Shown: positions 1-61,096 of the stretch, piece by piece
Position numbering within the stretch: position 1 is the stretch's first letter
Layout: each line of letters starts with the position of its first letter
Source: a virus
Taxonomy: Duplodnaviria > Caudoviricetes
Virus record (IMG/VR): IMGVR_UViG_3300044633_000159
Coordinates: 1 to 61,096 of that record
Length of the DNA: 61,096 nucleotides
Reading direction: 5' to 3' (one strand)
The notes under the pieces: generated by a model
The model's database searches: none
What the model was told of the DNA's origin: nothing
The model's input: only the letters and a program-made list of their open reading frames with translations
Program-made: the position numbers and the translations under genes

Positions 1-3000
1 TTTTAACAACCGTACAGTTTCTGTTCAATTATATTTTGATACAGATGAAGATGTTTTAAAAGAAAATGGATCAAGTATAGACTTAAGTACAATTAAAAAC
101 GCTAGTGATATTTATTTAAGAGGACTTGCTGATGTAATATATTTACCTAATAAAATAAATAACTTAAATTTAGATAAGGGTACTAAAGCGTTTATGGTTC
201 CTAAAGAAATCACGTTAAGTGGAACTAAAAATATACAAAGTTTAGAATTAAAAATACCTAAAGACGAACAAGGATATTTTGATGTTAATAAAATTGTTTT
301 TGAAAATAAAAACACTTCTATAAATGAAACGTTTTTCATAATAGATGAAAAACCGTCAGATAAACTTATACAAGACATTTTAAAAAGCGAGATATTTTCA
401 ATTTCTAAAGAAGTAGTTGTATTTGGTAATGCTTTCTATAGAGATGCTGATGGAATTGGACAGTTTGAAAACGTGAGAATTGAATTAAAAAAACCTGAAC
501 AAAACGAAAGCGACGTAATTAAATTTAGTTTAGCAGAAGAAGAAAACGGTAAATTATCTCCTTTCTTAAAAGGATTGCCTTTTACTAAACAATGGCTTGT
601 AGCAAGAGATATAGATAGAGCTATTAACAAAGCTAAAATGTCTAGTTCTGCTCAACAAACAGAAATTGATAAACTAAACGTTAAGATATCAAAGACTGCA
701 GATCCTGTTAAAATAAAAGAACTAAAAGAAAAAATCAGTGAATTAGAAAGATTTGACAAAGTTACATTTAAAGTGCCAAGTAAGTCGGAGTTGTCAGACG
801 AAGCGATCGCTTACTTTATAATATCAAAAGTCGCAGAAGGTTACAATGATTTTGAGTTTAGAGTTAAAAGAAACGCTAGTGGACCTTTAACTAAGCAAGT
901 ATTAGACAATCTTGATTTTAAATCTAAGAAAGCAGCAGAAATAAGAAAACTAAACAGCAACTTAGAAGAAGGAATGAATCAGATTATAGAGGAAAACACA
1001 GGAGTTGAGGCATCAGAAACTTTCTCACCTGAAACCGCTAAAAATCTTGGTAAAAACATCGGTAAATATGATATATTCCTACCGCCAGAAGACGAGGATT
1101 TCTTAGGTTTGCTATACACTCTTGCTTCAGGCAAAGGTAAAAAAGGTGAGGAACAAATGAATTTCTTGAAAAGAGCTTTGATTGAACCTTACACAGACGC
1201 TATGCTTAAGTTGATGCAAGCAAGACAGGTTATGTATAAAGACTGGAGAGAGTTAATAAACAAAAAACACAAAGGTATAACAAAAGTGTTGAAAACAGAC
1301 TCTGGTTATGGTGGTTACTTAAACGATCAAGCAGTTAGAGTTTATTTGTGGAGAAGAGCTGGATACGATATACCTGGATTAGATAAGAAAGACGTATTTA
1401 ACTTACAAGAGATAGTTAGAAAAAACCCTGAATTAAGGAAATTCGCTGAAGACGTTTCTTTACTTTCTAAACAAGCAAATGGTTACATTGAACCAGATAG
1501 TAACTGGGGGTTTGGAAGTGTTGTAGGTGATATAAATAACATCATATCTAAATCAAGTAGACAGAAGTATTTAGAACCGTGGACTAGTAATGTAGAAAAA
1601 GTATTCTCTAAAGACAATCTAAGTAAGATAGAGGCGTTATATGGCAGAAAGTATGTTGTTGCGCTAAAGAACACTTTAGACAGAATGAAAACCGGCACTA
1701 ACAGAGCTGAAGGTTCATCAGATGCTTTTTTAAATTGGTTAAACGGAGCTACTGCTGTAACGATGTTCTTAAACGCAAGATCTGCTGTATTACAAACCAT
1801 AGGAGCGGTTAACTACATAAACACCAGTGATAACAATATTGCTAAAGCTGGTTTAGCATTGTTAAATGTTCCTCAGTATACTAAAGATTTCTTTACTCTT
1901 TGGAATTCAGATTATTTAAAAGATAGAAGATCTGGATTAACTACTGATGTTGTAGAAGCTGAATTAGCGCAGACAATGAACGATCCTAGAAACAAAAGTA
2001 TACTAGATAAGTTTAAAGCCGTTAACTACTTAATACTTAAATTTGGTTTTAATCCTACAAGACTTGCTGATAGTTTTGCTATCGCAATAGGCGGCGCTGG
2101 TTTTTATAGAAATAGAATCAACACTTACAAAAAACAAGGTATGGTTGAAGAAGATGCTATAAATAAGACTTTACGTGATTTCTACGATGTATCTGAAGTA
2201 TCTCAACAGTCTGCTGACGTGTCTAAAATATCAATGAACCAAGCTAGTACAAAAGGTAGGATATTACTTTCTTTTATGAATACTCCGTTTCAGTACTCTA
2301 GATTGATAAAGAAGTCTGCTATAGATATAATCAAAGGTAGAGGTAGTATTGAAAATAACTTAGCTAAAATAGTTTATTATGGAGCTGTTCAGAACATATT
2401 GTTTAACGCTCTTCAAAACGCTTTATTTGCTATGTTTCTTGACGACGAAGAAGACCAGAAAAGCGGTAAATTTGATACGGCTAAGATAAGAACAATAAAC
2501 GGAGCTTTAGATACTTTTGTTAGAGGTATGGGTATGAAAGGGGTTTTTCTTTCTACTCTTAAAAACGCGTTAATGAAAGCTTATGAAAAAAGAAAAGATC
2601 CTAAAGGATATGGAGACGTACTTGCTGAAATAGCTAACTTGTCACCTTCTATAGGTATAAAGGTTAGAGCAGTAGTAAAATCATACAAAGCTGTAACTTA
2701 TAATTTAGGTGAAATAAAATATAAAGGATTTAGTATAGATAATACTCACGCTATAGAAGCAGCAACATCTTTAACTTCAGCTGCTACTAACTTACCTGTG
2801 GATAGATTGTATATGAAATTTCAAAATATAGGCAATGCTTTAAGTGACGAATTTAATACTTGGCAAAGAATAGCTTTTCTGTTTGGTTATAATGAGTGGA
2901 ATTTAAACCCTACTAAAACAAAACAAGTAAATTCAAATTCTTCAGGAGGTTTAAAAATACCAGTGTTAAAGACAAGCGAGTTAAAACAACCTGGTCTTAA

Positions 3001-3010
3001 AACACCGTAA
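1..3010 (+). CDS. C-terminal part of a giant virion/internal (ejected) protein; 5'-truncated by the window edge
   Basis: Frame is open from position 2 through the listed ATG at 194; helical C-terminus typical of large podovirus internal proteins; lies at the end of the structural arm if the genome is permuted. Confidence 0.6.
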   Translation, partial: FNNRTVSVQLYFDTDEDVLKENGSSIDLSTIKNASDIYLRGLADVIYLPNKINNLNLDKGTKAFMVPKEITLSGTKNIQSLELKIPKDEQGYFDVNKIVFENKNTSINETFFIIDEKPSDKLIQDILKSEIFSISKEVVVFGNAFYRDADGIGQFENVRIELKKPEQNESDVIKFSLAEEENGKLSPFLKGLPFTKQWLVARDIDRAINKAKMSSSAQQTEIDKLNVKISKTADPVKIKELKEKISELERFDKVTFKVPSKSELSDEAIAYFIISKVAEGYNDFEFRVKRNASGPLTKQVLDNLDFKSKKAAEIRKLNSNLEEGMNQIIEENTGVEASETFSPETAKNLGKNIGKYDIFLPPEDEDFLGLLYTLASGKGKKGEEQMNFLKRALIEPYTDAMLKLMQARQVMYKDWRELINKKHKGITKVLKTDSGYGGYLNDQAVRVYLWRRAGYDIPGLDKKDVFNLQEIVRKNPELRKFAEDVSLLSKQANGYIEPDSNWGFGSVVGDINNIISKSSRQKYLEPWTSNVEKVFSKDNLSKIEALYGRKYVVALKNTLDRMKTGTNRAEGSSDAFLNWLNGATAVTMFLNARSAVLQTIGAVNYINTSDNNIAKAGLALLNVPQYTKDFFTLWNSDYLKDRRSGLTTDVVEAELAQTMNDPRNKSILDKFKAVNYLILKFGFNPTRLADSFAIAIGGAGFYRNRINTYKKQGMVEEDAINKTLRDFYDVSEVSQQSADVSKISMNQASTKGRILLSFMNTPFQYSRLIKKSAIDIIKGRGSIENNLAKIVYYGAVQNILFNALQNALFAMFLDDEEDQKSGKFDTAKIRTINGALDTFVRGMGMKGVFLSTLKNALMKAYEKRKDPKGYGDVLAEIANLSPSIGIKVRAVVKSYKAVTYNLGEIKYKGFSIDNTHAIEAATSLTSAATNLPVDRLYMKFQNIGNALSDEFNTWQRIAFLFGYNEWNLNPTKTKQVNSNSSGGLKIPVLKTSELKQPGLKTP

Positions 3011-3059
3011 AATAAGGAACAAATAAACTGAGCACCATACTCAAAGTTCCTATATAAAG

Positions 3060-3092
3060 AAAGGGGATGCACTTAATAGTGATCCCCTTTTC
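3060..3092. terminator. Bidirectional intrinsic terminator between the convergent arms
   Basis: AAAGGGGAT(G)CAC-loop-GTGATCCCCTTTT hairpin with A/T tracts on both sides, between convergent ORFs. Confidence 0.8.
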
Positions 3093-3113
3093 TTGTATAT
3101 AATAATTAAATAG

Positions 3114-3314
3114 TTATACTTTTTTCTCTAATTCTTCTTTTGCTTTTTCAGTCATTAGTTTAATAGCGTCTTCATAACCTGGCATTAACTTTAGCGTCTC
3201 TAAAGTACCAGCAGCTAATGTAGTTAGATGTTGTTGTTCAGTCATTACATATTGTAGAAGTCTAGTTAAAGATTCTACTTTGTTTTTCATTTCAACTAAG
3301 GTTTGTTCTTTCAT
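3114..3314 (-). CDS. hypothetical protein
   Basis: 66-aa ORF, start overlaps stop of the upstream gene. Confidence 0.7.
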   Translation of the reverse strand: MKEQTLVEMKNKVESLTRLLQYVMTEQQHLTTLAAGTLETLKLMPGYEDAIKLMTEKAKEELEKKV

Positions 3315-3874
3315 TTATTTACTTTATAAAACATTACAAATACTACTCTACTTTCTATAAACTCATTAGGATATTTACTATGGAAGTAATTACATGGGTA
3401 TGATATTAATCTATTCTTTTTGTGACCTATTATAGATTTTAAATCCCATAAATCAAGGTCATTAGCGTCTTCAATTAGCAATTTATTTTGTGCTTCGATA
3501 CTAATTTTTTTAAGTCTATCTCCATATCTTTTATGCTCCCAAAAAGCCGTGCCATTTAATCCTTCTTGTTTAGATTCAGAAACAAACAACACGCAAGCTC
3601 TATCTGGTTGTTGACCTTCTATTATAGAATCGTTATGTATACGCCAATCTACGTCTTGTCCTTCTTTTGCTTCTCTAATAAAATATAATATAGGTTCTAT
3701 ACTATTACCTTCTAAATTTTCTATTTCAAGTTTTATAATTTGCGCTATTGTATTAGGCACATCTTTAACCCAAAAGGATTTTCCAGGAGTTTTTACTTCC
3801 TGGAATTCATCCTTATTAGTGTTTAATAATTCAATTAAATTATCGTCTAAAAAATCATCTTTTATATAGATCAT
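3311..3874 (-). CDS. 2OG-Fe(II) oxygenase superfamily protein
   Basis: HxD (IHND), GTAFW and NRL...YFHS motifs of the 2OG-Fe(II) fold. Confidence 0.65.
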   Translation of the reverse strand: MIYIKDDFLDDNLIELLNTNKDEFQEVKTPGKSFWVKDVPNTIAQIIKLEIENLEGNSIEPILYFIREAKEGQDVDWRIHNDSIIEGQQPDRACVLFVSESKQEGLNGTAFWEHKRYGDRLKKISIEAQNKLLIEDANDLDLWDLKSIIGHKKNRLISYPCNYFHSKYPNEFIESRVVFVMFYKVNK

Positions 3875-5739
3875 ACTATTTCACAATTACCACCGCCACA
3901 AGCAGCTGAATCTGCAAAGTTGGTATTATCTTGAATCTCAACTACTTTGGACAGATCTACATCTTTTAACGCTGCCATCATCTCGTTGTAAACTTCTTCA
4001 GAACAGTCTTCAAACGGAGTTTGCTTGTATGTACCACCGTGGTAAGGTAGTACAGAAAGTCCGTTATAATAATCTTTATTCTGCCACATCCATTCTCCAA
4101 CTTCTTCCCACTCACCGTCTCTGACAGAAACTGTACAAGAAACATTATGAGTATTGTTACCTTTAATGTGACCATTTTTAACCCAGTCTTTAGATATTAA
4201 TTTAACTCTTTCAAGAAGATTTATTGTAGACTCATGTCTTGTTATAGCGCCATTAGGAGCCTTCTGAGGTACAGAAATTACTGCTTGCAATGTTGGATTA
4301 AAGTATTCGTCTTCGATCAGTTCTGGGTGGTGTATAGCAAGATAGGAATATATAGCTTCATTCTTACCTAAGCGCATACGGCGAACATAAAAATCATTAT
4401 GCCAAGCATGTATACCGCTAGAAGTACCAAGAACCAAGCTAGTTGTCCCAGCTGGTTTGACGGCAGTAGTTCTTGCTGCTGGATTGATCTTAAGTCGTTC
4501 AGCCAATTGCCAATTAGTTTCTTTAACGATTTCAGAAGCTTCTTCATAATTTAATTTTAAGTTAGACTCAGATGCAATACCTGTCATTGACACGCCTAAT
4601 AACGCGTCTTTCTCTGTGTTTTTTCTCCATATATCACGTAGATAATGAAAATCAGAATACGATGCCTGTAATGTGCCTATAAATGACGCTGCTGATGCTC
4701 TAGCATTAAAATCGTCTTGACTTTCAATATCTGCCATGTTAATCTCTGTGAGATTACAAAATTGATAAGGTCTTAAAGCGATTTCACAGCAAGGATTAGT
4801 ACCCCAATCTTTATCATTAGTAAGATATATTCCAGGTTCACCAGATCCAGACGCTTCAATACGTTCCCATACTTTGTCAAATGTTTGTCTATCGATTTTA
4901 TGTCTTAATAATACCACGGAGTTATTGGCTCTACCTCTTTGAGGATTGTTCTCCCACCATTCTCCTGCTTTGCAATTAAGCATTTCAGTACTATCAAGAT
5001 CAAATAAACTAATCATAGCGGCTCGTCTAATACCTCCTGCTAATACAGCATCGGCAATATGACATTGAATATCATGACACTCGATGTCTGTTAGTTTAGT
5101 TCTATCTGCTTTTTCACGTAATATACCTTCGATCTTTACTAGCGCTAGTCTAAGAGGTTCTGGACCAGGTGCTTTACCACCAGCAGTTACCAACAAAGCT
5201 CCTTTTTGTCTAATATCTGACAAATCAAACTCAATATGAGAGGTTAAACCTCCAGTGTATGACTTAAACAACGTCTTAACAGCATCTGCCCAACCTATAA
5301 TACTATCTTGTACTACGTATTTCTTTTTTCTATCGTAGTTAGGTTTTCTAATCTCTGGCAGTTTGTCTATGTTATGGTTTTGTACTGAATAACCAACACC
5401 TGTTCCACCTAATAACAAGAACATAGTTTCACTAAAACAATGAATACTATCTACAGGCATAAAAGCACAGTTATATATTCTAGCATTGTTTAGTTCTATC
5501 GCTTTACCGCCAAACTGCAAACTACGCATTGACGGTAAAACTTTCTTACTAAATACAAAATTATTGTATATCTGTTCTATAGACTCTCTTAACTCTGGAA
5601 ATTTAGTAATATGCATCTCCATATTCCTTGTTACTAACTCCTCCCAAGTCTCACGCCTTTCTTTTTGTGGTAAGTATTTAGCATATTTAGTATATACTGT
5701 AATGTCCGATAAGATTTGTTTATCTAATGTTAAACTCAT
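3871..5739 (-). CDS. nrdJ: Class II (adenosylcobalamin-dependent) ribonucleotide reductase
   Basis: TNPCCEI catalytic loop, VKPAGT, RIYNC, C-terminal CGGGNC; no beta-subunit gene nearby. Confidence 0.88.
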   Translation of the reverse strand: MSLTLDKQILSDITVYTKYAKYLPQKERRETWEELVTRNMEMHITKFPELRESIEQIYNNFVFSKKVLPSMRSLQFGGKAIELNNARIYNCAFMPVDSIHCFSETMFLLLGGTGVGYSVQNHNIDKLPEIRKPNYDRKKKYVVQDSIIGWADAVKTLFKSYTGGLTSHIEFDLSDIRQKGALLVTAGGKAPGPEPLRLALVKIEGILREKADRTKLTDIECHDIQCHIADAVLAGGIRRAAMISLFDLDSTEMLNCKAGEWWENNPQRGRANNSVVLLRHKIDRQTFDKVWERIEASGSGEPGIYLTNDKDWGTNPCCEIALRPYQFCNLTEINMADIESQDDFNARASAASFIGTLQASYSDFHYLRDIWRKNTEKDALLGVSMTGIASESNLKLNYEEASEIVKETNWQLAERLKINPAARTTAVKPAGTTSLVLGTSSGIHAWHNDFYVRRMRLGKNEAIYSYLAIHHPELIEDEYFNPTLQAVISVPQKAPNGAITRHESTINLLERVKLISKDWVKNGHIKGNNTHNVSCTVSVRDGEWEEVGEWMWQNKDYYNGLSVLPYHGGTYKQTPFEDCSEEVYNEMMAALKDVDLSKVVEIQDNTNFADSAACGGGNCEIV

Positions 5740-5892
5740 ATTTTTAATTGTCTATTTCTAATGTAAAGTTAATAAATGGTAAATATAACGCATGCGTTTT
5801 AAACGTTGGTTCTTCGTATGTTCTAATACCTATTAGAATACCGGGATAAAACCCTACAGCTAACTCCCACTCTCTTTCTTCTTTTATTTCTT

Positions 5893-6342
5893 TCATAAAT
5901 TCTGTTTTCTTTTTTCTAAAATAAGTTTAATAGTTTCATCACAATCTTTTTGACTTTGAGGTTTGTATAAAGTCCTATTGTCACACATTAAAGTCATTAA
6001 CCACTTAAATAGTTTCCAACGTAAAGGAAAAGAGTCGTTCGCTCTACCTTTAGTTTCTATTATAAAATCTTCACCAATAAAATCAGGTGTATATTTTAAA
6101 TTTAAAACTTTCTTATTACCTCGGTTTATATAATCACCTTTACCGTTAGACTGTCTTTCTATGCAGTCATTTTTAAAATTAAAAGAAGGTAATAATTCAA
6201 ATGATTGACTTTCATATTCAGCATGTATATCTGCTTGTTTTAGTACTTTATACATATACTTCTCTAAACCAGAAGCGAAGGTGATACCGTCATATATCAC
6301 CTTCTTTGAAACAACTGGTCCTTTCTTTCTTTTTTTAATCAT
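5893..6342 (-). CDS. T7 endonuclease I-like Holliday junction resolvase
   Basis: FASGLE ... YTPDF ... IIETKGR PD-(D/E)xK motifs. Confidence 0.75.
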   Translation of the reverse strand: MIKKRKKGPVVSKKVIYDGITFASGLEKYMYKVLKQADIHAEYESQSFELLPSFNFKNDCIERQSNGKGDYINRGNKKVLNLKYTPDFIGEDFIIETKGRANDSFPLRWKLFKWLMTLMCDNRTLYKPQSQKDCDETIKLILEKRKQNL

Positions 6343-6667
6343 TCTTGTCTTCTGTGACTTTGAAATGTTCGTTTTTATACGTTACTTCTTCAAACATAAC
6401 ATCTATGTCTAATTCTCTGAATTCTTTTAATAAACTTTCTTCTGACAAGTCGTGTATTTCGTCTTTGCACGCTTGTATGTATAGCACAGCGTCCATTAAC
6501 TCTTCCTGAACGTCGTTTAGGTATTTAAAAAGACCTTTCATCTTCTTAGTACGTTCGTCATGTAGTGTTTGACCGTATTTAGCAAACCCTACGTCTGATC
6601 TAGATACTAATTTGTCAACTACTTTTTCAACTACTGGGTCTCTAAAAACTATATTTTTTTCTGTCAT
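6335..6667 (-). CDS. All-alpha NTP pyrophosphatase-like small protein
   Basis: R..VG..KYG.TL ... QEELMDAVLY pattern common in phage nucleotide modules. Confidence 0.5.
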   Translation of the reverse strand: MTEKNIVFRDPVVEKVVDKLVSRSDVGFAKYGQTLHDERTKKMKGLFKYLNDVQEELMDAVLYIQACKDEIHDLSEESLLKEFRELDIDVMFEEVTYKNEHFKVTEDKND

Positions 6668-6668
6668 A

Positions 6669-7556
6669 CTATAAAGTTGTTGTTTGAAAATGATCGTTAA
6701 GTTTTACTGTATATTCTTGTTTTGCTTTTTTACTTGGTTTTGCCGTTGGTACTTCTGTTTCTTTAACAAACGTGCCGTTTTCCATTTTACCGTTTCTCCA
6801 CTTAATAACGTCATAAGCTGATACAACACAGTCTTCGACTTTTAATCCTTCTAGAGCGGCTAGATTTGTCAACACAACCATCATATCGCCAATAGCATCA
6901 ATTAATTCTGGTCTATCATTCTTTAAGATTGCTCTAGCTAATTCGCCAGACTCTTCCATTAACTTAACATACTGAGTTTTTGAATCACCATTTTTGTATA
7001 TACCACGGTCGTCAGCCCATTGTCTAATTAAGTCGTAAACATTTGGGGTTTCTTCTACAACTGCTTTTTCTGGATTTATAGTTGTATTTGTAGATTTAAC
7101 AAACTCATGCATTGCTTTGTTATATACAAATGACCTAGAAGGATTAAACATAGATGTTTTAGCATTGTAAGCTATCCATTGTATTAATTCATTAGTCATA
7201 GGATACTTGCCGTAGTCTGTTTCTATGACAATTTGCCTGTTGTCCATTAAGTTACCCTTCAACTTGTTTACTGGACATGGGAACGTTGTTGTTTGCTCTG
7301 TTACATTTAATTCCATTTGCTTTTTCTTTTTTGGTTTTTGTTTAATTATTAAATCTTTGTATAAATCTCTGTCTACTCTATAACCATAGATAGTTTGAAG
7401 TTCTAATTCTTTTTCTGATATATAATCTATATCATCGCTAGAATCTAGAACTTCATATTCTCTGTAACCGTAACCTTGTTGGCGTGTTAACCTATCTTTA
7501 AGATCACACGTAACTCCTATTTTTTTACCAAATATATGGTATAAGTAATACGTCAT
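6669..7556 (-). CDS. MazG-like NTP pyrophosphohydrolase with N-terminal GIY-YIG-like extension
   Basis: C-terminal WADDRG..KLMEESGELARAI..DAIGD; N-terminal YYLYHI..KIGVT.DL..RL. Confidence 0.7.
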   Translation of the reverse strand: MTYYLYHIFGKKIGVTCDLKDRLTRQQGYGYREYEVLDSSDDIDYISEKELELQTIYGYRVDRDLYKDLIIKQKPKKKKQMELNVTEQTTTFPCPVNKLKGNLMDNRQIVIETDYGKYPMTNELIQWIAYNAKTSMFNPSRSFVYNKAMHEFVKSTNTTINPEKAVVEETPNVYDLIRQWADDRGIYKNGDSKTQYVKLMEESGELARAILKNDRPELIDAIGDMMVVLTNLAALEGLKVEDCVVSAYDVIKWRNGKMENGTFVKETEVPTAKPSKKAKQEYTVKLNDHFQTTTL

Positions 7557-7744
7557 AGTTTTTTTATTTCTTGTTTAACTTCAATCCAACGTTGTTGTAT
7601 TTCTGATATTAACGGTAAGTTATCTCTAATTTCGTCAACCGCTATTAATGCGCACTGTTTAGCAAAACTAATTGGTATATATAAATGTTCTCCTAACTTA
7701 TAATATCTTAAAGTTAGTTCCTCTGCTGTTTCTTTTGGCGTCAT
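7553..7744 (-). CDS. hypothetical protein
   Basis: 63-aa ORF coupled to its neighbours. Confidence 0.65.
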   Translation of the reverse strand: MTPKETAEELTLRYYKLGEHLYIPISFAKQCALIAVDEIRDNLPLISEIQQRWIEVKQEIKKL

Positions 7745-8379
7745 AGTTTATCGTTATATAGATGTAAGTTATGAGCAAAGTGATAATATGTACCAACTTC
7801 TAATTGTAGAATTTCAGCAATATCCATTTGTAATTTTGAAAAACAGAACTGATCGTTACAGAAACCATACCAGATGTCATTAGAACGCATTAGAACGGCC
7901 ATATTTAATCTATTGTCTAATATTGTAAACTGAACAGCATACGTACAGGGAGTGTCATTAGAATACGTATCAATCTCTTTACCGTCGTATATAGATAATG
8001 TAGCTTTTCTAGTATTTGGATTGTCCTGTAGCAATTTTACTACTTTACCTAATTGATCATTACGTCGCCATTGCCAACCATAGTTAGATCTAACTTCGCC
8101 GTTTTCATCCATCATATTTTTCCATATTGGAGCATACTTTGATATTTCTACAGCGCTAGGATCACCAGATAGATACCATTGCCATTCTCTCATAGCATAG
8201 TTTATATTCCATTTCCTATGTGGTTCTGTTATTTCATTATCTGTAGGATTTTCTATATAAAAACCTACGTTAAACAAAGCTTTAGTATTATCAAAATCTA
8301 CGCCATCGGTTATAATCTTGTCTAATAAGTATTTGTATGCTTCGTTCGCATTTGTAAAACTACTTTTTGTACTTTTCAT
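7741..8379 (-). CDS. Thymidylate synthase-family enzyme, dCMP (hydroxy)methyltransferase-like
   Basis: Catalytic PC, RSNDIWYGFCND and HNLHLY; Asp at the position that is Asn in dUMP-specific ThyA. Confidence 0.8.
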   Translation of the reverse strand: MKSTKSSFTNANEAYKYLLDKIITDGVDFDNTKALFNVGFYIENPTDNEITEPHRKWNINYAMREWQWYLSGDPSAVEISKYAPIWKNMMDENGEVRSNYGWQWRRNDQLGKVVKLLQDNPNTRKATLSIYDGKEIDTYSNDTPCTYAVQFTILDNRLNMAVLMRSNDIWYGFCNDQFCFSKLQMDIAEILQLEVGTYYHFAHNLHLYNDKL

Positions 8380-8608
8380 AATAATAAGTATAATATTTAA
8401 AGATTTGTTTCCATATATCCATTTTACCGTAAGCTACTGGATCAGTGTTTTGCCTTTTATTCATATCTATGTCTATATACCATTTATTTGTTGATATAGC
8501 TCTTGGACTTATTAAGATATTATTTCTAACACACCACATATAAGCTTCTAGTTCTTTAGTAGAATATAGATAATTACCCATATCTATTGTTGACTTTTTC
8601 ATTCCCAC
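8360..8608 (-). CDS. hypothetical protein
   Basis: ORF within the replication operon. Confidence 0.6.
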   Translation of the reverse strand: MGMKKSTIDMGNYLYSTKELEAYMWCVRNNILISPRAISTNKWYIDIDMNKRQNTDPVAYGKMDIWKQIFKYYTYYYEKYKK

Positions 8609-10320
8609 GGAAGTTTATCGCTAGACGTATCTAACGGTATATGAGGTATAAAACACCCTGATCTTGGTTCCCATTTAAAATGTGCTTCTGCGCCATTTTC
8701 ACCTAAGTTTTGGAACTTAACTTTTAATACCTTACATTTAACTGTTTTTTGATCATAGTCTCTATGAACTAATAAACCGTGATAAGACGCATCGTACCAT
8801 TCACCACCACCTTTAATATTGTACATCGTAGGTTCTTCTATTTTACCGTCTCTATCTTTATACATTTTAGTTGGATGAGCAACTACGATAACTAATACAT
8901 CATACTTTTTAGCAAATACCTCTATCTGTTGTAGATATTCTAATGTATAAACGTTTACATCGCCAGAAGCGTCTTGAGCTCTAACCTTATTAAACGGATC
9001 TATGACTAAGCACTTAATACCTTTACGTTTAACTAGTTCTGCGCCTTTTCTTAATACAGACTCTAACGTATAACGTTCCATGTCTATAAAAAAGTAACTA
9101 TTGTTAACGTGGTCTGCTACTTGATTCCATTTATCTCCGTGTATTTCTTCAGGCGAAGGCATATCACCCCAGGTTTTACGCATTAACTTATGAGCATGTA
9201 GATAAGTTGGTTGATTCTCAGGTGAAGCAAAAGCAGTCTTCCAACCATATTTGCCATTATATCCAACAACCATTTGGTCAACAAAGTCAGATTTACCAGA
9301 ACTAGGTATTCCAGTGACGGTAATAAACTGACCAGTATATGTACTGAATATACTATCAAAATTATCCAACCCAATTTGGAAACCAGGTTTAAATCCGTTT
9401 CTAACAAAATCTGTAACATCATCTTCTATGTCTTTAAATGTTTTAACGTTTTCTAATGGAACAGGTCTTGCTTGCGATATTCTCTGAGACAGTTTTTCTT
9501 TACCATACTTTAATAAGTATTCATTAGCGTCTTTACAGTCTTCAAACGATGCTAGATAACAAACTTCAGAACCTAATCTACGTATTAACTCTGTTTGTAA
9601 CGCTTGACCTGCAGCATCAGAATCTACTGCTAATATAATCTTTTCTTTGTCGTCAAAGTAGTCTATACAACTATCTAAGTAATCTAGATTATTAGCATTT
9701 AAAGTAGCACCGTTAGGTACAGATACTACGTTTGTCACTCCAGCTTCGTGTAGAGCTAGAACATCCATTTCACCTTCTACTATTACACAATACTCATATC
9801 CCACGATGCTGTTTATATTGTAAAATACTTTTTCCGCGCCTTTATAAAGTTTAAAATTCTTTTTGGCATCACGGTATTTTATATTAACTAGTTGATCGCC
9901 GACGAAGTAATTAAAGTGTATAGCATTCTCCTCTTTACTAGTCTGAGGCATAAATTCTTTACCATCAGATATCTGTAACTCATAAAGAGTTTCTTTAGAT
10001 ATACCTCGTGTAGCAAACCAATTAACAACCGGTTCGCTTACTTGCATTTCTTCTACGTTTATTTTAGCAGGTGGTTTAATATAAACCTTTTCGCTAGTAC
10101 CTTTACGTTGGTAAGTATGTAGTTGAAAAGTCTTATTACAATTGTGGCAAGTACCTATACCGCGTTCCCAATCGTAAGATGCGCATTTTGCTTTTTCGTT
10201 TTTAGGTTTTCTATCAGAAGAGCATAGCGGACAAACGCCTTGAGTCTTACCTTCTTCTAAACCATACTTGTTAAACGTATCAATCAAGAAGCCATTTATT
10301 TCTGTGTTATTTACTTGCAT
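8599..10320 (-). CDS. DNA primase-helicase (T7 gp4/Twinkle-like)
   Basis: N-terminal CPLC..CHNC zinc ribbon, TOPRIM (VEGEMD, DSD, KDANE), SF4 helicase Walker A GIPSSGKS, VIDP, VAHP. Confidence 0.92.
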   Translation of the reverse strand: MQVNNTEINGFLIDTFNKYGLEEGKTQGVCPLCSSDRKPKNEKAKCASYDWERGIGTCHNCNKTFQLHTYQRKGTSEKVYIKPPAKINVEEMQVSEPVVNWFATRGISKETLYELQISDGKEFMPQTSKEENAIHFNYFVGDQLVNIKYRDAKKNFKLYKGAEKVFYNINSIVGYEYCVIVEGEMDVLALHEAGVTNVVSVPNGATLNANNLDYLDSCIDYFDDKEKIILAVDSDAAGQALQTELIRRLGSEVCYLASFEDCKDANEYLLKYGKEKLSQRISQARPVPLENVKTFKDIEDDVTDFVRNGFKPGFQIGLDNFDSIFSTYTGQFITVTGIPSSGKSDFVDQMVVGYNGKYGWKTAFASPENQPTYLHAHKLMRKTWGDMPSPEEIHGDKWNQVADHVNNSYFFIDMERYTLESVLRKGAELVKRKGIKCLVIDPFNKVRAQDASGDVNVYTLEYLQQIEVFAKKYDVLVIVVAHPTKMYKDRDGKIEEPTMYNIKGGGEWYDASYHGLLVHRDYDQKTVKCKVLKVKFQNLGENGAEAHFKWEPRSGCFIPHIPLDTSSDKLPWE

Positions 10321-10352
10321 TTACTTGATTTAATTGTTACTAATTATAGATA

Positions 10353-10377
10353 GAAAAACCCCAATAAATGGGGTTTA
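10353..10377 (-). terminator. Intrinsic terminator downstream of the SSB-like gene
   Basis: AAACCCCA-loop-TGGGGTTTTT on the minus strand. Confidence 0.65.
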
Positions 10378-10474
10378 TCTAACCAACGTTACTGTGTGGT
10401 AGTTCAGTTATCTGCTCGTTTACTGACTATTAACCTATCTGTGCAGAAATCGGGCCACATTCATAGTAACTATT

Positions 10475-10789
10475 TTAAAATGGTAAATCATCTTCTACTA
10501 CTACTTGTTTTTTAGCAGGAGCACTTTGTTGTTGACCATCTTTAGGTGCTACATCTACGTTTTGACCGTTTGTCCATATAACCTTTACGTTACCTAAATA
10601 AACTTTAGGAGTTTTAGATTCACGCTCTTCCTTGCTTTGACTGACAGTAATAGGACCTTGATTTCCAAAGTTGTCACACTCATCGTTTATAGTTATAGAG
10701 ATAGGTAAATACTTACCTTTCTTTCCGTCTATAATCTTGTGTTTAGGAATGTCGTTTAGATTAATACTCGCATTGATAATTGAAGCCAT
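10475..10789 (-). CDS. Single-stranded DNA-binding protein-like
   Basis: Beta-rich core, Q-rich linker, acidic EDDLPF tail; next to ERF and exonuclease genes. Confidence 0.65.
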   Translation of the reverse strand: MASIINASINLNDIPKHKIIDGKKGKYLPISITINDECDNFGNQGPITVSQSKEERESKTPKVYLGNVKVIWTNGQNVDVAPKDGQQQSAPAKKQVVVEDDLPF

Positions 10790-10936
10790 ATTATACTTGA
10801 TTTAATTTGTTAAAAAATTGTTTAATTCTACCGTAAACACTTAACTGTTCTTTAGTCTGTTTTAATTCTTTTAAAACTTCTGGTTCTTCAGGTTTAATAG
10901 ACGTAAATGGTTTCTTTTTGTTACTCATACTTGTTT

Positions 10937-11668
10937 TTATAAAGTTAAATTAATAAAATAATTCTCTGGAATAAAGTCTGGGTCATTGTAAAACAACTCG
11001 TATGCTTCAACTGCTTTTTCTACTTTCTCTTTACCTCTTGCTAAGAACTCTTCTGAACAGTCAAATATACCTATTTGATGTGTTCCTTTGTCTATAGCCA
11101 TAAATACAAGGTCATAACCAAATAGATGTTTGTATATATACGCTTGACTATCGTAGTTATACTTTTTAGCAGAATACCTAAAGTCTAATATATTAGACGT
11201 TGTTTTAAGATCTATGATTATTTTTTCTGAATGGTTTAATATATCTGCTTTGCCTTTCCACATTTGACCACATATTTCCGATATACCAGGTATCTCGTAA
11301 TCATTATTATCTGCTCTTATCAAACCTCTACATACTTCGTTTGCTAGAACCTTGTCTATCATCACCTCTAACTGATCTACTTCATGCTGTAATAGACACA
11401 TTTCGCCTCCAGACATTTCTTTGTAGATATTTGTATTCCTTGTAGATGATTGCACAATCTTGTACTTTTTTAATTTATCAGGTTCTAGTATAGCTGTATG
11501 GAAATAACCGCCGACTAAGAAGTTTATATTAGGTTGTTGAGGTTGTCTTAAAGCTAAAGGGTTAGTTAGTAATGTCATTATGTTTGAATTACTTAAGAAC
11601 TGTTGACCAAATTCGCCATAGTAATCTTCATCGTTTTTTAACCTTTCTAAGATTAATTCTTTTTTCAT
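10937..11668 (-). CDS. RecE/exonuclease VIII-like PD-(D/E)xK exonuclease
   Basis: KGKADI..IIDLKTT, Y..QAYIY, G..FHTAILEP. Confidence 0.8.
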   Translation of the reverse strand: MKKELILERLKNDEDYYGEFGQQFLSNSNIMTLLTNPLALRQPQQPNINFLVGGYFHTAILEPDKLKKYKIVQSSTRNTNIYKEMSGGEMCLLQHEVDQLEVMIDKVLANEVCRGLIRADNNDYEIPGISEICGQMWKGKADILNHSEKIIIDLKTTSNILDFRYSAKKYNYDSQAYIYKHLFGYDLVFMAIDKGTHQIGIFDCSEEFLARGKEKVEKAVEAYELFYNDPDFIPENYFINLTL

Positions 11669-11669
11669 A

Positions 11670-12236
11670 TTATAGTGTTGTTAAGATTTTTTCTGCTTCT
11701 TTACTTAATTCGTATTTACCTTTGATAGTATCGATAGAGCCGCCACTAGAAACAAACGTTTTAGCTTTTTCAAAAGCATCGTCCTTAACATCTAATTTTA
11801 CCTTTGGTTTAGTTTGATCTGTTTTACCATGTGTATTTGAAGCATCGGCGTCAGCAGTATCATCTATTAATAATAGATTACCAAGAGCATATTTTTTGCC
11901 GTAAGAAGATGCTGAACCGAAAGCTTGTGGCGTCTGCATGCCTTTTTGTTGTAAATCCACGCCTACAATTGCTTTAACTTCAATTGACTTATCGCTGAAG
12001 GCATCGTGTATAGCAGCTCTGCTAATGATAACCGGGAGATCATGAGAATAAATATAATCCTCGTTAATTGTAAAATAAACACCGTACTTTTCGTTAAAAG
12101 GTTTTAAACCTTCTAATATATCCTCAGCGGATCTAAAATTGTACCTGCCGAAAGGATTATACCTGCTTTTATTAGCTTTGAATTCAACTTGAATTCTAGA
12201 CAGTTTAACAGACAATTCCATTGCTTGATTTTCCAT
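11670..12236 (-). CDS. ERF-family ssDNA annealing recombinase
   Basis: KSRYN.FG.YNFRSAEDI and Q..GSASSYGKKYAL...D.DA motifs. Confidence 0.85.
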   Translation of the reverse strand: MENQAMELSVKLSRIQVEFKANKSRYNPFGRYNFRSAEDILEGLKPFNEKYGVYFTINEDYIYSHDLPVIISRAAIHDAFSDKSIEVKAIVGVDLQQKGMQTPQAFGSASSYGKKYALGNLLLIDDTADADASNTHGKTDQTKPKVKLDVKDDAFEKAKTFVSSGGSIDTIKGKYELSKEAEKILTTL

Positions 12237-12273
12237 ATATTTGATTTAATTGTTTAATACTTATATCTATATA

Positions 12274-12297
12274 ATTACACGTTTTATCCAATATTTA
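12274..12297 (-). promoter_or_regulatory. Class II phage promoter TAAATA-N11-GTGTAAT
   Basis: Same bipartite motif and spacing as five other intergenic sites. Confidence 0.6.
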
Positions 12298-12316
12298 GGA
12301 CAAATTTCAATATAAC

Positions 12317-13096
12317 TTAAAGATAGTCAATCACTTGCGAAGTGTCTACGTTTTCTATCAACTTGTTTATAGCTAACTTTTTTAATTCAGATATTCTAAC
12401 ATAAGAACTAGGACCTTTAAATCCTAATATACCAGAAATCTGATTAGCAGAGTGTTTGTCGCAATCTAATCCAAAACTAAGTCTTAACACTTCAGATTCT
12501 ATAAACGTTAAATGCTTTTTAAATAAACTAAATAAATAAGCGTTAAGTATATCTATATTATATTCTTTAGACTTGTCTTCGTATTGAGTTTCTCTGTGCT
12601 CTTCGTCTATTCCATTAGAGTCTGTATTTTCTTCAAAACCCTCGTCCATACTTTTAAATATACTGTTAAAGAACATCTCAACTATATATTTATCTTCAGG
12701 ATTTCTACGCATCTCGTTTAATTTATGTTCCGGAATACGTATAGAACCTCTATTAATGTCTATCGCGCGCCGTATCGAACCCTTTATCCGTTTAGACAGA
12801 AACGATTTAATCGTCTGTTCTTGGTCCTTAGATTCATTTATTTTGTCCCACTCTATTCTGTCAATAGCAAATATTAAACCTATACTACCTTCTTGAATTA
12901 TATCGGTTATATCCATAATACCTGACGCTTGATCAGCTGTAGAAAACTTTTTAGCTATATTTTCTACTAAAGGTAAAAACGTAGCTATTAGATCGTCTCT
13001 GGATAATTGATTGTAATCTTTTTTGTCGATGTTGCTTATAGTCTTTTTAAGGTCAGACTTATAACGCAAATAATTTTCTAGGTTATACTTTTTCAT
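12317..13096 (-). CDS. Phage-encoded sigma70-family RNA polymerase sigma factor
   Basis: Region 2 (LPLVENIAKKF..DIIQEGSIGL..AIDR), IRIPEHK, region 4 (EVLRLSFGL..VRISELKKLAINKL). Confidence 0.85.
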   Translation of the reverse strand: MKKYNLENYLRYKSDLKKTISNIDKKDYNQLSRDDLIATFLPLVENIAKKFSTADQASGIMDITDIIQEGSIGLIFAIDRIEWDKINESKDQEQTIKSFLSKRIKGSIRRAIDINRGSIRIPEHKLNEMRRNPEDKYIVEMFFNSIFKSMDEGFEENTDSNGIDEEHRETQYEDKSKEYNIDILNAYLFSLFKKHLTFIESEVLRLSFGLDCDKHSANQISGILGFKGPSSYVRISELKKLAINKLIENVDTSQVIDYL

Positions 13097-13403
13097 TTAA
13101 CTTTTTTATTATGTCTTGTTTTATTTTCTCGTGAACTTCTAATGCATCTTCATAAGAAGTATGTCTAAATTGTACGCATTGATCGAATTCTACAAAGTTA
13201 CAACTAAAAGTCATTGTTTCCCATAATATAGGGTTTTTACCGTCATGAGAATGATCTAAACCAAGAAATACTGTAGATAGATAAACATCTTTTATATATT
13301 CTTGTTTTACAGCTTTTTTATCTGGATTCTTTTCAATCCACTCACAATATTCTGATCCAGTAACAGCAACAGGTTTGTTGTCTTCATCTAATTTGTACCA
13401 CAT
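13083..13403 (-). CDS. hypothetical phage protein
   Basis: STVFLGLDH..LWETM motif recurrent in phage hypothetical proteins. Confidence 0.65.
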   Translation of the reverse strand: MWYKLDEDNKPVAVTGSEYCEWIEKNPDKKAVKQEYIKDVYLSTVFLGLDHSHDGKNPILWETMTFSCNFVEFDQCVQFRHTSYEDALEVHEKIKQDIIKKLNEKV

Positions 13404-14017
13404 AGTTCTTGATTTAATAATTCTTTTTCTTTTTTAAGTTCTTTGCCGATGTTTCTGTATATTGTTCTAGGAGAACAACAGAGATATTTCGCTAGTTTTT
13501 CAACAGTAATTTTATCGCCATCGTCGTGAGTGTATAGCATGGCATCGTAGATCTCTGACTCTGATAATTTTTTACGACCGATAATTTGACCTACGATTTG
13601 TAGTTTCTGTTCTGTACTTAACATACAATTGTCTTTAAATATTATCTTACGTAACTTATTCTTAGGAGGAGATTCTAAGTCTGCCATGCTAACCTCATAA
13701 ATAATAGTTTTTAAAACATGCTCTGATATTGTAAATGTAACAAAATTATTTGAAGTATCACAGATAAATCTACATAAAGATTCTAAATTGTCTTGATCTA
13801 ACTTAGGGTTAAGATACCATATAACCAACAGATGCCATTTTAAACTTTTATAAGTATTTATTTTAGCTTTGCTTCTAAATAACTCGTAGCATTCATACGT
13901 TCCGTCTTGGTAATAATAACCCCAGTCATATATATCCGTTGGTTTATCATTAACTGGAAACCTTCGGTATATTATTCTTTTATCGATCAAGTATTTAATA
14001 TTTCTATCATGTGACAT
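13388..14017 (-). CDS. DNA-binding protein with C-terminal helix-turn-helix; possible origin/operator-binding protein
   Basis: KITVEKLAKYLCCSPRTIYRNI HTH; start codon lies inside a 46-bp inverted-repeat site. Confidence 0.65.
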   Translation of the reverse strand: MSHDRNIKYLIDKRIIYRRFPVNDKPTDIYDWGYYYQDGTYECYELFRSKAKINTYKSLKWHLLVIWYLNPKLDQDNLESLCRFICDTSNNFVTFTISEHVLKTIIYEVSMADLESPPKNKLRKIIFKDNCMLSTEQKLQIVGQIIGRKKLSESEIYDAMLYTHDDGDKITVEKLAKYLCCSPRTIYRNIGKELKKEKELLNQELCGTN

Positions 14018-14055
14018 TAGCCCCTTATTATTTATATATACACCCTATTGTCACA
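14010..14055. promoter_or_regulatory. Inverted-repeat site A: TGTGACATTAG-N24-CTATTGTCACA
   Basis: Same arms recur at 22119-22165 and 24544-24590. Confidence 0.75.
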
Positions 14056-14170
14056 GTATATATCATTATTAATATATTCTTCACTACAAATCATTTCATC
14101 ATACTCTGTTTCGTTTTTTATTTTTTCAAATAATTCTCTGTTTAACCCCATACTTAAAAGGCTATTTACA

Positions 14171-14446
14171 TTAAATTTCGGAAATCCTAGATTTTAAATA
14201 CTCTATACGCTCGGAACATGCCGATGCTTTTTCGTATTCTTCAGTCTTTTCGTAAGCATCTATCATTATCCGTAGCTTAGTTATTTCCATTATCATCTTG
14301 TCTTTTTCGCTGACTCGCTCGTGGACTTCGATAGGTACATTGCTAGCTTCTAGATCTCTAATAAATTCTTTGTCAAGTTGTTTCTGCTTTTCCATAAGTT
14401 TACCCACAATAACATCGGCTAATTCATCCATTTCTTTTTTTGTCAT
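14171..14446 (-). CDS. hypothetical protein with UVR-like C-terminal motif
   Basis: EEYEKASACSERI pattern; first gene after a class I promoter. Confidence 0.6.
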   Translation of the reverse strand: MTKKEMDELADVIVGKLMEKQKQLDKEFIRDLEASNVPIEVHERVSEKDKMIMEITKLRIMIDAYEKTEEYEKASACSERIEYLKSRISEI

Positions 14447-14463
14447 ATATAATTATTTTAAAT

Positions 14464-14494
14464 ATTATCCGTTCTGTAAACTTTTAAGTCCGTG
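14464..14494 (-). promoter_or_regulatory. Class I phage promoter CACGGACT-N17-GATAAT
   Basis: Exact bipartite motif, one of 8 copies. Confidence 0.8.
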
Positions 14495-14731
14495 TAGTGA
14501 TTCGATATTCCGTTTGTTGCTACTATATAACCTATTGCCTTTGCAGTAATCGCAACTACCGTGGTTTCTACATTGTTTATCAAATCTTCTAGACTTTCTA
14601 TAAGCTTGTTTAACTGTTCTACTCATAAAACTATTTCTTTAAGTTCTATCATCTTTAATATTAAGAATACGCCAATTACAAGCGCGCAGTATAATATATA
14701 AAGCATTAATGAAAATGCATTTTTTTTCATA

Positions 14732-14983
14732 CTAATCTAATAAAGTCATATAAGCTTTAGGACTGTTGTCTTTGAACCACCATAGACCATCATAGAACCG
14801 TTTAGATAAACTGTTATCGCCGCTTGTGCCAGATAATATCATCTCTGCACCTTTTATAAAGTCGTACATGCTTAATTCTTCGCCTGTTAAAACACACGTT
14901 TCACCACTGTAAGGATTTGTTACTTCGCATCCTTGAGTGTAAATTTCTCCGTCAAACCATTCTGGTAATAATTTTTTACTCAT
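14732..14983 (-). CDS. hypothetical protein
   Basis: ORF in early gene cluster. Confidence 0.7.
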   Translation of the reverse strand: MSKKLLPEWFDGEIYTQGCEVTNPYSGETCVLTGEELSMYDFIKGAEMILSGTSGDNSLSKRFYDGLWWFKDNSPKAYMTLLD

Positions 14984-15233
14984 GATCTTGTTTATATTTG
15001 TTAATTAAATCTTTTAAGCCTTTCTTTTTTTCTTCATTAAAAACATCATATAATCCTAACTTCTCATCTTCTTGCATAATATCTATTAAATGTTGTTTAG
15101 TGTCTTCGTATATCTCTAATAGTTCGTATTCTAAATACGTTTCATCATACTTACTTTTAGCGTAAAGTATTTCTTGTTTGTAGTTTCTATTCCTATAAGG
15201 GTAATATTCATCTAGCCATTTCTTGAATGTCAT
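14976..15233 (-). CDS. hypothetical protein
   Basis: ORF coupled to neighbours. Confidence 0.65.
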   Translation of the reverse strand: MTFKKWLDEYYPYRNRNYKQEILYAKSKYDETYLEYELLEIYEDTKQHLIDIMQEDEKLGLYDVFNEEKKKGLKDLINKYKQDHE

Positions 15234-15556
15234 AAGTTTATCTGTATTTTACGTGTTTCGCAACTCATCTTGTGTATAGCACTCGTCTGTCCACAGCTAC
15301 TGCAATAATCATCTTGCGTACACTTTGGATAGTTGCATTGTTCTAAATTACATATCTCACCTTCGCGCTTAACGCCATTGTGTTTGCACTTGTTTGAGTC
15401 TTTACCGTTAGGCCAAAAGTATGAACAACTTGTTTCATCATCTTCAGGACTAAAGTTAGCATAGGATTGCCAAAAATCATTAGGAGTAACTGTAAACCTA
15501 TGGCAATAATCTTTTGAGGGGCAATGTAGGTTTCTACACATTGAAATATCTGGCAT
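15230..15556 (-). CDS. Cys-rich hypothetical protein
   Basis: MPDISMC....CP....C.RF N-terminus and several further Cys residues. Confidence 0.7.
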   Translation of the reverse strand: MPDISMCRNLHCPSKDYCHRFTVTPNDFWQSYANFSPEDDETSCSYFWPNGKDSNKCKHNGVKREGEICNLEQCNYPKCTQDDYCSSCGQTSAIHKMSCETRKIQINL

Positions 15557-15558
15557 AA

Positions 15559-15762
15559 TTATAGTTCTTTTAAAATGTTACCGTTATTATCTAACCAACC
15601 ACCTTCTATAAAAGCATTTGCTGCTCGACCATAATGGTCTTGTAATGACCATGCTACATTAGTTTTAACCATATCAGAAAACAGTTCTATTATTTCTTTA
15701 TCATTAAGCATGCCATATTCAAATTGCATTATTTGATCTACAAAGTCTTTAGTTCTTTTCAT
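15559..15762 (-). CDS. hypothetical protein
   Basis: AWSLQ.HYGR.A motif seen in phage hypothetical proteins. Confidence 0.7.
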   Translation of the reverse strand: MKRTKDFVDQIMQFEYGMLNDKEIIELFSDMVKTNVAWSLQDHYGRAANAFIEGGWLDNNGNILKEL

Positions 15763-15765
15763 TAA

Positions 15766-15972
15766 TTATCTATTTTTTTCTATTAAAGTAAATAAATACA
15801 TGTAAATTAATTTTTCTTCCTCAGTTTGTTCTATAACACCCTGTAATTGCTCTGCGTCTATACCACCTGTATTATCATACTTTAAGTTTTCACGCAATCT
15901 TTGTAATTCAAAGTTTAATGTAGTTAATTTAGCGTAAACCTTGTCAAACGCTTTTTCTTTTATATCTTGCAT
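15766..15972 (-). CDS. hypothetical protein
   Basis: ORF in early cluster. Confidence 0.6.
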   Translation of the reverse strand: MQDIKEKAFDKVYAKLTTLNFELQRLRENLKYDNTGGIDAEQLQGVIEQTEEEKLIYMYLFTLIEKNR

Positions 15973-15988
15973 GTTATGTTAGTTATTA

Positions 15989-16213
15989 TTAAGTTATAAC
16001 TTTTATAAAATTACCTTGTTGGTCACAAATCAAAGTTAAATCATACTCATGATCTAAAAAATCCATAATACTAATTATAGACATCATAAGATGTTGAGCG
16101 CTAGCATTAAAGTCATGTACACTACCAGTAAAACCTTTAGATATAACATAGTCATATATAAATACCCAATCTACAACTCTGTCATTCCTCATTTTAATAT
16201 ATCTTTCCTTCAT
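15989..16213 (-). CDS. hypothetical protein
   Basis: ORF in early cluster. Confidence 0.6.
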   Translation of the reverse strand: MKERYIKMRNDRVVDWVFIYDYVISKGFTGSVHDFNASAQHLMMSIISIMDFLDHEYDLTLICDQQGNFIKVIT

Positions 16214-16227
16214 AATATACAGTTGTT

Positions 16228-16258
16228 AAAAAGACCCACCTTTCACAGTGGGCCCTTT
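16228..16258 (-). terminator. Intrinsic terminator after the VWA gene
   Basis: AAAGGCCCAC-loop-GTGGGTCTTTT on the minus strand. Confidence 0.65.
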
Positions 16259-16268
16259 AAATTCTTTA

Positions 16269-17696
16269 CTAATTAGATTTTTTACTTTTTTTACCTTCGT
16301 CAACTACGACTTTACCTTCTTCTGAATAAGAGGTTACAGAACTATCATAGGATACTTGAACTTGTTTACCACCGGTTTTAACACATAAGTCTTTTAACTC
16401 AGTACTAAACTGCATTAAAGATACTGCATTAACCTTGTATGGTAAACTATCATAACCTACTCTATCTTCACCATCGTTAATAATTAAGATTTCAGGTTTT
16501 TCTACTGACAGATCTATGTCTAAGTTATGTAGTCTTTGCTTAGATATTTCTTGTGATATATGAGTAACTATGCCACCTATATCGGTAGTACCACCGTTTG
16601 GATTATTAGAAAACCATTTCCAGAAATCCATTACGTCTTCTCTGTTTTTAAGATGATGAAAATTCAAATGTTCAGACCTATATACAAAGTAACTGAAGAA
16701 CACTTCGGCTTCTTCCTTCATAACATACCGCAAACGGTCGATGAGTATAGCATTAACCCATATCTGTTTCTCAGGGTCATCCATACTGCCAGAAAAATCT
16801 AATAATATAATTATTTTCTGCTTTTGTTCTTTACGGTCAACAGGTACATTAACAGTTAAGTCTTTAGTTAAGAACTTAGTACGAAAGTTTGGAAACATTT
16901 TTTGGTATAACTCGATCTGACTAAACTGAGCATAGTCACGCATAATCTTTTTAGCATACTGATCAGAGTTGGATACAAGTTTTTCATCAACTTCTTTTTC
17001 AACCTTGAACTGATCGCCAAGTTTACCGACAATAGATATTTTATCTAGTATATCCATTTTACGCTGTTTACTTAACTCGTTAAAGTCAAGTTGTTCGTTT
17101 ATACTAGGATCAGAATAGGTTGCTCTATCAAAGTCTAAGGTTGTTTCATACTGTAGATCACCTTCTTCTTTTAATTTACCGTCTTGATAAACAGGAGCAC
17201 CACTTATTTGCTTGAATATAGCTATCGCTTGTTCTAACGGAGTATTACCTGGTATAAACTTTTCGAATATAGAGTCATACAAAGATTTTTTAGCTTCATA
17301 GTCTTGCTGTTGACTATCGGAAAGAGAATCAAAGTCTGAGAATTTTTCACTAATATATTCTTTTTCATCTATCATCTTGAAGTAACATACTCTAGCTAAG
17401 TCTTTAATAGTATCTATGGATTTTTCATTCCATACATTAGACTTTATTTTAATATCTGCTTTTGTAGGCGTTAAGTAAGTTACTGGATCTTTAACGAATA
17501 AATCTGAGTTATCATCTTCATCATAAGCGCCAGACCAAGAGTAGTTAGTCCATACACTCGGTTGCCAAGAGTATGAACTATATCTACTTTTACTTTTACT
17601 TTTACCACCATAACCATAACCATAACTTCCGTAGTTGTCATACTCAGACACATACTCGTCTTCGTCACCCCAATAAGAATTTTTAAATCTGCTCAT
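16269..17696 (-). CDS. VWA (MIDAS) domain protein, ViaA-like partner of MoxR ATPase
   Basis: LLDFSGSM, NGGTTD, IINDGED; directly downstream of the AAA+ gene. Confidence 0.8.
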   Translation of the reverse strand: MSRFKNSYWGDEDEYVSEYDNYGSYGYGYGGKSKSKSRYSSYSWQPSVWTNYSWSGAYDEDDNSDLFVKDPVTYLTPTKADIKIKSNVWNEKSIDTIKDLARVCYFKMIDEKEYISEKFSDFDSLSDSQQQDYEAKKSLYDSIFEKFIPGNTPLEQAIAIFKQISGAPVYQDGKLKEEGDLQYETTLDFDRATYSDPSINEQLDFNELSKQRKMDILDKISIVGKLGDQFKVEKEVDEKLVSNSDQYAKKIMRDYAQFSQIELYQKMFPNFRTKFLTKDLTVNVPVDRKEQKQKIIILLDFSGSMDDPEKQIWVNAILIDRLRYVMKEEAEVFFSYFVYRSEHLNFHHLKNREDVMDFWKWFSNNPNGGTTDIGGIVTHISQEISKQRLHNLDIDLSVEKPEILIINDGEDRVGYDSLPYKVNAVSLMQFSTELKDLCVKTGGKQVQVSYDSSVTSYSEEGKVVVDEGKKSKKSN

Positions 17697-17714
17697 GTTA
17701 GTTTGTTTTAAGGA

Positions 17715-18746
17715 TTAATCCATTATTGAAGATACAACTTGCTTTTTAGATAACGTAGTATACAACTCTGTAGCAGACTTGATTAAAGACGCATGATTTG
17801 TAGCTAAATCGTCTGACACTGTTAATTTCTTAATATCTCTAATAGCATTAGCCAATAAACCGATGTCATTAGTATATTTAGATTTTTCTTCACCAGTAAT
17901 TAAGTTATTAGCTTGCAACTCGTTAACAATAGCACCTAAGTCATCAGATAATTTTCTGAACTTTAATGTACTTTGATATTTCTTAAGAGTCTCAGCGATT
18001 AATGCAGGTTTTTTAGAGAACTCAGCGATAAAGTTTAATGAGTCTGGACCACATTCTTCGTATACTGTATAAGCAGTAACTGCAACCCTTGGAGATATAG
18101 TAATACCACCACGATGATATTCTTGAAGTAGATAAGGTATAATAGGATCTACATTGCCTTCGCCAAACTTAGTTTCTAACAACTTGTTATAACTAGCTTC
18201 AGTATAATTATCCCATACGACATTTAATTCTAACGGAAAACGCTCCATTAACGCTTTTAAAGATGCATTCTTAGAGAATTCTTCACGAGTTCTATTAGTA
18301 CAACAGATAATAAACTTTGTTTTAATAGGAAAGATCTGCGTACCGTTTCTGAATATCTTAGAAGATAATATATCTTTTAATTGCTCGAGGATAAAGTCTG
18401 GAGCATCGAATAATTCTTCAAAAATAACATACTCATGATTCATAAATGAATTCTCAACAAGGTATTCGATTTTACCTGTTTTCTCGAACGTAGGTATATC
18501 TAAACCGCCGAATAGTCTGTCAGTGGTCATACCTGTACCCATTGTAATAACGTAAGGATTAATGCCTTTTTCAGCAAGATACGCCATTGTTAATTCTGAT
18601 TTACCATGTCCACCAGGACCGTACAAGACGATGTTTTTACCTGTCTTCAACCCAATATCTAAGATATTAAGTGATTTGTCCATGAATACGAAGTCTGCGC
18701 CTACGCCAGATACTTCTACCGCTGTTGATTTTTTAGCTTTCGCCAT
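17715..18746 (-). CDS. MoxR/RavA-like AAA+ ATPase
   Basis: Walker A GPGGHGKS, Walker B IFEE, RLFGG, CTN, ALMERF. Confidence 0.82.
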   Translation of the reverse strand: MAKAKKSTAVEVSGVGADFVFMDKSLNILDIGLKTGKNIVLYGPGGHGKSELTMAYLAEKGINPYVITMGTGMTTDRLFGGLDIPTFEKTGKIEYLVENSFMNHEYVIFEELFDAPDFILEQLKDILSSKIFRNGTQIFPIKTKFIICCTNRTREEFSKNASLKALMERFPLELNVVWDNYTEASYNKLLETKFGEGNVDPIIPYLLQEYHRGGITISPRVAVTAYTVYEECGPDSLNFIAEFSKKPALIAETLKKYQSTLKFRKLSDDLGAIVNELQANNLITGEEKSKYTNDIGLLANAIRDIKKLTVSDDLATNHASLIKSATELYTTLSKKQVVSSIMD

Positions 18747-18796
18747 AATTAAAATGTATTAAAGGGTTTAATAAGGTTACCACTATGGTAACTTCG

Positions 18797-18860
18797 TGAT
18801 TAAGAAGGACTCGAACCTTCAACTCAGTCTATGTCCCTGAGTCATCGCCTGATTTAATCG
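18797..18860 (-). ncRNA. Minimal tRNA-like RNA with reduced D-arm and CAU at the loop centre
   Basis: Acceptor GATTAA/TTAATC, canonical T-arm GAAGG-TTCGAGT-CCTTC, stem CTCAG/CTGAG. Confidence 0.55.
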
Positions 18861-18892
18861 ACCAACACGCCTTATCGAGCGTGTATAGCAAG

Positions 18893-19081
18893 CTATTTAC
18901 GTCGCCACGCTTTATGTACTTTAGCACTAAGCTCTTGACTAACTATTTGAATTGTATTACCTGTTTTATGCTCAATAATAGGTATATAACTATAGGTTTT
19001 TGTAGTAGAACATTCTACACAACTTTTATATCCTAGACCTAGTCTTACTGGATGCAACTCATTACCACATCTACAATACAT
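18893..19081 (-). CDS. Small C4 zinc-finger protein (DksA/TraR-like finger)
   Basis: CxC..L...RL......CVEC. Confidence 0.55.
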   Translation of the reverse strand: MYCRCGNELHPVRLGLGYKSCVECSTTKTYSYIPIIEHKTGNTIQIVSQELSAKVHKAWRRK

Positions 19082-19090
19082 ACTAATTAT

Positions 19091-19318
19091 TTAAGGTTTA
19101 ACAAACTCGAACTCGTAATTATATTCTGCTAAATTAATATCAGACTCTCTTGTTTCCATTTGAGCATCGATAGCAATATTGAATATTGAATTTCTAATAA
19201 ACTGAGCAACTATCTGTCTCTCAGGAAATGTACACTTAACTAATGGTTTGCCATTGTAAGTCCAGTAGCCGTTTTTTACTTTGATTTTTGCTTGCATGTT
19301 GTTAATTTTTTCGTTCAC
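19091..19318 (-). CDS. hypothetical protein
   Basis: ORF after class I promoter; true start is probably the ATG near 19297. Confidence 0.6.
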   Translation of the reverse strand: MNEKINNMQAKIKVKNGYWTYNGKPLVKCTFPERQIVAQFIRNSIFNIAIDAQMETRESDINLAEYNYEFEFVKP

Positions 19319-19322
19319 GTAT

Positions 19323-19353
19323 ATTATCCTACTAAAATATTATATAGTCCGTG
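19323..19353 (-). promoter_or_regulatory. Class I phage promoter
   Basis: CACGGACT-N17-GATAAT. Confidence 0.8.
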
Positions 19354-19503
19354 CAGATTAACAAGCACAGTATATGTAATAACTACTAAGATAACAACTA
19401 CTAATAATACTATTGATTCTCTGTTTTCTTTCACTGTATTTAATATTTAGTGTCCACAGTAGGAATCGAACCTACGACCTGATGATTATGTAGCTCAAAT
19501 GGT

Positions 19504-19527
19504 TAAAATAGTTTATTTATGTGTAAT
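19504..19527 (+). promoter_or_regulatory. Class II promoter upstream of the HNH gene
   Basis: TAAAAT-N11-GTGTAAT. Confidence 0.6.
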
Positions 19528-19558
19528 AATATAACTATATAACTAAACGAATTGAAAA

Positions 19559-20104
19559 ATGGAAAAAGAAAAACTACAAGAACAAATATTATTGTCTAAG
19601 TCATCTAGAGAAATAGCTAAACATTTTGATGTTAGCCAAAGCACTATAAGATATTGGACAAAAAAATACCAATTAAGTATGCTGTTTAATAGCGAATATA
19701 ATGGTTTAAAGTGTAGAGTTTGTAACTCTTCATTAGTAAATATGCAGAAAGTTTACTGTTCAAATAACTGCAAAGTAAAAGGTCATTATATTAATTCTAA
19801 AAACAATACTAATTCTGTATATAGTCAAGAAAGTAGAGGTATAGAGCGTAAAAAACACTTTATGAACATACTAGGTGGTAAATGCAATTCTTGCGGTTAT
19901 AATAAGAATATTACCGCGTTAGAATTCCACCATGTAGATCCAACTACTAAAAAACTACAACTAAACATGAGAACTTTTTCCAATAATTCAATGAACGTTT
20001 TAATTGAAGAGGTTTACAAGTGTGAATTACTATGTGCTAATTGCCATAGAGAACACCATAATCCTCGTTTTAACTACTTTATTCAATCTGCTCTAACCGA
20101 CTGA
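19559..20104 (+). CDS. HNH endonuclease with N-terminal HTH and zinc fingers (homing-type mobile gene)
   Basis: SSREIAKHFDVSQSTIRYW HTH; CRVC..YCS..C; GGKC..CGY....ALEFHH..P...C.LLCANCHREHH; the only convincing + strand gene in the leftward arm. Confidence 0.88.
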   Translation: MEKEKLQEQILLSKSSREIAKHFDVSQSTIRYWTKKYQLSMLFNSEYNGLKCRVCNSSLVNMQKVYCSNNCKVKGHYINSKNNTNSVYSQESRGIERKKHFMNILGGKCNSCGYNKNITALEFHHVDPTTKKLQLNMRTFSNNSMNVLIEEVYKCELLCANCHREHHNPRFNYFIQSALTD

Positions 20105-20154
20105 GCTATGTGGACTACCGAGATTACCTAGCGCTACGTGTATAGCACTACGCT

Positions 20155-20646
20155 CTACCTATCCATAAGCGATTGTAATTTTTTTAACATCGGTAATAAT
20201 TCGCTGAACATCTCGGCACGCTTTTGTTGCTCATCAAGTGTTTTCTGCGTAGGCATCTCACGTGCTTTGATCCATTTACCATTTTTAAATACCTTTATAT
20301 TTCTATAATAAAAGTCTCCGTTAGGTAATAACTCATGATCTTCATTGGTAACGATCTGACCATACTTAGTCCAGACACCTAGAGCAAAACCTCGACGCTC
20401 AGCTTCTTTGGTCATCTCTAATACCTTGCAACAATCACTACTTGCTGGTACAGTTATAGATGGTTGTTTACCATTATCTATATCCATCCAGAATACGTGA
20501 CCTTGATTGGTTAAATTCCAAGGAAATGCTGATTTAAGGTCGATATCCATATCGATACACTTTCCTAGTTCTTCTTGATTTCTAAATCTTAAGAACTCTT
20601 CTACAAATAATTCTTTCTGTACTCTTGTTAACTTGCTAATTTTCAT
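20155..20646 (-). CDS. hypothetical protein
   Basis: AF.W..T.QGH.FW motif seen in phage hypothetical proteins. Confidence 0.7.
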   Translation of the reverse strand: MKISKLTRVQKELFVEEFLRFRNQEELGKCIDMDIDLKSAFPWNLTNQGHVFWMDIDNGKQPSITVPASSDCCKVLEMTKEAERRGFALGVWTKYGQIVTNEDHELLPNGDFYYRNIKVFKNGKWIKAREMPTQKTLDEQQKRAEMFSELLPMLKKLQSLMDR

Positions 20647-20648
20647 GC

Positions 20649-20900
20649 TTATTTAATATTAATGGTTAATGACTGAAATCCTTGTTCTGTACTTACATGC
20701 TTGTGATTCCACAATCGAGTGCAAGCGAACTTCTTACTCTTACTAAACGTAGACTTTTGTCTAGTTGGTAACCTAAACCATTCAGAGTTCGTTAGTCCGC
20801 TGCATCTTCTCTCTTGTGAGTTTAAACGCCTATGCTCGTTTATTCTATCTCTTTTTAAATTCTTAATATACTCGTGGGCAATTACTGCTGCTGCTTCCAT
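20649..20900 (-). CDS. hypothetical protein
   Basis: ORF in early cluster. Confidence 0.55.
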   Translation of the reverse strand: MEAAAVIAHEYIKNLKRDRINEHRRLNSQERRCSGLTNSEWFRLPTRQKSTFSKSKKFACTRLWNHKHVSTEQGFQSLTINIK

Positions 20901-20902
20901 AG

Positions 20903-21061
20903 TTATATATATGTTATTTCTAAATTTAACTTCTCTGTGGTCATGTAACTCGTGGTGTCTAAACCATAGTGTTTATCTACATATTCTTCGATATTTGTAC
21001 CTGTTGGTACTTCGACTATGTTTACTTTACCTTCTGAGTAATCTAATATAGTTATATACAT
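20903..21061 (-). CDS. small hypothetical protein (52 aa, below ORF-track cutoff)
   Basis: Manually translated MYITILDYSEGKVNIVEVPTG...; abuts neighbours. Confidence 0.5.
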   Translation of the reverse strand: MYITILDYSEGKVNIVEVPTGTNIEEYVDKHYGLDTTSYMTTEKLNLEITYI

Positions 21062-21184
21062 ACTTAACTTCTTAATGCCGCTCCCGCTGCGTTAGACAAT
21101 TCTCTAAAATTCACTTGTAATTTACTAGCTAACCTAAAGGTTATTAAACTTACTAGTCTTCTGTATTTTCTCATTATATTTAAA

Positions 21185-21361
21185 CTATTGGTTATAAACT
21201 TGATTTACTAAGTCCTCTAATAATACACTACGATCGTAGCCGGATTTCCAGCTACAATCAGTGTATATATACTCAGACATTTCTCTAATCACTTGATCTC
21301 TTTCGCCATATTCAGCGAACGCTTTGAAATGCTCTATGGTACTATCTTTAAATTGACTCAT
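21185..21361 (-). CDS. small hypothetical protein (58 aa, below ORF-track cutoff)
   Basis: Manually translated MSQFKDSTIEHFKAFAEY...; starts 1 nt after the upstream stop. Confidence 0.55.
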   Translation of the reverse strand: MSQFKDSTIEHFKAFAEYGERDQVIREMSEYIYTDCSWKSGYDRSVLLEDLVNQVYNQ

Positions 21362-21362
21362 G

Positions 21363-21560
21363 TTAGTTTAAATCAGATTTTCTAATGAAAGTCCAACCTT
21401 TGTGGTTAAACCATGAAGTTACGCCATCTCGCTCATTCTCGGCATCGTAGATGAAGGCAAATTTAGCTGGGAGGTTACCAATTAGGAAACCAGTGTATTC
21501 GACTTTGTTAAGCCAAATAGTAGACTCGCGTCTTTTGAAAGTTTTAACTGTTGTAGTCAT
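21363..21560 (-). CDS. hypothetical early protein
   Basis: First gene after class I promoter. Confidence 0.7.
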   Translation of the reverse strand: MTTTVKTFKRRESTIWLNKVEYTGFLIGNLPAKFAFIYDAENERDGVTSWFNHKGWTFIRKSDLN

Positions 21561-21607
21561 AGGTAATAAAGGTATTAAAGTTTAATTATTAAATTATTTC
21601 CACGTAT

Positions 21608-21638
21608 ATTATCTTACTAAAATAATATATAGTCCGTG
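21608..21638 (-). promoter_or_regulatory. Class I phage promoter
   Basis: CACGGACT-N17-GATAAT. Confidence 0.8.
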
Positions 21639-21645
21639 TGGTTGA

Positions 21646-21909
21646 TTATTGCTTCGGTATGGTAAATATAGTTGAATAGAAATCTTCTTCTTCTTCATAC
21701 TCATCATAGTTATCAGGGTATAACTCAGATAGTTCCTCGTAAGTGGGGTCATTAAAAGTATCGAAGGTATGGTGTATACTCACGGTAATAACTTCTATCT
21801 CGTTACCATCCTCGTCTTCTGTAAATCCTTCTTCTATATCGAAGGTTATTACTCCGTTAATTTTCTCGATAATACTTGATAATTCTGGAAATTCTGGAAA
21901 TTCTTGCAT
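21646..21909 (-). CDS. Highly acidic small early protein
   Basis: 26 Asp/Glu versus 2 Lys and no Arg in 87 aa. Confidence 0.7.
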   Translation of the reverse strand: MQEFPEFPELSSIIEKINGVITFDIEEGFTEDEDGNEIEVITVSIHHTFDTFNDPTYEELSELYPDNYDEYEEEEDFYSTIFTIPKQ

Positions 21910-22029
21910 AAGTAAAAGGTGTTAATTTATTTGTTAGTTTTAAAGTTCCTTGAGGGTGTATTACCACGCTTCATCCTGACTATTAACTAGTTAAGACTCG
22001 AAAGGTGTTAATAATTAACCCTCGAATAT

Positions 22030-22060
22030 ATTATCTTACTAAAATTTTAACAAGTCCGTG
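22030..22060 (-). promoter_or_regulatory. Class I phage promoter
   Basis: CACGGACT-N17-GATAAT with TGCTATACAC just upstream. Confidence 0.8.
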
Positions 22061-22118
22061 CGGTGTATAGCAGTAACTTGCTGCTTTAATGGCACACCAA
22101 ACCACCAATCTGGAAAAG

Positions 22119-22165
22119 TGTGACATTAGGGTATTAAGTAAGAAGAGTAACAGGCTATTGTCACA
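22119..22165. promoter_or_regulatory. Inverted-repeat site B: TGTGACATTAG-N25-CTATTGTCACA
   Basis: Matches sites at 14010 and 24544. Confidence 0.75.
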
Positions 22166-22376
22166 GTTTTTTATCTCCATACTTGCAGTAAAATAACTTA
22201 TCTATTGACTCGTAGTTGACTCCATACTCAGTAACTATGGCTTGGAATACACTATCCACCCATTGCCACTCACTATCTAGTGACTCGTCACCACAATCCG
22301 CATAAAAGTTGATCGCTTGACCATGTTTGGTGATTATTATCCACCCTTCTTGTAATACTATTCTACCGTATTCCAT
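22161..22376 (-). CDS. hypothetical early protein
   Basis: 71-aa ORF whose stop codon lies in inverted-repeat site B. Confidence 0.6.
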   Translation of the reverse strand: MEYGRIVLQEGWIIITKHGQAINFYADCGDESLDSEWQWVDSVFQAIVTEYGVNYESIDKLFYCKYGDKKL

Positions 22377-22395
22377 GTTTTTAAAATTAAAGTTT

Positions 22396-22421
22396 AAAAA
22401 AAAGCCGCCCGAAGGCGACTT
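22396..22421 (-). terminator. Intrinsic terminator after paralog 1
   Basis: AAGTCGCC-TTCG-GGCGGCTT-TTTTTT. Confidence 0.85.
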
Positions 22422-22431
22422 ATTTGACTAA

Positions 22432-22728
22432 TTATACTAATTCTGGTAACGCTCTAACGAAAGCGGGAAGATTGTTAGTATTGGTATAACTCCCGTACTT
22501 CTCGAAGCATGGCATGAGGTCGAATTTCGCTTTTAAAGCGTTATATACCTTATCATGGTCGTAGGTACATAGTACGTTTTTAGCGTTGGTAAAGGAAATA
22601 ACTGTGTTAGTTCCTATTAATGACTTGCGAATAACAAAGCGCTTAGTTGTAATAGCGTTTTTAGTTGTTACTACTGCTACAGGAGCTGCCACTGGCGCTA
22701 CGACTGTATTGGTTTTTACTTTGGACAT
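22432..22728 (-). CDS. Paralog 1 of four-copy early protein family (98 aa, start MSKVK)
   Basis: TTKRFVIRKSLIGTNTVISFTN..YDHDKVY..MPCF.KYGSYTNTNNLPAFVR core; start reassigned downstream of the promoter. Confidence 0.85.
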   Translation of the reverse strand: MSKVKTNTVVAPVAAPVAVVTTKNAITTKRFVIRKSLIGTNTVISFTNAKNVLCTYDHDKVYNALKAKFDLMPCFEKYGSYTNTNNLPAFVRALPELV

Positions 22729-22774
22729 AGGTAATAAATTATGGTTATGAAGTCGAATATCGAACTTCATATAT

Positions 22775-22805
22775 ATTATCTCACTATAATAATTGTAAGT
22801 CCGTG
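22775..22805 (-). promoter_or_regulatory. Class I promoter of paralog 1
   Basis: CACGGACT-N17-GATAAT. Confidence 0.8.
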
Positions 22806-22885
22806 TAGTGTATAGCACTTCACACTAAATAGATCGTTAGCGATTGAACACACCTCCGCCTGTCCATTCCGCTAATAAGCAGAGT

Positions 22886-22910
22886 AAAAAACCCTCTTTC
22901 GAGGGTCTTT
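22886..22910 (-). terminator. Intrinsic terminator after paralog 2
   Basis: AAAGACCCTC-GAAA-GAGGGTTTTTT. Confidence 0.85.
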
Positions 22911-22922
22911 ATTTACCTTATA

Positions 22923-23207
22923 TTATACTAACTCTGGTAATGCTCTAACAAAAGCAGGTAAGTTATTGGTATTGGTATAACTACCATACTTTTCAAAGCA
23001 AGGCATGAGGTCAAACTTAGCTTTTAACTGGTGATAAACCTTGTCATGGTCATAAGTGCATAACTCATTCTTGTTGTTGGTAAAGCTAATTACTGTGTTA
23101 GTTCCTATTAGACTCTTTCTAATAACAAACCTTTTAGTAGTTAGTGCATTCTTGGTTACTACAGGAGCTACTGGTGCTACGACTGTGTTAGTTTTTACTT
23201 TTGACAT
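22923..23207 (-). CDS. Paralog 2 of four-copy early protein family
   Basis: Same conserved core. Confidence 0.85.
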   Translation of the reverse strand: MSKVKTNTVVAPVAPVVTKNALTTKRFVIRKSLIGTNTVISFTNNKNELCTYDHDKVYHQLKAKFDLMPCFEKYGSYTNTNNLPAFVRALPELV

Positions 23208-23252
23208 AGTAATAAATATTAAGTTACTGAGCTCATTATTAAGCTCGTATAT

Positions 23253-23283
23253 ATTATCTTGCTAAAAATCCTGTAAGTCCGTG
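23253..23283 (-). promoter_or_regulatory. Class I promoter of paralog 2
   Basis: CACGGACT-N17-GATAAT. Confidence 0.8.
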
Positions 23284-23369
23284 TAGTGTATAGCATAATG
23301 CACTATGATAAAGACTGTAAATGACAATTAAAGTCGGCTCTGCCTGTCCATTCCACCGATAGGTAGAAG

Positions 23370-23394
23370 AAAAAACCCTCTTTCGAGGGTCTTT
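23370..23394 (-). terminator. Intrinsic terminator after paralog 3
   Basis: AAAGACCCTC-GAAA-GAGGGTTTTTT, identical to 22886-22910. Confidence 0.85.
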
Positions 23395-23406
23395 AGTTGA
23401 TTACTG

Positions 23407-23643
23407 TTATACTAACTCTTTAAGTGATCTAACGAACGCTGGTAGGTTATTAGTGTTAGTGTAACTACCATACTTATTAAAACAAGGCATAGAATCAAAC
23501 TTGTCTTTTAGTTGGTTGTAGACTTTGTCATGATCATAAGTCATTAACTCATTCTTGTTGTTGGTAAAACTGATAACAGTGTTTGTACCAATTAAACTTT
23601 TTCTGATCACAAATCTTTTTGTAGTAATAGTGTTTACTGACAT
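23407..23643 (-). CDS. Paralog 3 of four-copy early protein family (78 aa, start MSVNT)
   Basis: Same conserved core; start reassigned by comparison with the other copies. Confidence 0.85.
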   Translation of the reverse strand: MSVNTITTKRFVIRKSLIGTNTVISFTNNKNELMTYDHDKVYNQLKDKFDSMPCFNKYGSYTNTNNLPAFVRSLKELV

Positions 23644-23689
23644 AGTATAAAATATTAAGTTATGGAATCCATTATTAAATTCCATATAT

Positions 23690-23720
23690 ATTATCTGACT
23701 ATAAAACTCGTAAGTCCGTG
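23690..23720 (-). promoter_or_regulatory. Class I promoter of paralog 3
   Basis: CACGGACT-N17-GATAAT. Confidence 0.8.
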
Positions 23721-23743
23721 CGTGTATAGCATCGGAAGGATAT

Positions 23744-23769
23744 AAAAAAAGACCACCGAAGTGGCCTTT
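23744..23769 (-). terminator. Intrinsic terminator closing the paralog 4 unit
   Basis: AAAGGCCAC-TTCG-GTGGTCTTTTTTT. Confidence 0.85.
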
Positions 23770-23773
23770 AAAA

Positions 23774-23875
23774 CTATATACTTATCAAACTACGTATAAC
23801 AAAGTATAACGCTGCATAGATGATAAAGAATATCTGAAGTCTCGCTTGACTAAAGAATCTGAGTATGTATTTCAT
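23774..23875 (-). CDS. Possible 33-aa hydrophobic peptide
   Basis: MKYILRFFSQARLQIFFIIYAALYFVIRSLISI between paralog 4 and its terminator. Confidence 0.4.
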   Translation of the reverse strand: MKYILRFFSQARLQIFFIIYAALYFVIRSLISI

Positions 23876-23933
23876 ATTAAGATATATTAGATTAATAAAT
23901 AAAGCAGTTTAATGACTTGCTTAGGTCGGTTGA

Positions 23934-24191
23934 TTAAACTATCTCTTTCAATGCTCTAACGAACGCTGGGAGATTGTTTGTGTTCGTGTATGAACCATAC
24001 TTAGCGAAGCATGGCATTGCATCGAACTTGTCTTTGAGCTGCTCATAGACTTTGTCGTGATTGTAAGTGCATACGACTTGCTTTGCATTTGTGAATGAGA
24101 TCACTGTGTTAGTACCGATCAGAGACTTTCTGATAACGAATCTTTTAGTAGTAATTTCTACTGTTGCTGGTAATGTGTTTAATTTAGACAT
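23934..24191 (-). CDS. Paralog 4 of four-copy early protein family
   Basis: Same conserved core. Confidence 0.85.
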   Translation of the reverse strand: MSKLNTLPATVEITTKRFVIRKSLIGTNTVISFTNAKQVVCTYNHDKVYEQLKDKFDAMPCFAKYGSYTNTNNLPAFVRALKEIV

Positions 24192-24232
24192 AATAAATTT
24201 ATTTAATTATAAGCTTAATTGCTTACATATAT

Positions 24233-24263
24233 ATTATCCAATATAAATTCTTGTAAGTCCGTG
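24233..24263 (-). promoter_or_regulatory. Class I promoter of paralog 4, plus an orphan CACGGACT at 24292-24299
   Basis: CACGGACT-N17-GATAAT. Confidence 0.8.
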
Positions 24264-24445
24264 TGTTATAAAATATATATATAAAGTAGTAAGTCCGTGT
24301 GTATAGCAAAGGTAAAAAGCTAAAACAAAGCAGCGCATCGATCCGATTCGACTGACGATGAAAACCAAAACATAAACACAAAGGGGAACCCGGCAAAACA
24401 AAACGCGTTTTCCTTTTGGAAACGAAAATAGAAAATGGGGTAGTA

Positions 24446-24493
24446 ACCCATCAAATCTCTATATCTCACACCCATCAAATCTCCACATCTCAT
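24446..24493. repeat. Tandem 2 x 24 bp direct repeat in the divergent non-coding region
   Basis: ACCCATCAAATCTCTATATCTCAC / ACCCATCAAATCTCCACATCTCAT, 21 of 24 identical. Confidence 0.8.
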
Positions 24494-24543
24494 ATTCAAA
24501 TATGAAATACGAAAAAATTTTTTACAATATTTTTTTTTAAAAG

Positions 24544-24590
24544 TATGACAATAGGGTATTAGAATAAAGGAGTAAGGGGCTAATGTCACA
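24544..24590. promoter_or_regulatory. Inverted-repeat site C: TATGACAATAG-N25-CTAATGTCACA
   Basis: Matches sites A and B. Confidence 0.75.
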
Positions 24591-24603
24591 GTATGCCTAT
24601 GTG

Positions 24604-24627
24604 TAAAAATCACTACTTCCGTGTAAT
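24604..24627 (+). promoter_or_regulatory. Class II promoter at the head of the structural arm
   Basis: TAAAAA-N11-GTGTAAT. Confidence 0.65.
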
Positions 24628-24655
24628 AGTATACATATGATTAAATATTACTATT

Positions 24656-24934
24656 ATGGCGTTTGAATTAAGAAATCAGTCACCTTTGTTAAAGCAGAAG
24701 TTATCTCCTTTAGCTGCTAAAAAGAAAGCAGCTAGAGATCTTGCTTATGCTAAAACAGACGATAGGAGAGCTAAGAAGGCACATTCACAAAGGATGCGTC
24801 GTAAAGATCCTAAAGGTAAAGGAAAGGACTGGGATCACGAGGATGGCAGATGGGAGAGTGTTAAGCAGAACAGGGGTAATGAAGGTGAGGGTACTAAGAA
24901 AGAGAGTGGTAAAAGATATAAGGTTCCTAAGTAA
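24656..24934 (+). CDS. Small basic protein with degenerate HNH-like motif
   Basis: GKDWDH...SVKQNRG; first gene of the rightward arm. Confidence 0.55.
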   Translation: MAFELRNQSPLLKQKLSPLAAKKKAARDLAYAKTDDRRAKKAHSQRMRRKDPKGKGKDWDHEDGRWESVKQNRGNEGEGTKKESGKRYKVPK

Positions 24935-25203
24935 TGGCTACACAGAAGTTTATGGGTAAGGGACAGTTAGTTGATAGACTAGCTGCTCAGGTTGGTAGCA
25001 GGGAACTTGCTATTAGTTTATTGAAGAAGAGAGGCCAGATGACTGCTAGCGGTAAGTTAACGGTAGAAGGTAAAGAAAGAAATAATATGACTGCTGAGGA
25101 ACGTGCTAAGGATAGAGCGTCTAAAGCAACCGGCAAACCTAAGAGTAGTTTTAGTTATAACCCTGCTACAAATAGAACTAAGAAGTTAAATAAAAAGAAA
25201 TAG
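24934..25203 (+). CDS. basic hypothetical protein
   Basis: Coupled ORF. Confidence 0.7.
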   Translation: MATQKFMGKGQLVDRLAAQVGSRELAISLLKKRGQMTASGKLTVEGKERNNMTAEERAKDRASKATGKPKSSFSYNPATNRTKKLNKKK

Positions 25204-25204
25204 A

Positions 25205-26137
25205 ATGGGTATTAAGAAAGTAGAACCTACCGCTAAGAAGTCGGGGGTTATGAGTGATAAGTCTGGGCAAGACCCGCCAAAAGGAAAAACTATATATGTA
25301 GAATCAAAAAATGACCCTAGATATAAAGCTTATCAAGATAGTTTGTTAGCTTATACAACTCTTGATAAATATAAAAATATTCCTAAAAATATACCTTTTA
25401 AAAAAGAAGATGAAAAGAATATAAGAAAAATATGGGCAAGTAACTTAGAACCTTTAGCTCGTGATTTTAGTAATCCAAGACCTCTTACTGATAGAAGTAA
25501 TGGTAATATAGAAAGAGCTGATTATTTTACACCTACTAAATATAAAAAACCACAACAACAAGTAATAGTAAAAGAACAAGAAAAAAGAAAACCTGTAAAA
25601 GCAATACAAAACAATATAAAACCGAAAGGATTAATACAAAGTGATACAAAATTAAATACTGATATAAAAGGATTAAAACCTACAGTAAAAACACCTAAGT
25701 ACTATAATATACAAGAAAATATAAATCAACCATTTGGAGGAAGTCAAACAAATTATAGAAGTTCTGATTTAAAGAATATATCAAGCCCTGATGATTTAGG
25801 CCCTGGTAATACAAGAAAGACAACTCCTATTTATCAAACAAAAGAAGATATGGTACAAACGCCATTGATGAAAACAGCAGCGTGGACACGTAAGGAAGGT
25901 AAAGATCCAAAAGGTGGACTGAACCAGAAAGGTGTTGAGAGTTATAGAAGAGAGAATCCAGGGTCAAAGCTGCAAACAGCTGTGACTAAGAAACCTTCTG
26001 AGTTAAAGGCAGGTAGTAAAGATGCAAAGCGTAGAAAATCATTCTGTGCTAGGATGTCTGGTATGCCAGGTCCTATGAAGAAACCAAATGGAGAACCAAC
26101 AAGAAAAAAACTAGCATTAGACAAATGGAATTGTTAA
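25205..26137 (+). CDS. hypothetical protein with conserved phage C-terminal domain
   Basis: AWTRKEGK.PKGGLN..RRKSFCARM..ALDKWNC domain common in aquatic phages. Confidence 0.7.
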   Translation: MGIKKVEPTAKKSGVMSDKSGQDPPKGKTIYVESKNDPRYKAYQDSLLAYTTLDKYKNIPKNIPFKKEDEKNIRKIWASNLEPLARDFSNPRPLTDRSNGNIERADYFTPTKYKKPQQQVIVKEQEKRKPVKAIQNNIKPKGLIQSDTKLNTDIKGLKPTVKTPKYYNIQENINQPFGGSQTNYRSSDLKNISSPDDLGPGNTRKTTPIYQTKEDMVQTPLMKTAAWTRKEGKDPKGGLNQKGVESYRRENPGSKLQTAVTKKPSELKAGSKDAKRRKSFCARMSGMPGPMKKPNGEPTRKKLALDKWNC

Positions 26138-26267
26138 AAAGAAAAGACGGATCGTACTCAAAGCGTGGGTTGTGGGATAACATACGTGAGAATAAGGGTA
26201 GTGGTAAAAAACCTACCAAGAAGATGCTTGCTGAAGAAAAAAAAATAAAAACTAAAACAAAAAAGAA

Positions 26268-26768
26268 ATGATTAAGAAAAAATCACCGTTGAAACAAGAA
26301 GATCCAAAACCTACTTATAGCAACATGCCTACTAGTAAGAGAAGCGGGTTTAAAGATAGACCTTACACTGCTACGAAAAAGGATAGCGCTGACTATAGAG
26401 AAGGATTCAACAACCCTACTAAGTTGTACTCTAGTAGAATTAAAAATGCTGGTAGAATAGAAGCTATAAAAGCTAAAAAATCTCCTTTAAAACAAGAAGA
26501 TCCTAAAAAGGCACCGTACGTTCCGGGTAGAGTTTCTAAAGAAGTTAGAGACGCTGCGGACGCTAAGAAAGCTGCTGCAAGAGAATTAATGAAGTCTAGA
26601 TTTGAAAAAGGCGCTACTAGTAAAGGAATGACCACTAAAGAATATTCTAAGTATTTAGATAAACAATCAAAGAAAAAAGACGTGCCAGCTGGTAATCCAA
26701 GAACTTCATTTGGAACACCATCTGGAGGTAAAGGTAGCGGGGCTAAATGTCCTCCTATGCCTAGCTAG
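26268..26768 (+). CDS. Lys-rich protein with two KKSPLKQEDPK repeats
   Basis: Internal repeat visible in the translation. Confidence 0.7.
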   Translation: MIKKKSPLKQEDPKPTYSNMPTSKRSGFKDRPYTATKKDSADYREGFNNPTKLYSSRIKNAGRIEAIKAKKSPLKQEDPKKAPYVPGRVSKEVRDAADAKKAAARELMKSRFEKGATSKGMTTKEYSKYLDKQSKKKDVPAGNPRTSFGTPSGGKGSGAKCPPMPS

Positions 26769-26797
26769 TAATATAACATAAACATCGACAATAAAAA

Positions 26798-28882
26798 ATG
26801 GCAATAAGCAATAGTTATCCAATAGCAACCCCAACAACAGGGGATATATTAATAGGATCTAAAAACCTTGGGGAAGATGGTATAATTACTAAATCTTTCA
26901 CCATTGGCGATATACTATCTCTAGGTAATGGTGAGTCTGGCCCGCAAGGACCTCCGGGTCCAGAAGGTCCTCAAGGTTTGGTATGGAGAGGTGAGTGGGT
27001 TCCTAATGGTACTTACTTTCCTGGTGAAGCTGTTAGTGTTGAAGGGTCCTCATATATTTGCACGGTAGAAGTTGATGGATCAAATGAGTTCCCTTATGAT
27101 GATCCAGCTAATTGGGATTTACTAGCTGCTGAAGGCAATATTGGACCTGGTATAATAAACTGGAGAGGAGCTTGGAATGGTTCGTCTTATGTGCTGAACG
27201 ATGCGATACAGTATCAGGGTTCATCATATATATGTATCAGTAATACCTCAGGTTTTGTACCTCCAAGTAGCAACCCCACCAAATGGAGTTTATTAGCATT
27301 AAAAGGCGTTAATGGAGTTCAAGGCGCTACAGGTTCTCAAGGAATACAAGGTGCAACCGGCCCAGCCGGAGCTGTTGGTCCAGCTGGATTAGAATGGCAA
27401 GGTTCATGGGTTAGTGGAACATCTTATGTAGAAGACGATGCGGTCGCATTTGGCGGTGCCTCGTACTTTTGTATACAAAATACTTCTGGAACTACGTCTC
27501 CACCAAGTGATCCAACTAATTGGGCGTTGTTAGCATCGCAAGGCGCTCAAGGCCCAGCAGGATCTCAAGGCCCAACAGGTGCTCAAGGATCTATAGGCGT
27601 ACAAGGGCCAGCAGGACCTCAAGGAATACAAGGTTTAACAGGGCCACAAGGTCCGACTGGGGATAAAGGCGATACAGGTCTGACTGGAGCTCAGGGTAAT
27701 CCAGGTCCTACTGGAGCTCAGGGTATTCAAGGAACTGCAGGATTAGCAGGCCCCGTTGGTCCAGCCGGTCTTAATTGGGAAAGTTCTTGGGTTTCAGGGA
27801 CATCTTATGTGGAAGATGATGCCGTTGCTTTTGGTGGTGCTTCTTATTTTTGTATCTTAGCAACTTCAGGAACATCTAATCCTTCTGTCGATACTACACA
27901 TTGGGCATTACTTGCTTCTCAAGGAGCGCAAGGTCCAACCGGAGCACAAGGCCCAACTGGAGCGCAAGGTCCTCAAGGCCCACAGGGTGAAGCCGGGGGT
28001 GCTGGTACATTGCAGCAGACTGTTGATAACGGTGATACAGTTGTAAATGGGGCTTCCTCGACTACTATTCAAGCAGGATTAATATCAACTACAGATTTAT
28101 TAGGTTCTGTTGAACTAGGCTCAAATATAAATTTTTATAAAGGCGCTAATATAGTTACATTAATACCACCTAGTGTATTAACTGGAGATCGATTATATGA
28201 ACTGCCAAACGCTTCAGGTACCATTGCTTTAACTAGCAATATTACATTGCAGAACGCAATAACCGGAGGTAATACTATTACAGATGGTATAACGACAATG
28301 ACTGTTACTGCAAATTCTATAAAAACAAATGATTTCCTTGGTGGACAAATAGAAATGGTTTCTGATTCTATTTCTAATCCTTATATAAAATTTGGATTGC
28401 CAGCTTCAGCAGGTAAGACAGTAACTTTAACTCACGCAGATACTCAGTCAGCAAGTAGAACAATTAAGTTACCAGATGCAAATGGAACCGTTGCTTTAAC
28501 TAGTGATATTACATTACAAAAAGCTTTTGACAATAACGGTAATACTATTTCAGGAGCAGTAGGCCCAAGTACTTTTACTACAACATTAACAAATACATTT
28601 ATAAAAGTTGGAGCATCAAGTACTTCAGGTATGACTTTAAATACCAGTCAGATTATTTTTGAAAAAAGTGGAGGGACTGAATTAATGGCTTTACAATTTC
28701 CTCCTGCTTTATCAGGTATTAAACAAATAACACTACCAAATTCAACAGGTACTGTTGCTTTAACAAGTCAACTTCCAACCGTATCCGGAGATTATATTAA
28801 TGATGCAGCTGCGGCCGCAGGTGGAATTGCGGTGGGTGGATTATACCATACAGCAGGAGTGGTTAAGATTAGACTTGTATAA
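26798..28882 (+). CDS. Tail fibre with collagen-like Gly-X-Y tracts and four Trp-rich carbohydrate-binding-like modules
   Basis: GPQGP repeats alternating with W.G.W....Y...DAV...G.SY.C.......P.....W.LLA. Confidence 0.8.
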
Positions 28883-28932
28883 ATTAAAAAAATAAATCAA
28901 TAGGTTTTACAACGCATTGATAAAGATTATAT

Positions 28933-31900
28933 ATGGCAATAGCTAATTCGTATTTTAATAGTTCACCAATAACAGATTCAGATATATTCGTAGGTACTAA
29001 GTATGCTACGAATAGAACTGTTAATTATACTGCTCAGAGTATTGCTGACTATCTTAATGTCAATGCTAGAATATCTATAAGTGGACAATTAACATTTAAG
29101 TTTACTATCTTACCAAACGTAGCAAAAACAATTGCTTTTGAAAACGGTGGCGGAGATGGTAGACTTTTTTCGTCTATAGATAAACTTATAGTATCTATAT
29201 TGGACGCTGGCGGTAGTAATATAACTGTGTTCTTAGACTATTTAATAGATAGTGAAATATTACTTGCGGAGCAAAACCAACCAAACTCGTTTGGGCATTA
29301 TAAAGTAACCAATTATGTTGTTACTACAAACCCAAATTTTTACGAACTAAGTTTAGAATACATCGGAGGGAATGGTAATATATACAAAGACGTATACTAT
29401 GACATGACGCCTTGGGCAGGTTCTGGTGGTATTGTAACAACACCAAATCTTCAACAAGTAACAGACGAGGGCAACACTACTACAAATGATATTACAATAA
29501 GCAAAGAAACTGGAACATCTTTTATTCAACTAGTAAGTAACAACAATACATTAACACTTCAAGTAAATGATGTTTCTGGTTCTTATATTGAACTAAATGA
29601 TTCTGATAATAATAATTATGGTGCATTGTCTTGTGCAGAGCTAGTTATGACAAATAATGATGCTGGAGAAAATGTACAATTAAATTCTAATTATCTTTTA
29701 ATTCAGAGTTCAAATTCAAAACCATTAATTGAATTAAGCGGTTCGGATTTTACATTAACGGGTTCTGTTCAAATTAAAACAGATTTAGTAGATGGTCAAT
29801 ATGAGCAACAATTACCTAATAAAGGTGGTACATTCGCAATGTTGGACGATATTCCTGCATTAACAGCCGGTACCAATATAACCATTGACAACACTGACCC
29901 TTTAAACCTTATAATTAGCGCTAGCGGCGGAGGTGATGATTTTCTATCATTAGCTGGTGGCACAATGGATGATGGCGCTAACATATTTTTCAATAATGGT
30001 TCTAAACTTAGTGAGGGCGCAGTAGATGCTGGAACTGGTGGAAATAAAGGTATTGCTTTAACTTGCGCAGTTGGTTTTGAATGGAAGTTTGAAGCAGGAG
30101 AAGCATATTTAACAGAAACAACAAGTGGTTATATTAGACTTAAGCAATACGCAAGGAATTTACCTACCATAGATGATGACATATCAAAAGGTTTTGTAAA
30201 TGGTTCATTTTGGTATTTAGATAGTGGAATTGCATATATATGTACTGATTCAACTAATGGCGCAGCAGTTTGGGAAATTTATCATAACTTTATTCCTACA
30301 CTTCAACAAGTAGTTAATGAAGGCGGGCAATTAACAGATTTAGGAATTGCATTTGATTCTGTTGTAAATCCTAATTTAACCGCTGGAATTAATATAGATG
30401 GTTTAGCATTTATAGATAATGATGGTATTGATGAAGAAACAACTGTCTACGCATCAAATGGTATTCAAAGAAACTTAAACGCAAATGGCACTTTGCTTAA
30501 TTTTGAAACACCAACAAATCCTGACAACGTAGTATTGGTTCCAAACGGAAGCGGAACACTAGCATTAACTTCTGATATTCCAACTGCTGGAGTTACATCG
30601 GTCGGTTTAACTATGCCAAGTGCATTTACTGTAACAAATAGTCCTATAACATCAAGTGGCGATATAGCAGTTACAGGAGCAGGTTTAGTGTCTCAATATG
30701 TTAGAGGTGATGGTACATTAGCTAACTTCCCTAATTCAACTGGTGGTGGTTCATCAGTTAATTATTACCTTAATGGTAGTATTTCTCAAGGTACATTTGG
30801 AGGAACTACTTATTATCAAATGAGTAAAACTCCTATACTTGGAGCAGGTACTAATTTTATAAGAACAAATGGAGCAGGTAATGGATATATAGCGTCTTTC
30901 ATAACTGATGTAGCAGACCCTAGTCAATTAAATATACCTGGTGGTAATTGGAATGTAGAGTTTTATTTTAACGCAAGCAGTGGTGGTGGTAGTCCTAGTT
31001 TTTATGCTGAGCTTTATACAGTAAGTGCTACAAATGTTTTTACACTTATTGCAAGTGATTCTCTTAATCCAGAAAGTATTACAAATGGTACAACTGTTGA
31101 CCAATACTTCACATCAATTCCTGTACCTCAAACTACATTACTTACAACTGATAGATTAGCTATTAGAATATTTGTAAATACAGGAGGTAAAACTATTACA
31201 CTACACACTGAAAATGGTAATTTATCAGAAGTATTAACTACATTTACAACAGGACTTACAGCGTTAAATGGACTTACAACACAGGTACAAAACTTTGCAG
31301 TAGGTACATCAGGAACTGATTTTGGTATTAGTTCTGCTACAGAAACACATACATTTAATTTACCAACTGCCTCTGCTATAAATAGAGGAGCTTTATCATC
31401 AGCAGATTGGACTACATTTAACAATAAGCAAAATGATTTAGTTACTTTTCAAAGAAAAGAGGGAATTATATTTTTTGATGATTTTTTAGGAACTAACGAT
31501 AACGCTGGAATTTCAACATCAACTGGAGTTACAATGGGAGCGGTAGGTACTGGTTCTATTGCTAGAATTACGGGCGTTTATCCTAATAGAACAAATCAAC
31601 AAGGAGTTATTCAATTAGCTACTGGGACTTTAACAACTGGGGGTGCGAGTTATAGATTAGGTTCGGTAAATACACCTACTTTTTTTGTTGGAACTGGTGC
31701 TATTTCTTACGAAGTTCCAATAAATATAGAAACGCTATCAACTTTGACAAATAGATTTGTAAATGTATTTGGGTTTTATACTGGTTCAAGCATAACAACA
31801 AGCAACAATTTAATTAGCTTTATTTATGACGAGGGCGGAGTTTTTGCATTTGGTGGAATTGGTGCTTCTCCAAATTGGAAATGTGTAACAGGAAATGGAG

Positions 31901-32160
31901 GTACAAGAACATCAACGGATTCAACTGTTGCGGTAACTGCAAGTGCGTGGACAAAATTAAGAATAGAAATAAACGCAAATGCAACATCAATAGGTTTTTA
32001 CATAAATGATACTTTAGTCGCTACGCATACAACAAATATTCCAGCTACAACAACCGCTATGTATTTTTTAAATGGAATACAAAAAACAACGGGATTGACT
32101 TCTGTTAATATGTACGCTGATTATTTATCCTTAAAACAAACATTTACAACTGCAAGATAA
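28933..32160 (+). CDS. Second tail fibre / receptor-binding protein
   Basis: N-terminus similar to the preceding fibre; LQQV.D.G and GT.ALTSDI repeats; beta-rich C-terminus. Confidence 0.75.
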   Translation: MAIANSYFNSSPITDSDIFVGTKYATNRTVNYTAQSIADYLNVNARISISGQLTFKFTILPNVAKTIAFENGGGDGRLFSSIDKLIVSILDAGGSNITVFLDYLIDSEILLAEQNQPNSFGHYKVTNYVVTTNPNFYELSLEYIGGNGNIYKDVYYDMTPWAGSGGIVTTPNLQQVTDEGNTTTNDITISKETGTSFIQLVSNNNTLTLQVNDVSGSYIELNDSDNNNYGALSCAELVMTNNDAGENVQLNSNYLLIQSSNSKPLIELSGSDFTLTGSVQIKTDLVDGQYEQQLPNKGGTFAMLDDIPALTAGTNITIDNTDPLNLIISASGGGDDFLSLAGGTMDDGANIFFNNGSKLSEGAVDAGTGGNKGIALTCAVGFEWKFEAGEAYLTETTSGYIRLKQYARNLPTIDDDISKGFVNGSFWYLDSGIAYICTDSTNGAAVWEIYHNFIPTLQQVVNEGGQLTDLGIAFDSVVNPNLTAGINIDGLAFIDNDGIDEETTVYASNGIQRNLNANGTLLNFETPTNPDNVVLVPNGSGTLALTSDIPTAGVTSVGLTMPSAFTVTNSPITSSGDIAVTGAGLVSQYVRGDGTLANFPNSTGGGSSVNYYLNGSISQGTFGGTTYYQMSKTPILGAGTNFIRTNGAGNGYIASFITDVADPSQLNIPGGNWNVEFYFNASSGGGSPSFYAELYTVSATNVFTLIASDSLNPESITNGTTVDQYFTSIPVPQTTLLTTDRLAIRIFVNTGGKTITLHTENGNLSEVLTTFTTGLTALNGLTTQVQNFAVGTSGTDFGISSATETHTFNLPTASAINRGALSSADWTTFNNKQNDLVTFQRKEGIIFFDDFLGTNDNAGISTSTGVTMGAVGTGSIARITGVYPNRTNQQGVIQLATGTLTTGGASYRLGSVNTPTFFVGTGAISYEVPINIETLSTLTNRFVNVFGFYTGSSITTSNNLISFIYDEGGVFAFGGIGASPNWKCVTGNGGTRTSTDSTVAVTASAWTKLRIEINANATSIGFYINDTLVATHTTNIPATTTAMYFLNGIQKTTGLTSVNMYADYLSLKQTFTTAR

Positions 32161-32492
32161 TGACAATATATATTTACACACAAGGAAATAGTACAATAGA
32201 AACTACCGATTTAAACAATATACCCGAAGGCGTTTCTTACGAAACTATTGAAAGGGAAGAAACTATTGATATGGTATCTTTGACAAATGAAGCATTGCAG
32301 ATAGATTTATTATATACAGGTCTTATATCAGACCTTTTAAGAAAACATATTGAGAAACTATCTATTGATGGCATACCTATTCCTCAAGATGTAATTGACG
32401 AAAGAGATAGATTAAGAGCAGAATGCAATCAAAAGATATTAGATTTAGGAATAACAAACTTTGCCTACAGGCAATCAAATTTAAGACTATGA
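32160..32492 (+). CDS. Probable tail-fibre-associated small protein
   Basis: Coupled to fibre gene; IPQDVIDERDRLR motif. Confidence 0.5.
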   Translation: MTIYIYTQGNSTIETTDLNNIPEGVSYETIEREETIDMVSLTNEALQIDLLYTGLISDLLRKHIEKLSIDGIPIPQDVIDERDRLRAECNQKILDLGITNFAYRQSNLRL

Positions 32493-32881
32493 ATTTTTTC
32501 TACGAGTATTGGCAAACAATTTTAGCAACATTAAGCGCTCCTGTTGCGTGGTTTTTTGGAGGAAGAGCAAAACAACGTCAAGATGCTGTAAGCACAATGA
32601 AAGTTATGTACGATGACTTCTTAGTGGTTTACAAAAACCGAATGGATGAAGTTATGGTAGAAGTTATTGAAATTAAAAAACATAATCTTACTTTGCAAAC
32701 GGACTTTAATAATCTACAAATGAGTTACGCTAAAGAGGTTGAAAAGTCTCAGAATTGGGAAAAGTTACATAGAGTTTTAACAGACAAATACAACGAACTT
32801 GCTAAAGATCACGAAACTTTAAAAGGACTTTATTCTAAATTGAAAGAGGATTTTGATAAACACAAAAAATCAGTAAAATAA
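32489..32881 (+). CDS. Membrane-anchored coiled-coil protein, holin candidate
   Basis: Start reassigned to ATGA overlap at 32489; N-terminal hydrophobic segment; precedes endolysin. Confidence 0.5.
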   Translation: MNFFYEYWQTILATLSAPVAWFFGGRAKQRQDAVSTMKVMYDDFLVVYKNRMDEVMVEVIEIKKHNLTLQTDFNNLQMSYAKEVEKSQNWEKLHRVLTDKYNELAKDHETLKGLYSKLKEDFDKHKKSVK

Positions 32882-32882
32882 T

Positions 32883-33311
32883 ATGGTAACAAGTAAGCAA
32901 TGTTTTGATAAATGGGGAGATCCATTAACTACTCATGATGAGGGAGCATATATGACTGTATGGGATGTGCCAAGTAATTTGGAAATTGGTGTAATACCTA
33001 AAAAACTTTATTGTAATAAAGCAATGGTGGGCCCATTAACTAAAGCATTTACAAATCTTATTAAAACTGGATTTGTTAGAGAATTAAAAACTTGGGACGG
33101 TTGTTTCAATATAAGAAAGAAAAGAGGCCTTACAAGTCATTCGTTACATTCTTGGGGTATTGCAATTGATGTAAATGCGTTTGAGAATGGATTAAATCAA
33201 ACTCCTAAATTATCATCAGGATTTGTAAAATGTTTTACAGATGCAGGTTTTGATTGGGGTGGAAATTGGACACGTAAAGATGGTATGCACTTTCAATTAA
33301 GTAAGATATGA
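32883..33311 (+). CDS. Endolysin, M15-family zinc peptidase
   Basis: SLHSWGIAIDVN, WGG.W...DGMHFQL. Confidence 0.85.
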   Translation: MVTSKQCFDKWGDPLTTHDEGAYMTVWDVPSNLEIGVIPKKLYCNKAMVGPLTKAFTNLIKTGFVRELKTWDGCFNIRKKRGLTSHSLHSWGIAIDVNAFENGLNQTPKLSSGFVKCFTDAGFDWGGNWTRKDGMHFQLSKI

Positions 33312-33679
33312 ATTTAATAGAAAAAATAAGTCTAGTGCCTTCTAAAATAAAAGATTATATTCTAATAGGATTAGTTGTTTCTATTGTTATTATTGTTGTC
33401 ATTATGTCTATCAATAACTTTCACGAAGTTAGAAGACAGGTTAACATAGAAAAAACAAAAAACGAATTAATAGAAACAAAAGAAGAAGTTACAGATAAAA
33501 CAAAAGCGCTTGAGGACAATGTGAAGACACATGATACTTTTGTTCAAAATACAGTAACAAAAATAAAGCAAATTACTAAAATAAAACCTAAAAGAATTCA
33601 ATATGAAAGTATTAAAGTTACAGATACTACTTACTTCGCTATGCGTAATCTGCTCGACACTGTACAGCCAAACAAATAA
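33308..33679 (+). CDS. Spanin-like inner-membrane protein
   Basis: N-terminal TM helix then coiled coil, after endolysin. Confidence 0.5.
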   Translation: MNLIEKISLVPSKIKDYILIGLVVSIVIIVVIMSINNFHEVRRQVNIEKTKNELIETKEEVTDKTKALEDNVKTHDTFVQNTVTKIKQITKIKPKRIQYESIKVTDTTYFAMRNLLDTVQPNK

Positions 33680-34058
33680 AGATCTAAATTCACCTGAAAG
33701 AGTTAAAGCTTTATACGGTATCGCTGTTCAACATAAAGAACTTACAAAGCAAGTTAAAGATTGTCAAGATAGATATAATGCAGAAATGCAATCGTTTGAA
33801 AATAAATATAAACAAATACAAGATTTAGCTATTTCTTTAGGTGAAGAATCTAGCGCTTTTGTTGATCATAATTTAGACTTACAAGCGGGATTGCTAGGAT
33901 CTTTGAAGAAACAAGAACAACAAGAAGTTGAATTAGCAAAGTTAAAAGCGAAAAGACCTAAACGTTTTGGAATAGGTTTTTATGGTGGATACGATGCGTT
34001 TACTCAGACGTGGTCTGTTGGAGCAAGTTTAAATTATAATTTATTCTTATTATTTTAA
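33603..34058 (+). CDS. Secreted / outer-membrane lysis accessory protein (spanin-like)
   Basis: Signal peptide, coiled coil, C-terminal amphipathic beta strands ending in Phe; overlaps preceding gene. Confidence 0.5.
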   Translation: MKVLKLQILLTSLCVICSTLYSQTNKDLNSPERVKALYGIAVQHKELTKQVKDCQDRYNAEMQSFENKYKQIQDLAISLGEESSAFVDHNLDLQAGLLGSLKKQEQQEVELAKLKAKRPKRFGIGFYGGYDAFTQTWSVGASLNYNLFLLF

Positions 34059-34194
34059 TATGAAAAAGCAAACAAATAAAGTAGAGTTAAAACAAAAAAA
34101 TAATGTGAATAGACCAGGTGTTCACGCTAAGTCTAAAACATCGACATTGAAAGCAAGTAAGAATTATAAAAAATCTTACAAAGGGCAAGGATAG
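34059..34194 (+). CDS. small basic hypothetical protein (about 44 aa)
   Basis: MKKQ...RPGVHAKSKTS...KNYKKSYKGQG, manually translated; end coordinate approximate. Confidence 0.45.
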
Positions 34195-34218
34195 TAAAAA
34201 TAGTGTAAAATAGGTAAT
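34195..34218 (+). promoter_or_regulatory. Class II promoter upstream of groEL
   Basis: TAAAAA-N11-AGGTAAT. Confidence 0.55.
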
Positions 34219-34251
34219 ATATAAACTATATAAATTTAATTAAATAAAATC

Positions 34252-35796
34252 ATGTCAGACGCTATAGTCAAAAATTTAAGTTTCGGTAAAGACGCGAGTG
34301 ATAAAGTATTTGCCGGTATAGAGAAGTTATCAAAAGCAGTAAGTTCTACACTAGGAGCAAGTGGCAAATGTGTTCTACTTGAAGATTCAACAGGTAGACC
34401 TGTCATTACCAAAGATGGTGTAACCGTTGCTGATTCAATTATATTGTTAGATCCTGTAGAAAATATGGGAGCAACTTTATTAAAAGAAGCAGCGCGAAAA
34501 ACTGTTAGAGAAGCAGGTGATGGTACAACTACAGCCACTGTGTTAGCACACGCTATATTAAAGAATGCTTATAAAGTAGAAAACCCAGATACTAGAAAGA
34601 TTAAAGAAGGTATTAACAAAGCTGTTGACAACGTTGTTAAATATCTTGAAGATATGGCAGTTTTAGTTGATGATAATATGTTAGATCACATCGCTACTAT
34701 ATCTACAAACAATGATCCTGAATTAGGTAAGTTAGTTGGTAATGCTTTTAGAGCGGTAGGTAATACTGGTATTGTAATGATGGAAACATCTTCCGATGCT
34801 GAATGTAGTTTACAATTAGTTGAAGGAGTGCAATGCTCAATGGGTTTAACAAACTCACATTTTATAACTAATCATAAGAATAAGACAGCAGAACTAGATA
34901 ATCCTTTAGTTTTATTAGTTGAGTCACCAATAGAGAACGTCCGTCAACTACAAAAGATATTAGAGTATGTTATAAAGAACAATAGATCTTTATTAATTGT
35001 TGGTGATATGGAACAGATAGTATTATCTACATTAGCAATGAATAAGTCTAAAGGTAATATAAAAATCAATGTTATAAATGCACCAACTTATGGTATTAAT
35101 AGAAAAGAGATATTTGATGATCTTGCTTTATTAACTGGTGCAACTTTAATAAACGAAGATCTTGGTGATGATTTAGATTTGATAGATCCGTCAATGCTTG
35201 GCGTTTGTTTTAAAAGTATAACAAACCACGAAGAAACAATACTCCACGTTGGAGAACCAAATGAAGAAGTTTTAGATATAATTACTGATATTAAGAAATC
35301 ATTATCAGAAAACAATAATAGCGCTACTATTATAAAACTAGAAAAAAGATTAGCTAGGTTAACAGCAAAAATATCTGTAGTTAAAGTTGGCGCTAATTCA
35401 GAAATAGAGTTAAAAGAAAAGTCGGATAGAATTGAAGACGCTATTTGTGCTACAAAAGCCGCTATTAAAGAAGGTATCGTCCCAGGTGGAGGAATAGCTT
35501 TATTAAACGCTTCATATAATATAGATACTTTTTCTATTGGTGAAGAAATATTATTAGATTCTATTAGATCACCATTTAATACAATATTAAGTAATGCTGG
35601 AATAGAAGTTATGTCAGAAAAGATTGTAACAGGTATTGGTTATGGTTTAAATGTTATAACTGGAGAAACAGTAGATATGATTAAAGCAGGTATTATTGAT
35701 CCACTACTTGTTACAAAGAGTGCTTTGAAAAATGCTGCGTCTGTTGCTACAACGATACTTTCAACTGATTGTGTAATTAATAACTTGAGAGCATAA
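34252..35796 (+). CDS. groEL: Phage chaperonin GroEL
   Basis: ITKDGVTVA, AGDGTTTATVLA, EGIVPGGG, GIIDP; lacks the C-terminal GGM tail. Confidence 0.95.
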   Translation: MSDAIVKNLSFGKDASDKVFAGIEKLSKAVSSTLGASGKCVLLEDSTGRPVITKDGVTVADSIILLDPVENMGATLLKEAARKTVREAGDGTTTATVLAHAILKNAYKVENPDTRKIKEGINKAVDNVVKYLEDMAVLVDDNMLDHIATISTNNDPELGKLVGNAFRAVGNTGIVMMETSSDAECSLQLVEGVQCSMGLTNSHFITNHKNKTAELDNPLVLLVESPIENVRQLQKILEYVIKNNRSLLIVGDMEQIVLSTLAMNKSKGNIKINVINAPTYGINRKEIFDDLALLTGATLINEDLGDDLDLIDPSMLGVCFKSITNHEETILHVGEPNEEVLDIITDIKKSLSENNNSATIIKLEKRLARLTAKISVVKVGANSEIELKEKSDRIEDAICATKAAIKEGIVPGGGIALLNASYNIDTFSIGEEILLDSIRSPFNTILSNAGIEVMSEKIVTGIGYGLNVITGETVDMIKAGIIDPLLVTKSALKNAASVATTILSTDCVINNLRA

Positions 35797-36056
35797 TGAA
35801 AGCAATAGGTAAATGTTTGATTATACAGAAGAAGAAAGAAGGCACTACAACTACTAAAGGTGGTTTAATGCTTGCAGAGAATCAAAGAGAAGATATTAGA
35901 TATATAGAAGCGAAAGTGTTGTCTATAGGACAAGAAGTTGTTGGTGTCAAAGAATGTGATATGATATTCTATGATAGACATGCTGGTCATAAAATAGAAA
36001 TAGATAAAGAAACATATCACGTTATAAGATTAGGAGATGTAGTAGTTGTGTTATGA
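35796..36056 (+). CDS. groES: Co-chaperonin GroES
   Basis: Mobile loop TTKGGLML, VLSIG..V..VK..D; coupled to groEL. Confidence 0.85.
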   Translation: MKAIGKCLIIQKKKEGTTTTKGGLMLAENQREDIRYIEAKVLSIGQEVVGVKECDMIFYDRHAGHKIEIDKETYHVIRLGDVVVVL

Positions 36057-36508
36057 TAAGGTTAGATGCTTCAGATATTAAAGATATAGGTTTATTAAAA
36101 CACTATAGAATAATTAGAAAGTGGGCTTGTAAGAATAACGGTTTAACAGATCCAGACTTAGAACTTCTTGTATATTTAGATTGTATGGATTTTTTTACTA
36201 AACAAGATTTTAAAATAGGCACGTATTCTTATAGTTGGAACAATAGACGTTGGAATGATCTATTAAAAGAAGGTTGGATAGTAGTATGGAGAAAAAGAAA
36301 TCATACAACTCAAAAGTACAATATATACAAAGTATCGTTTAAAGGTAAACAATTAATAAGTAGAATGTATCGTATAATGTTAGGTATTGAAGATATACCA
36401 ACAAGTCATAGAAACTCTATAATGAGTGGTAAAACTTATACCGACACTGTTATGATAACATCGATAGAAAACGCTAACAAAGATAAAACAAGAAACAACA
36501 ATGATTAA
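36053..36508 (+). CDS. Winged-helix-like hypothetical protein
   Basis: LT..DLELL.YL...L.KEGWI......Y.VS.KGK pattern. Confidence 0.5.
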   Translation: MIRLDASDIKDIGLLKHYRIIRKWACKNNGLTDPDLELLVYLDCMDFFTKQDFKIGTYSYSWNNRRWNDLLKEGWIVVWRKRNHTTQKYNIYKVSFKGKQLISRMYRIMLGIEDIPTSHRNSIMSGKTYTDTVMITSIENANKDKTRNNND

Positions 36509-36755
36509 CAACCAAATAACACAAACGCCGATTAGTCCTCAAGCGATGAGTAATCAAGGTACTATTAAGAATATGTTTGGTCAAGCGATACCTGGTACTT
36601 TTAATAGAACTTTAGATCTTGCACAAAGTCAAGTTCCAACAGATCCTTTAACTGGTCAAGTACCTGATCCAACGTTAGACCAAAGCACTAACTATCCAGT
36701 ACCTCCTCCAATGGGAGTTCAATCTAGTATAACACCGCCTTACGGCTTAAATTAA
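36501..36755 (+). CDS. hypothetical Pro/Gln-rich protein
   Basis: Coupled ORF. Confidence 0.6.
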   Translation: MINNQITQTPISPQAMSNQGTIKNMFGQAIPGTFNRTLDLAQSQVPTDPLTGQVPDPTLDQSTNYPVPPPMGVQSSITPPYGLN

Positions 36756-36763
36756 TAATAACT

Positions 36764-36964
36764 ATGGTAACTAAACATCCAATGAATATCTACGACAAAG
36801 AAGCTGCTTTATCTGGAGTCGGTGCTAATGCTTTGTGGAACGGTCCATTTAATACGACTGGTTTTCCAAAAGGCAAAGGTAATAGCAACGGTAAAAACGG
36901 CATTGTTTTTAATAACGATAAACCAACATATATGTCTGGTCCTATAACTCAAAGAGCAAAATAG
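36764..36964 (+). CDS. hypothetical protein
   Basis: ORF in late operon. Confidence 0.6.
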   Translation: MVTKHPMNIYDKEAALSGVGANALWNGPFNTTGFPKGKGNSNGKNGIVFNNDKPTYMSGPITQRAK

Positions 36965-36971
36965 TTTTGTT

Positions 36972-37496
36972 ATGAGAATGATAAAAAATAACACTGGTTC
37001 TCCTTTTCAACTTCAAAGAAGTATTGTTGCTCAAGGAGATGAAAATGGCGCTTATTCTCAAGGAGGATATAATCCAGACGCTGTTGCTTACAATGGAGAA
37101 GTAATGAATTCTGTGATAGAATCTACTGGAGCAACATTAGGCGCTGCTTTAACTGCTATGGGTTCTCAGGATCAAAGTGGTCGTATGCAAAAGAGAAAAG
37201 ATAGATTAGCAATAAAAAAACAAAAGTTAGAATCTAAGGCAAAAGCAGAAAGCGCTTCTGCTGGAAAAAAAGCTAGATTAGAAAATAGAGTAAAAAGAGT
37301 TGGTGGCAGATTAGATAAAGCTACTACTAATTTAGATACTTATAACGAATCTAAAAACCCAAAGTTGACTAGTACCATAGAAAATAAGTATAGTGCTAAA
37401 AAACCAGAGGTTGAAGAAGAAGGTAAACTTGAAGAAGAAACAACGTTATTTAACGAAAATTACTATTTAAAAAATAAATACGGTTACAGAGGATAA
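36972..37496 (+). CDS. hypothetical protein
   Basis: ORF in late operon. Confidence 0.65.
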   Translation: MRMIKNNTGSPFQLQRSIVAQGDENGAYSQGGYNPDAVAYNGEVMNSVIESTGATLGAALTAMGSQDQSGRMQKRKDRLAIKKQKLESKAKAESASAGKKARLENRVKRVGGRLDKATTNLDTYNESKNPKLTSTIENKYSAKKPEVEEEGKLEEETTLFNENYYLKNKYGYRG

Positions 37497-37511
37497 TAAA
37501 AAACAAACACT

Positions 37512-37826
37512 ATGCCAGACCATACTAAAAAAAAGAAACAAACCACAAAAGGTAAACCTCATCAAACTAGTTATATGCCTGGTTTACCACCTGAGATTGT
37601 TAAACAACAAGAAAAAGAAATGAAAGAAGCGTCTAGTGGACCTAGGTATAAACAAGATAGTAAAGGAAAATATTATTCAAACTCAACACCCTTAAAACAA
37701 CAAACAATGAAAACTCCAAGCAAAATGAAAAGCGCTAGCGCTAAAGCAAAACCAAGTTCTCCTATGATGCAGAAAAAAGACATGATGGGTAAGAAAATGA
37801 CTCCTGCTAAAATGAAAAAGTGTTAA
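37512..37826 (+). CDS. Lys/Met-rich low-complexity protein
   Basis: TPLKQ, TPSKMK, SPMMQK, TPAKMK repeats. Confidence 0.6.
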   Translation: MPDHTKKKKQTTKGKPHQTSYMPGLPPEIVKQQEKEMKEASSGPRYKQDSKGKYYSNSTPLKQQTMKTPSKMKSASAKAKPSSPMMQKKDMMGKKMTPAKMKKC

Positions 37827-37866
37827 CAAATAAATAAAAACAACTAAAACAAAAAAACAAAAAACA

Positions 37867-38139
37867 ATGGCAAAGTACATTCAAATTCCAACTACATTAG
37901 CAGCTTCACCAAACATCTTGTTTAATACAGATGAAATTGCTTCTGTGCTTTACTTAACCGCTACAACTTTCGCAGTATATGCCGGTACAAAATCATTTAC
38001 GTTCACTACTAGTGCTGCTGGTGCCGCTGGAACTGTTAAAGCTGTATACGATGCTATTCTAGCTTTAAACGCACCTGTTATGGCAGATGTTATTATGCCT
38101 ACTGGCGTAACGATTGGAGCTCTACCTGTAGTTGCATAA
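37867..38139 (+). CDS. small Ala/Thr-rich putative structural protein
   Basis: A-rich leader, composition, own downstream terminator. Confidence 0.55.
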   Translation: MAKYIQIPTTLAASPNILFNTDEIASVLYLTATTFAVYAGTKSFTFTTSAAGAAGTVKAVYDAILALNAPVMADVIMPTGVTIGALPVVA

Positions 38140-38149
38140 TAATTAATTA

Positions 38150-38184
38150 TTATTCCCCTGTAGAGTGATTTATAGGGGAATTTA
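38150..38184 (+). terminator. Intrinsic terminator-like hairpin
   Basis: TTCCCCTGTAGA-loop-TTTATAGGGGAA-TTT. Confidence 0.6.
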
Positions 38185-38204
38185 ATAATACTAAAAACAA
38201 AAGT

Positions 38205-38549
38205 ATGGCATTTAAAATGACTGGTCCTCCTTACGATACAAACAATACTCCTATCTATAGTACAGATATGGACGATAATGTTTTAGGTATGGCTCAATCA
38301 AATGGATCTATACTAATAAACAAAAACGTATCTCCTTTAGAGATAAAGAAAAGTAAGACTATAGAACACGAGATGGTTCATATAGATCAAATGAAACGTG
38401 GCGATTTAGATTACACAGACAAAGACGTTATTTGGAAAGGTAAAAAATACTCTCGTTCAAAAATGAAGGAAGGAGCAAAGAATCTTCCTTGGGAAAAAGA
38501 AGCTTATATAAAACAAAACAAAAAGAAATTAAATGGAATCAACAAATAA
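38205..38549 (+). CDS. Small zincin-like metallopeptidase
   Basis: TIEHEMVH (HExxH) with downstream PWEKEAY. Confidence 0.65.
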   Translation: MAFKMTGPPYDTNNTPIYSTDMDDNVLGMAQSNGSILINKNVSPLEIKKSKTIEHEMVHIDQMKRGDLDYTDKDVIWKGKKYSRSKMKEGAKNLPWEKEAYIKQNKKKLNGINK

Positions 38550-38796
38550 GATTAAACAAGAACAACTAGAAACTATTAGAACTCAACAAAAAGAGTTAAA
38601 TACGTTATTAAACAATATAGGGGTTTTAGAATCTCAAAAACATAGTTTGTTACACAAGTTAGCAGACGTAAACAAAGCGATTGACGAGTTTAAGACAGAA
38701 TTATTCAATGAATATGGTAATGTGAATATTAACATTGAAGATGGTTCTTACACTGAAATGGAAGTTAAAGCAGAACCAGAAACCGTAGGTGAATAA
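38533..38796 (+). CDS. coiled-coil hypothetical protein
   Basis: L..EYG.VNIN..DG motif. Confidence 0.65.
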   Translation: MESTNKIKQEQLETIRTQQKELNTLLNNIGVLESQKHSLLHKLADVNKAIDEFKTELFNEYGNVNINIEDGSYTEMEVKAEPETVGE

Positions 38797-39023
38797 TGGA
38801 TTCTGTTATTAGAAAAATAAGCATAGGCACAGATTACAAGAATGAAGCTATGCATTATTCTATTGGTCAACAGGTTTATGGTGGACACGAGATAGTTCAC
38901 ATACTACTTGATCCTATAGATTGTTCCTACTATATTTATATAAAGAAAAATGATGAGGTAATGCCTTGGAAGAAGTTTAATTCTAATATGGCTATTTCAG
39001 TTGAATATGACTTAGAATACTAA
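38796..39023 (+). CDS. hypothetical protein
   Basis: Coupled ORF. Confidence 0.65.
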   Translation: MDSVIRKISIGTDYKNEAMHYSIGQQVYGGHEIVHILLDPIDCSYYIYIKKNDEVMPWKKFNSNMAISVEYDLEY

Positions 39024-39631
39024 TGAAGAGTGTTTTTAGTTTTATAGTAAAACCGGTAGGAGAAAGATACGACAACAAAGTAAAAGTTGGTGATAAAGAA
39101 CTTATCATAAATACTAAGATAGAAAGTTTTAAATCAGTTAATAATATAGCAGAGGTGGTTTCAGTTCCACTTGCTTATTCAACAGATATAAAAGAAGGTG
39201 ATCTAGTAGTAATACATCACAATGTATTTAGAAGGTTCTATGATATAAAAGGCAAACAAAAAGATAGTAGGTCATATTTTATGGACAATCTTTATTTTTG
39301 TGACATCGATCAAATTTATCTATATAAAAATGATGACAGGTGGAAGTCTTTTAATGACAGATGCTTTGTAAAACCACTAAAGAATGATGACTATTTAAGA
39401 ATAGATAAAGAGCAAAACCTTATTGGTATATTAAAGTATGGTAATAGTTCTTTAGAAGCGCTTAAAATAAGCGAGGGAGACCTTGTAGGTTATACCCCAG
39501 GCGGAGAGTTTGACTTTGTTATAGATGGTCAACGTCTTTATTGTATGAAATCTAATGATATTGTAATTAAATATGAATATAAAGGAAACGAAGCAGAATA
39601 TAATCCAAGCTGGACACAAAGCAGTACTTGA
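39023..39631 (+). CDS. Tandem GroES-like domain protein
   Basis: Two repeats: FIVKP..AEVVSVP..IKEGDLV and CFVKP..G..ISEGDLVG..IDGQRLYCMKSNDI. Confidence 0.55.
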   Translation: MKSVFSFIVKPVGERYDNKVKVGDKELIINTKIESFKSVNNIAEVVSVPLAYSTDIKEGDLVVIHHNVFRRFYDIKGKQKDSRSYFMDNLYFCDIDQIYLYKNDDRWKSFNDRCFVKPLKNDDYLRIDKEQNLIGILKYGNSSLEALKISEGDLVGYTPGGEFDFVIDGQRLYCMKSNDIVIKYEYKGNEAEYNPSWTQSST

Positions 39632-39848
39632 GTTAATCAAGGTTGCTGAAGAAGCGATTATAAATAACGGCGATGATGATCTATCAGCTGACAAACTTAA
39701 GAACGCAGCCGCTACTAAAAAACTAGCAATATTCGATGCTTTTGATATTCTTTCCAGAATACAAGAAGAAGAAAAACTACTTGTAGAAGACGAAAAAGAA
39801 AGTGGTACTAAAGTGTTTAAAGGATTCGCAGAAGGGAGATCAAGATAA
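39573..39848 (+). CDS. Terminase small subunit candidate
   Basis: Small helical protein directly upstream of and coupled to the large terminase. Confidence 0.45.
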   Translation: MNIKETKQNIIQAGHKAVLELIKVAEEAIINNGDDDLSADKLKNAAATKKLAIFDAFDILSRIQEEEKLLVEDEKESGTKVFKGFAEGRSR

Positions 39849-42070
39849 TGTACGAACAAACACTATATAAGATTCTTCCAGACCATGTAAAGTCTAGCGT
39901 TATTAAACAAAACAATAGACTTAAAAAATGGAGTTATGGATATAATAAAGACCATGATATGGTTGTTATTAGTAAGACTGGAAAGATTGGTGAGATCGTT
40001 GAAATCCAGAATTTAGTGATAGCATTACCATTACCTGAAGATGTATATTCTAGATCTAAGGTAAAAGAAGAACAATACTGGGAACAAATGGAATTCCCTA
40101 AAGAGTTAAGTAAGATAAAGAGTACTTTCGATTGGAATAAACAAACAGATAGTTTTAAAGATAGATGGTACGATTATATAGATAATGAGTTTAAATACAG
40201 AGAAGAAGGTTTATTCTTTGAAAACAATGGTAAACCAACTTATATAACTGGCACTCATTATATGTATCTACAATGGAGTAAAATAGACGTAGGTGCGCCT
40301 GATTTTAGAGAGTCAAACAGATTATTTTTTATATTCTGGGAAGCATGTAAAGCTGATACTAGATGTTATGGCATGTGCTACTTAAAGAATAGACGTTCTG
40401 GATTTTCATTTATGTCTTCTTCAGAACTAGTAAATCAAGCAACAATATCTAGTGATTCAAGGTTTGGTATATTATCAAAATCTGGAGCAGATGCTAAAAA
40501 GATGTTTACCGACAAGGTTGTACCAATATCTATTAACTACCCTTTCTTCTTTAAACCCATACAAGACGGTATGGATAGACCTAAAACAGAATTAGCATAT
40601 AGAATACCAGCGTCTAAACTTACTAGAAGAAAATTAGATTCTAATGAAAGACTAGAAGAACTAGACGGGTTAGATACTACTATAGACTGGAAGAATACTG
40701 GTGATAACAGTTATGATGGTGAAAAATTAAAACTGTTAGTTCATGATGAAAGTGGTAAATGGGAGAGACCAGATAACATATTAAACAACTGGCGAGTTAC
40801 TAAAACAACGCTAAGATTAGGTAGTAGAATTATAGGCAAGTGTATGATGGGTTCAACTTCTAATGCTTTAGATAAAGGTGGAGATAACTTTAAAACACTA
40901 TACTATAATTCAGATGTTTCAAAAAGAAATAGAAACGGACAAACTAGTTCTGGTTTATATAGTCTGTTTATTCCTATGGAATGGTCTTATGAAGGTTTCA
41001 TAGATTTATATGGTGTACCAGTATTTGACACACCATCAAGTCCAGTTAAAGGAGTTGACGGAAACCATATAGAATATGGAGTTATAGAACATTGGCAAAA
41101 CGAAGTAGATGGTTTAAAACAGGATCAAGACAGTTTAAACGAATACTACAGGCAGTTCCCAAGAACAGAGCAACACGCTTTTAGAGATGAAGCAAAACAA
41201 TCTTTATTTAATCTTACTAAAATATACGAGCAGATAGATTATAATGATGATCTAAGAAACACTAGTATATTAACGAAAGGTAGTTTTCAATGGGAGAACG
41301 GTATAGTAGACAGCAAAGTTATATTCTATCCAAATAAAGACGGTAGGTTTTTAATATCTTGGATTCCACCAATACACATGCAGAATCATGTAGTTACAAA
41401 GAATGGTATTAAATACCCGGGTAACGAACATTGCGGAGCTTTTGGGTGTGACCCTTACGATATATCCGGTACAGTAGACGGTAAAGGTTCTAATGGAGCT
41501 TTAAGCGGTTTAACTAAATTCTCAATGGAAGATGTACCACCTAATAGTTTTTTCTTAGAATATATAGCTAGACCTCAGACTGCTGAGATATTCTTTGAAG
41601 AAGTTTTAATGGCATGTGTGTTTTATGGTATGCCTATACTAGCTGAGAATAATAAACCTAGATTATTGTTTCACTTTAAAAGAAGAGGTTATAGAGGTTA
41701 CTCTATGAATAGACCTGATAAAGTATGGAATAATTTATCTATAACAGAAAGAGACATCGGAGGAATACCAAACTCAAGTGAAGACGTTAAGCAAGCTCAT
41801 GCCGCAGCAATAGAATCATATATCGAAGAACATGTTGGATTTAAAGAAGGTAGTTACGGAGATATGTATTTTAATAGAACATTGAACGACTGGTCTAGAT
41901 TTAATATAAATAACAGGACAAAGCATGATGCATCTATTAGTTCTGGTTTAGCTATAATGGCTTGTAATAGAAATAGATACACGCCAACTCCACCGAAGAG
42001 GATTATTACTTATGATTTAGGTATTAAAAAGTATGATAACACAGGTTATTCATCAAAAATATACAATTAA
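39848..42070 (+). CDS. terL: Terminase large subunit
   Basis: LKNRRSGFS Walker A variant, VHDESGKW Walker B, GST, GCDPYD nuclease motif. Confidence 0.88.
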   Translation: MYEQTLYKILPDHVKSSVIKQNNRLKKWSYGYNKDHDMVVISKTGKIGEIVEIQNLVIALPLPEDVYSRSKVKEEQYWEQMEFPKELSKIKSTFDWNKQTDSFKDRWYDYIDNEFKYREEGLFFENNGKPTYITGTHYMYLQWSKIDVGAPDFRESNRLFFIFWEACKADTRCYGMCYLKNRRSGFSFMSSSELVNQATISSDSRFGILSKSGADAKKMFTDKVVPISINYPFFFKPIQDGMDRPKTELAYRIPASKLTRRKLDSNERLEELDGLDTTIDWKNTGDNSYDGEKLKLLVHDESGKWERPDNILNNWRVTKTTLRLGSRIIGKCMMGSTSNALDKGGDNFKTLYYNSDVSKRNRNGQTSSGLYSLFIPMEWSYEGFIDLYGVPVFDTPSSPVKGVDGNHIEYGVIEHWQNEVDGLKQDQDSLNEYYRQFPRTEQHAFRDEAKQSLFNLTKIYEQIDYNDDLRNTSILTKGSFQWENGIVDSKVIFYPNKDGRFLISWIPPIHMQNHVVTKNGIKYPGNEHCGAFGCDPYDISGTVDGKGSNGALSGLTKFSMEDVPPNSFFLEYIARPQTAEIFFEEVLMACVFYGMPILAENNKPRLLFHFKRRGYRGYSMNRPDKVWNNLSITERDIGGIPNSSEDVKQAHAAAIESYIEEHVGFKEGSYGDMYFNRTLNDWSRFNINNRTKHDASISSGLAIMACNRNRYTPTPPKRIITYDLGIKKYDNTGYSSKIYN

Positions 42071-44457
42071 TGAATATATACACAAATACAAACAGTGCTT
42101 TTCCTAGTCAAGTAGTAAGTGATGCTGAGAAAGCTTCTGAAGAATATGGATTACAAGTTTCTAGAGCTATAGAGCAAGAGTGGTTTGATCAAGGTAGAAC
42201 TACTCAGAATAGATATGTTTCTAATTGGAACAACTTTCATCAATTAAGATTATACGCTAGAGGAGAACAATCTGTACAGAAATATAAAGACGAATTAGCT
42301 ATTAACGGTGATTTATCTTATTTAAACCTAGACTGGAAACCTGTTCCAGTTATATCTAAGTTTGTTGATATAGTAGTAAATGGCATGTCTCAAAAGACTT
42401 ACGATATTAAAGCTTACGCTCAGGATCCAGAGTCTTTAAAATCAAGAACTGTTTATGCTAAGTCTATATTAATGGATATGTATTCCACTGATTTGATAAA
42501 CAAAGCAAAAGAATTAATAGGTCAAGACTTTTCTGCTTCTCCTTTGTCTCAAGATGAGTTACCTCAGAATAAAGAAGAGTTGGATTTACACATGCAGTTG
42601 TCTTATAAGCAATCAATAGAGATTGCAGAGGAGGAAGCGATCAATAATGTATTAGCTGCGAATAAGTGGGATTTAGTTAGAAGAAGATTAAATTACGACT
42701 TAACTGTTCTGGGTATAGCATGTGTTAAAACTAGTTTTAATGTATCAGAAGGCATTAGAACAGAGTACGTTGATCCAGCTTACTTAGTTTATTCTTATAC
42801 TGAAGATCCAAACTTTGAAGATATATATTACGTAGGAGAAGCTAAAGCAGTAACTATACCTGAATTAAAAAAGCAGTTTCCTCATATTACAGAAGAAGAG
42901 TTGTATAAAATACAACAGATGCCTGGTAACAGACAGTATATAACTGGTTGGGGTAATTACGACGAGAATACCGTGCAAGTATTATATTTTGAATATAAGA
43001 CTTATATGAATCAAGTGTTTAAGATAAAGTATGGTGAAAACGGTTTAGAAAAAGCAATAGAGAAGACAGACGAATTTAATCCACCTGAAAACGACAACTT
43101 TAGTAGAGTATCTAGAACTATAGAGGTATTATATACAGGCGCTAAAATACTAGGCACAAACACGATGTTAGAATGGAAACTGTCTGAGAACATGACTAGA
43201 CCATTTGCTGATACAACAAAAGTAGAGATGAACTATGTTATCTCTGCTCCTAGAATGTACAAAGGTAGGATAGATTCTATAGTAAATAAGATTACTGGGT
43301 TTGCTGACATGATACAGTTAACTCACTTAAAACTACAACAAGTCATGTCTAGACTTATACCTGATGGTGTATTCTTAGATGTAGACGGTTTAATAGATGT
43401 TGATTTAGGTAATGGTACAAACTATAACCCAGCAGAAGCATTAAACATGTACTTTCAGACTGGTAGTGTTATAGGTAGATCTTTAACACAAGAAGGCGGA
43501 ATGAACGCTGGTAAGGTACCAATACAAGAACTAACTAGTTCCTCTGGTCAAGCAAAAATAGCAGGTCTTATACAAACGTATCAATACTATCTTCAATTAA
43601 TAAGAGATGTAACTGGTCTTAACGAAGCAAGAGATGGTAGTATCGCAGATAAAGATACACTAGTAGGACTTCAAAAGATGGCTGCTAACGCATCAAATAC
43701 TGCTACTAAGCACATATTACATTCTAGTCTGTTTCTTACTCTTAGAACGTGCGAGAATATCTCGTTAAGAATAGCGGACGCGTTGGAATATCCTTTAACT
43801 TCTAAAGTGCTAGAACAAAGTATAAGTACATATAATGCTAAGACATTAGAAGAGATAAAAAATCTAAATCTTCACGATTTTGGTATCTTTTTAGAACTAG
43901 AACCTGATGATGAGGAAAAAGCGATGTTAGAGCAAAATATACAAGTAGCTTTACAAGGTGGAACTATAGACTTAGACGATGCTATAGATATTAGACAAAT
44001 CAAAAATCTTAAGTTAGCAAATCAATTACTTAAGTTAAGAAAAGCTAAGAAGCAAAAAGCAGCGCAAGAAGCTCAAATGCAAAACATTCAAGCTCAAGCA
44101 CAAGCAAATCAACAAACAGCACAACAGACTGCTTTGTTTGAAGTTCAGAAGCAACAAGCTTTAACACAAGAAACTATAAACATCGAAAGAGCAAAAGCTG
44201 ATTTTGAAATGCAGAAGCTACAAACAGAAACACAGTTGAAGAGACAAATAATGGATCAACAGTTTCAGTACGATATGCAGTTAGCTCAATTAAAAGCTCA
44301 GGTTGAAGATCAGAAACTTCAAACAGCAGAAGACAGAAAAGATGAAAGAACTAGAATACAAGCATCTCAACAGTCTGAATTAGTAATGCAAAGAAAAACA
44401 AACTCTTTACCTCAAAACTTTGAATCATCTAGTTTTACAGGTTTAGAAGGATTATAA
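42070..44457 (+). CDS. Portal protein
   Basis: Follows terminase; 795 aa; IRDVTGLNEARDG motif; Q-rich C-terminal barrel. Confidence 0.8.
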   Translation: MNIYTNTNSAFPSQVVSDAEKASEEYGLQVSRAIEQEWFDQGRTTQNRYVSNWNNFHQLRLYARGEQSVQKYKDELAINGDLSYLNLDWKPVPVISKFVDIVVNGMSQKTYDIKAYAQDPESLKSRTVYAKSILMDMYSTDLINKAKELIGQDFSASPLSQDELPQNKEELDLHMQLSYKQSIEIAEEEAINNVLAANKWDLVRRRLNYDLTVLGIACVKTSFNVSEGIRTEYVDPAYLVYSYTEDPNFEDIYYVGEAKAVTIPELKKQFPHITEEELYKIQQMPGNRQYITGWGNYDENTVQVLYFEYKTYMNQVFKIKYGENGLEKAIEKTDEFNPPENDNFSRVSRTIEVLYTGAKILGTNTMLEWKLSENMTRPFADTTKVEMNYVISAPRMYKGRIDSIVNKITGFADMIQLTHLKLQQVMSRLIPDGVFLDVDGLIDVDLGNGTNYNPAEALNMYFQTGSVIGRSLTQEGGMNAGKVPIQELTSSSGQAKIAGLIQTYQYYLQLIRDVTGLNEARDGSIADKDTLVGLQKMAANASNTATKHILHSSLFLTLRTCENISLRIADALEYPLTSKVLEQSISTYNAKTLEEIKNLNLHDFGIFLELEPDDEEKAMLEQNIQVALQGGTIDLDDAIDIRQIKNLKLANQLLKLRKAKKQKAAQEAQMQNIQAQAQANQQTAQQTALFEVQKQQALTQETINIERAKADFEMQKLQTETQLKRQIMDQQFQYDMQLAQLKAQVEDQKLQTAEDRKDERTRIQASQQSELVMQRKTNSLPQNFESSSFTGLEGL

Positions 44458-44481
44458 CAAATTATTAAATTATATTATATT

Positions 44482-45657
44482 ATGGAAGAAATTAAACAAG
44501 AAGGAGATTTTAAAGTGTCTAAACCAACAAGACCAAAAAATCTAAACAAAAAAAATGAAGTAATTAAAGTAGATTTATCAACAGAACCTGTTGAAACCGA
44601 AGTAATTAAAGTAGTAATACCTAACACAGAACAATCAAAAGATGCCATTCAAGAACAAAGCACAGATGAAAGCCTGTTACGCGCAGAACAGTCCAAAGTG
44701 GAACTGCAAGAAGTGGAGCAAGGAGACAAAGACACCTCTAAGGTTGTTATTGAAGAAATCACAGACGAAAAAGTAGATGACGTAATCATTAAAGATTCTG
44801 GAGAACAATATAAAGAAAAAGTTGTAGAAAGAAACTTGCCTGAGAACTTAGAAAAACTTGTTAAGTTCATGGAAGAAACAGGTGGTTCAGTAGAAGACTA
44901 TGTTAGATTAAATACAGACTATTCTAATGTAGATGAAAAGACATTATTAAAAGAATACTACTCAAGAACAAGACCTCACTTAGACGCGGAAGAAATTGAA
45001 TTCTTAATTGAAGACAGTTTTGAATATGATGAAGATATAGACGAGGAAAGAGATATTAGAAAAAAGAAATTAGATTACAAAGAAACTATTGCGAAAGCTA
45101 AAAACCACCTGCAGTCAGTAAAGGATCAATACTACGATGAGATCAAGTTGAAATCAAACGTAACCAAAGAACAGCAAGAGGCGTATGACTTTTTCAATAG
45201 ATACAAGAAGAACGAGAACGAGAGTAAAGAAAGACACGAGCGTTTTAAACAAGAGACTAAAAAACTGTTTACCGAAGATTTCAAAGGTTTTGAATATAAC
45301 TTAGGTGACAAAAGATTTAGATACACTGTACAAAACGGGGAACAAATCGCTGATAGTCAATCAGATATTAACAATTTTATCGGAAAGTTTCTAGATAAGC
45401 AAGGAAATGTTAATGATTCTAAAAATTATCACAAAGCTCTTTACACGGCTATGAACTCTGACAAAATAGCACAACATTTTTACGAACAAGGTAAAGCAGA
45501 CGCTATCAAAGAGGTAATGACTAATTCTAAAAACCCTGGTTTAGCACCACCTAGACAAACGTCTGGAGAAGTGTTTATCAATGGTTTAAGAGTTAAGTCT
45601 GTTAGTGGTTTAGATTCTTCAAAATTAAGAATACAAACAAAAAAATTTAACAATTAA
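44482..45657 (+). CDS. Scaffolding-like protein
   Basis: Acidic helical protein between portal and capsid genes. Confidence 0.55.
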   Translation: MEEIKQEGDFKVSKPTRPKNLNKKNEVIKVDLSTEPVETEVIKVVIPNTEQSKDAIQEQSTDESLLRAEQSKVELQEVEQGDKDTSKVVIEEITDEKVDDVIIKDSGEQYKEKVVERNLPENLEKLVKFMEETGGSVEDYVRLNTDYSNVDEKTLLKEYYSRTRPHLDAEEIEFLIEDSFEYDEDIDEERDIRKKKLDYKETIAKAKNHLQSVKDQYYDEIKLKSNVTKEQQEAYDFFNRYKKNENESKERHERFKQETKKLFTEDFKGFEYNLGDKRFRYTVQNGEQIADSQSDINNFIGKFLDKQGNVNDSKNYHKALYTAMNSDKIAQHFYEQGKADAIKEVMTNSKNPGLAPPRQTSGEVFINGLRVKSVSGLDSSKLRIQTKKFNN

Positions 45658-45668
45658 AATTAAAGATT

Positions 45669-47123
45669 ATGTCAAACATATCTCCGCAATTCGGTTCAAT
45701 TAAACCGAGTCAAAAACAACAAGCGCTAGAAACAAATTACTTAAACTTCGCAAATGGAAGTGGTAATGACTTCGCGCAACAATATTTACCAGAAATCTAC
45801 GAAGCAGAAGTAGAGCGTTACGGAAACAGAACTTTATCTGGATTCTTACGTATGGTAGGTGCTGAAATGCCTATGTCTTCTGATCAAGTTATTTGGTCTG
45901 AACAAAATAGATTACACATTGCTTACAACGATGTAACAGCAGCTACTGCAACTACATTGACGTTTACAACTGGTAGTACTGGATCAAACTTCGTAGCTAA
46001 CGTTATTTCTCCGGGACAAACTTTGGTAGTTATGGATCCAACAAGCGGTAAAGAATTAAAAGTATTAGTTACAGCTTCTTCAACAACAAGTAATACAGCT
46101 ACTATCACAGTTGCTACTTATACTCAAGCTAGTTTGTTCTCTGGAACAGTAGTATGGAGTGCTGCGAACACAAACCTTAAAATCTTTGTATACGGTTCTG
46201 AATTTAAGAAAGGTACTACAGACGCTTCAATCAACGCTGTAACTCCTTCTTTCCGACAGTTTAACAACTCTCCTATCATCATCAAAGAAAGATACCAAAT
46301 TTCTGGTTCTGATACTGCTCAAATCGGGTGGGTTGAAATCGCTACTGAAGACGGAGCCGGTGGATTTTTGTGGTACTTAAAAGCAGAGTCTGAAACAAGA
46401 TTGCGTTTTGAAGATTACTTGGAAATGTCAGTTATTGAAGGTGAATTAGCCGCTGCTAGTTCTGGTGTTGCTAACATTGCTGCTACAGGTGATGGTGCTG
46501 TATACAAAGGAACACAAGGTCTTTTTGCTGCTATCAAAGAAAGAGGTAATATTGTAAATAACTTTACAGCTGTTGGTGGTTTAAGTGATTTCGATTCTAT
46601 CTTGAAAAACTTAGATACTCAAGGAGCTATTGAAGAAAACATGTTCTTCTTGAACAGAGCTACATCACTTGACTTTGATGATATGCTTGCTTCTCTATCT
46701 TCTGGAGCCAATGGTGGTGTTGCTTACGGTTTATTTGAAAACTCTGAGCAAATGGCATTGAATTTAGGTTTCTCTGGTTTCCGTCGTGGATCTTATGATT
46801 TCTACAAAACAGACTGGAAATACTTAAACGATGCTTCTACACGTGGTGGAATTGCTAACACTTCTATTGATGGTGTACTTATTCCTGCTGGAACATCTAC
46901 TGTATACGATCAACAATTAGGTACTAATATCCGTAGACCTTTCTTACATGTTCGTTACCGTGCTAGCCAAGCAGACGACAGACGTATGAAGTCTTGGATC
47001 ACTGGATCTGTTGGAGGTGCTTATACTTCTGATCTTGACGCAATGCAAGTACACTTCTTGTCAGAAAGATGTTTAGTTACACAAGCTGCTAACAATTTCG
47101 TATTGTTCACTGCGTCAGTGTAA
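45669..47123 (+). CDS. Major capsid protein
   Basis: Position, size, codon usage biased as in highly expressed genes, GTQGLF motif, strong downstream terminator. Confidence 0.8.
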   Translation: MSNISPQFGSIKPSQKQQALETNYLNFANGSGNDFAQQYLPEIYEAEVERYGNRTLSGFLRMVGAEMPMSSDQVIWSEQNRLHIAYNDVTAATATTLTFTTGSTGSNFVANVISPGQTLVVMDPTSGKELKVLVTASSTTSNTATITVATYTQASLFSGTVVWSAANTNLKIFVYGSEFKKGTTDASINAVTPSFRQFNNSPIIIKERYQISGSDTAQIGWVEIATEDGAGGFLWYLKAESETRLRFEDYLEMSVIEGELAAASSGVANIAATGDGAVYKGTQGLFAAIKERGNIVNNFTAVGGLSDFDSILKNLDTQGAIEENMFFLNRATSLDFDDMLASLSSGANGGVAYGLFENSEQMALNLGFSGFRRGSYDFYKTDWKYLNDASTRGGIANTSIDGVLIPAGTSTVYDQQLGTNIRRPFLHVRYRASQADDRRMKSWITGSVGGAYTSDLDAMQVHFLSERCLVTQAANNFVLFTASV

Positions 47124-47129
47124 AAATAT

Positions 47130-47174
47130 GGTGATATTACCCCTGCTTCATTGTGGGGGTAATTATTACCTTTT
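47130..47174 (+). terminator. Intrinsic terminator after capsid gene
   Basis: GGTGATATTACCCCTGC-loop-GTGGGGGTAATTATTACC-TTTT. Confidence 0.75.
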
Positions 47175-47200
47175 AAAAAATTATTAAATTATATTATATT

Positions 47201-48031
47201 ATGAAACAAAATACAAAAGAAACAGTAGTAGAACAAGAAGTAGCAACTGAAGTTGTTACAACAACAAAACCTCAAGAACCAAAAAAACCAAAGAGTACTT
47301 GGGAGATTAAAGATAGAACTTATATGATTTCAGATAGTTCTTTCCCGTTAACATACACATTACATTGTAGACACACTCCAAGGTACCCATTGTTATGGTT
47401 TGATAATGAAACTGGTAATCAAGAAGAATTAAGATATGCTACTAATCAAAATTCACCATTGGTTAAAGACCAGAAGGGACAAGTAACACTAGGACACGTT
47501 ATATTTGAGAACGGAATATTGTTTGTTCCAAAAGAAAAACAAAACTTACAAAAACTATTATCTATTTACCATCCAGGACGTAATATAAAATATACTGAGT
47601 TTGACGCTGTTGTTGAAGCAGAAGATGATTTAGATTATTTAGAACTAGAAGTTGAAGCAATGAACGCTGCTTTTAGCATGGACATCGACATGGCAGAAGC
47701 TATCGTAAGAGTAGAAGTAGGTTCTAGAGTCAATAAGATGAGTTCTAAGGAAGTAAAAAGAGATTTATTACTGTTAGCTAGGAAAAATCCTTCTTTGTTC
47801 TTAGAATTAGCTAATGACGATAATGTACCTTTAAGAAACTTAGCGATTAGAGCAACTGAAACTGGTATAATCAAACTATCACAAGATCAACGAACGTTTA
47901 TGTGGGGAGAGAATGATAGAAAACTTATGACAGTGCCTTTTGATGAGAATCCGTATTCAGCTATGGCTGCATTTTTTAAGACAGATGAGGGTATAGGTAT
48001 TTTTAAATCTATAGAGAAAAAACTAAAATAA
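47201..48031 (+). CDS. Conserved head-module protein
   Basis: Directly after capsid gene. Confidence 0.6.
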   Translation: MKQNTKETVVEQEVATEVVTTTKPQEPKKPKSTWEIKDRTYMISDSSFPLTYTLHCRHTPRYPLLWFDNETGNQEELRYATNQNSPLVKDQKGQVTLGHVIFENGILFVPKEKQNLQKLLSIYHPGRNIKYTEFDAVVEAEDDLDYLELEVEAMNAAFSMDIDMAEAIVRVEVGSRVNKMSSKEVKRDLLLLARKNPSLFLELANDDNVPLRNLAIRATETGIIKLSQDQRTFMWGENDRKLMTVPFDENPYSAMAAFFKTDEGIGIFKSIEKKLK

Positions 48032-48039
48032 CATGTAAT
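48016..48039 (+). promoter_or_regulatory. Possible class II promoter, followed by hairpin 48051-48085
   Basis: GAAAAA-N11-ATGTAAT. Confidence 0.4.
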
Positions 48040-48107
48040 ACTAATATGAAGGCGGATATTGTAAATTAAACTGCAGTATCCGCTTAATATTATAATAAAA
48101 ATAACAA

Positions 48108-48803
48108 ATGGCAGTAAGTGTAGACACGGTATATAGAACTGTTTTATTAATTATAAACAAGGAACAAAGAGGTAACTTAACTCCTGATGAATTTAATAAA
48201 ACTGCAACTCAAGTTCAATTAGAAATATTCAACGAATACTTTGAAGATCTAAACCAAGTTCTTAGAGTTCAAGGTAATGACAGTGAATATTCAGATAGAA
48301 TAAAAAACCTAGAAGAAAAAATAGCTTTTTTTCATTCTAACGGAAATTGTACTTTTTCTGTAGATAGTTTTGCAACGCCTGATGCTACCAATTTTTATAA
48401 GATAGGCACTGTAATATACAAAGGAGAAAAAGAAGTTCAATATGTTCAACCTAATGAACTATTAGAACTAATGTTGTCACCTATAACAAAACCTTCACTT
48501 TATTGGCCAGTATACGAATATAAAAATTCTAAAATATACGTATATCCAAAAACTATAAGCACTGATATTTCTTGTACCTATATTAAGAAACCATTAAACC
48601 CAATGTGGAATTTTACATTAGGACCAAACAATCAATATATCTATAATGCTGGCGCTTCGCAGGATTTTCAATTACATCCTACAGAACAAAATAATTTAAT
48701 AACTAGAATATTACTTTATTCAGGTATAGTTGTAAATGATCCGCAGATAGTGGGTATAGCAGCTCAACAGATTCAAGCAGAGAATATTAATTCAAAATCA
48801 TAA
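48108..48803 (+). CDS. Tail ring / head-tail adaptor protein
   Basis: NKEQRG..TP.EFN and Y.KKP..P.W patterns; position before tail genes. Confidence 0.6.
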   Translation: MAVSVDTVYRTVLLIINKEQRGNLTPDEFNKTATQVQLEIFNEYFEDLNQVLRVQGNDSEYSDRIKNLEEKIAFFHSNGNCTFSVDSFATPDATNFYKIGTVIYKGEKEVQYVQPNELLELMLSPITKPSLYWPVYEYKNSKIYVYPKTISTDISCTYIKKPLNPMWNFTLGPNNQYIYNAGASQDFQLHPTEQNNLITRILLYSGIVVNDPQIVGIAAQQIQAENINSKS

Positions 48804-48809
48804 TAGAGT

Positions 48810-50075
48810 ATGTCAACACCTAACAATGGATTAATAACGGAAACTAATAGACAGTATTACGAAGGAGCACAAGGTTTCGAAATAATATATACTCCAGGCA
48901 GCGGAACTAGACCTACATGGACCTCATCTTTTACTACAACTTTTAATACAGACCTTGTTTTTGGAGATTGGGACCCTAATGGTACTAACTATGCTTTAAA
49001 TAATTTTAAACTGTACTGGAGTTTAACAGGATTCCCTGGTACATTTGAGGAAGTTGTAACTCAATATTCGGTTAATGGTAATACAATAACGTATGTTAAC
49101 TCTTCTCTACCAACATCAGACAGTTTTTTAGTTGTTCAATTAAAAACTTTAAGTGGTGGCAGATATGGAGATCAAGATGACCCATCTACTTTGGCTTACG
49201 GAGAGACTACAGAACAAAACTATGGTAGTTATTCTTATATAACACTTAACGATGTTATTAATAATTTTATGGTTGCTTATGTTGGACATGGCAAATTAAT
49301 AAATACAGTAAAAAGAACTGATGTTATATTCCATGCTAAACGCAGTATGCAGGAGTTCAGTTATGATACTTTAAAAAGTATTAAATCACAAGAACTAAAC
49401 ATACCACCAAGTCTAAGTATTATAATACCTCAAGACTATGTAAACTACGTGAAGATGTCTTGGATAGATCATTCAGGAATAAAACATCCTATATATCCTT
49501 CAAACAATATAACTATCAGTCCTTATGAGAATCCTATACAGGATAATAGAGGTATGCCGATTCAGGATAACTTTGAATCAAATATAACAGGTACATCGAT
49601 AACAGAAGAAAGATGGGCAACCAACAATAAAGACCGTATAACATTTGACTCTAATAACTTTGTTGGTGATTGGTATAATGGAGACATGTGGGTACAGAGT
49701 GTTTTCTATGGTAGAAGATATGGCGTAGATCCACAGTATGCAAACATGAACGGTTATTTCACTATGAATGAAAGAGAAGGTAAAATATCTTTTAGTAGTG
49801 ATTTAGTTGGTAAGTTAATAGTTTTAGAATATGTTTCAGATGGTTTAGCTTATGATCTAGATTCTAGAGTACCTAAACTAGTAGAAGAAGCAATGTATGC
49901 TTATATTCTTCACGCTATAATAGCGTCTAGAGCAAATCAACCTGAATACTTAGTTCAAAGATTAAAACAAGAGAAGAGTGCTAAACTAAGAAACGCTAAA
50001 ATAAGATTATCAAATATCAAGTTAGAGGAAATAACTCAAGTATTAAGAGGACAATCTAAATGGATTAAACACTAG
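48810..50075 (+). CDS. Tail ring / structural protein
   Basis: IPQDYVNYVK and VLEYVSDGL motifs; position in tail module. Confidence 0.6.
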   Translation: MSTPNNGLITETNRQYYEGAQGFEIIYTPGSGTRPTWTSSFTTTFNTDLVFGDWDPNGTNYALNNFKLYWSLTGFPGTFEEVVTQYSVNGNTITYVNSSLPTSDSFLVVQLKTLSGGRYGDQDDPSTLAYGETTEQNYGSYSYITLNDVINNFMVAYVGHGKLINTVKRTDVIFHAKRSMQEFSYDTLKSIKSQELNIPPSLSIIIPQDYVNYVKMSWIDHSGIKHPIYPSNNITISPYENPIQDNRGMPIQDNFESNITGTSITEERWATNNKDRITFDSNNFVGDWYNGDMWVQSVFYGRRYGVDPQYANMNGYFTMNEREGKISFSSDLVGKLIVLEYVSDGLAYDLDSRVPKLVEEAMYAYILHAIIASRANQPEYLVQRLKQEKSAKLRNAKIRLSNIKLEEITQVLRGQSKWIKH

Positions 50076-50079
50076 TAAA

Positions 50080-53000
50080 ATGGCTGAAGTAAAAAATAGT
50101 TTCTTACAATCAAAAATGAATAAAGATCTAGACGATAGACTTATTCCAAATGGACAGTACAGAGACGCTTTAAATGTATCTATAGGTAAATCTGAAAGTG
50201 AAAATGTAGGTGTACTACAAAATATTTTAGGTAATACAAAACTAAATACATTAAGTACTGTTGATGCTACTCTAAATTGTATTGGTGTTTTTATGGATAA
50301 CCAAAACAATAGAATATATCAATTTCTAACTAATTATACAGATTTAAATCCTGAAGATATAACGTTATGTGATAATATAACTCCTCCTATAGGTGGTTGG
50401 GTTATGAAAATTACTGTTTATGACTTCAATACAAGTCCTCAATATACAACATTAGTATCCGGTACTTTTTTGAACTTTTCAACAACAAACCTAATATTAG
50501 GTGTAAATCTAGTAGAAGGTTTATTATTTTGGACTGATAATAGAAACCAACCGCGTAAGATAAATGTTAGTAGCGCATTAAATAATCCTTTGTATTATAC
50601 TACAGAAACTCAAATATCTGTAGCTAAATACGCTCCTGTTGATCCTATATCTATGTTTAAAAAAGCAACGGCAGTTGTAATAAGTATAGACACTGACAAT
50701 TTTGTTTATAGTTTTGAAAGCCAAACAGGAGTATTAGAAGTAGGTATGACGCTGGTTAAGAGTACAATGCCTGAAAACGGATATACCTCAATAGTAGGTT
50801 TTCCAAATGAGGATTCATTTGAATTATATACTTTTGATAATACTATAAGCGAAGGTGACACACTTACGTTTATAACATCTACTATGACAGACAAATCTTC
50901 TGATCCAGATTGGCCGGGTGATCCATCTTTTTTAGAGGATAAATATGTTAGATTTAGTTATAGATTTAAGTTTGATGATAACGAGTATTCTTTAATTGCT
51001 CCATTTACTCAAATAGCATATATACCAAAACAAAAAGGATATTTTATAGATGGTAATGAGTCTTCAGCTTATAAGAGTACAGTTATTAGTTGGATGGAAA
51101 ACAACGTTAATAATATAGAATTATTGGTACCTTTACCAGATACAGGTGATAATATTAGAGACTCATACAAAATAACTCAATTAGAAATATTATATAAAGA
51201 GTCTGATGCTTTGTCTATAAAAGTATTAGATACTATTGACTATGTTGCTATAAGACAATCTTCTCCAAATACTAATGTATATAATTACCCATATCAGTCT
51301 CAGAAGCCATTTAAAACACTCTCTGATGATCAAATAACTAGAGTATATGATAATGTACCAGTTAGAGCATTAGGGCAAGAAATAGTTGGTAATAGGGTGG
51401 TTTATGGTAACTTTTATAATATGTATTCTCCACCATCATCAATAAATTATAATACTACTATATTGTCAAAATCTAGTATTTTTAATAATTTTATAGAATA
51501 CCCTAATCATACAATAAAACAAAATAGAAATTATCAAGTAGGCTTTGTATTAGCTGATAAGTTTGGTAGACAATCATCTGTAATATTATCAACAGTTGAC
51601 CTACAGTCTACAAGTGTAGCCGGTACAATATTTGGAGGATCAACATTATATGCTCCATATGAAGAGGATAGTTCATCAAATATAATATCAGTAAAAAATT
51701 GGTTTGGTAATGCTATAGTTACTATTGTAAACAGCACTATAGATTCAACAAGAGATATTCAAGCCGGAACACCTGGACTATATGCAGAACCAACATCTGC
51801 TATTGGATTTATCGTTTTACCTACTACCACCGCTATCACAGATAATTCTTATCAATTTACAATAAGCTCAGCACCCGGTCAGGCCGTGCCTGTTATAGGA
51901 GATCGTATGAGAGGTGCGTATACTGATTATGTTACTGTTGTACCTAAAAAACCTTCAGACCCAAATCCACCACATCCAGCATACTTTATTAGAACTAGTG
52001 GAAGAATTAATGATGTTTATTTATCAAACCCTGACAATGATGTTGATACAAAATTCGCATATAATATAAATGAAATAGGTTGGTATTCTTATAAGATTGT
52101 GGTTAAACAACAGCAACAAGAATATTATAACGTATATTTACCAGGAATGTTGGATGGGTATCCTAGTAATCAAACATATGGTTCTCAAGTAATATATACA
52201 GATGGAGTGGCATCTACACAAAACGGTATAAATACAACTGACTTCCCAGTAGGAGAAATTGGCAAAACAGGTCATATAGTATTAATAAATGATAATATAA
52301 ATAAAGTACCTAGAGATTTAGTTGAAGTTGGACCTGATCAAAAATTATATAGAAGTAGTGTTTCTTTATATGGTAAAGTAGAAAACGCGGCTACTTTATT
52401 ACCATTAATTGCTGATGAAGATTATTTAGTAACAAATCCATTAGAAACATCGATAGTATATAAAATAGAAGACAATGTTGGCATATTAACATCTGTTGTA
52501 GCCGGTAATGGAATTCAATCTGATCAATCAAACACTCCCGCTGACAATCCTAAAAGATGGTATGCTAATACAGCAGTAGTTTCTAATGAATTGTATTCTT
52601 TTGATGTAATAATAAGAGTTTTAGCAGAAGTAGGAGATACGCTTATAGCTTTAAATGTTCCTCATGAAAATATAGAAATAGACGATCAAGTAGTATACGA
52701 AGTTGATGGTATTAAATATTATAATTCTATATCTGCAGGGGGAACTACAGATGTTACACTAACCACTGCTTTAACTACTGATATACCTGTAGATACAATA
52801 ATAAAAATTATTAGGCCAACCCACGGTAAAATTACTTTTAGTCCACCAAACTTTGTTAATAACGATGGAACAAATGTATATTTAAACTACACTATAGCAA
52901 AAGGAGAAAATATTCAATATTTCCCAACAAGAAAAGCGGACATAGTAACAGCTATAGCCACAGCTGCAGATTTTAATTTCTTAGATAATAACGTAAACAA

Positions 53001-56000
53001 TATAAAAGGTACTGCCGGTTTAAACTTTTATCAATTACAAACAAAACCTAGTATTGGCAGGGTGTCTGTGGTTAACCCAATAGGAGTTATCAGTGATATA
53101 ATGACCCCGTACTTAAGCGTATATGAAACAACACCTGAAATATCTGCTTTGCAATTATTTTGGGAAACCGCATCAACTGGTCTTATATCAGATTTAAACT
53201 ATGATGTTTCAGTTGGTTATGATGGTCCTATAGGATTTAGCAATATTAACTTTGTATTTAATGAGGATCAAGATAAAGATGGATCTGGCTTAAATGAAGG
53301 AGAGCCAAATTCAAAATGGATAACTAATACTTTTACTCTTTTAAATAACACGGGCGTACCATTACCTTTTATAGGTAATCCAGTATTAGTTTCCGTTTTT
53401 GATAATTTTGGTACAGATGTAACATCGTCTTTTGGAGTTAGTTTAGAATCGCCTCTTGACCCTAACACTATAAGAATATTTATTAACAATTCATTTGCTT
53501 TTACACACACGTCAAATATTTTTGGTAACTTTACATTTCAAATAAGAACAGAATTAACACCTGGTCAATTTGCAACATTCCCTGTTTATGGGCGTTTAAG
53601 AAATATAGCTCCTTATTTTACAGAAACTGCAGAAGACTATAGCGTTAAAATATCTGTAGATTATCCATTTAATAGTAGTCAGGATGTTGAATTCATAACT
53701 GCTAGTAATGGTTCTTTTAGTACTGGTTCACAAAGTCAAATAAACTTGTTTTGGAGCATAATAGAAGGTAATTCTGATAATTACTTTACATTAAATAGTT
53801 CTACTGGATTATTATCTTTAATTAATGAAAATATACCTATTGGTATATACACATTAAAAGTCGAAATACAAGACGCTTATAGTTCTGGTCCTTTATTTGG
53901 TGATCCTGATTATTTTGGCACATTATCAAGCGAAATTGAATTTACTGTTACTATAATGCCACGCCCGGTTCCTGATAGTTTAATATATGAAACAGATGAG
54001 TTTGTATGGAATCATGACACTGCATGCAGCGGTTCTAATGTCCCCGGTCAAGGTTATGCGGCTTTTTATGTAGGAGCTGCTAATATAAGACCAAATATAT
54101 TTGGAATAAACCTTGGATTACCTGATATAACACTTACTAGCCCTCCGGCATCAAGTAGAGCTTTCCAATCATATGTAAATGTAGGTAGCGCTAATGGGTT
54201 AATATTTGGTTCATCAAATCCTCCAATAGGATTGACTAGAGGTACTTTAGAGTGGGTCATATCAAATGTTGGTAGAAATATGTATCCAAACTATAGCTCA
54301 GTTGATACTGCTCAAAAGAAAAACGCATATTGGAATACGCAAAGGCAAGGTGACTTAGAATATATATTATACTACAGAGCAAATAGTAGTGATTCTTGGA
54401 TACCAGCTAGGAGTGATAATGGTTTCCCAGAAACTTTACAATCAACGCCCGTTTGGAGATCTATAGTAGATTTAGAAATGTCTCTTTACCATTTTACTTG
54501 GGCAAAGTTAGAGAATGCGGTTAATCCTAACAGTACATCTATTGCTATAATCATACCTGAATTTCAAGCACAGCCAAAAGTAAACGATTATATTGAAATG
54601 CAAAGTTCAATTTTTTCTATTCCTTTTACTAGTAGGATAACTGAAGTTAATATAAATACAAACACAGTTGGAATAATAATAGACCCACCAACTCCTCCTA
54701 TTGCGGGATTTGGGGCTGGTTTAAATGTTAAGATAATTAGAGTTCCTGAAAATAGTACAGGTGAAGTTTTTAAACAAACATCTTTTACAACATCTAATCC
54801 AGGGGAATATTGCCTTGTGTTAAAGTATACTTATAAAAGAGAAGTTGATGACTATGTATTTAGAAGAACTACTGATGGTCTTGGAGTCAGTGATTATGTT
54901 AATCTTGATCCAGGTGTAGCGGTGGTAGTTGGCGATAATGCTTTCTGGTCTACAAATGAGCCTTTTGCAAGTTATTCTAGGACAGTTGAAAGCGTTACAA
55001 CAATTTTAACTGGCCAACGGATAAATATGAACGGAACAAACGTTGTGATACCAGACAATACAACAATAACGTTTCGTAGACCAAATCCTAAAAATTTATA
55101 TTGCTCTACTATTGACATGTTTGGCAAGGTACAAACTAGAGATGTTAATTACCCGATTAATCCTATAAGATACCAAGTAGCGTCAAACTCTATTTCAAAT
55201 TACCCTTATAGTACATCTCCGCTATCTTATTTAAGTGTTATTACAGGATTTGATTATGTAATTAACGCTACTCTAATAGCGCAGACAACGGTATCAAATG
55301 AAATAGAGTTATTAAGTCTACCAATTCCGCAATATTTATTTGTAATGGATGGTAAAATTACACCTGGTGTTTATGTGTATACTTCTGGATATACTGATTG
55401 GGTTGGTGATCCGTATTTTGAACCTAATGCGCAAGTAACTGATTTTGATGAAAATACTAGGACAATAACAATAAGTTCTTCAACTAAAGTTCCAATACCG
55501 GCAGATACTAAAATAGTTTTAACAGTTAGACCTGACGCAGGATTTGGGTTTACTGGTTCTTTATGGACAACTTCTAATAATGGATTAGCTATAACTCAAT
55601 TTTACTCAGATGAAAATATGTTACTGCCTTGGCAACCGGCGTATAGTGATGGGTTTTGTGTTTATAGAAACGCTGATAGAGATTATAGTGAGCAAATAAC
55701 AGATGGCCCAGTTACATGGAGCGTTCCACCTCCTGGTAATGCACCGTATATAACTATTATGCCTCCAATAACCAAAAAACCATTCTTTACAGGAAGGTTC
55801 ACTGGAAATGGGCAATCTATTATAAGTACGACCTCGGGAGCTGTAGATTTTTATACTGCTTGGAATTATGAACAAAGATATCCTATAGTTGGTGTAAATG
55901 TTAGTGTTTTATTACAGTGTTTGGTTGACGATACATCTTCGTTTTTAAGTGACGTTGTAGTTGGGGACTTCGTTTATAATTTAACAACTGGACTCTCCAC

Positions 56001-56142
56001 TCAAGTTACGGAAGTAATCAGTAATACCGTGTTAAAATTAAGTGATAATATATTTACTGAAGTTGGAAGAACATATATGGTAAGCCCTAAGTTGTTTGTA
56101 AATCAAGAACCAGGCAATCTATACCAAGTAAAATCTTATTAA
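50080..56142 (+). CDS. Large tail nozzle/stabilisation protein (N-terminal part) with inserted beta domains
   Basis: KMNKDLDDRL.P.GQYRDALNV, LFWTDNRNQPRKIN, RFSYRFK..D.EYS..APF, GNRVVYGN. Confidence 0.7.
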   Translation: MAEVKNSFLQSKMNKDLDDRLIPNGQYRDALNVSIGKSESENVGVLQNILGNTKLNTLSTVDATLNCIGVFMDNQNNRIYQFLTNYTDLNPEDITLCDNITPPIGGWVMKITVYDFNTSPQYTTLVSGTFLNFSTTNLILGVNLVEGLLFWTDNRNQPRKINVSSALNNPLYYTTETQISVAKYAPVDPISMFKKATAVVISIDTDNFVYSFESQTGVLEVGMTLVKSTMPENGYTSIVGFPNEDSFELYTFDNTISEGDTLTFITSTMTDKSSDPDWPGDPSFLEDKYVRFSYRFKFDDNEYSLIAPFTQIAYIPKQKGYFIDGNESSAYKSTVISWMENNVNNIELLVPLPDTGDNIRDSYKITQLEILYKESDALSIKVLDTIDYVAIRQSSPNTNVYNYPYQSQKPFKTLSDDQITRVYDNVPVRALGQEIVGNRVVYGNFYNMYSPPSSINYNTTILSKSSIFNNFIEYPNHTIKQNRNYQVGFVLADKFGRQSSVILSTVDLQSTSVAGTIFGGSTLYAPYEEDSSSNIISVKNWFGNAIVTIVNSTIDSTRDIQAGTPGLYAEPTSAIGFIVLPTTTAITDNSYQFTISSAPGQAVPVIGDRMRGAYTDYVTVVPKKPSDPNPPHPAYFIRTSGRINDVYLSNPDNDVDTKFAYNINEIGWYSYKIVVKQQQQEYYNVYLPGMLDGYPSNQTYGSQVIYTDGVASTQNGINTTDFPVGEIGKTGHIVLINDNINKVPRDLVEVGPDQKLYRSSVSLYGKVENAATLLPLIADEDYLVTNPLETSIVYKIEDNVGILTSVVAGNGIQSDQSNTPADNPKRWYANTAVVSNELYSFDVIIRVLAEVGDTLIALNVPHENIEIDDQVVYEVDGIKYYNSISAGGTTDVTLTTALTTDIPVDTIIKIIRPTHGKITFSPPNFVNNDGTNVYLNYTIAKGENIQYFPTRKADIVTAIATAADFNFLDNNVNNIKGTAGLNFYQLQTKPSIGRVSVVNPIGVISDIMTPYLSVYETTPEISALQLFWETASTGLISDLNYDVSVGYDGPIGFSNINFVFNEDQDKDGSGLNEGEPNSKWITNTFTLLNNTGVPLPFIGNPVLVSVFDNFGTDVTSSFGVSLESPLDPNTIRIFINNSFAFTHTSNIFGNFTFQIRTELTPGQFATFPVYGRLRNIAPYFTETAEDYSVKISVDYPFNSSQDVEFITASNGSFSTGSQSQINLFWSIIEGNSDNYFTLNSSTGLLSLINENIPIGIYTLKVEIQDAYSSGPLFGDPDYFGTLSSEIEFTVTIMPRPVPDSLIYETDEFVWNHDTACSGSNVPGQGYAAFYVGAANIRPNIFGINLGLPDITLTSPPASSRAFQSYVNVGSANGLIFGSSNPPIGLTRGTLEWVISNVGRNMYPNYSSVDTAQKKNAYWNTQRQGDLEYILYYRANSSDSWIPARSDNGFPETLQSTPVWRSIVDLEMSLYHFTWAKLENAVNPNSTSIAIIIPEFQAQPKVNDYIEMQSSIFSIPFTSRITEVNINTNTVGIIIDPPTPPIAGFGAGLNVKIIRVPENSTGEVFKQTSFTTSNPGEYCLVLKYTYKREVDDYVFRRTTDGLGVSDYVNLDPGVAVVVGDNAFWSTNEPFASYSRTVESVTTILTGQRINMNGTNVVIPDNTTITFRRPNPKNLYCSTIDMFGKVQTRDVNYPINPIRYQVASNSISNYPYSTSPLSYLSVITGFDYVINATLIAQTTVSNEIELLSLPIPQYLFVMDGKITPGVYVYTSGYTDWVGDPYFEPNAQVTDFDENTRTITISSSTKVPIPADTKIVLTVRPDAGFGFTGSLWTTSNNGLAITQFYSDENMLLPWQPAYSDGFCVYRNADRDYSEQITDGPVTWSVPPPGNAPYITIMPPITKKPFFTGRFTGNGQSIISTTSGAVDFYTAWNYEQRYPIVGVNVSVLLQCLVDDTSSFLSDVVVGDFVYNLTTGLSTQVTEVISNTVLKLSDNIFTEVGRTYMVSPKLFVNQEPGNLYQVKSY

Positions 56143-56163
56143 AAACCAAAATAAACAAGTAAT
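56140..56163 (+). promoter_or_regulatory. Class II promoter
   Basis: TAAAAA-N11-AAGTAAT. Confidence 0.5.
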
Positions 56164-56171
56164 TATTAATT

Positions 56172-57761
56172 ATGGCAGCAACTATAGAATTAAAATATTT
56201 TAACTCATTTTGGTTAAAGAAGTTAGACACTGTGGTAGATGTTTTCCCAGCAGAATATCCTGTTTTTGAAAGTAACATAACTGAAAATACTATAACATTT
56301 GACTTAAGTTTAGTATCTATTGGCATAGGACAATCAATAAGTTATGAAGTTGACGGGGTAACTTATACTAACACTGTGTTTAAACGTACTTCTGGTACAA
56401 AAGGCATACAGTTATCTACGCAAATGCCAGATGAAGTTCCTGTTGGTACTATTATAAAATTTGGAATAATAACAGATTTTTCACATATTCCAGAAGCATA
56501 TCAATCCACCCCGGAAAGTGATTGGTATGTTGAAGAAGCTAGAATACGTGGTGGTTATAATAATACATCTGTAGACTTTGGCGTTAAGGCATATATAGTT
56601 GAAGACGTGAATGGTCAACAATATAGAGGTAACTCTATGATATATTCTGGTATATTTAATTCTAGAACCGGTATAAACAATACTAATCAGTTTTCAGTAA
56701 GTGAAGATATAATTAGAAGCGTAGAACCTTCTCAAGGATCTATACAAAAACTATATGCCGAAGATACAAACCTTATTATATTTCAAGAAAGAAAGGTTAG
56801 TAGAGCATTAATAGATAAAGATGCGATATATTCAGCTGAAGGTCAGCCAATGACTACATCTGGAACGCAGGTAATAGGTCAAATTCAATCATACGCCGGT
56901 AATTATGGTATAAGTACTAACCCTGAGAGTTTTGCTGTTTATGGGTATCGAAAATACTTTACAGACAGAAATCAGAACGCTGTTCTAAGATTATCTCAAG
57001 ACGGTATAACTGAAATATCAGCAAACGGTATGATTGATTACTTTAGAGATAATTTATCAGGAGTTGGTCAAAGCGGTAGAGTGGTAGGATCTTGGGACAT
57101 GCATAATAAATTATACGTCTTGTCTATGCAACCGCCAGTTATAACAGGTACTAGAGATGATATAGATCGTTTTCAAACAATATCTTTCGATGAAGATATA
57201 AATGGTTGGACTAGTCTTTATTCATTCAAACCAGAATTAGCTGGTAGTTTAAGAGAAAACTATTTTACTTTTAAAAATGGAAATATATGGAAACATTATG
57301 CTCCTACAACTCAAGTTGGTTATTCTAATTTCTACGGAGTGCAATATAGTTCAAAAGTAACTTTAGTATTAAACCCTAATGTATCTGAGTCTAAAAACTT
57401 TAATACTATAAACTATGAGGGCGGACCAGGATGGGCTCTTACGGATCTTCATACTGATTCAGACAAAGCTTTAAGCATTAGTTCGTTTGTTCTGCCAACT
57501 AACTTAAACGATTTACAAAATCAATTATTTACAAACTCATTTAAGAGTAAAGAAAATAAATACTTTGGAACAATAATAAATGATACTGTTTCGAGTCAAG
57601 GCGAAGTTATATATGGAAATTCTATGTCTGGTGTAAAAGGATATTATATAACAGCTACATTAGAATTCCCTGACCCTTACTTAACAGGGGCTGCTATATC
57701 TAATACTAAACAAGCTGAGTTATTTGCGGTGTCTTTAAACTATGTGCATTCATATTATTAA
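56172..57761 (+). CDS. Tail nozzle/stabilisation protein, beta-propeller part
   Basis: GSIQKL...TNL..FQE.KV, YGIS.NPESFA..G...YFTD, VLRLS.DG.TEIS, GWTS.YSF.PE. Confidence 0.7.
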   Translation: MAATIELKYFNSFWLKKLDTVVDVFPAEYPVFESNITENTITFDLSLVSIGIGQSISYEVDGVTYTNTVFKRTSGTKGIQLSTQMPDEVPVGTIIKFGIITDFSHIPEAYQSTPESDWYVEEARIRGGYNNTSVDFGVKAYIVEDVNGQQYRGNSMIYSGIFNSRTGINNTNQFSVSEDIIRSVEPSQGSIQKLYAEDTNLIIFQERKVSRALIDKDAIYSAEGQPMTTSGTQVIGQIQSYAGNYGISTNPESFAVYGYRKYFTDRNQNAVLRLSQDGITEISANGMIDYFRDNLSGVGQSGRVVGSWDMHNKLYVLSMQPPVITGTRDDIDRFQTISFDEDINGWTSLYSFKPELAGSLRENYFTFKNGNIWKHYAPTTQVGYSNFYGVQYSSKVTLVLNPNVSESKNFNTINYEGGPGWALTDLHTDSDKALSISSFVLPTNLNDLQNQLFTNSFKSKENKYFGTIINDTVSSQGEVIYGNSMSGVKGYYITATLEFPDPYLTGAAISNTKQAELFAVSLNYVHSYY

Positions 57762-57772
57762 AATTAAATTAA

Positions 57773-58180
57773 ATGGAATTAAATATAAGAGCATTAAAAG
57801 AATCTGATTGGGAAACATTATTATCCTGGTGGAAATGGTGGAGATGGCCAGAGTTGAACAAAGAAGTACTGCCGATGAATGGTACTGGTGGATTGATGGT
57901 TTGTAAAGGAGATATACCAATCGCTGCTGGCTTTTTATATTTAACTAATTCTAAAGTCGCGTGGTTAGATTGGATTGTTTCTAATCCTGATTATAGAGAA
58001 AAAGATAGAAAAGAATCTTTAGCTTTACTAATAAATGGTTTAGAAACAGTAGCCTTAAACGAAGGATGTAGTACAATAATAAGTATAACAAGAAGTAAAA
58101 GTTTAATGGATATACATAGTAAGCTAGGATATACTGTAGACAAGAATCCTTCCTATGAAATATCAAAAAAAATAACATAA
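57773..58180 (+). CDS. GNAT-fold acetyltransferase-like protein
   Basis: IR.L.E.D..; AAGFLY; W.DWIVSNP.YR; KLGY; position before internal virion genes as in other podoviruses. Confidence 0.6.
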   Translation: MELNIRALKESDWETLLSWWKWWRWPELNKEVLPMNGTGGLMVCKGDIPIAAGFLYLTNSKVAWLDWIVSNPDYREKDRKESLALLINGLETVALNEGCSTIISITRSKSLMDIHSKLGYTVDKNPSYEISKKIT

Positions 58181-58181
58181 T

Positions 58182-58925
58182 ATGGCAGTAGTAACAGCAT
58201 GTGTAGGAGCTGGTTTAGCAGTTGGTGGGGCTTTAGTACAAGCTAACCAAGCAAAACAAGCAGCAAAAGGACATAGAAACGATGCTAATAGAAAAGCAGC
58301 AGAGATAGCAGAGATTGAAAGAAACAGGCAAGCAATACCAAATCCTTATGCTAACATAAGAGATCTTAGTGATATTGCTAAAGATCTTAGTTCTCAAATG
58401 ACAAATCCATTTATGAACTTAGGTGTCGCTACTCAAGCCGCTAAAATGCAAGCGGAAGAAGTAGATATATCATTAGCTAATACATTGGATACATTAAGAG
58501 CTACTGGTGCTAGTGCTGGCGGAGCAACTGCTTTGGCTCAAGCAGCATTACAAAGTAAGAAAGGAGTTACTGCAACTATAGAACAACAAGAAGCAGATAA
58601 TGAGAAATTAAAAGCTCAAGGAGCTGCTCAATTGCAAGAGATGAAGATAGCTGAAGCACAGAGAATTCAAGGTGTTAAATTTAGCGAAGCACAAAGAATG
58701 CAAGCGGCAGAATCTGAAGGTATTAAATTCCAGTATGGAGAACAAGAATCTAGAGACATAGCTATGTTAAATAGATTATCAGGTCAACAAGCGCAATCTC
58801 AGCTAAATAGACAATCAGCTCTTCAAGCGCAGAGTGCTGCTTATGGAGCTGGTATAAGTGCTGTTGGTAGTATTGCTGGTGGTTTAATTGCTAGCGGCGC
58901 TGGTGGTGGTGGTGGACAAGGATAA
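58182..58925 (+). CDS. Internal virion (ejection) protein
   Basis: Gly/Ala-rich hydrophobic termini with Q/A-rich coiled coil. Confidence 0.6.
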   Translation: MAVVTACVGAGLAVGGALVQANQAKQAAKGHRNDANRKAAEIAEIERNRQAIPNPYANIRDLSDIAKDLSSQMTNPFMNLGVATQAAKMQAEEVDISLANTLDTLRATGASAGGATALAQAALQSKKGVTATIEQQEADNEKLKAQGAAQLQEMKIAEAQRIQGVKFSEAQRMQAAESEGIKFQYGEQESRDIAMLNRLSGQQAQSQLNRQSALQAQSAAYGAGISAVGSIAGGLIASGAGGGGGQG

Positions 58926-58948
58926 ATTAACATTAAAAAACTAAACAA

Positions 58949-60778
58949 ATGGGATATTACGAAAATCCACCTATAATTCCACCTAGTAGAGGTAGTGAGA
59001 TAATTTCTGCATCGATAGTTGACGCTGCTAGTTCTTTGTCTAAAGGTTTTATGGCTCTTGGAGAAAGAAGAGCTAAAGAAGCAAAAGAGAATAAACTAAC
59101 ACTTCAAAAACTAAAAGACGACAAAAACGAAACAGATCTTTTATATAATGAAAAATTATCTAATTGGGCAAAAGATCAAACACATATAACAGATGAATTT
59201 GATAAGAACCTATATGAAATAACTAGACAAAAGATAGTTAAAGCTGCTGATAGTAGAATAATGTTGTCTCAAGAAACTGATCCTGAAAAAAGACAAGAGT
59301 ATTTAAAAAACATAAGAGACGCTGAAGGATTTATAACTTCAACTAGTTCTTTCGCTAAAAATATTGGTGGTCAAGTTGCTACAAATCGACTTAGATTAAA
59401 AGCAGAACAACTTGGAGAACCTAATGGGTTTGTTGTTAATGGAAGTTCTGATAAGGAGATATTAGATAATACTGCTGTTTTAGATGTTTTAGGTGGAATG
59501 ACTGGTAAATACTCCGATGTTGGTATTCAAGTAAGTCCTGACGATCAAGGAGATGGTGCTTTATTAAACGTGTTTGGTAAACGTCAAGACGGCACAGATT
59601 TTAATGTTACTATAAATTCAAAAGCATTTGAAAGATCAGATGTGGATACAGACGATGGATTACTTATGCCAGTTGAAAATGCTAATTCATGGTATACTAA
59701 AGCTGGAGAAGGTGTTACTGATGAAAAAGGAAATATACTTCCAGGTCTTTTATCAGAAACACGTTACACGTATGATCTAGATAGTAAGGGAACTTCTGGT
59801 GGAATAGGTAGAGATATATATCAAATAAAAAACGGTAGACAAGTTGAAATAGAGGCTATTAAAAGAGATATAAATAAAAAAGCAATAATAACAGCGACAG
59901 GTAGATTAAGCACAGACAATCCTTCTAGACTTAGAAACTTCTTAAACTATACTCTAAAACAAGGCGTGGGTTATTATGATGATACTTTTAAGAACTTACC
60001 ACAAGACCAACAAACTAAAGTTCTAGCAGATATATTGTCTAAAAAAGCAGTTGAACGTTTAACTGAAAATTTAGAAAGAACAACAATAAAAGATAAAGAC
60101 GGTAACGTTGAAAATGTAATATACTGGAATCCTACAGGTGCAGATATTCAAATAAAAGACAAACCAACTCCTAAGAAGTCTTCTGGCGGTGGAGGAAGTG
60201 GCGGTAGCGGTACTCCCCCTGCGACTACTTATAGATCTGAGTATTATGATAAGATAATAAGAGGTTATGTTCCTCCGGCAGGTAAAAAAATTGATCCTGG
60301 TAAGCAAAACTTTTATACAAGAGCAGAGTTAGTAGAAAACTTAAATAAACTAGAAGGTGTTACATCTGAATTTATTACTAGAGAAGATCTATTTAAAGAA
60401 TACGCCGCAAGTCCTTATACTACGCCAGACGGTCATCCAACTGGTAAATCATTATGGAAAGCTTTTAACGATGGTGATTTAAAAGATGATCCAAGAAAAA
60501 CTTTCGCTAAGATATGGGGTAAAAAGACTGTTAACGGTCAAGTATATTCTAAAAAAGGAGAAGGTCCATACAGAGAAATAAAAGGTTATGACTTGACGAA
60601 AGCTAGAGATAGAATACTAATAGCACTAGATCAAACAGTAGACGCTGGAGAAAGAAAGATATTACAAGACAAATTATATGATGCTACTGTTGCAGATTGG
60701 TTTGATGCAAATCCTAGAAGAAGAGGAGAGTCAGATCAAGCATACGCAGCAAGAGCAAGAAAATCTATAAAACAATAA
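58949..60778 (+). CDS. Internal virion protein
   Basis: Size and position between ejection protein and giant protein. Confidence 0.5.
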   Translation: MGYYENPPIIPPSRGSEIISASIVDAASSLSKGFMALGERRAKEAKENKLTLQKLKDDKNETDLLYNEKLSNWAKDQTHITDEFDKNLYEITRQKIVKAADSRIMLSQETDPEKRQEYLKNIRDAEGFITSTSSFAKNIGGQVATNRLRLKAEQLGEPNGFVVNGSSDKEILDNTAVLDVLGGMTGKYSDVGIQVSPDDQGDGALLNVFGKRQDGTDFNVTINSKAFERSDVDTDDGLLMPVENANSWYTKAGEGVTDEKGNILPGLLSETRYTYDLDSKGTSGGIGRDIYQIKNGRQVEIEAIKRDINKKAIITATGRLSTDNPSRLRNFLNYTLKQGVGYYDDTFKNLPQDQQTKVLADILSKKAVERLTENLERTTIKDKDGNVENVIYWNPTGADIQIKDKPTPKKSSGGGGSGGSGTPPATTYRSEYYDKIIRGYVPPAGKKIDPGKQNFYTRAELVENLNKLEGVTSEFITREDLFKEYAASPYTTPDGHPTGKSLWKAFNDGDLKDDPRKTFAKIWGKKTVNGQVYSKKGEGPYREIKGYDLTKARDRILIALDQTVDAGERKILQDKLYDATVADWFDANPRRRGESDQAYAARARKSIKQ

Positions 60779-60779
60779 A

Positions 60780-61096
60780 ATGGAAGAAATATATATTTTA
60801 CCTGATGGTTCAAACATCGACATATCAGATTACTCTGAATCAGAGAGATTAAGTTTTTTAGTAAAGAACCCAAAAGCAAAAAAGCAAAAAGGCGCAACAG
60901 GAAGTGCGACTGTGGCGCCAGCCAAAAACAAAGCACAGAAAAAACCTATGGGATCAACTTCGGTAGTTGGTTCTTCGGGTTCAAAAAAGTTTAGATTAGC
61001 TACAGAGGGGGATTTACAGACTCAACAGAAGAGAGGATTAATGCCTCCTCCTTCTGCCACGCCTACGTCTACCGTAGACACAAAGGATTTATATGG
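60780..61096 (+). CDS. N-terminus of a large virion protein, 3'-truncated by the window edge
   Basis: ATG at 60780, MEEIYILPDGSNIDISDYSESERLSFLVKNPKAKK..., apparently open to the end. Confidence 0.65.
   Translation, partial: MEEIYILPDGSNIDISDYSESERLSFLVKNPKAKKQKGATGSATVAPAKNKAQKKPMGSTSVVGSSGSKKFRLATEGDLQTQQKRGLMPPPSATPTSTVDTKDLY

Follow-up and report, generated by a model that had tools for sequence, protein, structure and literature searches.

The word and its sites in the window

The window, that is the whole stretch of DNA analysed here, comprises 61,096 nt and derives from a lake-water phage genome. As both of its ends fall within one giant gene, approximately 4 kb or more of the genome lie outside the window. 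Table 1 gives the positions of the 10-base word TGCTATACAC, which occurs in genes, between genes, ahead of tRNA-like elements and at the edges of promoter-like units, together with a one-mismatch variant, one example of a second repeated element and the gene of a small basic protein.

Table 1. Copies of the word and associated features in the window
Feature	Position	Strand	Context
TGCTATACAC copy	1110..1119	+	Giant late gene, frame L-Y-T; sole + strand copy; motif also at this codon position in G001-G005 and G011
TGCTATACAC copy	4330..4339	-	Ribonucleotide reductase gene, frame A-I-H; site also in G010
TGCTATACAC copy	9916..9925	-	Primase-helicase gene, residue ~131 (N-A-I-H-F); retained in 6/6 close genomes
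TGCTATACAC copy	12006..12015	-	Erf-like annealing protein gene (A-A-I-H)
TGCTATACAC copy	13530..13539	-	HTH protein gene (M-L-Y-T), upstream of sigma factor gene
TGCTATACAC copy	15272..15281	-	Close to 3' end of 108-aa ORF
TGCTATACAC copy	18881..18890	-	Intergenic; 20 nt before tRNA-like element, 135 nt before MoxR-type ATPase gene; conserved in G001-G005
TGCTATACAC copy	20138..20147	-	Intergenic; 22 nt before 5' half of split tRNA-like gene
TGCTATACAC copy	22063..22072	-	2 nt upstream of CACGGACTT-N-GATAATAT promoter-like unit
TGCTATACAC copy	22808..22817	-	2 nt upstream of promoter-like unit, paralog cassette 1
TGCTATACAC copy	23286..23295	-	2 nt upstream of promoter-like unit, paralog cassette 2
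TGCTATACAC copy	23722..23731	-	1 nt upstream of promoter-like unit, paralog cassette 3
TGCTATACAC copy	24299..24308	-	3-nt overlap with first CACGGACTTAC box; 36 nt before promoter-like unit, paralog cassette 4
One-mismatch variant TGCTATACAT	6477..6486	-	In 110-aa ORF; kept as variant in G001-G003
ACGGACTTAC-N14-GATAAT	22775..22804	-	Example of second repeated element; probable early promoter class
92-aa basic protein gene	24656..24934	+	Only gene tracking the motif; candidate endonuclease (a lead)

An earlier note on this DNA had listed 13 exact copies, and all of them were recovered at the positions given there, with GTGTATAGCA occurring 12 times on the + strand and once on the - strand (1110). 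The note had expected fewer than one copy by chance, which agrees with the dinucleotide shuffles (0.11 copies expected, and none of 100 shuffles reached 13). It had also reported no exact copy between 24.6 and 61 kb, and the exhaustive count found none in that range. TGCTATACAC is the most frequent 10-mer of the genome and its 11-mer extensions peak at 4-5 copies. Sites with one mismatch numbered four (6477, 16743, 42711 and 48752) compared to 4.77 expected in all. Both reading frames that had been described for six copies within ORFs were found again (A-I-H at 4330, 9916, 12006 and 15272; L-Y-T at 1110 and 13530). The argument that codon bias is insufficient to explain the in-gene copies also stood: there are 7 sense copies in genes versus 0.48 expected, and in 2000 synonymous-codon shuffles within genes this number was never reached. 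The word is real, exact and under selection at the nucleotide level. A literature search for the word in either strand returned unrelated primer matches only.

The CACGGACTT box is abutted by the five copies for which this had been claimed (22063, 22808, 23286, 23722 and 24299). The second element, ACGGACTTAC-N14-GATAAT, was found 8 times, in all cases intergenic and on the - strand (14464, 19323, 21608, 22030, 22775, 23253, 23690 and 24233), and probably represents an early promoter class. Two copies had been placed about 20 nt before tRNA-like genes. The spacing was confirmed (20-22 nt, at 18881 and 20138), but no tRNA was called by ARAGORN or Rfam. One of the two tRNA-like sequences is split by an insert of ~600 nt which bears an HNH ORF.

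Conservation, strand and placement in related genomes

Conservation of the word extends to a clade of phages. Ten related complete genomes were compared, in which we counted 7-11 copies each for G001-G005 and 7-9 each for G011-G015, and the reversed control word reached 0-1 copies in the same genomes. Relatives often kept the motif at identical codons despite synonymous drift: in four gene alignments, 13/13 degenerate codons within the motif were invariant compared to 34% elsewhere, a value that drops to 11/13 if the Erf gene of G004, which has lost the site, is included. The note had proposed a polar protein-binding site, and this is supported insofar as the word is polar, under selection and conserved in related genomes. 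The sites also turn over, and the codons at which the primase and Erf genes acquired copies differ between lineages. For Erf, the site was lost in G004 via synonymous changes and gained ~11 codons away in G012 and G015, and the primase-helicase gene of other lineages carries the word at different codons. G012 has a word that terminates 2 nt ahead of tRNA-Met, and some relatives contain tandem arrays of the word near a probable genome end. At 55 unique sites the word was not accompanied by a second conserved element, its flanks were not conserved and its distance to gene starts varied. The sharp k-mers of the motif-free genomes G007 and G008 proved to be protein repeats in tail-fibre-like genes.

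The copies were said to be co-oriented with transcription throughout. This is correct for the window, where 13/13 copies are sense provided that the copy at 20138 is assigned to the tRNA-like gene as its downstream unit, but it does not extend to the relatives: 9 of 59 in-gene copies in 12 genomes are antisense, nearly all of them within late genes. Late-arm copies across relatives amount to ~7 independent antisense sites versus 2 sense sites. Promoter-adjacent copies occur in both orientations in relatives, and the inverted ones face away from the adjacent cassette. Counted by DNA strand, the early-sense strand holds 78 of the 100 copies in the 12 genomes and the other strand 22, and the off-strand exceptions are the giant-gene site and the inverted promoter-adjacent copies. 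In the window 12 of 13 copies are located on one strand and 12 of 13 within 4.3-24.3 kb. Most copies share a DNA strand and most are in the early arm; strand is the better rule for the placement of the word than the direction of transcription. The reported density gradient was borne out as well, with a concentration in the early arm that becomes denser toward the divergent control region.

Transcription, regulation and host-directed signals

T7-type promoters are exact and polar, are repeated 10-20 times, lie partly in genes and also precede RNA genes. The word shares these properties and could be a promoter or start element specific to the phage, with a phage-directed RNA polymerase starting at or just after the word. 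Such an element would drive the middle genes and the tRNA-like RNAs, and in relatives it would also give rise to transcripts that are antisense or late-directed. We regard this as unlikely, though a good deal of the placement fits: all 13 window copies are sense to local transcription, as are 50 of 59 in-gene copies across 12 genomes, and the copies follow terminators, precede genes or tRNA-like elements and stand in tandem or back to back with early promoter-like units. Moreover, the phage encodes a sigma factor, and host-type Bacteroidota promoters were not seen between the genes of the window and are present in the distant relative elemoA. T7 promoters differ in that they measure about 23 bp, are always sense and require a phage RNA polymerase. 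No such polymerase was found here. The giant proteins were considered as a virion or phage RNA polymerase, but the large proteins gave no family hits (Pfam, PHROG, PDB) and contain no T7-type motif B, and their single DxDxD is not conserved. The promoter explanation is further weakened by the lack of a second element and of a fixed distance to starts, by sites deep within genes, by the mostly antisense copies of the late arm and by the word 2 nt before the tRNA in G012, which is too close for a -10 element. In LUZ19, according to the available text of the study, the sole sharp intergenic motif corresponds to the nick sites and bears no relation to transcript levels (PMC3604761), a precedent for a motif of this kind without a link to transcription.

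The proteins suggested as binders were compared between genomes. The DNA-reading regions of the sigma factor are the same in relatives without the word, and alignments of the sigma factor and the HTH protein, both examined as readers, revealed no residue pattern separating motif-bearing from motif-free genomes, which speaks against both. The four-copy paralog, put forward as the ligand, failed to co-occur with the word, being absent from the motif-rich G011 and present in the motif-free G006-G008.

In three lineages the word, in either orientation, borders the promoter-like unit on its upstream side (-3 to +3 nt), and its last base is relaxed (TGCTATACAT) at promoter-adjacent copies. This would suit an operator: a phage regulator would bind beside the -35-like box of the early cassette promoters, shutting them off or activating them, and further copies would be present at other places. 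We consider an operator improbable. It leaves unexplained the strong strand bias of the dispersed copies, the independent gains within long genes and the contig ends within the word described below. The HTH protein has a recognition helix that does not vary with the presence of the motif, and an exact non-palindromic 10-mer with variants at chance level would be unusual for an operator.

The early-arm copies are sense and are spaced 0.4-5.6 kb along one long transcription direction, and two of them precede tRNA-like elements. Read on the sense strand, they might act on the RNA (UGCUAUACAC) or on RNA polymerase during elongation, as sites of processing or as loading sites of the ops/nut type. 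This is very improbable: five copies follow a terminator and precede the next promoter, so that they are upstream of the start, inverted and antisense copies occur in relatives, and no NusG/RfaH-like or RNase gene was recognised. The same five copies contradict the antitermination role in a transcribed leader that had been suggested, as they sit upstream of their promoters.

Chi sites are host-wide words of 5-8 bases, and none is known to reach ten bases. The word resembles them in being polar, exact and strand-skewed, and a host-directed polar signal, either Chi-like for a host nuclease or for a DNA translocase, would also be compatible with motif-free relatives if these infect other hosts. 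However, in five Bacteroidota genomes, which include a metagenome-assembled genome where a related phage contig was binned and of which none need be the true host, we counted 2-12 copies per 4-8 Mb, similar to the reversed control. The Chi-like role proposed earlier thus gained no support from these five genomes, and we judge a host-directed signal to be extremely improbable.

Proposed strand breaks and a candidate enzyme

Assembled contigs of relatives terminate at one fixed phase within the word. Among the 524 ends of 262 loci, 10 start with ATAC[AG]C, corresponding to the phase TGCT^ATAC(A/G)C, a count obtained from assemblies of the relatives and not from raw reads. Six of these ends begin with ATACAC (L054, L209, L219, L226, L253 and the end of G014) and four with ATACGC (L233, L236, L244 and L247). 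All 10 are true contig termini from different IMG/VR contigs and different metagenomes, none being an arbitrary cut. The longer contig L217 is continuous across the homologous site. Three other contig ends near motifs (9916, 13535 and 20138) show no common phase, do not match TGCT^ATAC and were left out of the count. The contigs of the metatranscriptome run X24 held 7% of the sampled words, with one contig end at 9916.

Our best explanation, to which we give about an even chance, is that TGCTATACAC is recognised and cut by an endonuclease which the phage encodes and which is specific for sequence and strand. Packaged DNA would then carry localized single-strand interruptions, with the virion DNA presumably nicked at the dispersed copies, and cleavage would separate T4 from A5 of the word (TGCT^ATACAC). 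In some relatives the same enzyme may also make the genome end beside the divergent control region. We think it most likely that the word marks strand cutting rather than a transcription signal. The sense orientation of all 13 window copies counts against this explanation, as do the copies abutting early promoter-like units, which a pure nick model does not predict.

Phage DNA nicked at specific sites was known by the 1960s (T5), and these nicks have no accepted function. The available text on phage tf describes 14 nicks that were mapped by experiment to the exact word TACT^RTGMC. All 14 are on the top strand and none on the bottom strand; twelve are in the early arm, sense to early genes, and two in the late arm, antisense (PMC3517423). 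The nick positions are conserved across the LUZ24 group, the tf genome consists of two convergent arms, and no enzyme responsible for phage nicks is named in that text (PMC3517423). As far as the available description allows a comparison, tf and LUZ24-like phages share with the phages studied here an exact, non-palindromic word of 9-10 bases with ~8-14 copies per genome and rare near-variants. In both cases the copies show a strand bias, concentrate in the early arm where they read sense, and include a few antisense copies in the late arm; they lie partly in genes and partly at gene junctions, at intervals of 0.7-5 kb. Related phages retain the positions, the word varies between lineages, the genome has two convergent arms and the break is placed, for our word by inference, after the fourth base. 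The digital, strand-biased, early-arm-rich and positionally conserved pattern matches that of the proven tf nick sites. A link to the entering genome end is possible, because the proven nick sites of tf and T5 share the skew.

There are also differences. The nicks are bench-proven in tf, whereas ours are inferred, and 14/14 tf sites are on one strand compared to 12/13 in the window and 78/100 in the clade; more generally, the known nick systems have all sites on one strand, while 22/100 copies are on the other strand here. In our phages many copies border early promoter-like units, and tandem arrays are present in some relatives. The two groups of phages are unrelated, and ours probably infect Bacteroidota. 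T5/BF23 and the phiKMV-like phages (CGACxxxxxCCTA^CTCCGG) likewise have site-specific single-strand breaks in virion DNA at conserved words, but the available text gives them fewer major sites (4-5), locates those of phiKMV on the non-coding strand and describes the word alone as insufficient to define the T5 sites (PMC3517423).

Should the word be a nick site, nicking would also occur in an abundant clade of uncultured freshwater phages, probably infecting Bacteroidota; the position of the break would be fixed, and a small candidate enzyme would be available for expression and testing. A more specific proposal, which we hold to be rather improbable, is a minimal two-part system in which a 92-aa HNH-like protein and the 10-base word would make the genome end and the strand-specific nicks of the early arm, the copies at the upstream edge of early promoters linking the breaks with the activity of these promoters or with stepwise entry of the DNA. 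If true, it would provide a testable function for phage nicks, which have been unexplained since T5. For annotation, the case is a warning that an exact, polar and conserved phage motif is easily mistaken for a promoter.

The putative cutting enzyme, which we treat as a lead, is the small basic protein of 92 aa encoded at 24656-24934. It had no Pfam hit and hhalign returned nothing; Foldseek gave no match for its fold, the model being poor (pLDDT 62). A homolog was not found in tf, and tblastn against named phages gave no match, possibly an effect of the low-complexity filter. In the ESM-Atlas the nearest named clusters are HNH families with a score of 0.87, again as a lead. The protein is present in 10 of 11 motif-rich genomes, with 1 additional weak match, and in none of the 5 motif-poor genomes, a co-occurrence that may reflect a single loss in one subclade. 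Residues D58, D60, H61, D63, N72, R73, G74 and N75 are invariant, and the motif DxDHxDG..NRGN is unchanged in 30/30 aligned homologs.

Copy number and conservation of the 10-mer

An exact search of the window returned the 13 copies of GTGTATAGCA that the earlier note had listed, 12 on the plus strand and one on the minus strand. The note had put the chance level below one copy; dinucleotide shuffles gave an expectation of 0.11 and reached 13 copies in 0 of 100 cases. No other 10-mer is as frequent in the genome, and the repeat does not continue into an 11-mer. Permitting one mismatch added only four sites, which is the chance level (4.77 expected for exact and variant sites together). Six copies lie within long open reading frames (ORFs) in the two frames described, A-I-H and L-Y-T. 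When synonymous codons were shuffled inside each gene, 0.48 sense in-gene copies were expected compared to 7 observed (one of them in a doubtful 49-aa ORF), and 0 of 2000 shuffles reached 7. The described neighbours were also recovered: five copies adjoin the box CACGGACTT, and two lie 20-22 nt ahead of tRNA-like sequences, for which neither ARAGORN nor Rfam made a tRNA call.

Conservation in relatives had been proposed as a check. Five complete relatives carry 7-11 copies each, with zero copies of the reversed control word across the same five, and a composite query of the 10-mer and its adjacent box led to 12 IMG/VR contigs. In the primase, Erf, HTH and giant genes the 10-mer occupies the same codons despite only 76-95% DNA identity. 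In the four gene alignments 13/13 degenerate codons within the 10-mer are invariant compared to 34% elsewhere if the Erf gene of one relative (G004) is left out, and 11/13 if it is counted in; in that gene the 10-mer is gone by synonymous changes. The wider clade was reached via sigma-factor loci and counted on whole records: G011 to G015 hold 9, 7, 8, 8 and 9 copies, respectively, G010 holds 3, G009 holds 1, and G006, G007 and G008 hold 0 each. Sites turn over, with different codons of Erf and primase bearing copies in different lineages, and no base outside the ten is conserved in 55 unique sites.

The nearest named relative, MW202828 (loci L001/L034), is without the 10-mer. In its place the early arm (43745-55154) has 14 copies of the perfect 16-base palindrome GTGTCGTTAACGACAC, most of them 16-39 nt ahead of start codons. 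A related phage with seven copies of the 10-mer (G016:C28, a 63-kb contig, L104) was binned in a Sphingobacteriales metagenome-assembled genome, a weak hint at this host group. A Chi-like role of the word in the host is unlikely, as judged from five bacterial genomes, selected by GroEL similarity and through one binned phage contig, a set that may not include the host.

Strand orientation and early promoter-like units

The earlier note had the motif always co-oriented with transcription. This stands for the window, where 13/13 copies are sense, but not for the relatives. With genes of at least 80 aa, called in relatives by a simple longest-ORF rule, the in-gene copies of 12 genomes comprise 50 sense and 9 antisense cases. 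The antisense copies are almost all within late genes, for example the terminase gene, and so share a DNA strand with the early-arm copies. A role at the RNA level is unlikely. Overall, of the 100 exact copies in the 12 genomes, the early-sense DNA strand has 78 and the opposite strand 22. Independent events among these copies were counted by reading the site positions, not on a tree. The other-strand copies are of two kinds: those at an orthologous site of the giant gene, and inverted copies against the upstream edge of early promoter-like units. In each of the relatives G001-G004, two or three cassettes have the variant TGCTATACAT in this inverted position; the five promoter-adjacent copies in the window are in direct orientation.

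The second repeated unit of the window, ACGGACTTAC-N14-GATAAT (Table), looks like the early promoter class. Other lineages have ACAAACTAAATACGA in place of the upstream box and retain GATAAT. No Bacteroidota-type -33/-7 promoter was found between genes of the window, whereas the distant relative elemoA has such a promoter, TATCTTTGCA, six times. The association with early promoters keeps a transcription-linked role of the 10-mer alive. That the word is itself a promoter seems improbable to us, and that it is an operator more improbable still. In G012 it stops 2 nt short of tRNA-Met and is therefore too close to be the -10 element of that tRNA.

Contig termini inside the word and its candidate readers

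Ten of the 524 ends of 262 loci begin with ATAC[AG]C, six with ATACAC (L054, L209, L219, L226, L253 and the end of G014) and four with ATACGC (L233, L236, L244 and L247). All ten are true contig termini, from ten different IMG/VR contigs, and none of the arbitrary cut ends of the 262 loci starts in this way. In many relatives the gene for a 92-aa basic protein is preceded, at a distance of a few hundred bases, by tandem TGCTATAC(G/A)C copies. L209, L219 and L226 begin at A5, the fifth base, of the last tandem copy, L217 continues through the homologous place, and L253 and L054 begin at other copies of the word. Tandem or overlapping copies such as GCTATACATGCTATACAC and TGCTATACACaagTGCTATACAC (G014 15113-15875, G015 57132-57154, L217 9541-9574) sit close to the 92-aa gene, on the edge of the cassette region. 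By hand count, ∼62 of 80 loci with this gene start at a contig terminus no more than 10 kb upstream of it. A fixed phase in a 10-base word across separate assemblies would most simply reflect genuine ends or breaks of the DNA at TGCT^ATAC.

The 92-aa protein is encoded by the sole gene that tracks the 10-mer. It has strong matches in nine motif-rich genomes, a cut-off copy at the G003 contig end, a weak match in G012 and zero matches in G006-G010, a co-occurrence that could stem from a single loss in one subclade. Across 30 homologs D58, D60, H61, D63 and N72-R73-G74-N75 are invariant. The closest named ESM Atlas clusters are HNH families (score 0.87), a lead only by that tool's own rating; Pfam, hhalign, the structure model and Foldseek returned nothing for this protein. 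The four-copy paralog, previously suggested as the ligand, does not fit: its family is missing from the motif-rich G011 and present in the motif-free G006-G008. The sigma factor and the HTH protein were rejected as readers because motif-bearing and motif-free genomes resemble each other in the DNA-reading regions of the former and the HTH helix of the latter. No phage RNA polymerase was found in a search that covered the large proteins.

We consider the chances evenly balanced that the 10-mer is a strand-specific endonuclease site, at whose dispersed copies nicks would form and which in relatives would also create an end of the genome close to the divergent region. About a fifth of the copies are on the other strand, which speaks against an endonuclease site. 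The same reading leaves the tight, orientation-free link to early promoters without explanation, and this association suggests that DNA-break and transcription functions may be coupled.

The clade pattern is similar, feature by feature, to that of phage tf, including the break after the fourth base, although nicks were mapped in tf and are inferred from sequence here. According to the tf report, there are 14 mapped nicks, every one of them on the top strand and within the exact word TACT^RTGMC, just 17 sites occur with one substitution permitted, the two gene sets are convergent, and nick positions in the LUZ24 group are similar (PMC3517423). Our count for the tf record is 14 words on the top strand and 0 on the bottom strand; of its annotated nicks, 12 fall in the early arm on the plus strand and two within minus-strand late genes. 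For LUZ19 the nick word is reported to be the sole intergenic motif found and to be unrelated to transcript abundance (PMC3604761).

Genome architecture and further elements

The window is the entire virus record and both ends lie inside a single giant late gene (Table). The giant proteins of relatives are matched over their first 105 residues by the last ORF and over their final ∼1000 residues by the first ORF. Joining the two ends gives a giant gene of only 1109 aa compared to 2462-3346 aa in relatives, so the record is not a closed genome; as the gene is split across the record ends, at least ∼4 kb is absent. In the terminase comparison an uncultured podovirus comes closest among named records (64%), followed by Flavobacterium elemo phages (45%) and Cellulophaga phages (37-39%).

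Features of the window and their coordinates
Feature	Position	Strand	Description
GTGTATAGCA	4330, 9916, 12006, 13530, 15272, 18881, 20138, 22063, 22808, 23286, 23722, 24299	+	
GTGTATAGCA	1110	-	
Giant late gene	1-3010 and 60780-61096		
Minus arm	3.1-24.6 kb	-	ribonucleotide reductase, resolvase, MazG, thymidylate synthase
Minus arm	3.1-24.6 kb	-	primase-helicase, exonuclease, Erf
Minus arm	3.1-24.6 kb	-	sigma factor, HTH protein
Minus arm	3.1-24.6 kb	-	MoxR ATPase and VWA protein
Minus arm, cassettes	3.1-24.6 kb	-	four paralogous small-gene cassettes, own terminator each
Plus arm		+	tail, lysis, GroEL/ES, terminase, portal, virion genes
ACGGACTTAC-N14-GATAATATA, promoter-like class	14464-24262, 8 sites	-	always intergenic
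92-aa basic protein	24656-24934	+	
Split tRNA-like gene	19470-20115	-	∼600-nt insert
HNH endonuclease ORF	19559-20104	+	in the insert, opposite strand
tRNA-like element	∼18800-18870	-	ahead of MoxR ATPase gene
Quasi-palindromic element, ∼43 bp	14052, 22162	-	
Quasi-palindromic element, ∼43 bp	24547	+	
Two direct repeats GAGATTTGATGGGT	∼24440-24500	-	AT-rich divergent region between arms
GroEL, GroES, second GroES-like protein	34252-36056 and 39023-39631	+	
529-aa virion protein	56172-57761	+	matches crAss-virus muzzle protein C-terminal domain (PF25729, E 2.4e-9)

The split tRNA-like gene, uncalled by ARAGORN and Rfam, has a 5' half GTCCACATAGCTCAGTCGG... and a 3' half ending ...GGTTCGATTCCTACTGTGGACA; run X5 includes a DNA contig in which 19490 is connected to 20086 through four other letters. 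The tRNA-like element upstream of MoxR combines the T-arm GAAGGTTCGAGTCCTTC with an anticodon-like loop of 9 nt. G002-G004 retain this element, in which both sides of the anticodon-like stem have changed. The GAGATTTGATGGGT repeats could be iterons. The quasi-palindromic element, TGTGACAATAG-N27-CTAATGTCACA, occurs in either orientation and one copy overlaps the HTH gene start codon; it is also present in G003, and locus L055 has five copies of TGACAATAG.

Follow-up and report, generated by a model that had tools for sequence, protein, structure and literature searches.

The DNA analysed here, which we refer to as the window, is the whole 61,096-bp record of an IMG/VR lake phage (33% G+C, estimated 95% complete) whose gene content includes a terminase, a portal protein, a GroEL-like protein, a primase-helicase and a ribonucleotide reductase. 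Its sole ordinary tRNA gene encodes tRNA(CAU) on the minus strand and is split into two pieces, which lie between a 163-aa gene (20155..20646) on one side and a 75-aa gene (19091..19318) on the other. The locus is made up as follows:

20086..20115, minus strand: 5' fragment of tRNA(CAU), 30 nt, with the acceptor 5' strand, the D arm and anticodon-stem bases 1-3
19491..20085, no strand assigned: HNH cassette insert, 595 bp, which replaces GACT (tRNA strand) at tRNA positions 30-33
19559..20104, plus strand: predicted HTH-HNH homing endonuclease gene, 181 aa (PHROG 2255, N-terminal HTH, alignment A1)
19491..19505, plus strand (that of the HNH gene): putative D-arm-like remnant TAGCTCAAATGGTTA at the end of the insert, by direct reading
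19451..19490, minus strand: 3' fragment of tRNA(CAU), beginning at anticodon base C34 and ending at the discriminator A, with the T arm and the acceptor 3' strand

Read directly from the minus strand, the two halves carry what the initial annotation had seen in them, that is a 7-bp acceptor stem together with intact D and T arms. In the 5' fragment, a 7-nt acceptor strand and TA precede the D arm (stem of 4 bp, loop of 9 nt), which is followed by a single A and GAT; the 3' fragment opens with CATAA and the 3' anticodon-stem strand, after which come 5 nt of variable loop, the T arm (5 bp), the acceptor strand and the discriminator A, and the acceptor strands of the two fragments pair at 7/7 positions. 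The spacing between the halves, first given as about 595 bp, comes to exactly 595 bp (19491..20085) when measured against natural contigs that lack the insert (see below). Likewise, GATTGA had been noted as an unexpected 5' anticodon strand; the reading is correct and looks odd because GAT comes from the tRNA and TGA from the insert.

As a contiguous cloverleaf, no tRNA is detectable: ARAGORN at default settings returned 0 tRNAs for the whole window and Rfam none at gathering score, with the 3' fragment giving a partial Rfam tRNA match of 17.7 bits. When allowed introns (-i), ARAGORN called a tRNA-Phe(aaa) with a 569-nt 'intron' and a long extra arm, a forced solution that we rejected. Nor could the junction be placed by this program, as 895 of 999 combinations tried at an 80% threshold gave a tRNA call with nearly equal scores. 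We also considered and rejected that the pieces stem from two neighbouring tRNA genes, each cut from one side, given the complete acceptor pairing and the existence of an intact allele in nature.

The insert and its HNH gene

Consistent with its earlier description as almost wholly an HNH gene on the opposite strand, the insert is coding over 527 of its 595 bases (19559..20085, plus strand), which leaves 68 non-coding. The 3' end of the ORF reaches into the tRNA 5' fragment, so that codon Q176 takes its third base from there and the five final codons plus the stop are tRNA sequence as well; the stop (TGA, 20102..20104) coincides with tRNA bases 12-14 at the edge of D stem and loop and thus does lie inside the D arm, as had been stated. 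The 181-aa protein combines an N-terminal helix-turn-helix with a C-terminal HNH nuclease and matches PHROG 2255 'HNH endonuclease' (E 1.3e-22) as well as four other HNH PHROGs. Its Pfam HNH score (14.9 bits) falls under the 21.4 cut-off, and searches with the protein found nothing significant among PDB sequences and nothing near cut-offs in NCBIfam. In alignment A1, the invariant core ends with CANCHREHHNP; A1 comprises three sequences including that of the window, and its 34 invariant columns are hence the window's residues by construction.

At the other end of the insert, TAGCTCAAATGGTTA is the reverse complement of a segment to which the initial annotation had assigned a pairing role. Apart from one additional A, it matches the D-arm motif TAGCTCAATGGTT of tRNAs that sit beside HNH relatives in loci L051 and L106. 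It looks like the remnant of a tRNA that may once have travelled with the HNH gene. The tRNA-proximal end of the insert resembles the lost bases plus two extra letters and could be read as a diverged copy of the target instead of a clean replacement.

A class II promoter of its own, as had been proposed for the HNH gene, did not hold up. Between 19000 and 20700, 10 sigma-70-type sites compare with 8.8 +/- 3.3 in shuffled sequence, by a consensus that may not be the phage's own; one such site (19503..19530, plus strand) is upstream of the ORF. Over the 70 bases upstream of and into the ORF start (19491..19560), no repeat longer than 14 nt is shared with the rest of the window, and we found no phage-specific repeated motif upstream of the HNH ORF in the window. 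The motif TATATAACTA occurs 33 times versus 23.1 +/- 4.8 expected, a count reached by 3 of 100 shuffles.

Alleles with and without the insert

Uninterrupted alleles from related phages had been called for as a way to define the junctions, and these exist. Among 23 sequencing runs listed as matching 19100..20500, we compared four, namely two DNA runs of one single study (X3, X4), a run from a different study (X2) and, as the sole RNA run, X23, which matches at 20219-20481, outside the tRNA, with less than 90% identity. In the contigs from X3 (1474 nt) and X4 (1134 nt), position 19490 is joined to 20086 via AGTC (plus strand) and the 595 bp are absent, so the breaks in our tRNA fall at 29/30 and 33/34. 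Around the tRNA, mismatches to the window amount to 1 in 149 nt for X3 and 0 in 159 + 30 nt for X4; within the tRNA, the 5' fragment has 0 other letters relative to the X4 contig and the 3' fragment 0 to 1 relative to X3 and X4. The insert-less form is a perfect 75-nt tRNA-Met(cat) with an ARAGORN score of 122.5, and its anticodon CAU may mean Met or Ile2 (lysidine).

Conversely, a 658-nt contig from X2 spans 19450-20107 with the insert in place and a single mismatch; among the runs compared, this is the only locus outside the source sample where the insert was seen. With the HNH gene present in X2, missing from X3 and X4 and flanked near the tRNA by sequence that differs at 0 to 1 positions, both alleles occur in nature and the locus therefore shows presence/absence polymorphism. 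At 0 to 1 mismatch from the intact allele, the fragments can show intact arms without any selection.

The anticodon arm of the insert-less allele is the same as that in the intact tRNAs of L087 and L088. Moreover, the 27-nt 5' part recurs in 10 metagenome loci with an uninterrupted tRNA in every one of them, nine with CAU and one with another anticodon arm. Viral contigs gave 0 hits each when scanned for exact copies of the 5' half, of the 3' half or of both ends 40-70 nt apart, and blastn of 19000..20700 against the phage collection in near and distant modes gave no match.

HNH relatives in phage tRNA arrays

Searching with the 181-aa protein alone returned 37 loci, the three best of which lie within tRNA arrays. 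With alignment A1, at least 516 relatives were found in IMG/VR and the best 80 kept; together with L049, L050 and L051 from the single-protein search, the 79 of these that were new make up the 82 loci examined. A tRNA lies within 1.5 kb of the HNH relative at 74 of the 82, and 93 of 328 tRNAs in total are at most 150 nt from the HNH ORF, their anticodons being led by TCT (21), CAT (15) and GTT (10). In five of the ten best matches it is a tRNA(CAT) that abuts the HNH gene. The annotated phage collection adds 339 records with HNH relatives, which are named 'HNH endonuclease' wherever annotated.

Split tRNAs were seen in the window and in at least five other loci, where the acceptor strand of an orphan T arm pairs 7/7 (with at most one G-T) with an upstream tRNA-like 5' end and the HNH gene lies in between. 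The two parts lie 640 nt apart in the window, 695 in L051, 674 in L106, 789 in L112, 664 in L153 and 699 in L141, and in three of the other loci (L051, L106, L112) the split gene is again a tRNA(CAU). Nested tRNA wreckage, in which a cassette with an intact tRNA and usually an HNH gene sits inside the remains of a resident tRNA, was located as follows:

L051, 1408-2127: resident tRNA(CAU) reduced to 11 nt of its 5' end and the CATAA 3' piece, with an intact tRNA-Met and an antisense HNH gene between
L106, about 1398-2100: arranged as in L051, with the HNH gene in sense orientation
L101, about 8550-8700: nested intact tRNA-Met without an HNH gene
L112, 1261-2085: cassette of an odd long-arm tRNA-like gene plus HNH; the 3' piece keeps the whole loop
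L153 and L141: further loci of this kind

Exactly 5' of the CAU anticodon is where the tRNA breaks in the window, L051 and L106, and the 3' fragment begins with CATAA in all three. This 3' junction, immediately 5' of C34, is common to the window, L051, L106, L121, L099 and L101. The 5' junction is variable and lies after base 11, about base 26 or base 29. One precise and one ragged junction would fit a break in the anticodon loop that was then repaired. Histories differ in that the cassettes of most related loci bring an intact tRNA and the window's cassette comes without one.

Altered anticodon loops were observed in three tRNAs of this collection. L098 (about 1900-1975) has a tRNA(CAU)-like gene with an 11-nt anticodon loop that contains the 9-mer GCTACATAA, as found at the window's 3' junction; L096 (3928-4002) has an otherwise intact tRNA-Met with the loop TACATAA, that is an A at position 33; and L102 (2062-2131) has a degenerate tRNA with AACATAA beside what is the closest full-length HNH relative among the matches listed. 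All three may be endonuclease-resistant alleles or footprints.

Several HNH-relative loci yielded tRNA calls of unusual type, including 'tRNA-Ile(tat)' genes of about 93 nt with a long extra arm and 4-base anticodons (gtag in L111, ctag in L098). The loci grouped for such calls are L049/L050 (1846-1938), L111, L120, L121, L131 and L177.

Variation and tRNA-like genes around the locus

The tRNA spot is a hotspot of variation. In the X2 contig, 91 bases next to the tRNA (19359..19449) are missing and 5 other letters stand in their place, and in the X4 contig 71 nt separate the tRNA from the upstream gene compared with 22 nt in the window (20115..20138). In relatives of the phage, the position of the window's tRNA(CAU) is taken by tRNA-like genes that are odd in type and hypervariable. 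In L092, one such gene of the kind typical for this phage group lies directly upstream of a tRNA(CAU), and the 3' trailer is similar. The odd tRNA-like genes are listed here by locus:

L002: 4014 and 4175
L003: 5135
L004: 4932-5009
L005: 4975-5040
L007: 4984
L008: 1411
L012, L021, L024 and L025

They share a conserved acceptor (AGTCAGG/CCTGACT), a class-II-like D arm and a T arm, and have long and unrelated anticodon regions with some loops of 9 nt or far larger. Only that of L005 reaches the Rfam tRNA threshold (42.5 bits), and one is called 'tRNA-Ser(act)' by ARAGORN.

A second tRNA-like element is found in the window at about 18797..18864 (minus strand), between the gene of a MoxR-like ATPase and a 62-aa ORF, with a counterpart at the same place in L005 and L006. 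Its acceptor measures 6-7 bp; where a D arm would be expected there is a 10-nt linker, and beyond this come a stem of 6-7 bp that closes a loop of 9 nt, a canonical T arm (GGTTCGAGTCC) and a hairpin. Both ARAGORN and Rfam missed it, and its fold energy is no better than that of shuffles (z -0.28). The ATPase, an AAA protein of MoxR type (Pfam bpMoxR, E 1.6e-14), is encoded next to a 475-aa protein without a family match (16269..18746), and the GroEL-like chaperonin lies at 34252..35796 (PHROG 5725, E 3.7e-130).

Via the ATPase gene, 47 related loci were collected, 14 of which have a phage tmRNA gene a few kb downstream:

tmRNA loci: L010, L011, L013, L014, L016, L017, L018, L021, L022, L025, L030, L032, L034 and L047

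At 9 to 32 residues, the tag peptides that they encode are of unusual length, and many end with AVAA. The HNH-relative locus L106 also has a tmRNA (2105-2642, Rfam 66.2 bits); none was found in the window.

Discussion

Our findings make it very likely that a selfish, free-standing (intron-less) homing endonuclease gene of HTH-HNH type was inserted antisense into the anticodon loop of a tRNA(CAU) gene, replacing positions 30-33 and breaking the tRNA, and that this happened recently. The initial annotation had offered invasion and inactivation of the tRNA by a homing gene, with the arms still conserved, as one of two readings, and this one is borne out by the uninterrupted tRNA in near-identical phages, by the four replaced bases and by the association of the HNH family with tRNA arrays. 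Both fragments presumably still look perfect because the insertion is recent, and with its gene broken the phage probably makes no functional tRNA(CAU).

As for how the insert may have come to lie there, we envisage, by analogy to SegB, SegF and MobE of phage T4, that the HNH enzyme would cut a co-infecting relative's intact tRNA(CAU) allele within its anticodon loop or beside it, and that repair off flanking homology would then copy the HNH-bearing allele into the cut genome. The HNH-bearing allele itself would be immune, its own target being destroyed; indeed, the four anticodon-arm bases that are replaced lie at what would be the target of the enzyme. The insert could have been established by a break in the anticodon loop that was sealed with one precise (3') and one ragged (5') repair junction. 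On this analogy, the enzyme is probably active and may cut near the anticodon loop.

An alternative view would see the HNH gene as a dead or domesticated passenger of a one-off illegitimate recombination, with the tRNA broken and homing over. That the ORF borrows its last five codons and stop from the tRNA, that a D-arm-like stretch marks the other end of the insert and that the insert was seen in one independent sample only would all be in keeping with such an event. However, the ORF is intact and has its catalytic core (its agreement with the 34 invariant columns of A1 holding by construction), and the same 3' junction is found in L051 and L106, with HNHs that are 49-52% identical. Since this recurrence points to repeated, site-specific events, we regard the passenger scenario as unlikely.

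The other reading of the initial annotation, a protein-spliced tRNA intron or a split tRNA whose halves would be held together by the acceptor stem and by pairing of the insert ends and be ligated or used unligated, fares considerably worse. To be sure, the acceptor, D and T arms are intact, the insert ends do pair at 9 of 10 positions, as had been reported, and splicing of a 5' exon ending in AT to the 3' exon starting with CATAA would produce a loop of 7 nt above a stem from which one base bulges. Yet the arms would be expected to look intact anyway at 0 to 1 mismatches from the intact allele, and the pairing, though present, is nothing unusual for DNA this rich in A+T, with an energy at chance level (-8.4 kcal/mol compared with -6.5 +/- 3.0 for 2000 control pairs from the window, 23.5% of which are equal or better). 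More importantly, neither junction retains what the intact allele has at tRNA positions 30-33, so that excision, wherever it took place, could not give back the native anticodon arm with its four bases. Protein-spliced tRNA introns have a bulge-helix-bulge at their exon-intron borders, usually at position 37/38, whereas the borders here are at 29/30 and 33/34 and show, in agreement with the earlier reading, no such motif by eye. Scanning 29 phage ORFs with PHROGs and 37 with Pfam brought up no candidate for an RNA ligase, RtcB, Pnkp or a splicing endonuclease. Finally, L051 keeps no more than 11 nt of the 5' fragment and has a whole replacement tRNA inside, which fits wreckage. So to our minds, splicing or split-tRNA use at this locus is highly improbable.

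Still less can be said for a self-splicing group I (or II) intron that carries an antisense homing endonuclease gene. Group I introns do occur in the anticodon loops of bacterial and phage tRNA genes, and those in cyanobacterial tRNA-fMet carry an endonuclease gene, so there is precedent. Nonetheless, Rfam models of group I and II introns matched nowhere in 19000..20600 at E<=10, nor did they match six related HNH loci at E<=0.1, and with 527 of 595 bases coding on the other strand the 68 that are left offer, as had been pointed out, no room for a ribozyme core. Continuity of the exons is also lacking, given that neither junction keeps the four bases whose return on excision would restore the gene, and we see practically no chance for this explanation. 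As to an assembly chimera in which the assembler misjoined the HNH gene into the tRNA, the window is a metagenome-assembled record, but the X2 contig from an independent study crosses both junctions with 1 mismatch, which shows that the insert-bearing allele is no artefact of assembly and leaves next to nothing in favour of this idea.

Returning to invasion by a homing gene, the related loci allow for a wider and clearly more tentative proposal, which we think has somewhat less than an even chance of being right: that this HNH lineage reads the DNA of the tRNA anticodon stem-loop, breaks it just 5' of the anticodon and moves as a tRNA-overwriting cassette together with a replacement tRNA. Such cassettes would overwrite the 5' two-fifths of the resident tRNA and would usually bring along an intact, presumably cleavage-resistant tRNA (L051, L106 and L101; a tRNA-Ala in L153). 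This would amount to a drive of the type 'kill the resident tRNA, bring your own', with the window representing a cargo-less copy that left the phage without tRNA(CAU). The altered loops of L096 (TACATAA) and L098 (11 nt) would then be resistant alleles or footprints of conflict.

What follows from our analysis is, first of all, a ruling against a tempting reading, as the locus lends no support to a novel bacterial tRNA intron or split tRNA. Instead, the locus provides a clean natural case of a homing endonuclease gene that resides inside another gene without an intron or intein to shield it, with both alleles present in lake phage populations. Our data also suggest, without proving it, that one branch of phage HNH genes is aimed at tRNA anticodon loops, often with a replacement tRNA, and if true, this would help explain why phage tRNA arrays are mosaic and littered with fragments. 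For annotation, tRNA fragments that flank HNH genes are to be taken as homing wreckage rather than as intron-bearing tRNAs. The family-wide pattern of anticodon-loop targeting and nested replacement tRNAs may merit a study of its own.

Comparison with known systems

That homing endonuclease genes occur free-standing in the tRNA clusters of phages is already established. SegB of phage T4, a GIY-YIG enzyme, is described as recognising the T-psi-C motif, cutting the 3' ends of tRNA genes and driving the inheritance of its own gene along with neighbouring tRNAs, its gene being absent from close relatives (PMC2330249). It resembles the window's gene in being a free-standing homing gene among phage tRNA genes with a target within these (PMC2330249) and differs in family and in that its gene lies between tRNA genes, whereas the window has an HNH gene, a break in the anticodon loop and a tRNA that is destroyed. 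[quoted passage not shown] As described in these sources, the T5 and L-array genes lie between or beside tRNA genes, and that of the window lies inside one.

Closer in position are the endonuclease-bearing group I introns of tRNA genes, which have in common with the window an insertion in the anticodon loop, a tRNA(CAU)-type gene and presence/absence polymorphism. In contrast to these, the window has no ribozyme core, an ORF in antisense and four exon bases lost; with neither the core nor these bases, the interrupted gene would find no rescue on the level of RNA. Another call made by the intron option of ARAGORN is the tRNA-Stop of Vibrio phage pVa5, of which its authors warn that it may be an artefact (PMC5746245). 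The window is like pVa5, so far as described there, in that its tRNA is found by the intron option only and has coding DNA on the kilobase scale inside (PMC5746245), but in the window, the existence of an intact allele proves that the halves belong to one real tRNA. In the literature searched, outside of which most subscription journals lie, we found no description of an HNH gene in an anticodon loop without an intron or of cassettes with a replacement tRNA. Hence, what sets the window apart from the systems above is that its endonuclease gene lies inside the anticodon loop of a tRNA that no intron rescues, and that related cassettes carry a replacement tRNA.

Follow-up and report, generated by a model that had tools for sequence, protein, structure and literature searches.

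The phi29 protein p6 and the SPO1 protein TF1 are small, early DNA-coating proteins that are very abundant, act stoichiometrically and are each encoded by a single gene. The product of T7 gene 0.3 (Ocr), an anti-restriction protein that is transcribed first and from strong promoters, is a strongly acidic DNA mimic. Poxvirus K3L gene accordions are recent, near-identical tandem amplifications of an early gene whose dosage matters. SPO1 also has a host-takeover module made of short, separately promoted units. According to a published account, this module is a cluster of small early genes, with 24 different genes in the terminal redundancy, some of whose products bind DNA or RNA, and TF1 is mentioned there too (PMC10531801).

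The locus analyzed here lies in a window of 61,096 nucleotides (the whole stretch of viral DNA examined), which likely comes from a ~61-kb phage of Flavobacteriia with Flavobacterium-like hosts. A minus-strand array (22396-24308) holds four tandem cassettes, c1 to c4 in order of transcription, all encoding copies of a 75-aa domain that we call X. Tentatively, with a probability of roughly 0.4, we read X as a nuclease-derived, non-catalytic nucleic-acid-binding protein that would be mass-produced at the head of the leftward arm.

Organization and expression signals of the array

The initial annotation had described four cassettes, each with a box, a promoter, a hairpin, an ORF and a terminator, and all five parts were located in every unit: the TGCTATACAC box, an exact copy of which opens each of the four, a CACGGACTTAC-N14-GATAATATA promoter-like unit, a 5' stem-loop, the ORF and an intrinsic terminator. 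The units are in tandem, as had been stated, but measured from box to next box or terminator they span 577, 436, 478 and 422 bp (c1 to c4) rather than ~480 to 560 bp.

24309-24655, no strand, divergent intergenic region of 347 bp that separates the array from the plus-strand virion-gene arm
24299-24308, minus strand, box TGCTATACAC of c1 (exact match)
24229-24299, minus strand, promoter-like unit of c1, with CACGGACTTAC twice (24289-24299, 24253-24263), then GATAATATA (24230-24238)
24208-24227, minus strand, 5' leader stem-loop of c1 (-6.5 kcal/mol, z -2.47)
23934-24191, minus strand, ORF c1, 85 aa, the fourth copy of the initial annotation (AlphaFold2 pLDDT 88.5)
23748-23769, minus strand, intrinsic terminator of c1 (fold plus terminator scan)
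23687-23731, minus strand, box (23722-23731), CACGGACTTAC (23710-23720) and GATAATATA (23687-23695) of c2 (motif matches)
23662-23685, minus strand, 5' leader stem-loop of c2 (-8.6 kcal/mol, z -3.64)
23407-23643, minus strand, ORF c2, 78 aa (start set by orthologue alignment)
23365-23394, minus strand, intrinsic terminator of c2 (-13.7 kcal/mol, z -3.05)
23250-23295, minus strand, box (23286-23295), CACGGACTTAC (23273-23283) and GATAATATA (23250-23258) of c3 (motif matches)
23229-23246, minus strand, 5' leader stem-loop of c3 (-8.5 kcal/mol, z -3.99)
22923-23207, minus strand, ORF c3, 94 aa (mosaic of c2-like and c4-like stretches)
22883-22908, minus strand, intrinsic terminator of c3 (-14.2 kcal/mol, z -4.80)
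22772-22817, minus strand, box (22808-22817), CACGGACTTAC (22795-22805) and GATAATATA (22772-22780) of c4 (motif matches)
22747-22770, minus strand, 5' leader stem-loop of c4 (-8.5 kcal/mol, z -3.45)
22432-22728, minus strand, ORF c4, 98 aa, copy 1 of the initial annotation (20-residue Ala/Pro/Val-rich N-terminal tail)
22394-22421, minus strand, intrinsic terminator of c4 (-12.8 kcal/mol, z -4.39; also found by terminator scan)

A hydrophobic mini-ORF of 33 codons, read from the sequence, follows the c1 stop codon and precedes the c1 terminator (23775-23876), and c2 has a second, upstream ATG at 23685, within its hairpin, to which the start at 23643 was preferred. Close to the array, a highly acidic 87-aa ORF (21646-21909) is more Ocr-like in composition than X. 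The array had been placed beside the probable genome end, which is a putative position here. It lies mid-record, adjoining the divergent region (a palindrome at 24395-24416, and a pair of direct repeats of 23 nt at 24446-24492), and the virus record itself is truncated within a gene at its 5' end. Among related contigs, many stop at the array or within it, which could also be caused by assembly breaks at repeats.

Five exact copies of CACGGACTTAC are found in the window against 0.34 expected, all within 22795-24299 and two of them in the c1 unit, and four of the seven promoter units of the CACGGACTTAC-N14-GATAATATA type in the window drive X genes. The leader hairpins range from -6.5 to -8.6 kcal/mol (z -2.5 to -4.0). 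Over 24 leaders (the window plus 12 related loci), 81.8% of cells pair in the named structure, compared with 34 to 52% in slid registers, and five of the seven pairs show two-sided changes. This count was used because RNAalifold, which returned no consensus for the same 24 leaders, was misled by c1-type rows that lie one column out of register. The terminators (-12.8 to -14.2 kcal/mol, z -3.1 to -5.1, followed by U6-8) were also detected by the terminator scan in two cases. Two-fold degenerate codons end in C more often in the X genes (58/109, 0.53) than in eight long ORFs (502/1704, 0.29), a bias similar to that of the gene of a 484-aa structural protein, the putative capsid (0.57). These signals, present at each copy, the share of promoter units and the capsid-like codon usage indirectly support a high dosage of X, for which the copies had been proposed to be kept.

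With their own promoter-like unit and terminator and their place at the head of the arm, the cassettes resemble early takeover or anti-defence cassettes, as judged by sequence signals alone. The immediate-early timing first suggested is hypothetical. The promoter-like unit differs from what we take to be the Bacteroidota housekeeping promoter; a phage-encoded sigma factor (12317-13096) could drive the CACGGACTTAC-N14-GATAATATA units later in infection. In one freshwater-sediment metatranscriptome run, contigs of 264 to 306 nt from relatives (~88 to 95% identical) cover c1, c2 and c4; as proof of transcription they were set aside, since other parts of the region are covered too and one contig extends upstream of the promoter.

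Other roles for these sequences found little backing. As a general function, the box is unlikely to be a binding site of X, given that TGCTATACA is absent in either orientation from 18 of the 24 single-copy loci L033 to L056 and lies far from the X gene in the remaining six. Nor does it behave like a host Chi-like signal, with no enrichment in three Flavobacteriia genomes (8 to 18 copies versus 13 to 22 for the control). Two tRNA-like stretches seen by eye near 18.9 and 20.1 kb received no support from ARAGORN or Rfam.

Divergence and age of the four copies

The c1 to c4 proteins share 80 to 93% identity and their DNA 66 to 78%. Nei-Gojobori estimates gave a saturated pS of 0.70 to 1.03 and a dN of 0.086 to 0.198, so that dN/dS is finite in two pairs only, 0.041 (c3/c4) and 0.074 (c1/c2). 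The longest exact match between any two coding sequences is 9 to 24 nt, and near-identical copies, whether from an accordion or an assembly duplicate, are ruled out (pS of at least 0.70, no match above 24 nt). Related contigs do frequently break within the array, as might be expected of an assembly artefact, but the low DNA identity, the short exact matches and the recurrence of the multi-copy arrangement in 21 independent contigs make the probability of an artefact or a recent duplication negligible.

Among 53 related viral contigs X is present once in 32, twice in 11 and three times in 10, always in tandem on one strand, compared with four copies in the window; in seven of the 32 single-copy loci the contig stops within ~700 nt. 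In a tree of 88 rows, in which few forks are strongly supported, the copies cluster by array position across phages, indicating that the duplications are old. Third-position identity is 55 to 72% between orthologues and 31 to 50% for most paralogue comparisons. The proposal of old duplicates under strong purifying selection thus holds, on the saturated pS, the low dN and the positional clades. In the window, and in the one relative where this was mapped (L034, which is distant and has one copy), X comes first after the divergent intergenic region. Three queries against 50,697 phage records gave no match to X, and thus no cultured phage that carries it. Nor was X found in the nearest GenBank relatives, MW202828.1 and Flavobacterium phage elemoA, where an empty answer is weakly informative.

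The alignment of the four copies has 58 invariant columns, all within the last 72 residues. A conserved core of the kind first reported (~70 aa) is present, but "almost invariant" overstates it, as 14 of the 72 core positions vary. The reported codon swap, CGC AAG TCA versus AGA AAG AGT, was confirmed and corresponds to c4 versus c3. The codon divergence had been proposed to limit recombinational collapse or single-spacer CRISPR targeting; as an adaptation of this kind it is not borne out by the data. In four of the six copy pairs the number of identical codons equals the random-draw expectation, so plain saturation explains the divergence; identical codons fall below expectation only in c4/c1 (20 versus 30.7, P 0.004) and c4/c2 (19 versus 31.3, P 0.001), for which the unusual codon choice of c4 could be the cause. 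Moreover, c3 is a mosaic, c2-like at core codons 19 to 36 and c4-like at core codons 7 to 24, which indicates past exchange between copies.

The paralogues differ at a limited set of positions and in their tails. If the array were a matter of dosage only, the copies would be interchangeable and kept because more product is better, which agrees with a copy number of 1 to 4 among relatives and with identical expression signals at all copies. We find this improbable, however, because the residues and tails that set the paralogues apart persist from phage to phage (for example, NNKNELM in copies of the c2 type, and a long Ala/Pro/Val tail with a PELV ending in those of the c3/c4 type) and because recent amplifications yield near-identical copies, unlike c1 to c4.

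The X family, its distant relatives and its possible function

In environmental data, at least 7,980 clusters at 90% identity match X (7,980 of 8,000 candidates scored), and there are 430 clusters at 50%. The family had been suggested to be undescribed, in agreement with our searches: c1 to c4 gave no Pfam family at E ≤1 and no significant match in PHROGs (best E 0.008), c1 and c3 had no match in NCBIfam or PADLOC, X had no significant match among PDB sequence profiles (best E 0.95) and no usable one in the ESM Atlas, and a full-text literature search, a term look-up in PMC7077304 included, found nothing on it. The AlphaFold2 model is a confident alpha/beta fold (pLDDT 88.5 for c1), and the fold search suggested at the outset gave no neighbor at a meaningful score.

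X is uniformly basic. All 77 distinct phage copies have a pI of 9.2 to 10.2 and a net charge of +4 to +13, which rules out a DNA-mimic anti-restriction protein of the Ocr/ArdA type, and the pI exceeds 8 in 91% of 68 family representatives. His-Asp and Cys are missing from several family members and no acidic/Lys motif is invariant, so X is not a nuclease. A homodimer prediction with two copies scored 0.02, which carries no weight either way.

X-like domains occur in a few Flavobacteriia defence-type proteins. Residues 15 to 81 of X align to residues 67 to 131 of a 136-aa Flavobacteriaceae protein (hhalign, 82.6%, E 9.7e-6), a moderate profile-profile link based on a 4-sequence alignment. The model of this protein (pLDDT 79.4) matches almost only PD-(D/E)xK nucleases, whose core fold is alpha-beta-beta-beta-alpha-beta, namely, I-Ssp6803I (Z 6.5, 107 residues), Hjc (Z 6.3; Foldseek probability 0.99), DpnI and PvuII, with Z values of 6.5, 6.3 and 5.9 over 95 to 107 residues. 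Its invariant residues are E21, D50 and Q65-x-K67, and the part aligned to X begins after the Q65-x-K67 strand, the catalytic D...(D/E/Q)xK residues being absent from X. On this moderate link, X appears to be a distant relative of the C-terminal, non-catalytic half of small proteins with the restriction-endonuclease fold.

The 136-aa proteins occur in restriction islands, where their neighbors are a GIY-YIG gene, a type I HsdR C-terminus, and genes of the UDG and Cas4-like kinds. In Robertkochia sediminum, X follows a HEPN_Swt1 domain (PF18731, E 2e-7) in a fusion that adjoins a WYL-WCX regulator; HEPN is the only fused partner above the Pfam cut-off. Two related membrane-anchored X fusions have N-terminal matches resembling the GreA/GreB C-terminal domain (E 1e-3 to 2.5e-3, below cut-off), and one protein, P0130, is a natural X-X tandem fusion. 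Some other fusion readings were discarded. P0264, with a PP-loop domain, is likely a chimera whose first 52 residues differ from TilS, which lacks X, at three positions and then diverge. Both the "HNH" of P0188 and the UDG-like N-terminal domains of P0209 and P0252, read from motifs, lacked support in Pfam, NCBIfam and PADLOC, and PDB sequence searches of P0188 and P0252 were empty as well.

In the reading that we prefer, the four cassettes are old tandem duplicates of the gene that opens the leftward arm, which serves replication and takeover. Each would be a self-contained high-output unit, built from a promoter-like element, a hairpin with which the transcript would begin if that element acts as a -10 box, an A/T-rich leader, C-ending codons and a strong terminator. 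X would be stoichiometric, needed in very large amounts once the arm is transcribed. By coating or marking DNA or RNA it might serve to take over the host or to protect the phage genome, with c1 to c4 partly specialized. We infer its high expression, nucleic-acid binding and timing. In favor of this reading are the first-gene position, the signals of each cassette, the capsid-like codon bias, the basic charge, the lack of an enzyme signature and the links to nuclease folds and defence islands. Against it, many small phage proteins are basic, and the fold matches of X itself, which belong to the same PD-(D/E)xK superfamily (D212, DXO, PvuII, RecU and Hjc), are weak, reaching only Z 3.2 (D212, VIA, 71 residues, the best) and Foldseek E values of 0.8 to 0.93. 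The nuclease kinship depends on a moderate link (83%), and the fused partners other than HEPN are unknown or by-eye readings.

Near-total conservation of ~58 residues also fits a protein-protein interface. X might then bind a conserved host machine (RNA polymerase, ribosome or replisome) stoichiometrically and without nucleic acid, and the extreme conservation of most of the domain despite saturated synonymous divergence, like the GreA/GreB-like matches, would suit such a takeover factor. Those matches are below threshold, though, nuclease-fold kinship and uniform charge point to nucleic acid, and one conserved target needs no four paralogues, which makes this option distinctly unlikely.

In the main alternative, X would be the very module that Flavobacteriia defence proteins use for target recognition or assembly, released by the phage in excess so as to mask the recognized feature or form dead hetero-oligomers, with paralogues fitting different host variants. 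This competitor or dominant-negative role draws on the X-like modules in defence-type contexts (HEPN-X and the 136-aa nuclease) in the likely host class, on the first-in-arm position, a characteristic of anti-restriction genes (T7 gene 0.3, for example), on the limited positions and tails at which paralogues differ, and on the X-X fusion, which hints at two X domains acting together. Yet the modules are rare in hosts, the family profile matching in 3 of 401 Flavobacteriaceae genomes and the 136-aa protein in 7 of 401 (three of them broken), and the phage family is huge. With so rare a target, the strong, universal conservation of X is not easily explained, and the paralogues are conserved, not diversifying. 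Overall we consider anti-defence competition somewhat unlikely. A narrower version, which we judge unlikely, is that X descends from a restriction-nuclease fold, has lost catalysis and, mass-produced at the head of the arm, blunts host defence nucleases sharing its module (HEPN-X and the small nuclease with an X half), either by occupying the DNA or RNA feature that they read or by joining them in inactive mixed oligomers, the four paralogues covering host variants. If true, it would define a new, homology-based anti-defence class, and X would be a sensor module new to the defence systems of Bacteroidota.

The family is very large, without a name, a curated profile, a solved relative or a member in the GenBank phage records searched, and in one lineage of uncultured Flavobacteriia phages it has grown to two to four fixed paralogues. 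To our knowledge, takeover or anti-defence proteins described from Bacteroidota are very few, and the kinship of X to HEPN and restriction-fold modules of the likely host class offers a concrete handle on phage-host conflict in this group. If X binds DNA, its fold would be a new one among abundant viral DNA-binding proteins; if X blocks defence, it would represent a new class of inhibitor.

Comparison with known systems

The array shares with the SPO1 module small genes of unknown family in short, separately promoted units; it differs in being one gene repeated four times, rather than 24 different genes in a terminal redundancy, and no sequence relation connects the two. To phi29 p6 and TF1, which are single genes, the four paralogues of X are alike by description only, X being a putative DNA binder. 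T7 Ocr resembles X in being the first gene of the early region, in its strong promoters and in a plausible anti-restriction role, but it is strongly acidic and X is basic. Compared with small PD-(D/E)xK nucleases such as Hjc, I-Ssp6803I and PvuII, X would correspond to the C-terminal half of the 136-aa relative, without the N-terminal helix and the strands that carry E21, D50 and Q65-x-K67. Finally, whereas K3L accordions are recent and near-identical, the copies of X are old, have diverged and are fixed throughout a phage lineage.

Phage, host and layout of the cassettes

The virus is a tailed phage with a 61,096-bp record (33% G+C, estimated completeness of 95% in IMG/VR) whose break falls inside a gene. 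Genes for ribonucleotide reductase, primase-helicase, thymidylate synthase, MazG, an ERF recombinase with exonuclease, a sigma factor and a MoxR-type ATPase are among those on the minus strand (~3.3 to 24.2 kb, the leftward arm), and those for tail fiber, GroEL, terminase, portal and virion proteins are among those on the plus strand from 24.7 kb to the end. The large terminase matched 87 GenBank phage records (68 from phages of Flavobacterium, 15 of Cellulophaga, 2 of Tenacibaculum, 1 of Maribacter and 1 uncultured), the closest being MW202828.1 (64.5% identity; Flavobacterium phage elemoA, 45.6%). The host is therefore most likely a member of the Flavobacteriia. Individual genes include the following.

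12317-13096, 11670-12236 and 10937-11668, minus strand: phage-encoded sigma-70-like factor, and ERF recombinase with PDDEXK exonuclease
19559-20104, plus strand: HNH endonuclease gene, on the opposite strand within the early arm
34252-35796, plus strand: phage-encoded GroEL chaperonin

The array consists of four tandem ORFs, numbered in transcription order, that encode a protein with a basic domain of 75 aa, here called X.

23934-24191, minus strand: ORF c1, 85 aa
23407-23643, minus strand: ORF c2, 78 aa
22923-23207, minus strand: ORF c3, 94 aa
22432-22728, minus strand: ORF c4, 98 aa

Upstream of each lies an exact copy of the box TGCTATACAC and then a two-part promoter-like unit, in which GATAATATA stands 14 nt beyond CACGGACTTAC in front of all four ORFs. 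The five exact copies of CACGGACTTAC in the window (0.34 expected by chance) all fall within 22795-24299, and two of them belong to the unit of c1. This unit is unlike the Bacteroidota housekeeping consensus. Seven units of the kind were found in the window. They occupy only the first 5 kb of the leftward arm (minus strand, 19.3 to 24.3 kb): four precede c1 to c4, and the other three drive other small genes.

19328, minus strand: promoter-like unit, CACGGACT...GATAATATA
21613, minus strand: promoter-like unit, CACGGACT...GATAATATA
22035, minus strand: promoter-like unit, CACGGACT...GATAATATA

Behind the fifth unit is an extremely acidic ORF of 87 aa (21646-21909, minus strand) with no PHROG match, by composition a candidate DNA-mimic anti-restriction protein.

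Directly after GATAATATA, each cassette carries a leader hairpin (-6.5 to -8.6 kcal/mol, z -2.5 to -4.0). When the named 7-pair helix was examined in 24 leaders, taken from the window and from 12 related loci, 81.8% of cells were paired, against 34 to 52% with the partner slid, and five of the seven pairs had changes on both sides; for four of five measures the observed values were reached by 0 to 3 of 500 shuffles. A GC-rich tetraloop hairpin with a U-tract closes each ORF (-12.8 to -14.2 kcal/mol, z -3.1 to -5.1). Between the c1 stop codon and its terminator lies a hydrophobic mini-ORF of 33 codons (23775-23876, minus strand), which may encode a small membrane peptide or be due to chance.

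The initial annotation had proposed that the copies may be kept for very high dosage. Given 5'-end-dependent mRNA decay, a 5'-terminal hairpin would be expected to stabilize the message. The fraction of C-ending two-fold codons was 0.53 in the four genes versus 0.29 in eight long ORFs (0.57 in the putative capsid gene and 0.73 in c1), and GC3 was 0.32 to 0.44 versus 0.16 to 0.26 in eleven long ORFs. High expression of c1 to c4 is thus supported indirectly, by a promoter and terminator for each copy, the conserved leader hairpin and this codon bias.

The box TGCTATACAC has 13 exact copies in the window, spanning 1110-24308, and 17 when one mismatch is allowed (4.6 expected). Twelve exact copies are on the minus strand (4330 to 24308), and the one at 1110 is a plus-strand copy. 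At least four fall within ORFs (reductase, primase-helicase, ERF and an HTH protein), and the region of virion genes, which starts at 24.7 kb, has no exact copy. Its enrichment was not seen in three Flavobacteriia genomes. Several relatives have the box in inverted form (TGTATAGCA) ahead of the array copies and in forward orientation further down the arm. The array adjoins a 347-bp divergent intergenic region (24309-24655). This region, in which a palindrome (24395-24416) and two direct repeats of 23 nt (24446-24492) are present, may be an origin, may serve in regulation or may be where the genome ends join.

Age and divergence of the copies

The four proteins are 80 to 93% identical (58 positions, all among the last 72 residues, are invariant), and their DNA is only 66 to 78% identical, which speaks against a recent duplication or an assembly artifact. 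Synonymous differences are saturated (pS 0.70 to 1.03; dN 0.086 to 0.198), and the two finite dN/dS values, 0.041 and 0.074, are far from 1, in agreement with the strong purifying selection suggested initially. The proposal that codon divergence would guard against recombinational collapse fared less well. In four of the six pairs, identical codons at same-residue positions were as numerous as expected if codons are drawn at random according to the usage of the phage itself, and saturation therefore suffices to explain the codon differences, with no need for adaptive avoidance of homology. Values fell below expectation for c4 versus c1 (P = 0.004) and c4 versus c2 (P = 0.001), for which the odd codon choice of c4 may be responsible. 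Moreover, c3 is a mosaic, c2-like at core codons 19-36 (83 to 86% identity) and c4-like at 7-24 (83 to 89%), and exchange between copies has therefore taken place.

Scanning IMG/VR with a sequence pattern gave 268 matching stretches, 54 of which encode a relative, in 53 distinct loci. By HMM search of their six-frame ORFs, 32 loci have one copy, 11 have two and 10 have three, always in tandem on one strand when there are several. Seven of the single-copy counts, from closer clades, are lower bounds because the contigs end ~700 nt or less downstream of the gene. Many related contigs end no more than a few hundred bases past one copy of the gene (L010, L012, L014, L016, L017, L022, L025, L035, L049 and L051), which makes the array a common place for assemblies to break, whether through repeats, differences among strains or a real DNA end.

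In a FastTree phylogeny (88 rows, 76 distinct, 89 columns), with many forks unresolved, c1 grouped with the first copies of relatives, c2 with the second, and c3 and c4 with the third. Third-position identity confirms this grouping, being 0.55 to 0.72 between positional orthologues and 0.31 to 0.50 in most other comparisons; the exception is the mosaic c3, which also reaches 0.56 to 0.65 with c2-type copies. The signature residues and N-terminal tail of each paralogue type are kept across phages. At the level of sequence, the cassettes are shown to be four autonomous expression units and, as had been suspected, ancient paralogues under strong purifying selection. In L034, a distant single-copy locus, the gene again comes first after a divergent intergenic region opposite tail genes, followed by homologues of two small ORFs of the window (judged by eye from the translations).

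Protein X and its cellular relatives

No significant match to X was found in Pfam or PHROGs (all four copies), NCBIfam or PADLOC (c1 and c3) or a PDB sequence profile, a tblastn search of 50,697 phage records with three family members as queries was also negative, and a full-text literature search gave no account of the family, in line with the first impression that it is undescribed. The family is very large: at least 7,980 of 8,000 metagenome candidates scored matched at E ≤ 0.01, and all named matches are "hypothetical protein." Clustering at 50% identity left 430 clusters with E ≤ 1e-3, of which 206 reached E ≤ 1e-10. All 77 distinct phage copies are basic (pI 9.2 to 10.2). The His-Asp and Cys invariant in the window's clade have been lost from several members of the wider family, which favors a binding module over an enzyme.

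Structure prediction gave a confident AlphaFold2 model (77-sequence alignment, pLDDT 88.5, pTM 0.75) with two beta-hairpins, three short helices, a strand and a helix; the fold search gave no clear neighbor with Foldseek (best E of 0.93 in PDB and 0.82 in BFVD) or with VIA-align against 48,161 chains (best Z of 3.2). The weak hits were mostly PD-(D/E)xK nucleases (D212, DXO/Rai1, PvuII, RecU, Hjc, SfiI and tRNA-splicing endonuclease).

Some family representatives are longer, with X at the C terminus, and one is an X-X tandem. The only fused partner above the Pfam cutoff was a Swt1-like HEPN domain (P0268, E = 2e-7); the remaining partners had no match or, like a GreA/GreB C-terminal-like domain (E about 1e-3) and DUF5677 (24.5 bits, cutoff 27.1), were below threshold. 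A metagenome protein of 135 aa, P0264, joins X to a fragment of TilS that hardly differs from the gammaproteobacterial proteins (some records labeled SAR86), probably through insertion into tilS or as an assembly chimera, and shows that the family is present outside Flavobacteriia phages too. A prokaryote scan with one genome per species matched 42 stretches and yielded three loci, all in Flavobacteriia: an HEPN-X gene of Robertkochia sediminum (L058, 7383-8228), back-to-back with a WYL-WCX regulator, and, in two Flavobacterium/Flavobacteriia metagenome-assembled genomes, a protein of 348 to 350 aa with X after an N-domain without known match. Three of 401 Flavobacteriaceae genomes matched the family profile, two of which carry a 136-aa protein with an X-like C-terminal half. 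Used as query, this protein was found in seven of the 401 genomes (four copies intact, three with stops), near genes for a type I HsdR C terminus (PF11867, 3.6e-77), GIY-YIG, UDG-superfamily and Cas4-like proteins and, by eye, a type I specificity-subunit fragment and an excisionase-like gene. X-module loci of defense type in Flavobacteriia were L058 (6207-8228), L064, L065 and L071. The HEPN-X and 136-aa nuclease-fold genes look like undescribed small defense genes themselves.

In profile-profile comparison, residues 15-81 of X aligned with residues 67-131 of the 136-aa protein (probability of 82.6%, E = 9.7e-6). In the model of the latter (4-sequence alignment, pLDDT 79.4, pTM 0.68), the invariant E21, D50 and Q65-x-K67 are borne by a helix and three strands, after which strands and helices come in the same order as in X. 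Its fold matches were nearly all PD-(D/E)xK nucleases (I-Ssp6803I, Z of 6.5 over 107 residues; Hjc, 6.3 and 5.9; DpnI, 5.6; PvuII, 5.5), Z values that are middling on the aligner's own scale and carry weight through the uniformity of the list rather than any single score; Foldseek gave a probability of 0.99 to Hjc. Our reading is that X would be the non-catalytic part of a small restriction-endonuclease-fold protein, its catalytic half lost or never there.

Proposed role and comparison with known systems

The sequences show that X is basic and that its gene comes first in the arm both in the window and in L034; they also indicate a distant kinship of X to nuclease and defense-island modules. 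X would bind nucleic acid without cutting it and be needed in bulk, perhaps for coating phage DNA, disabling host DNA or RNA, or competing with host X-bearing nucleases. We give the bulk nucleic-acid binder a probability of about 0.4; that X serves as an anti-defense competitor, a reading that overlaps it and to which the kinship with defense modules is relevant, is less likely. The X family, its amplification into fixed paralogues and the link to defense islands appear undescribed. In their cassette design, c1 to c4 resemble known early takeover modules such as that of phage SPO1 (PMC10531801).
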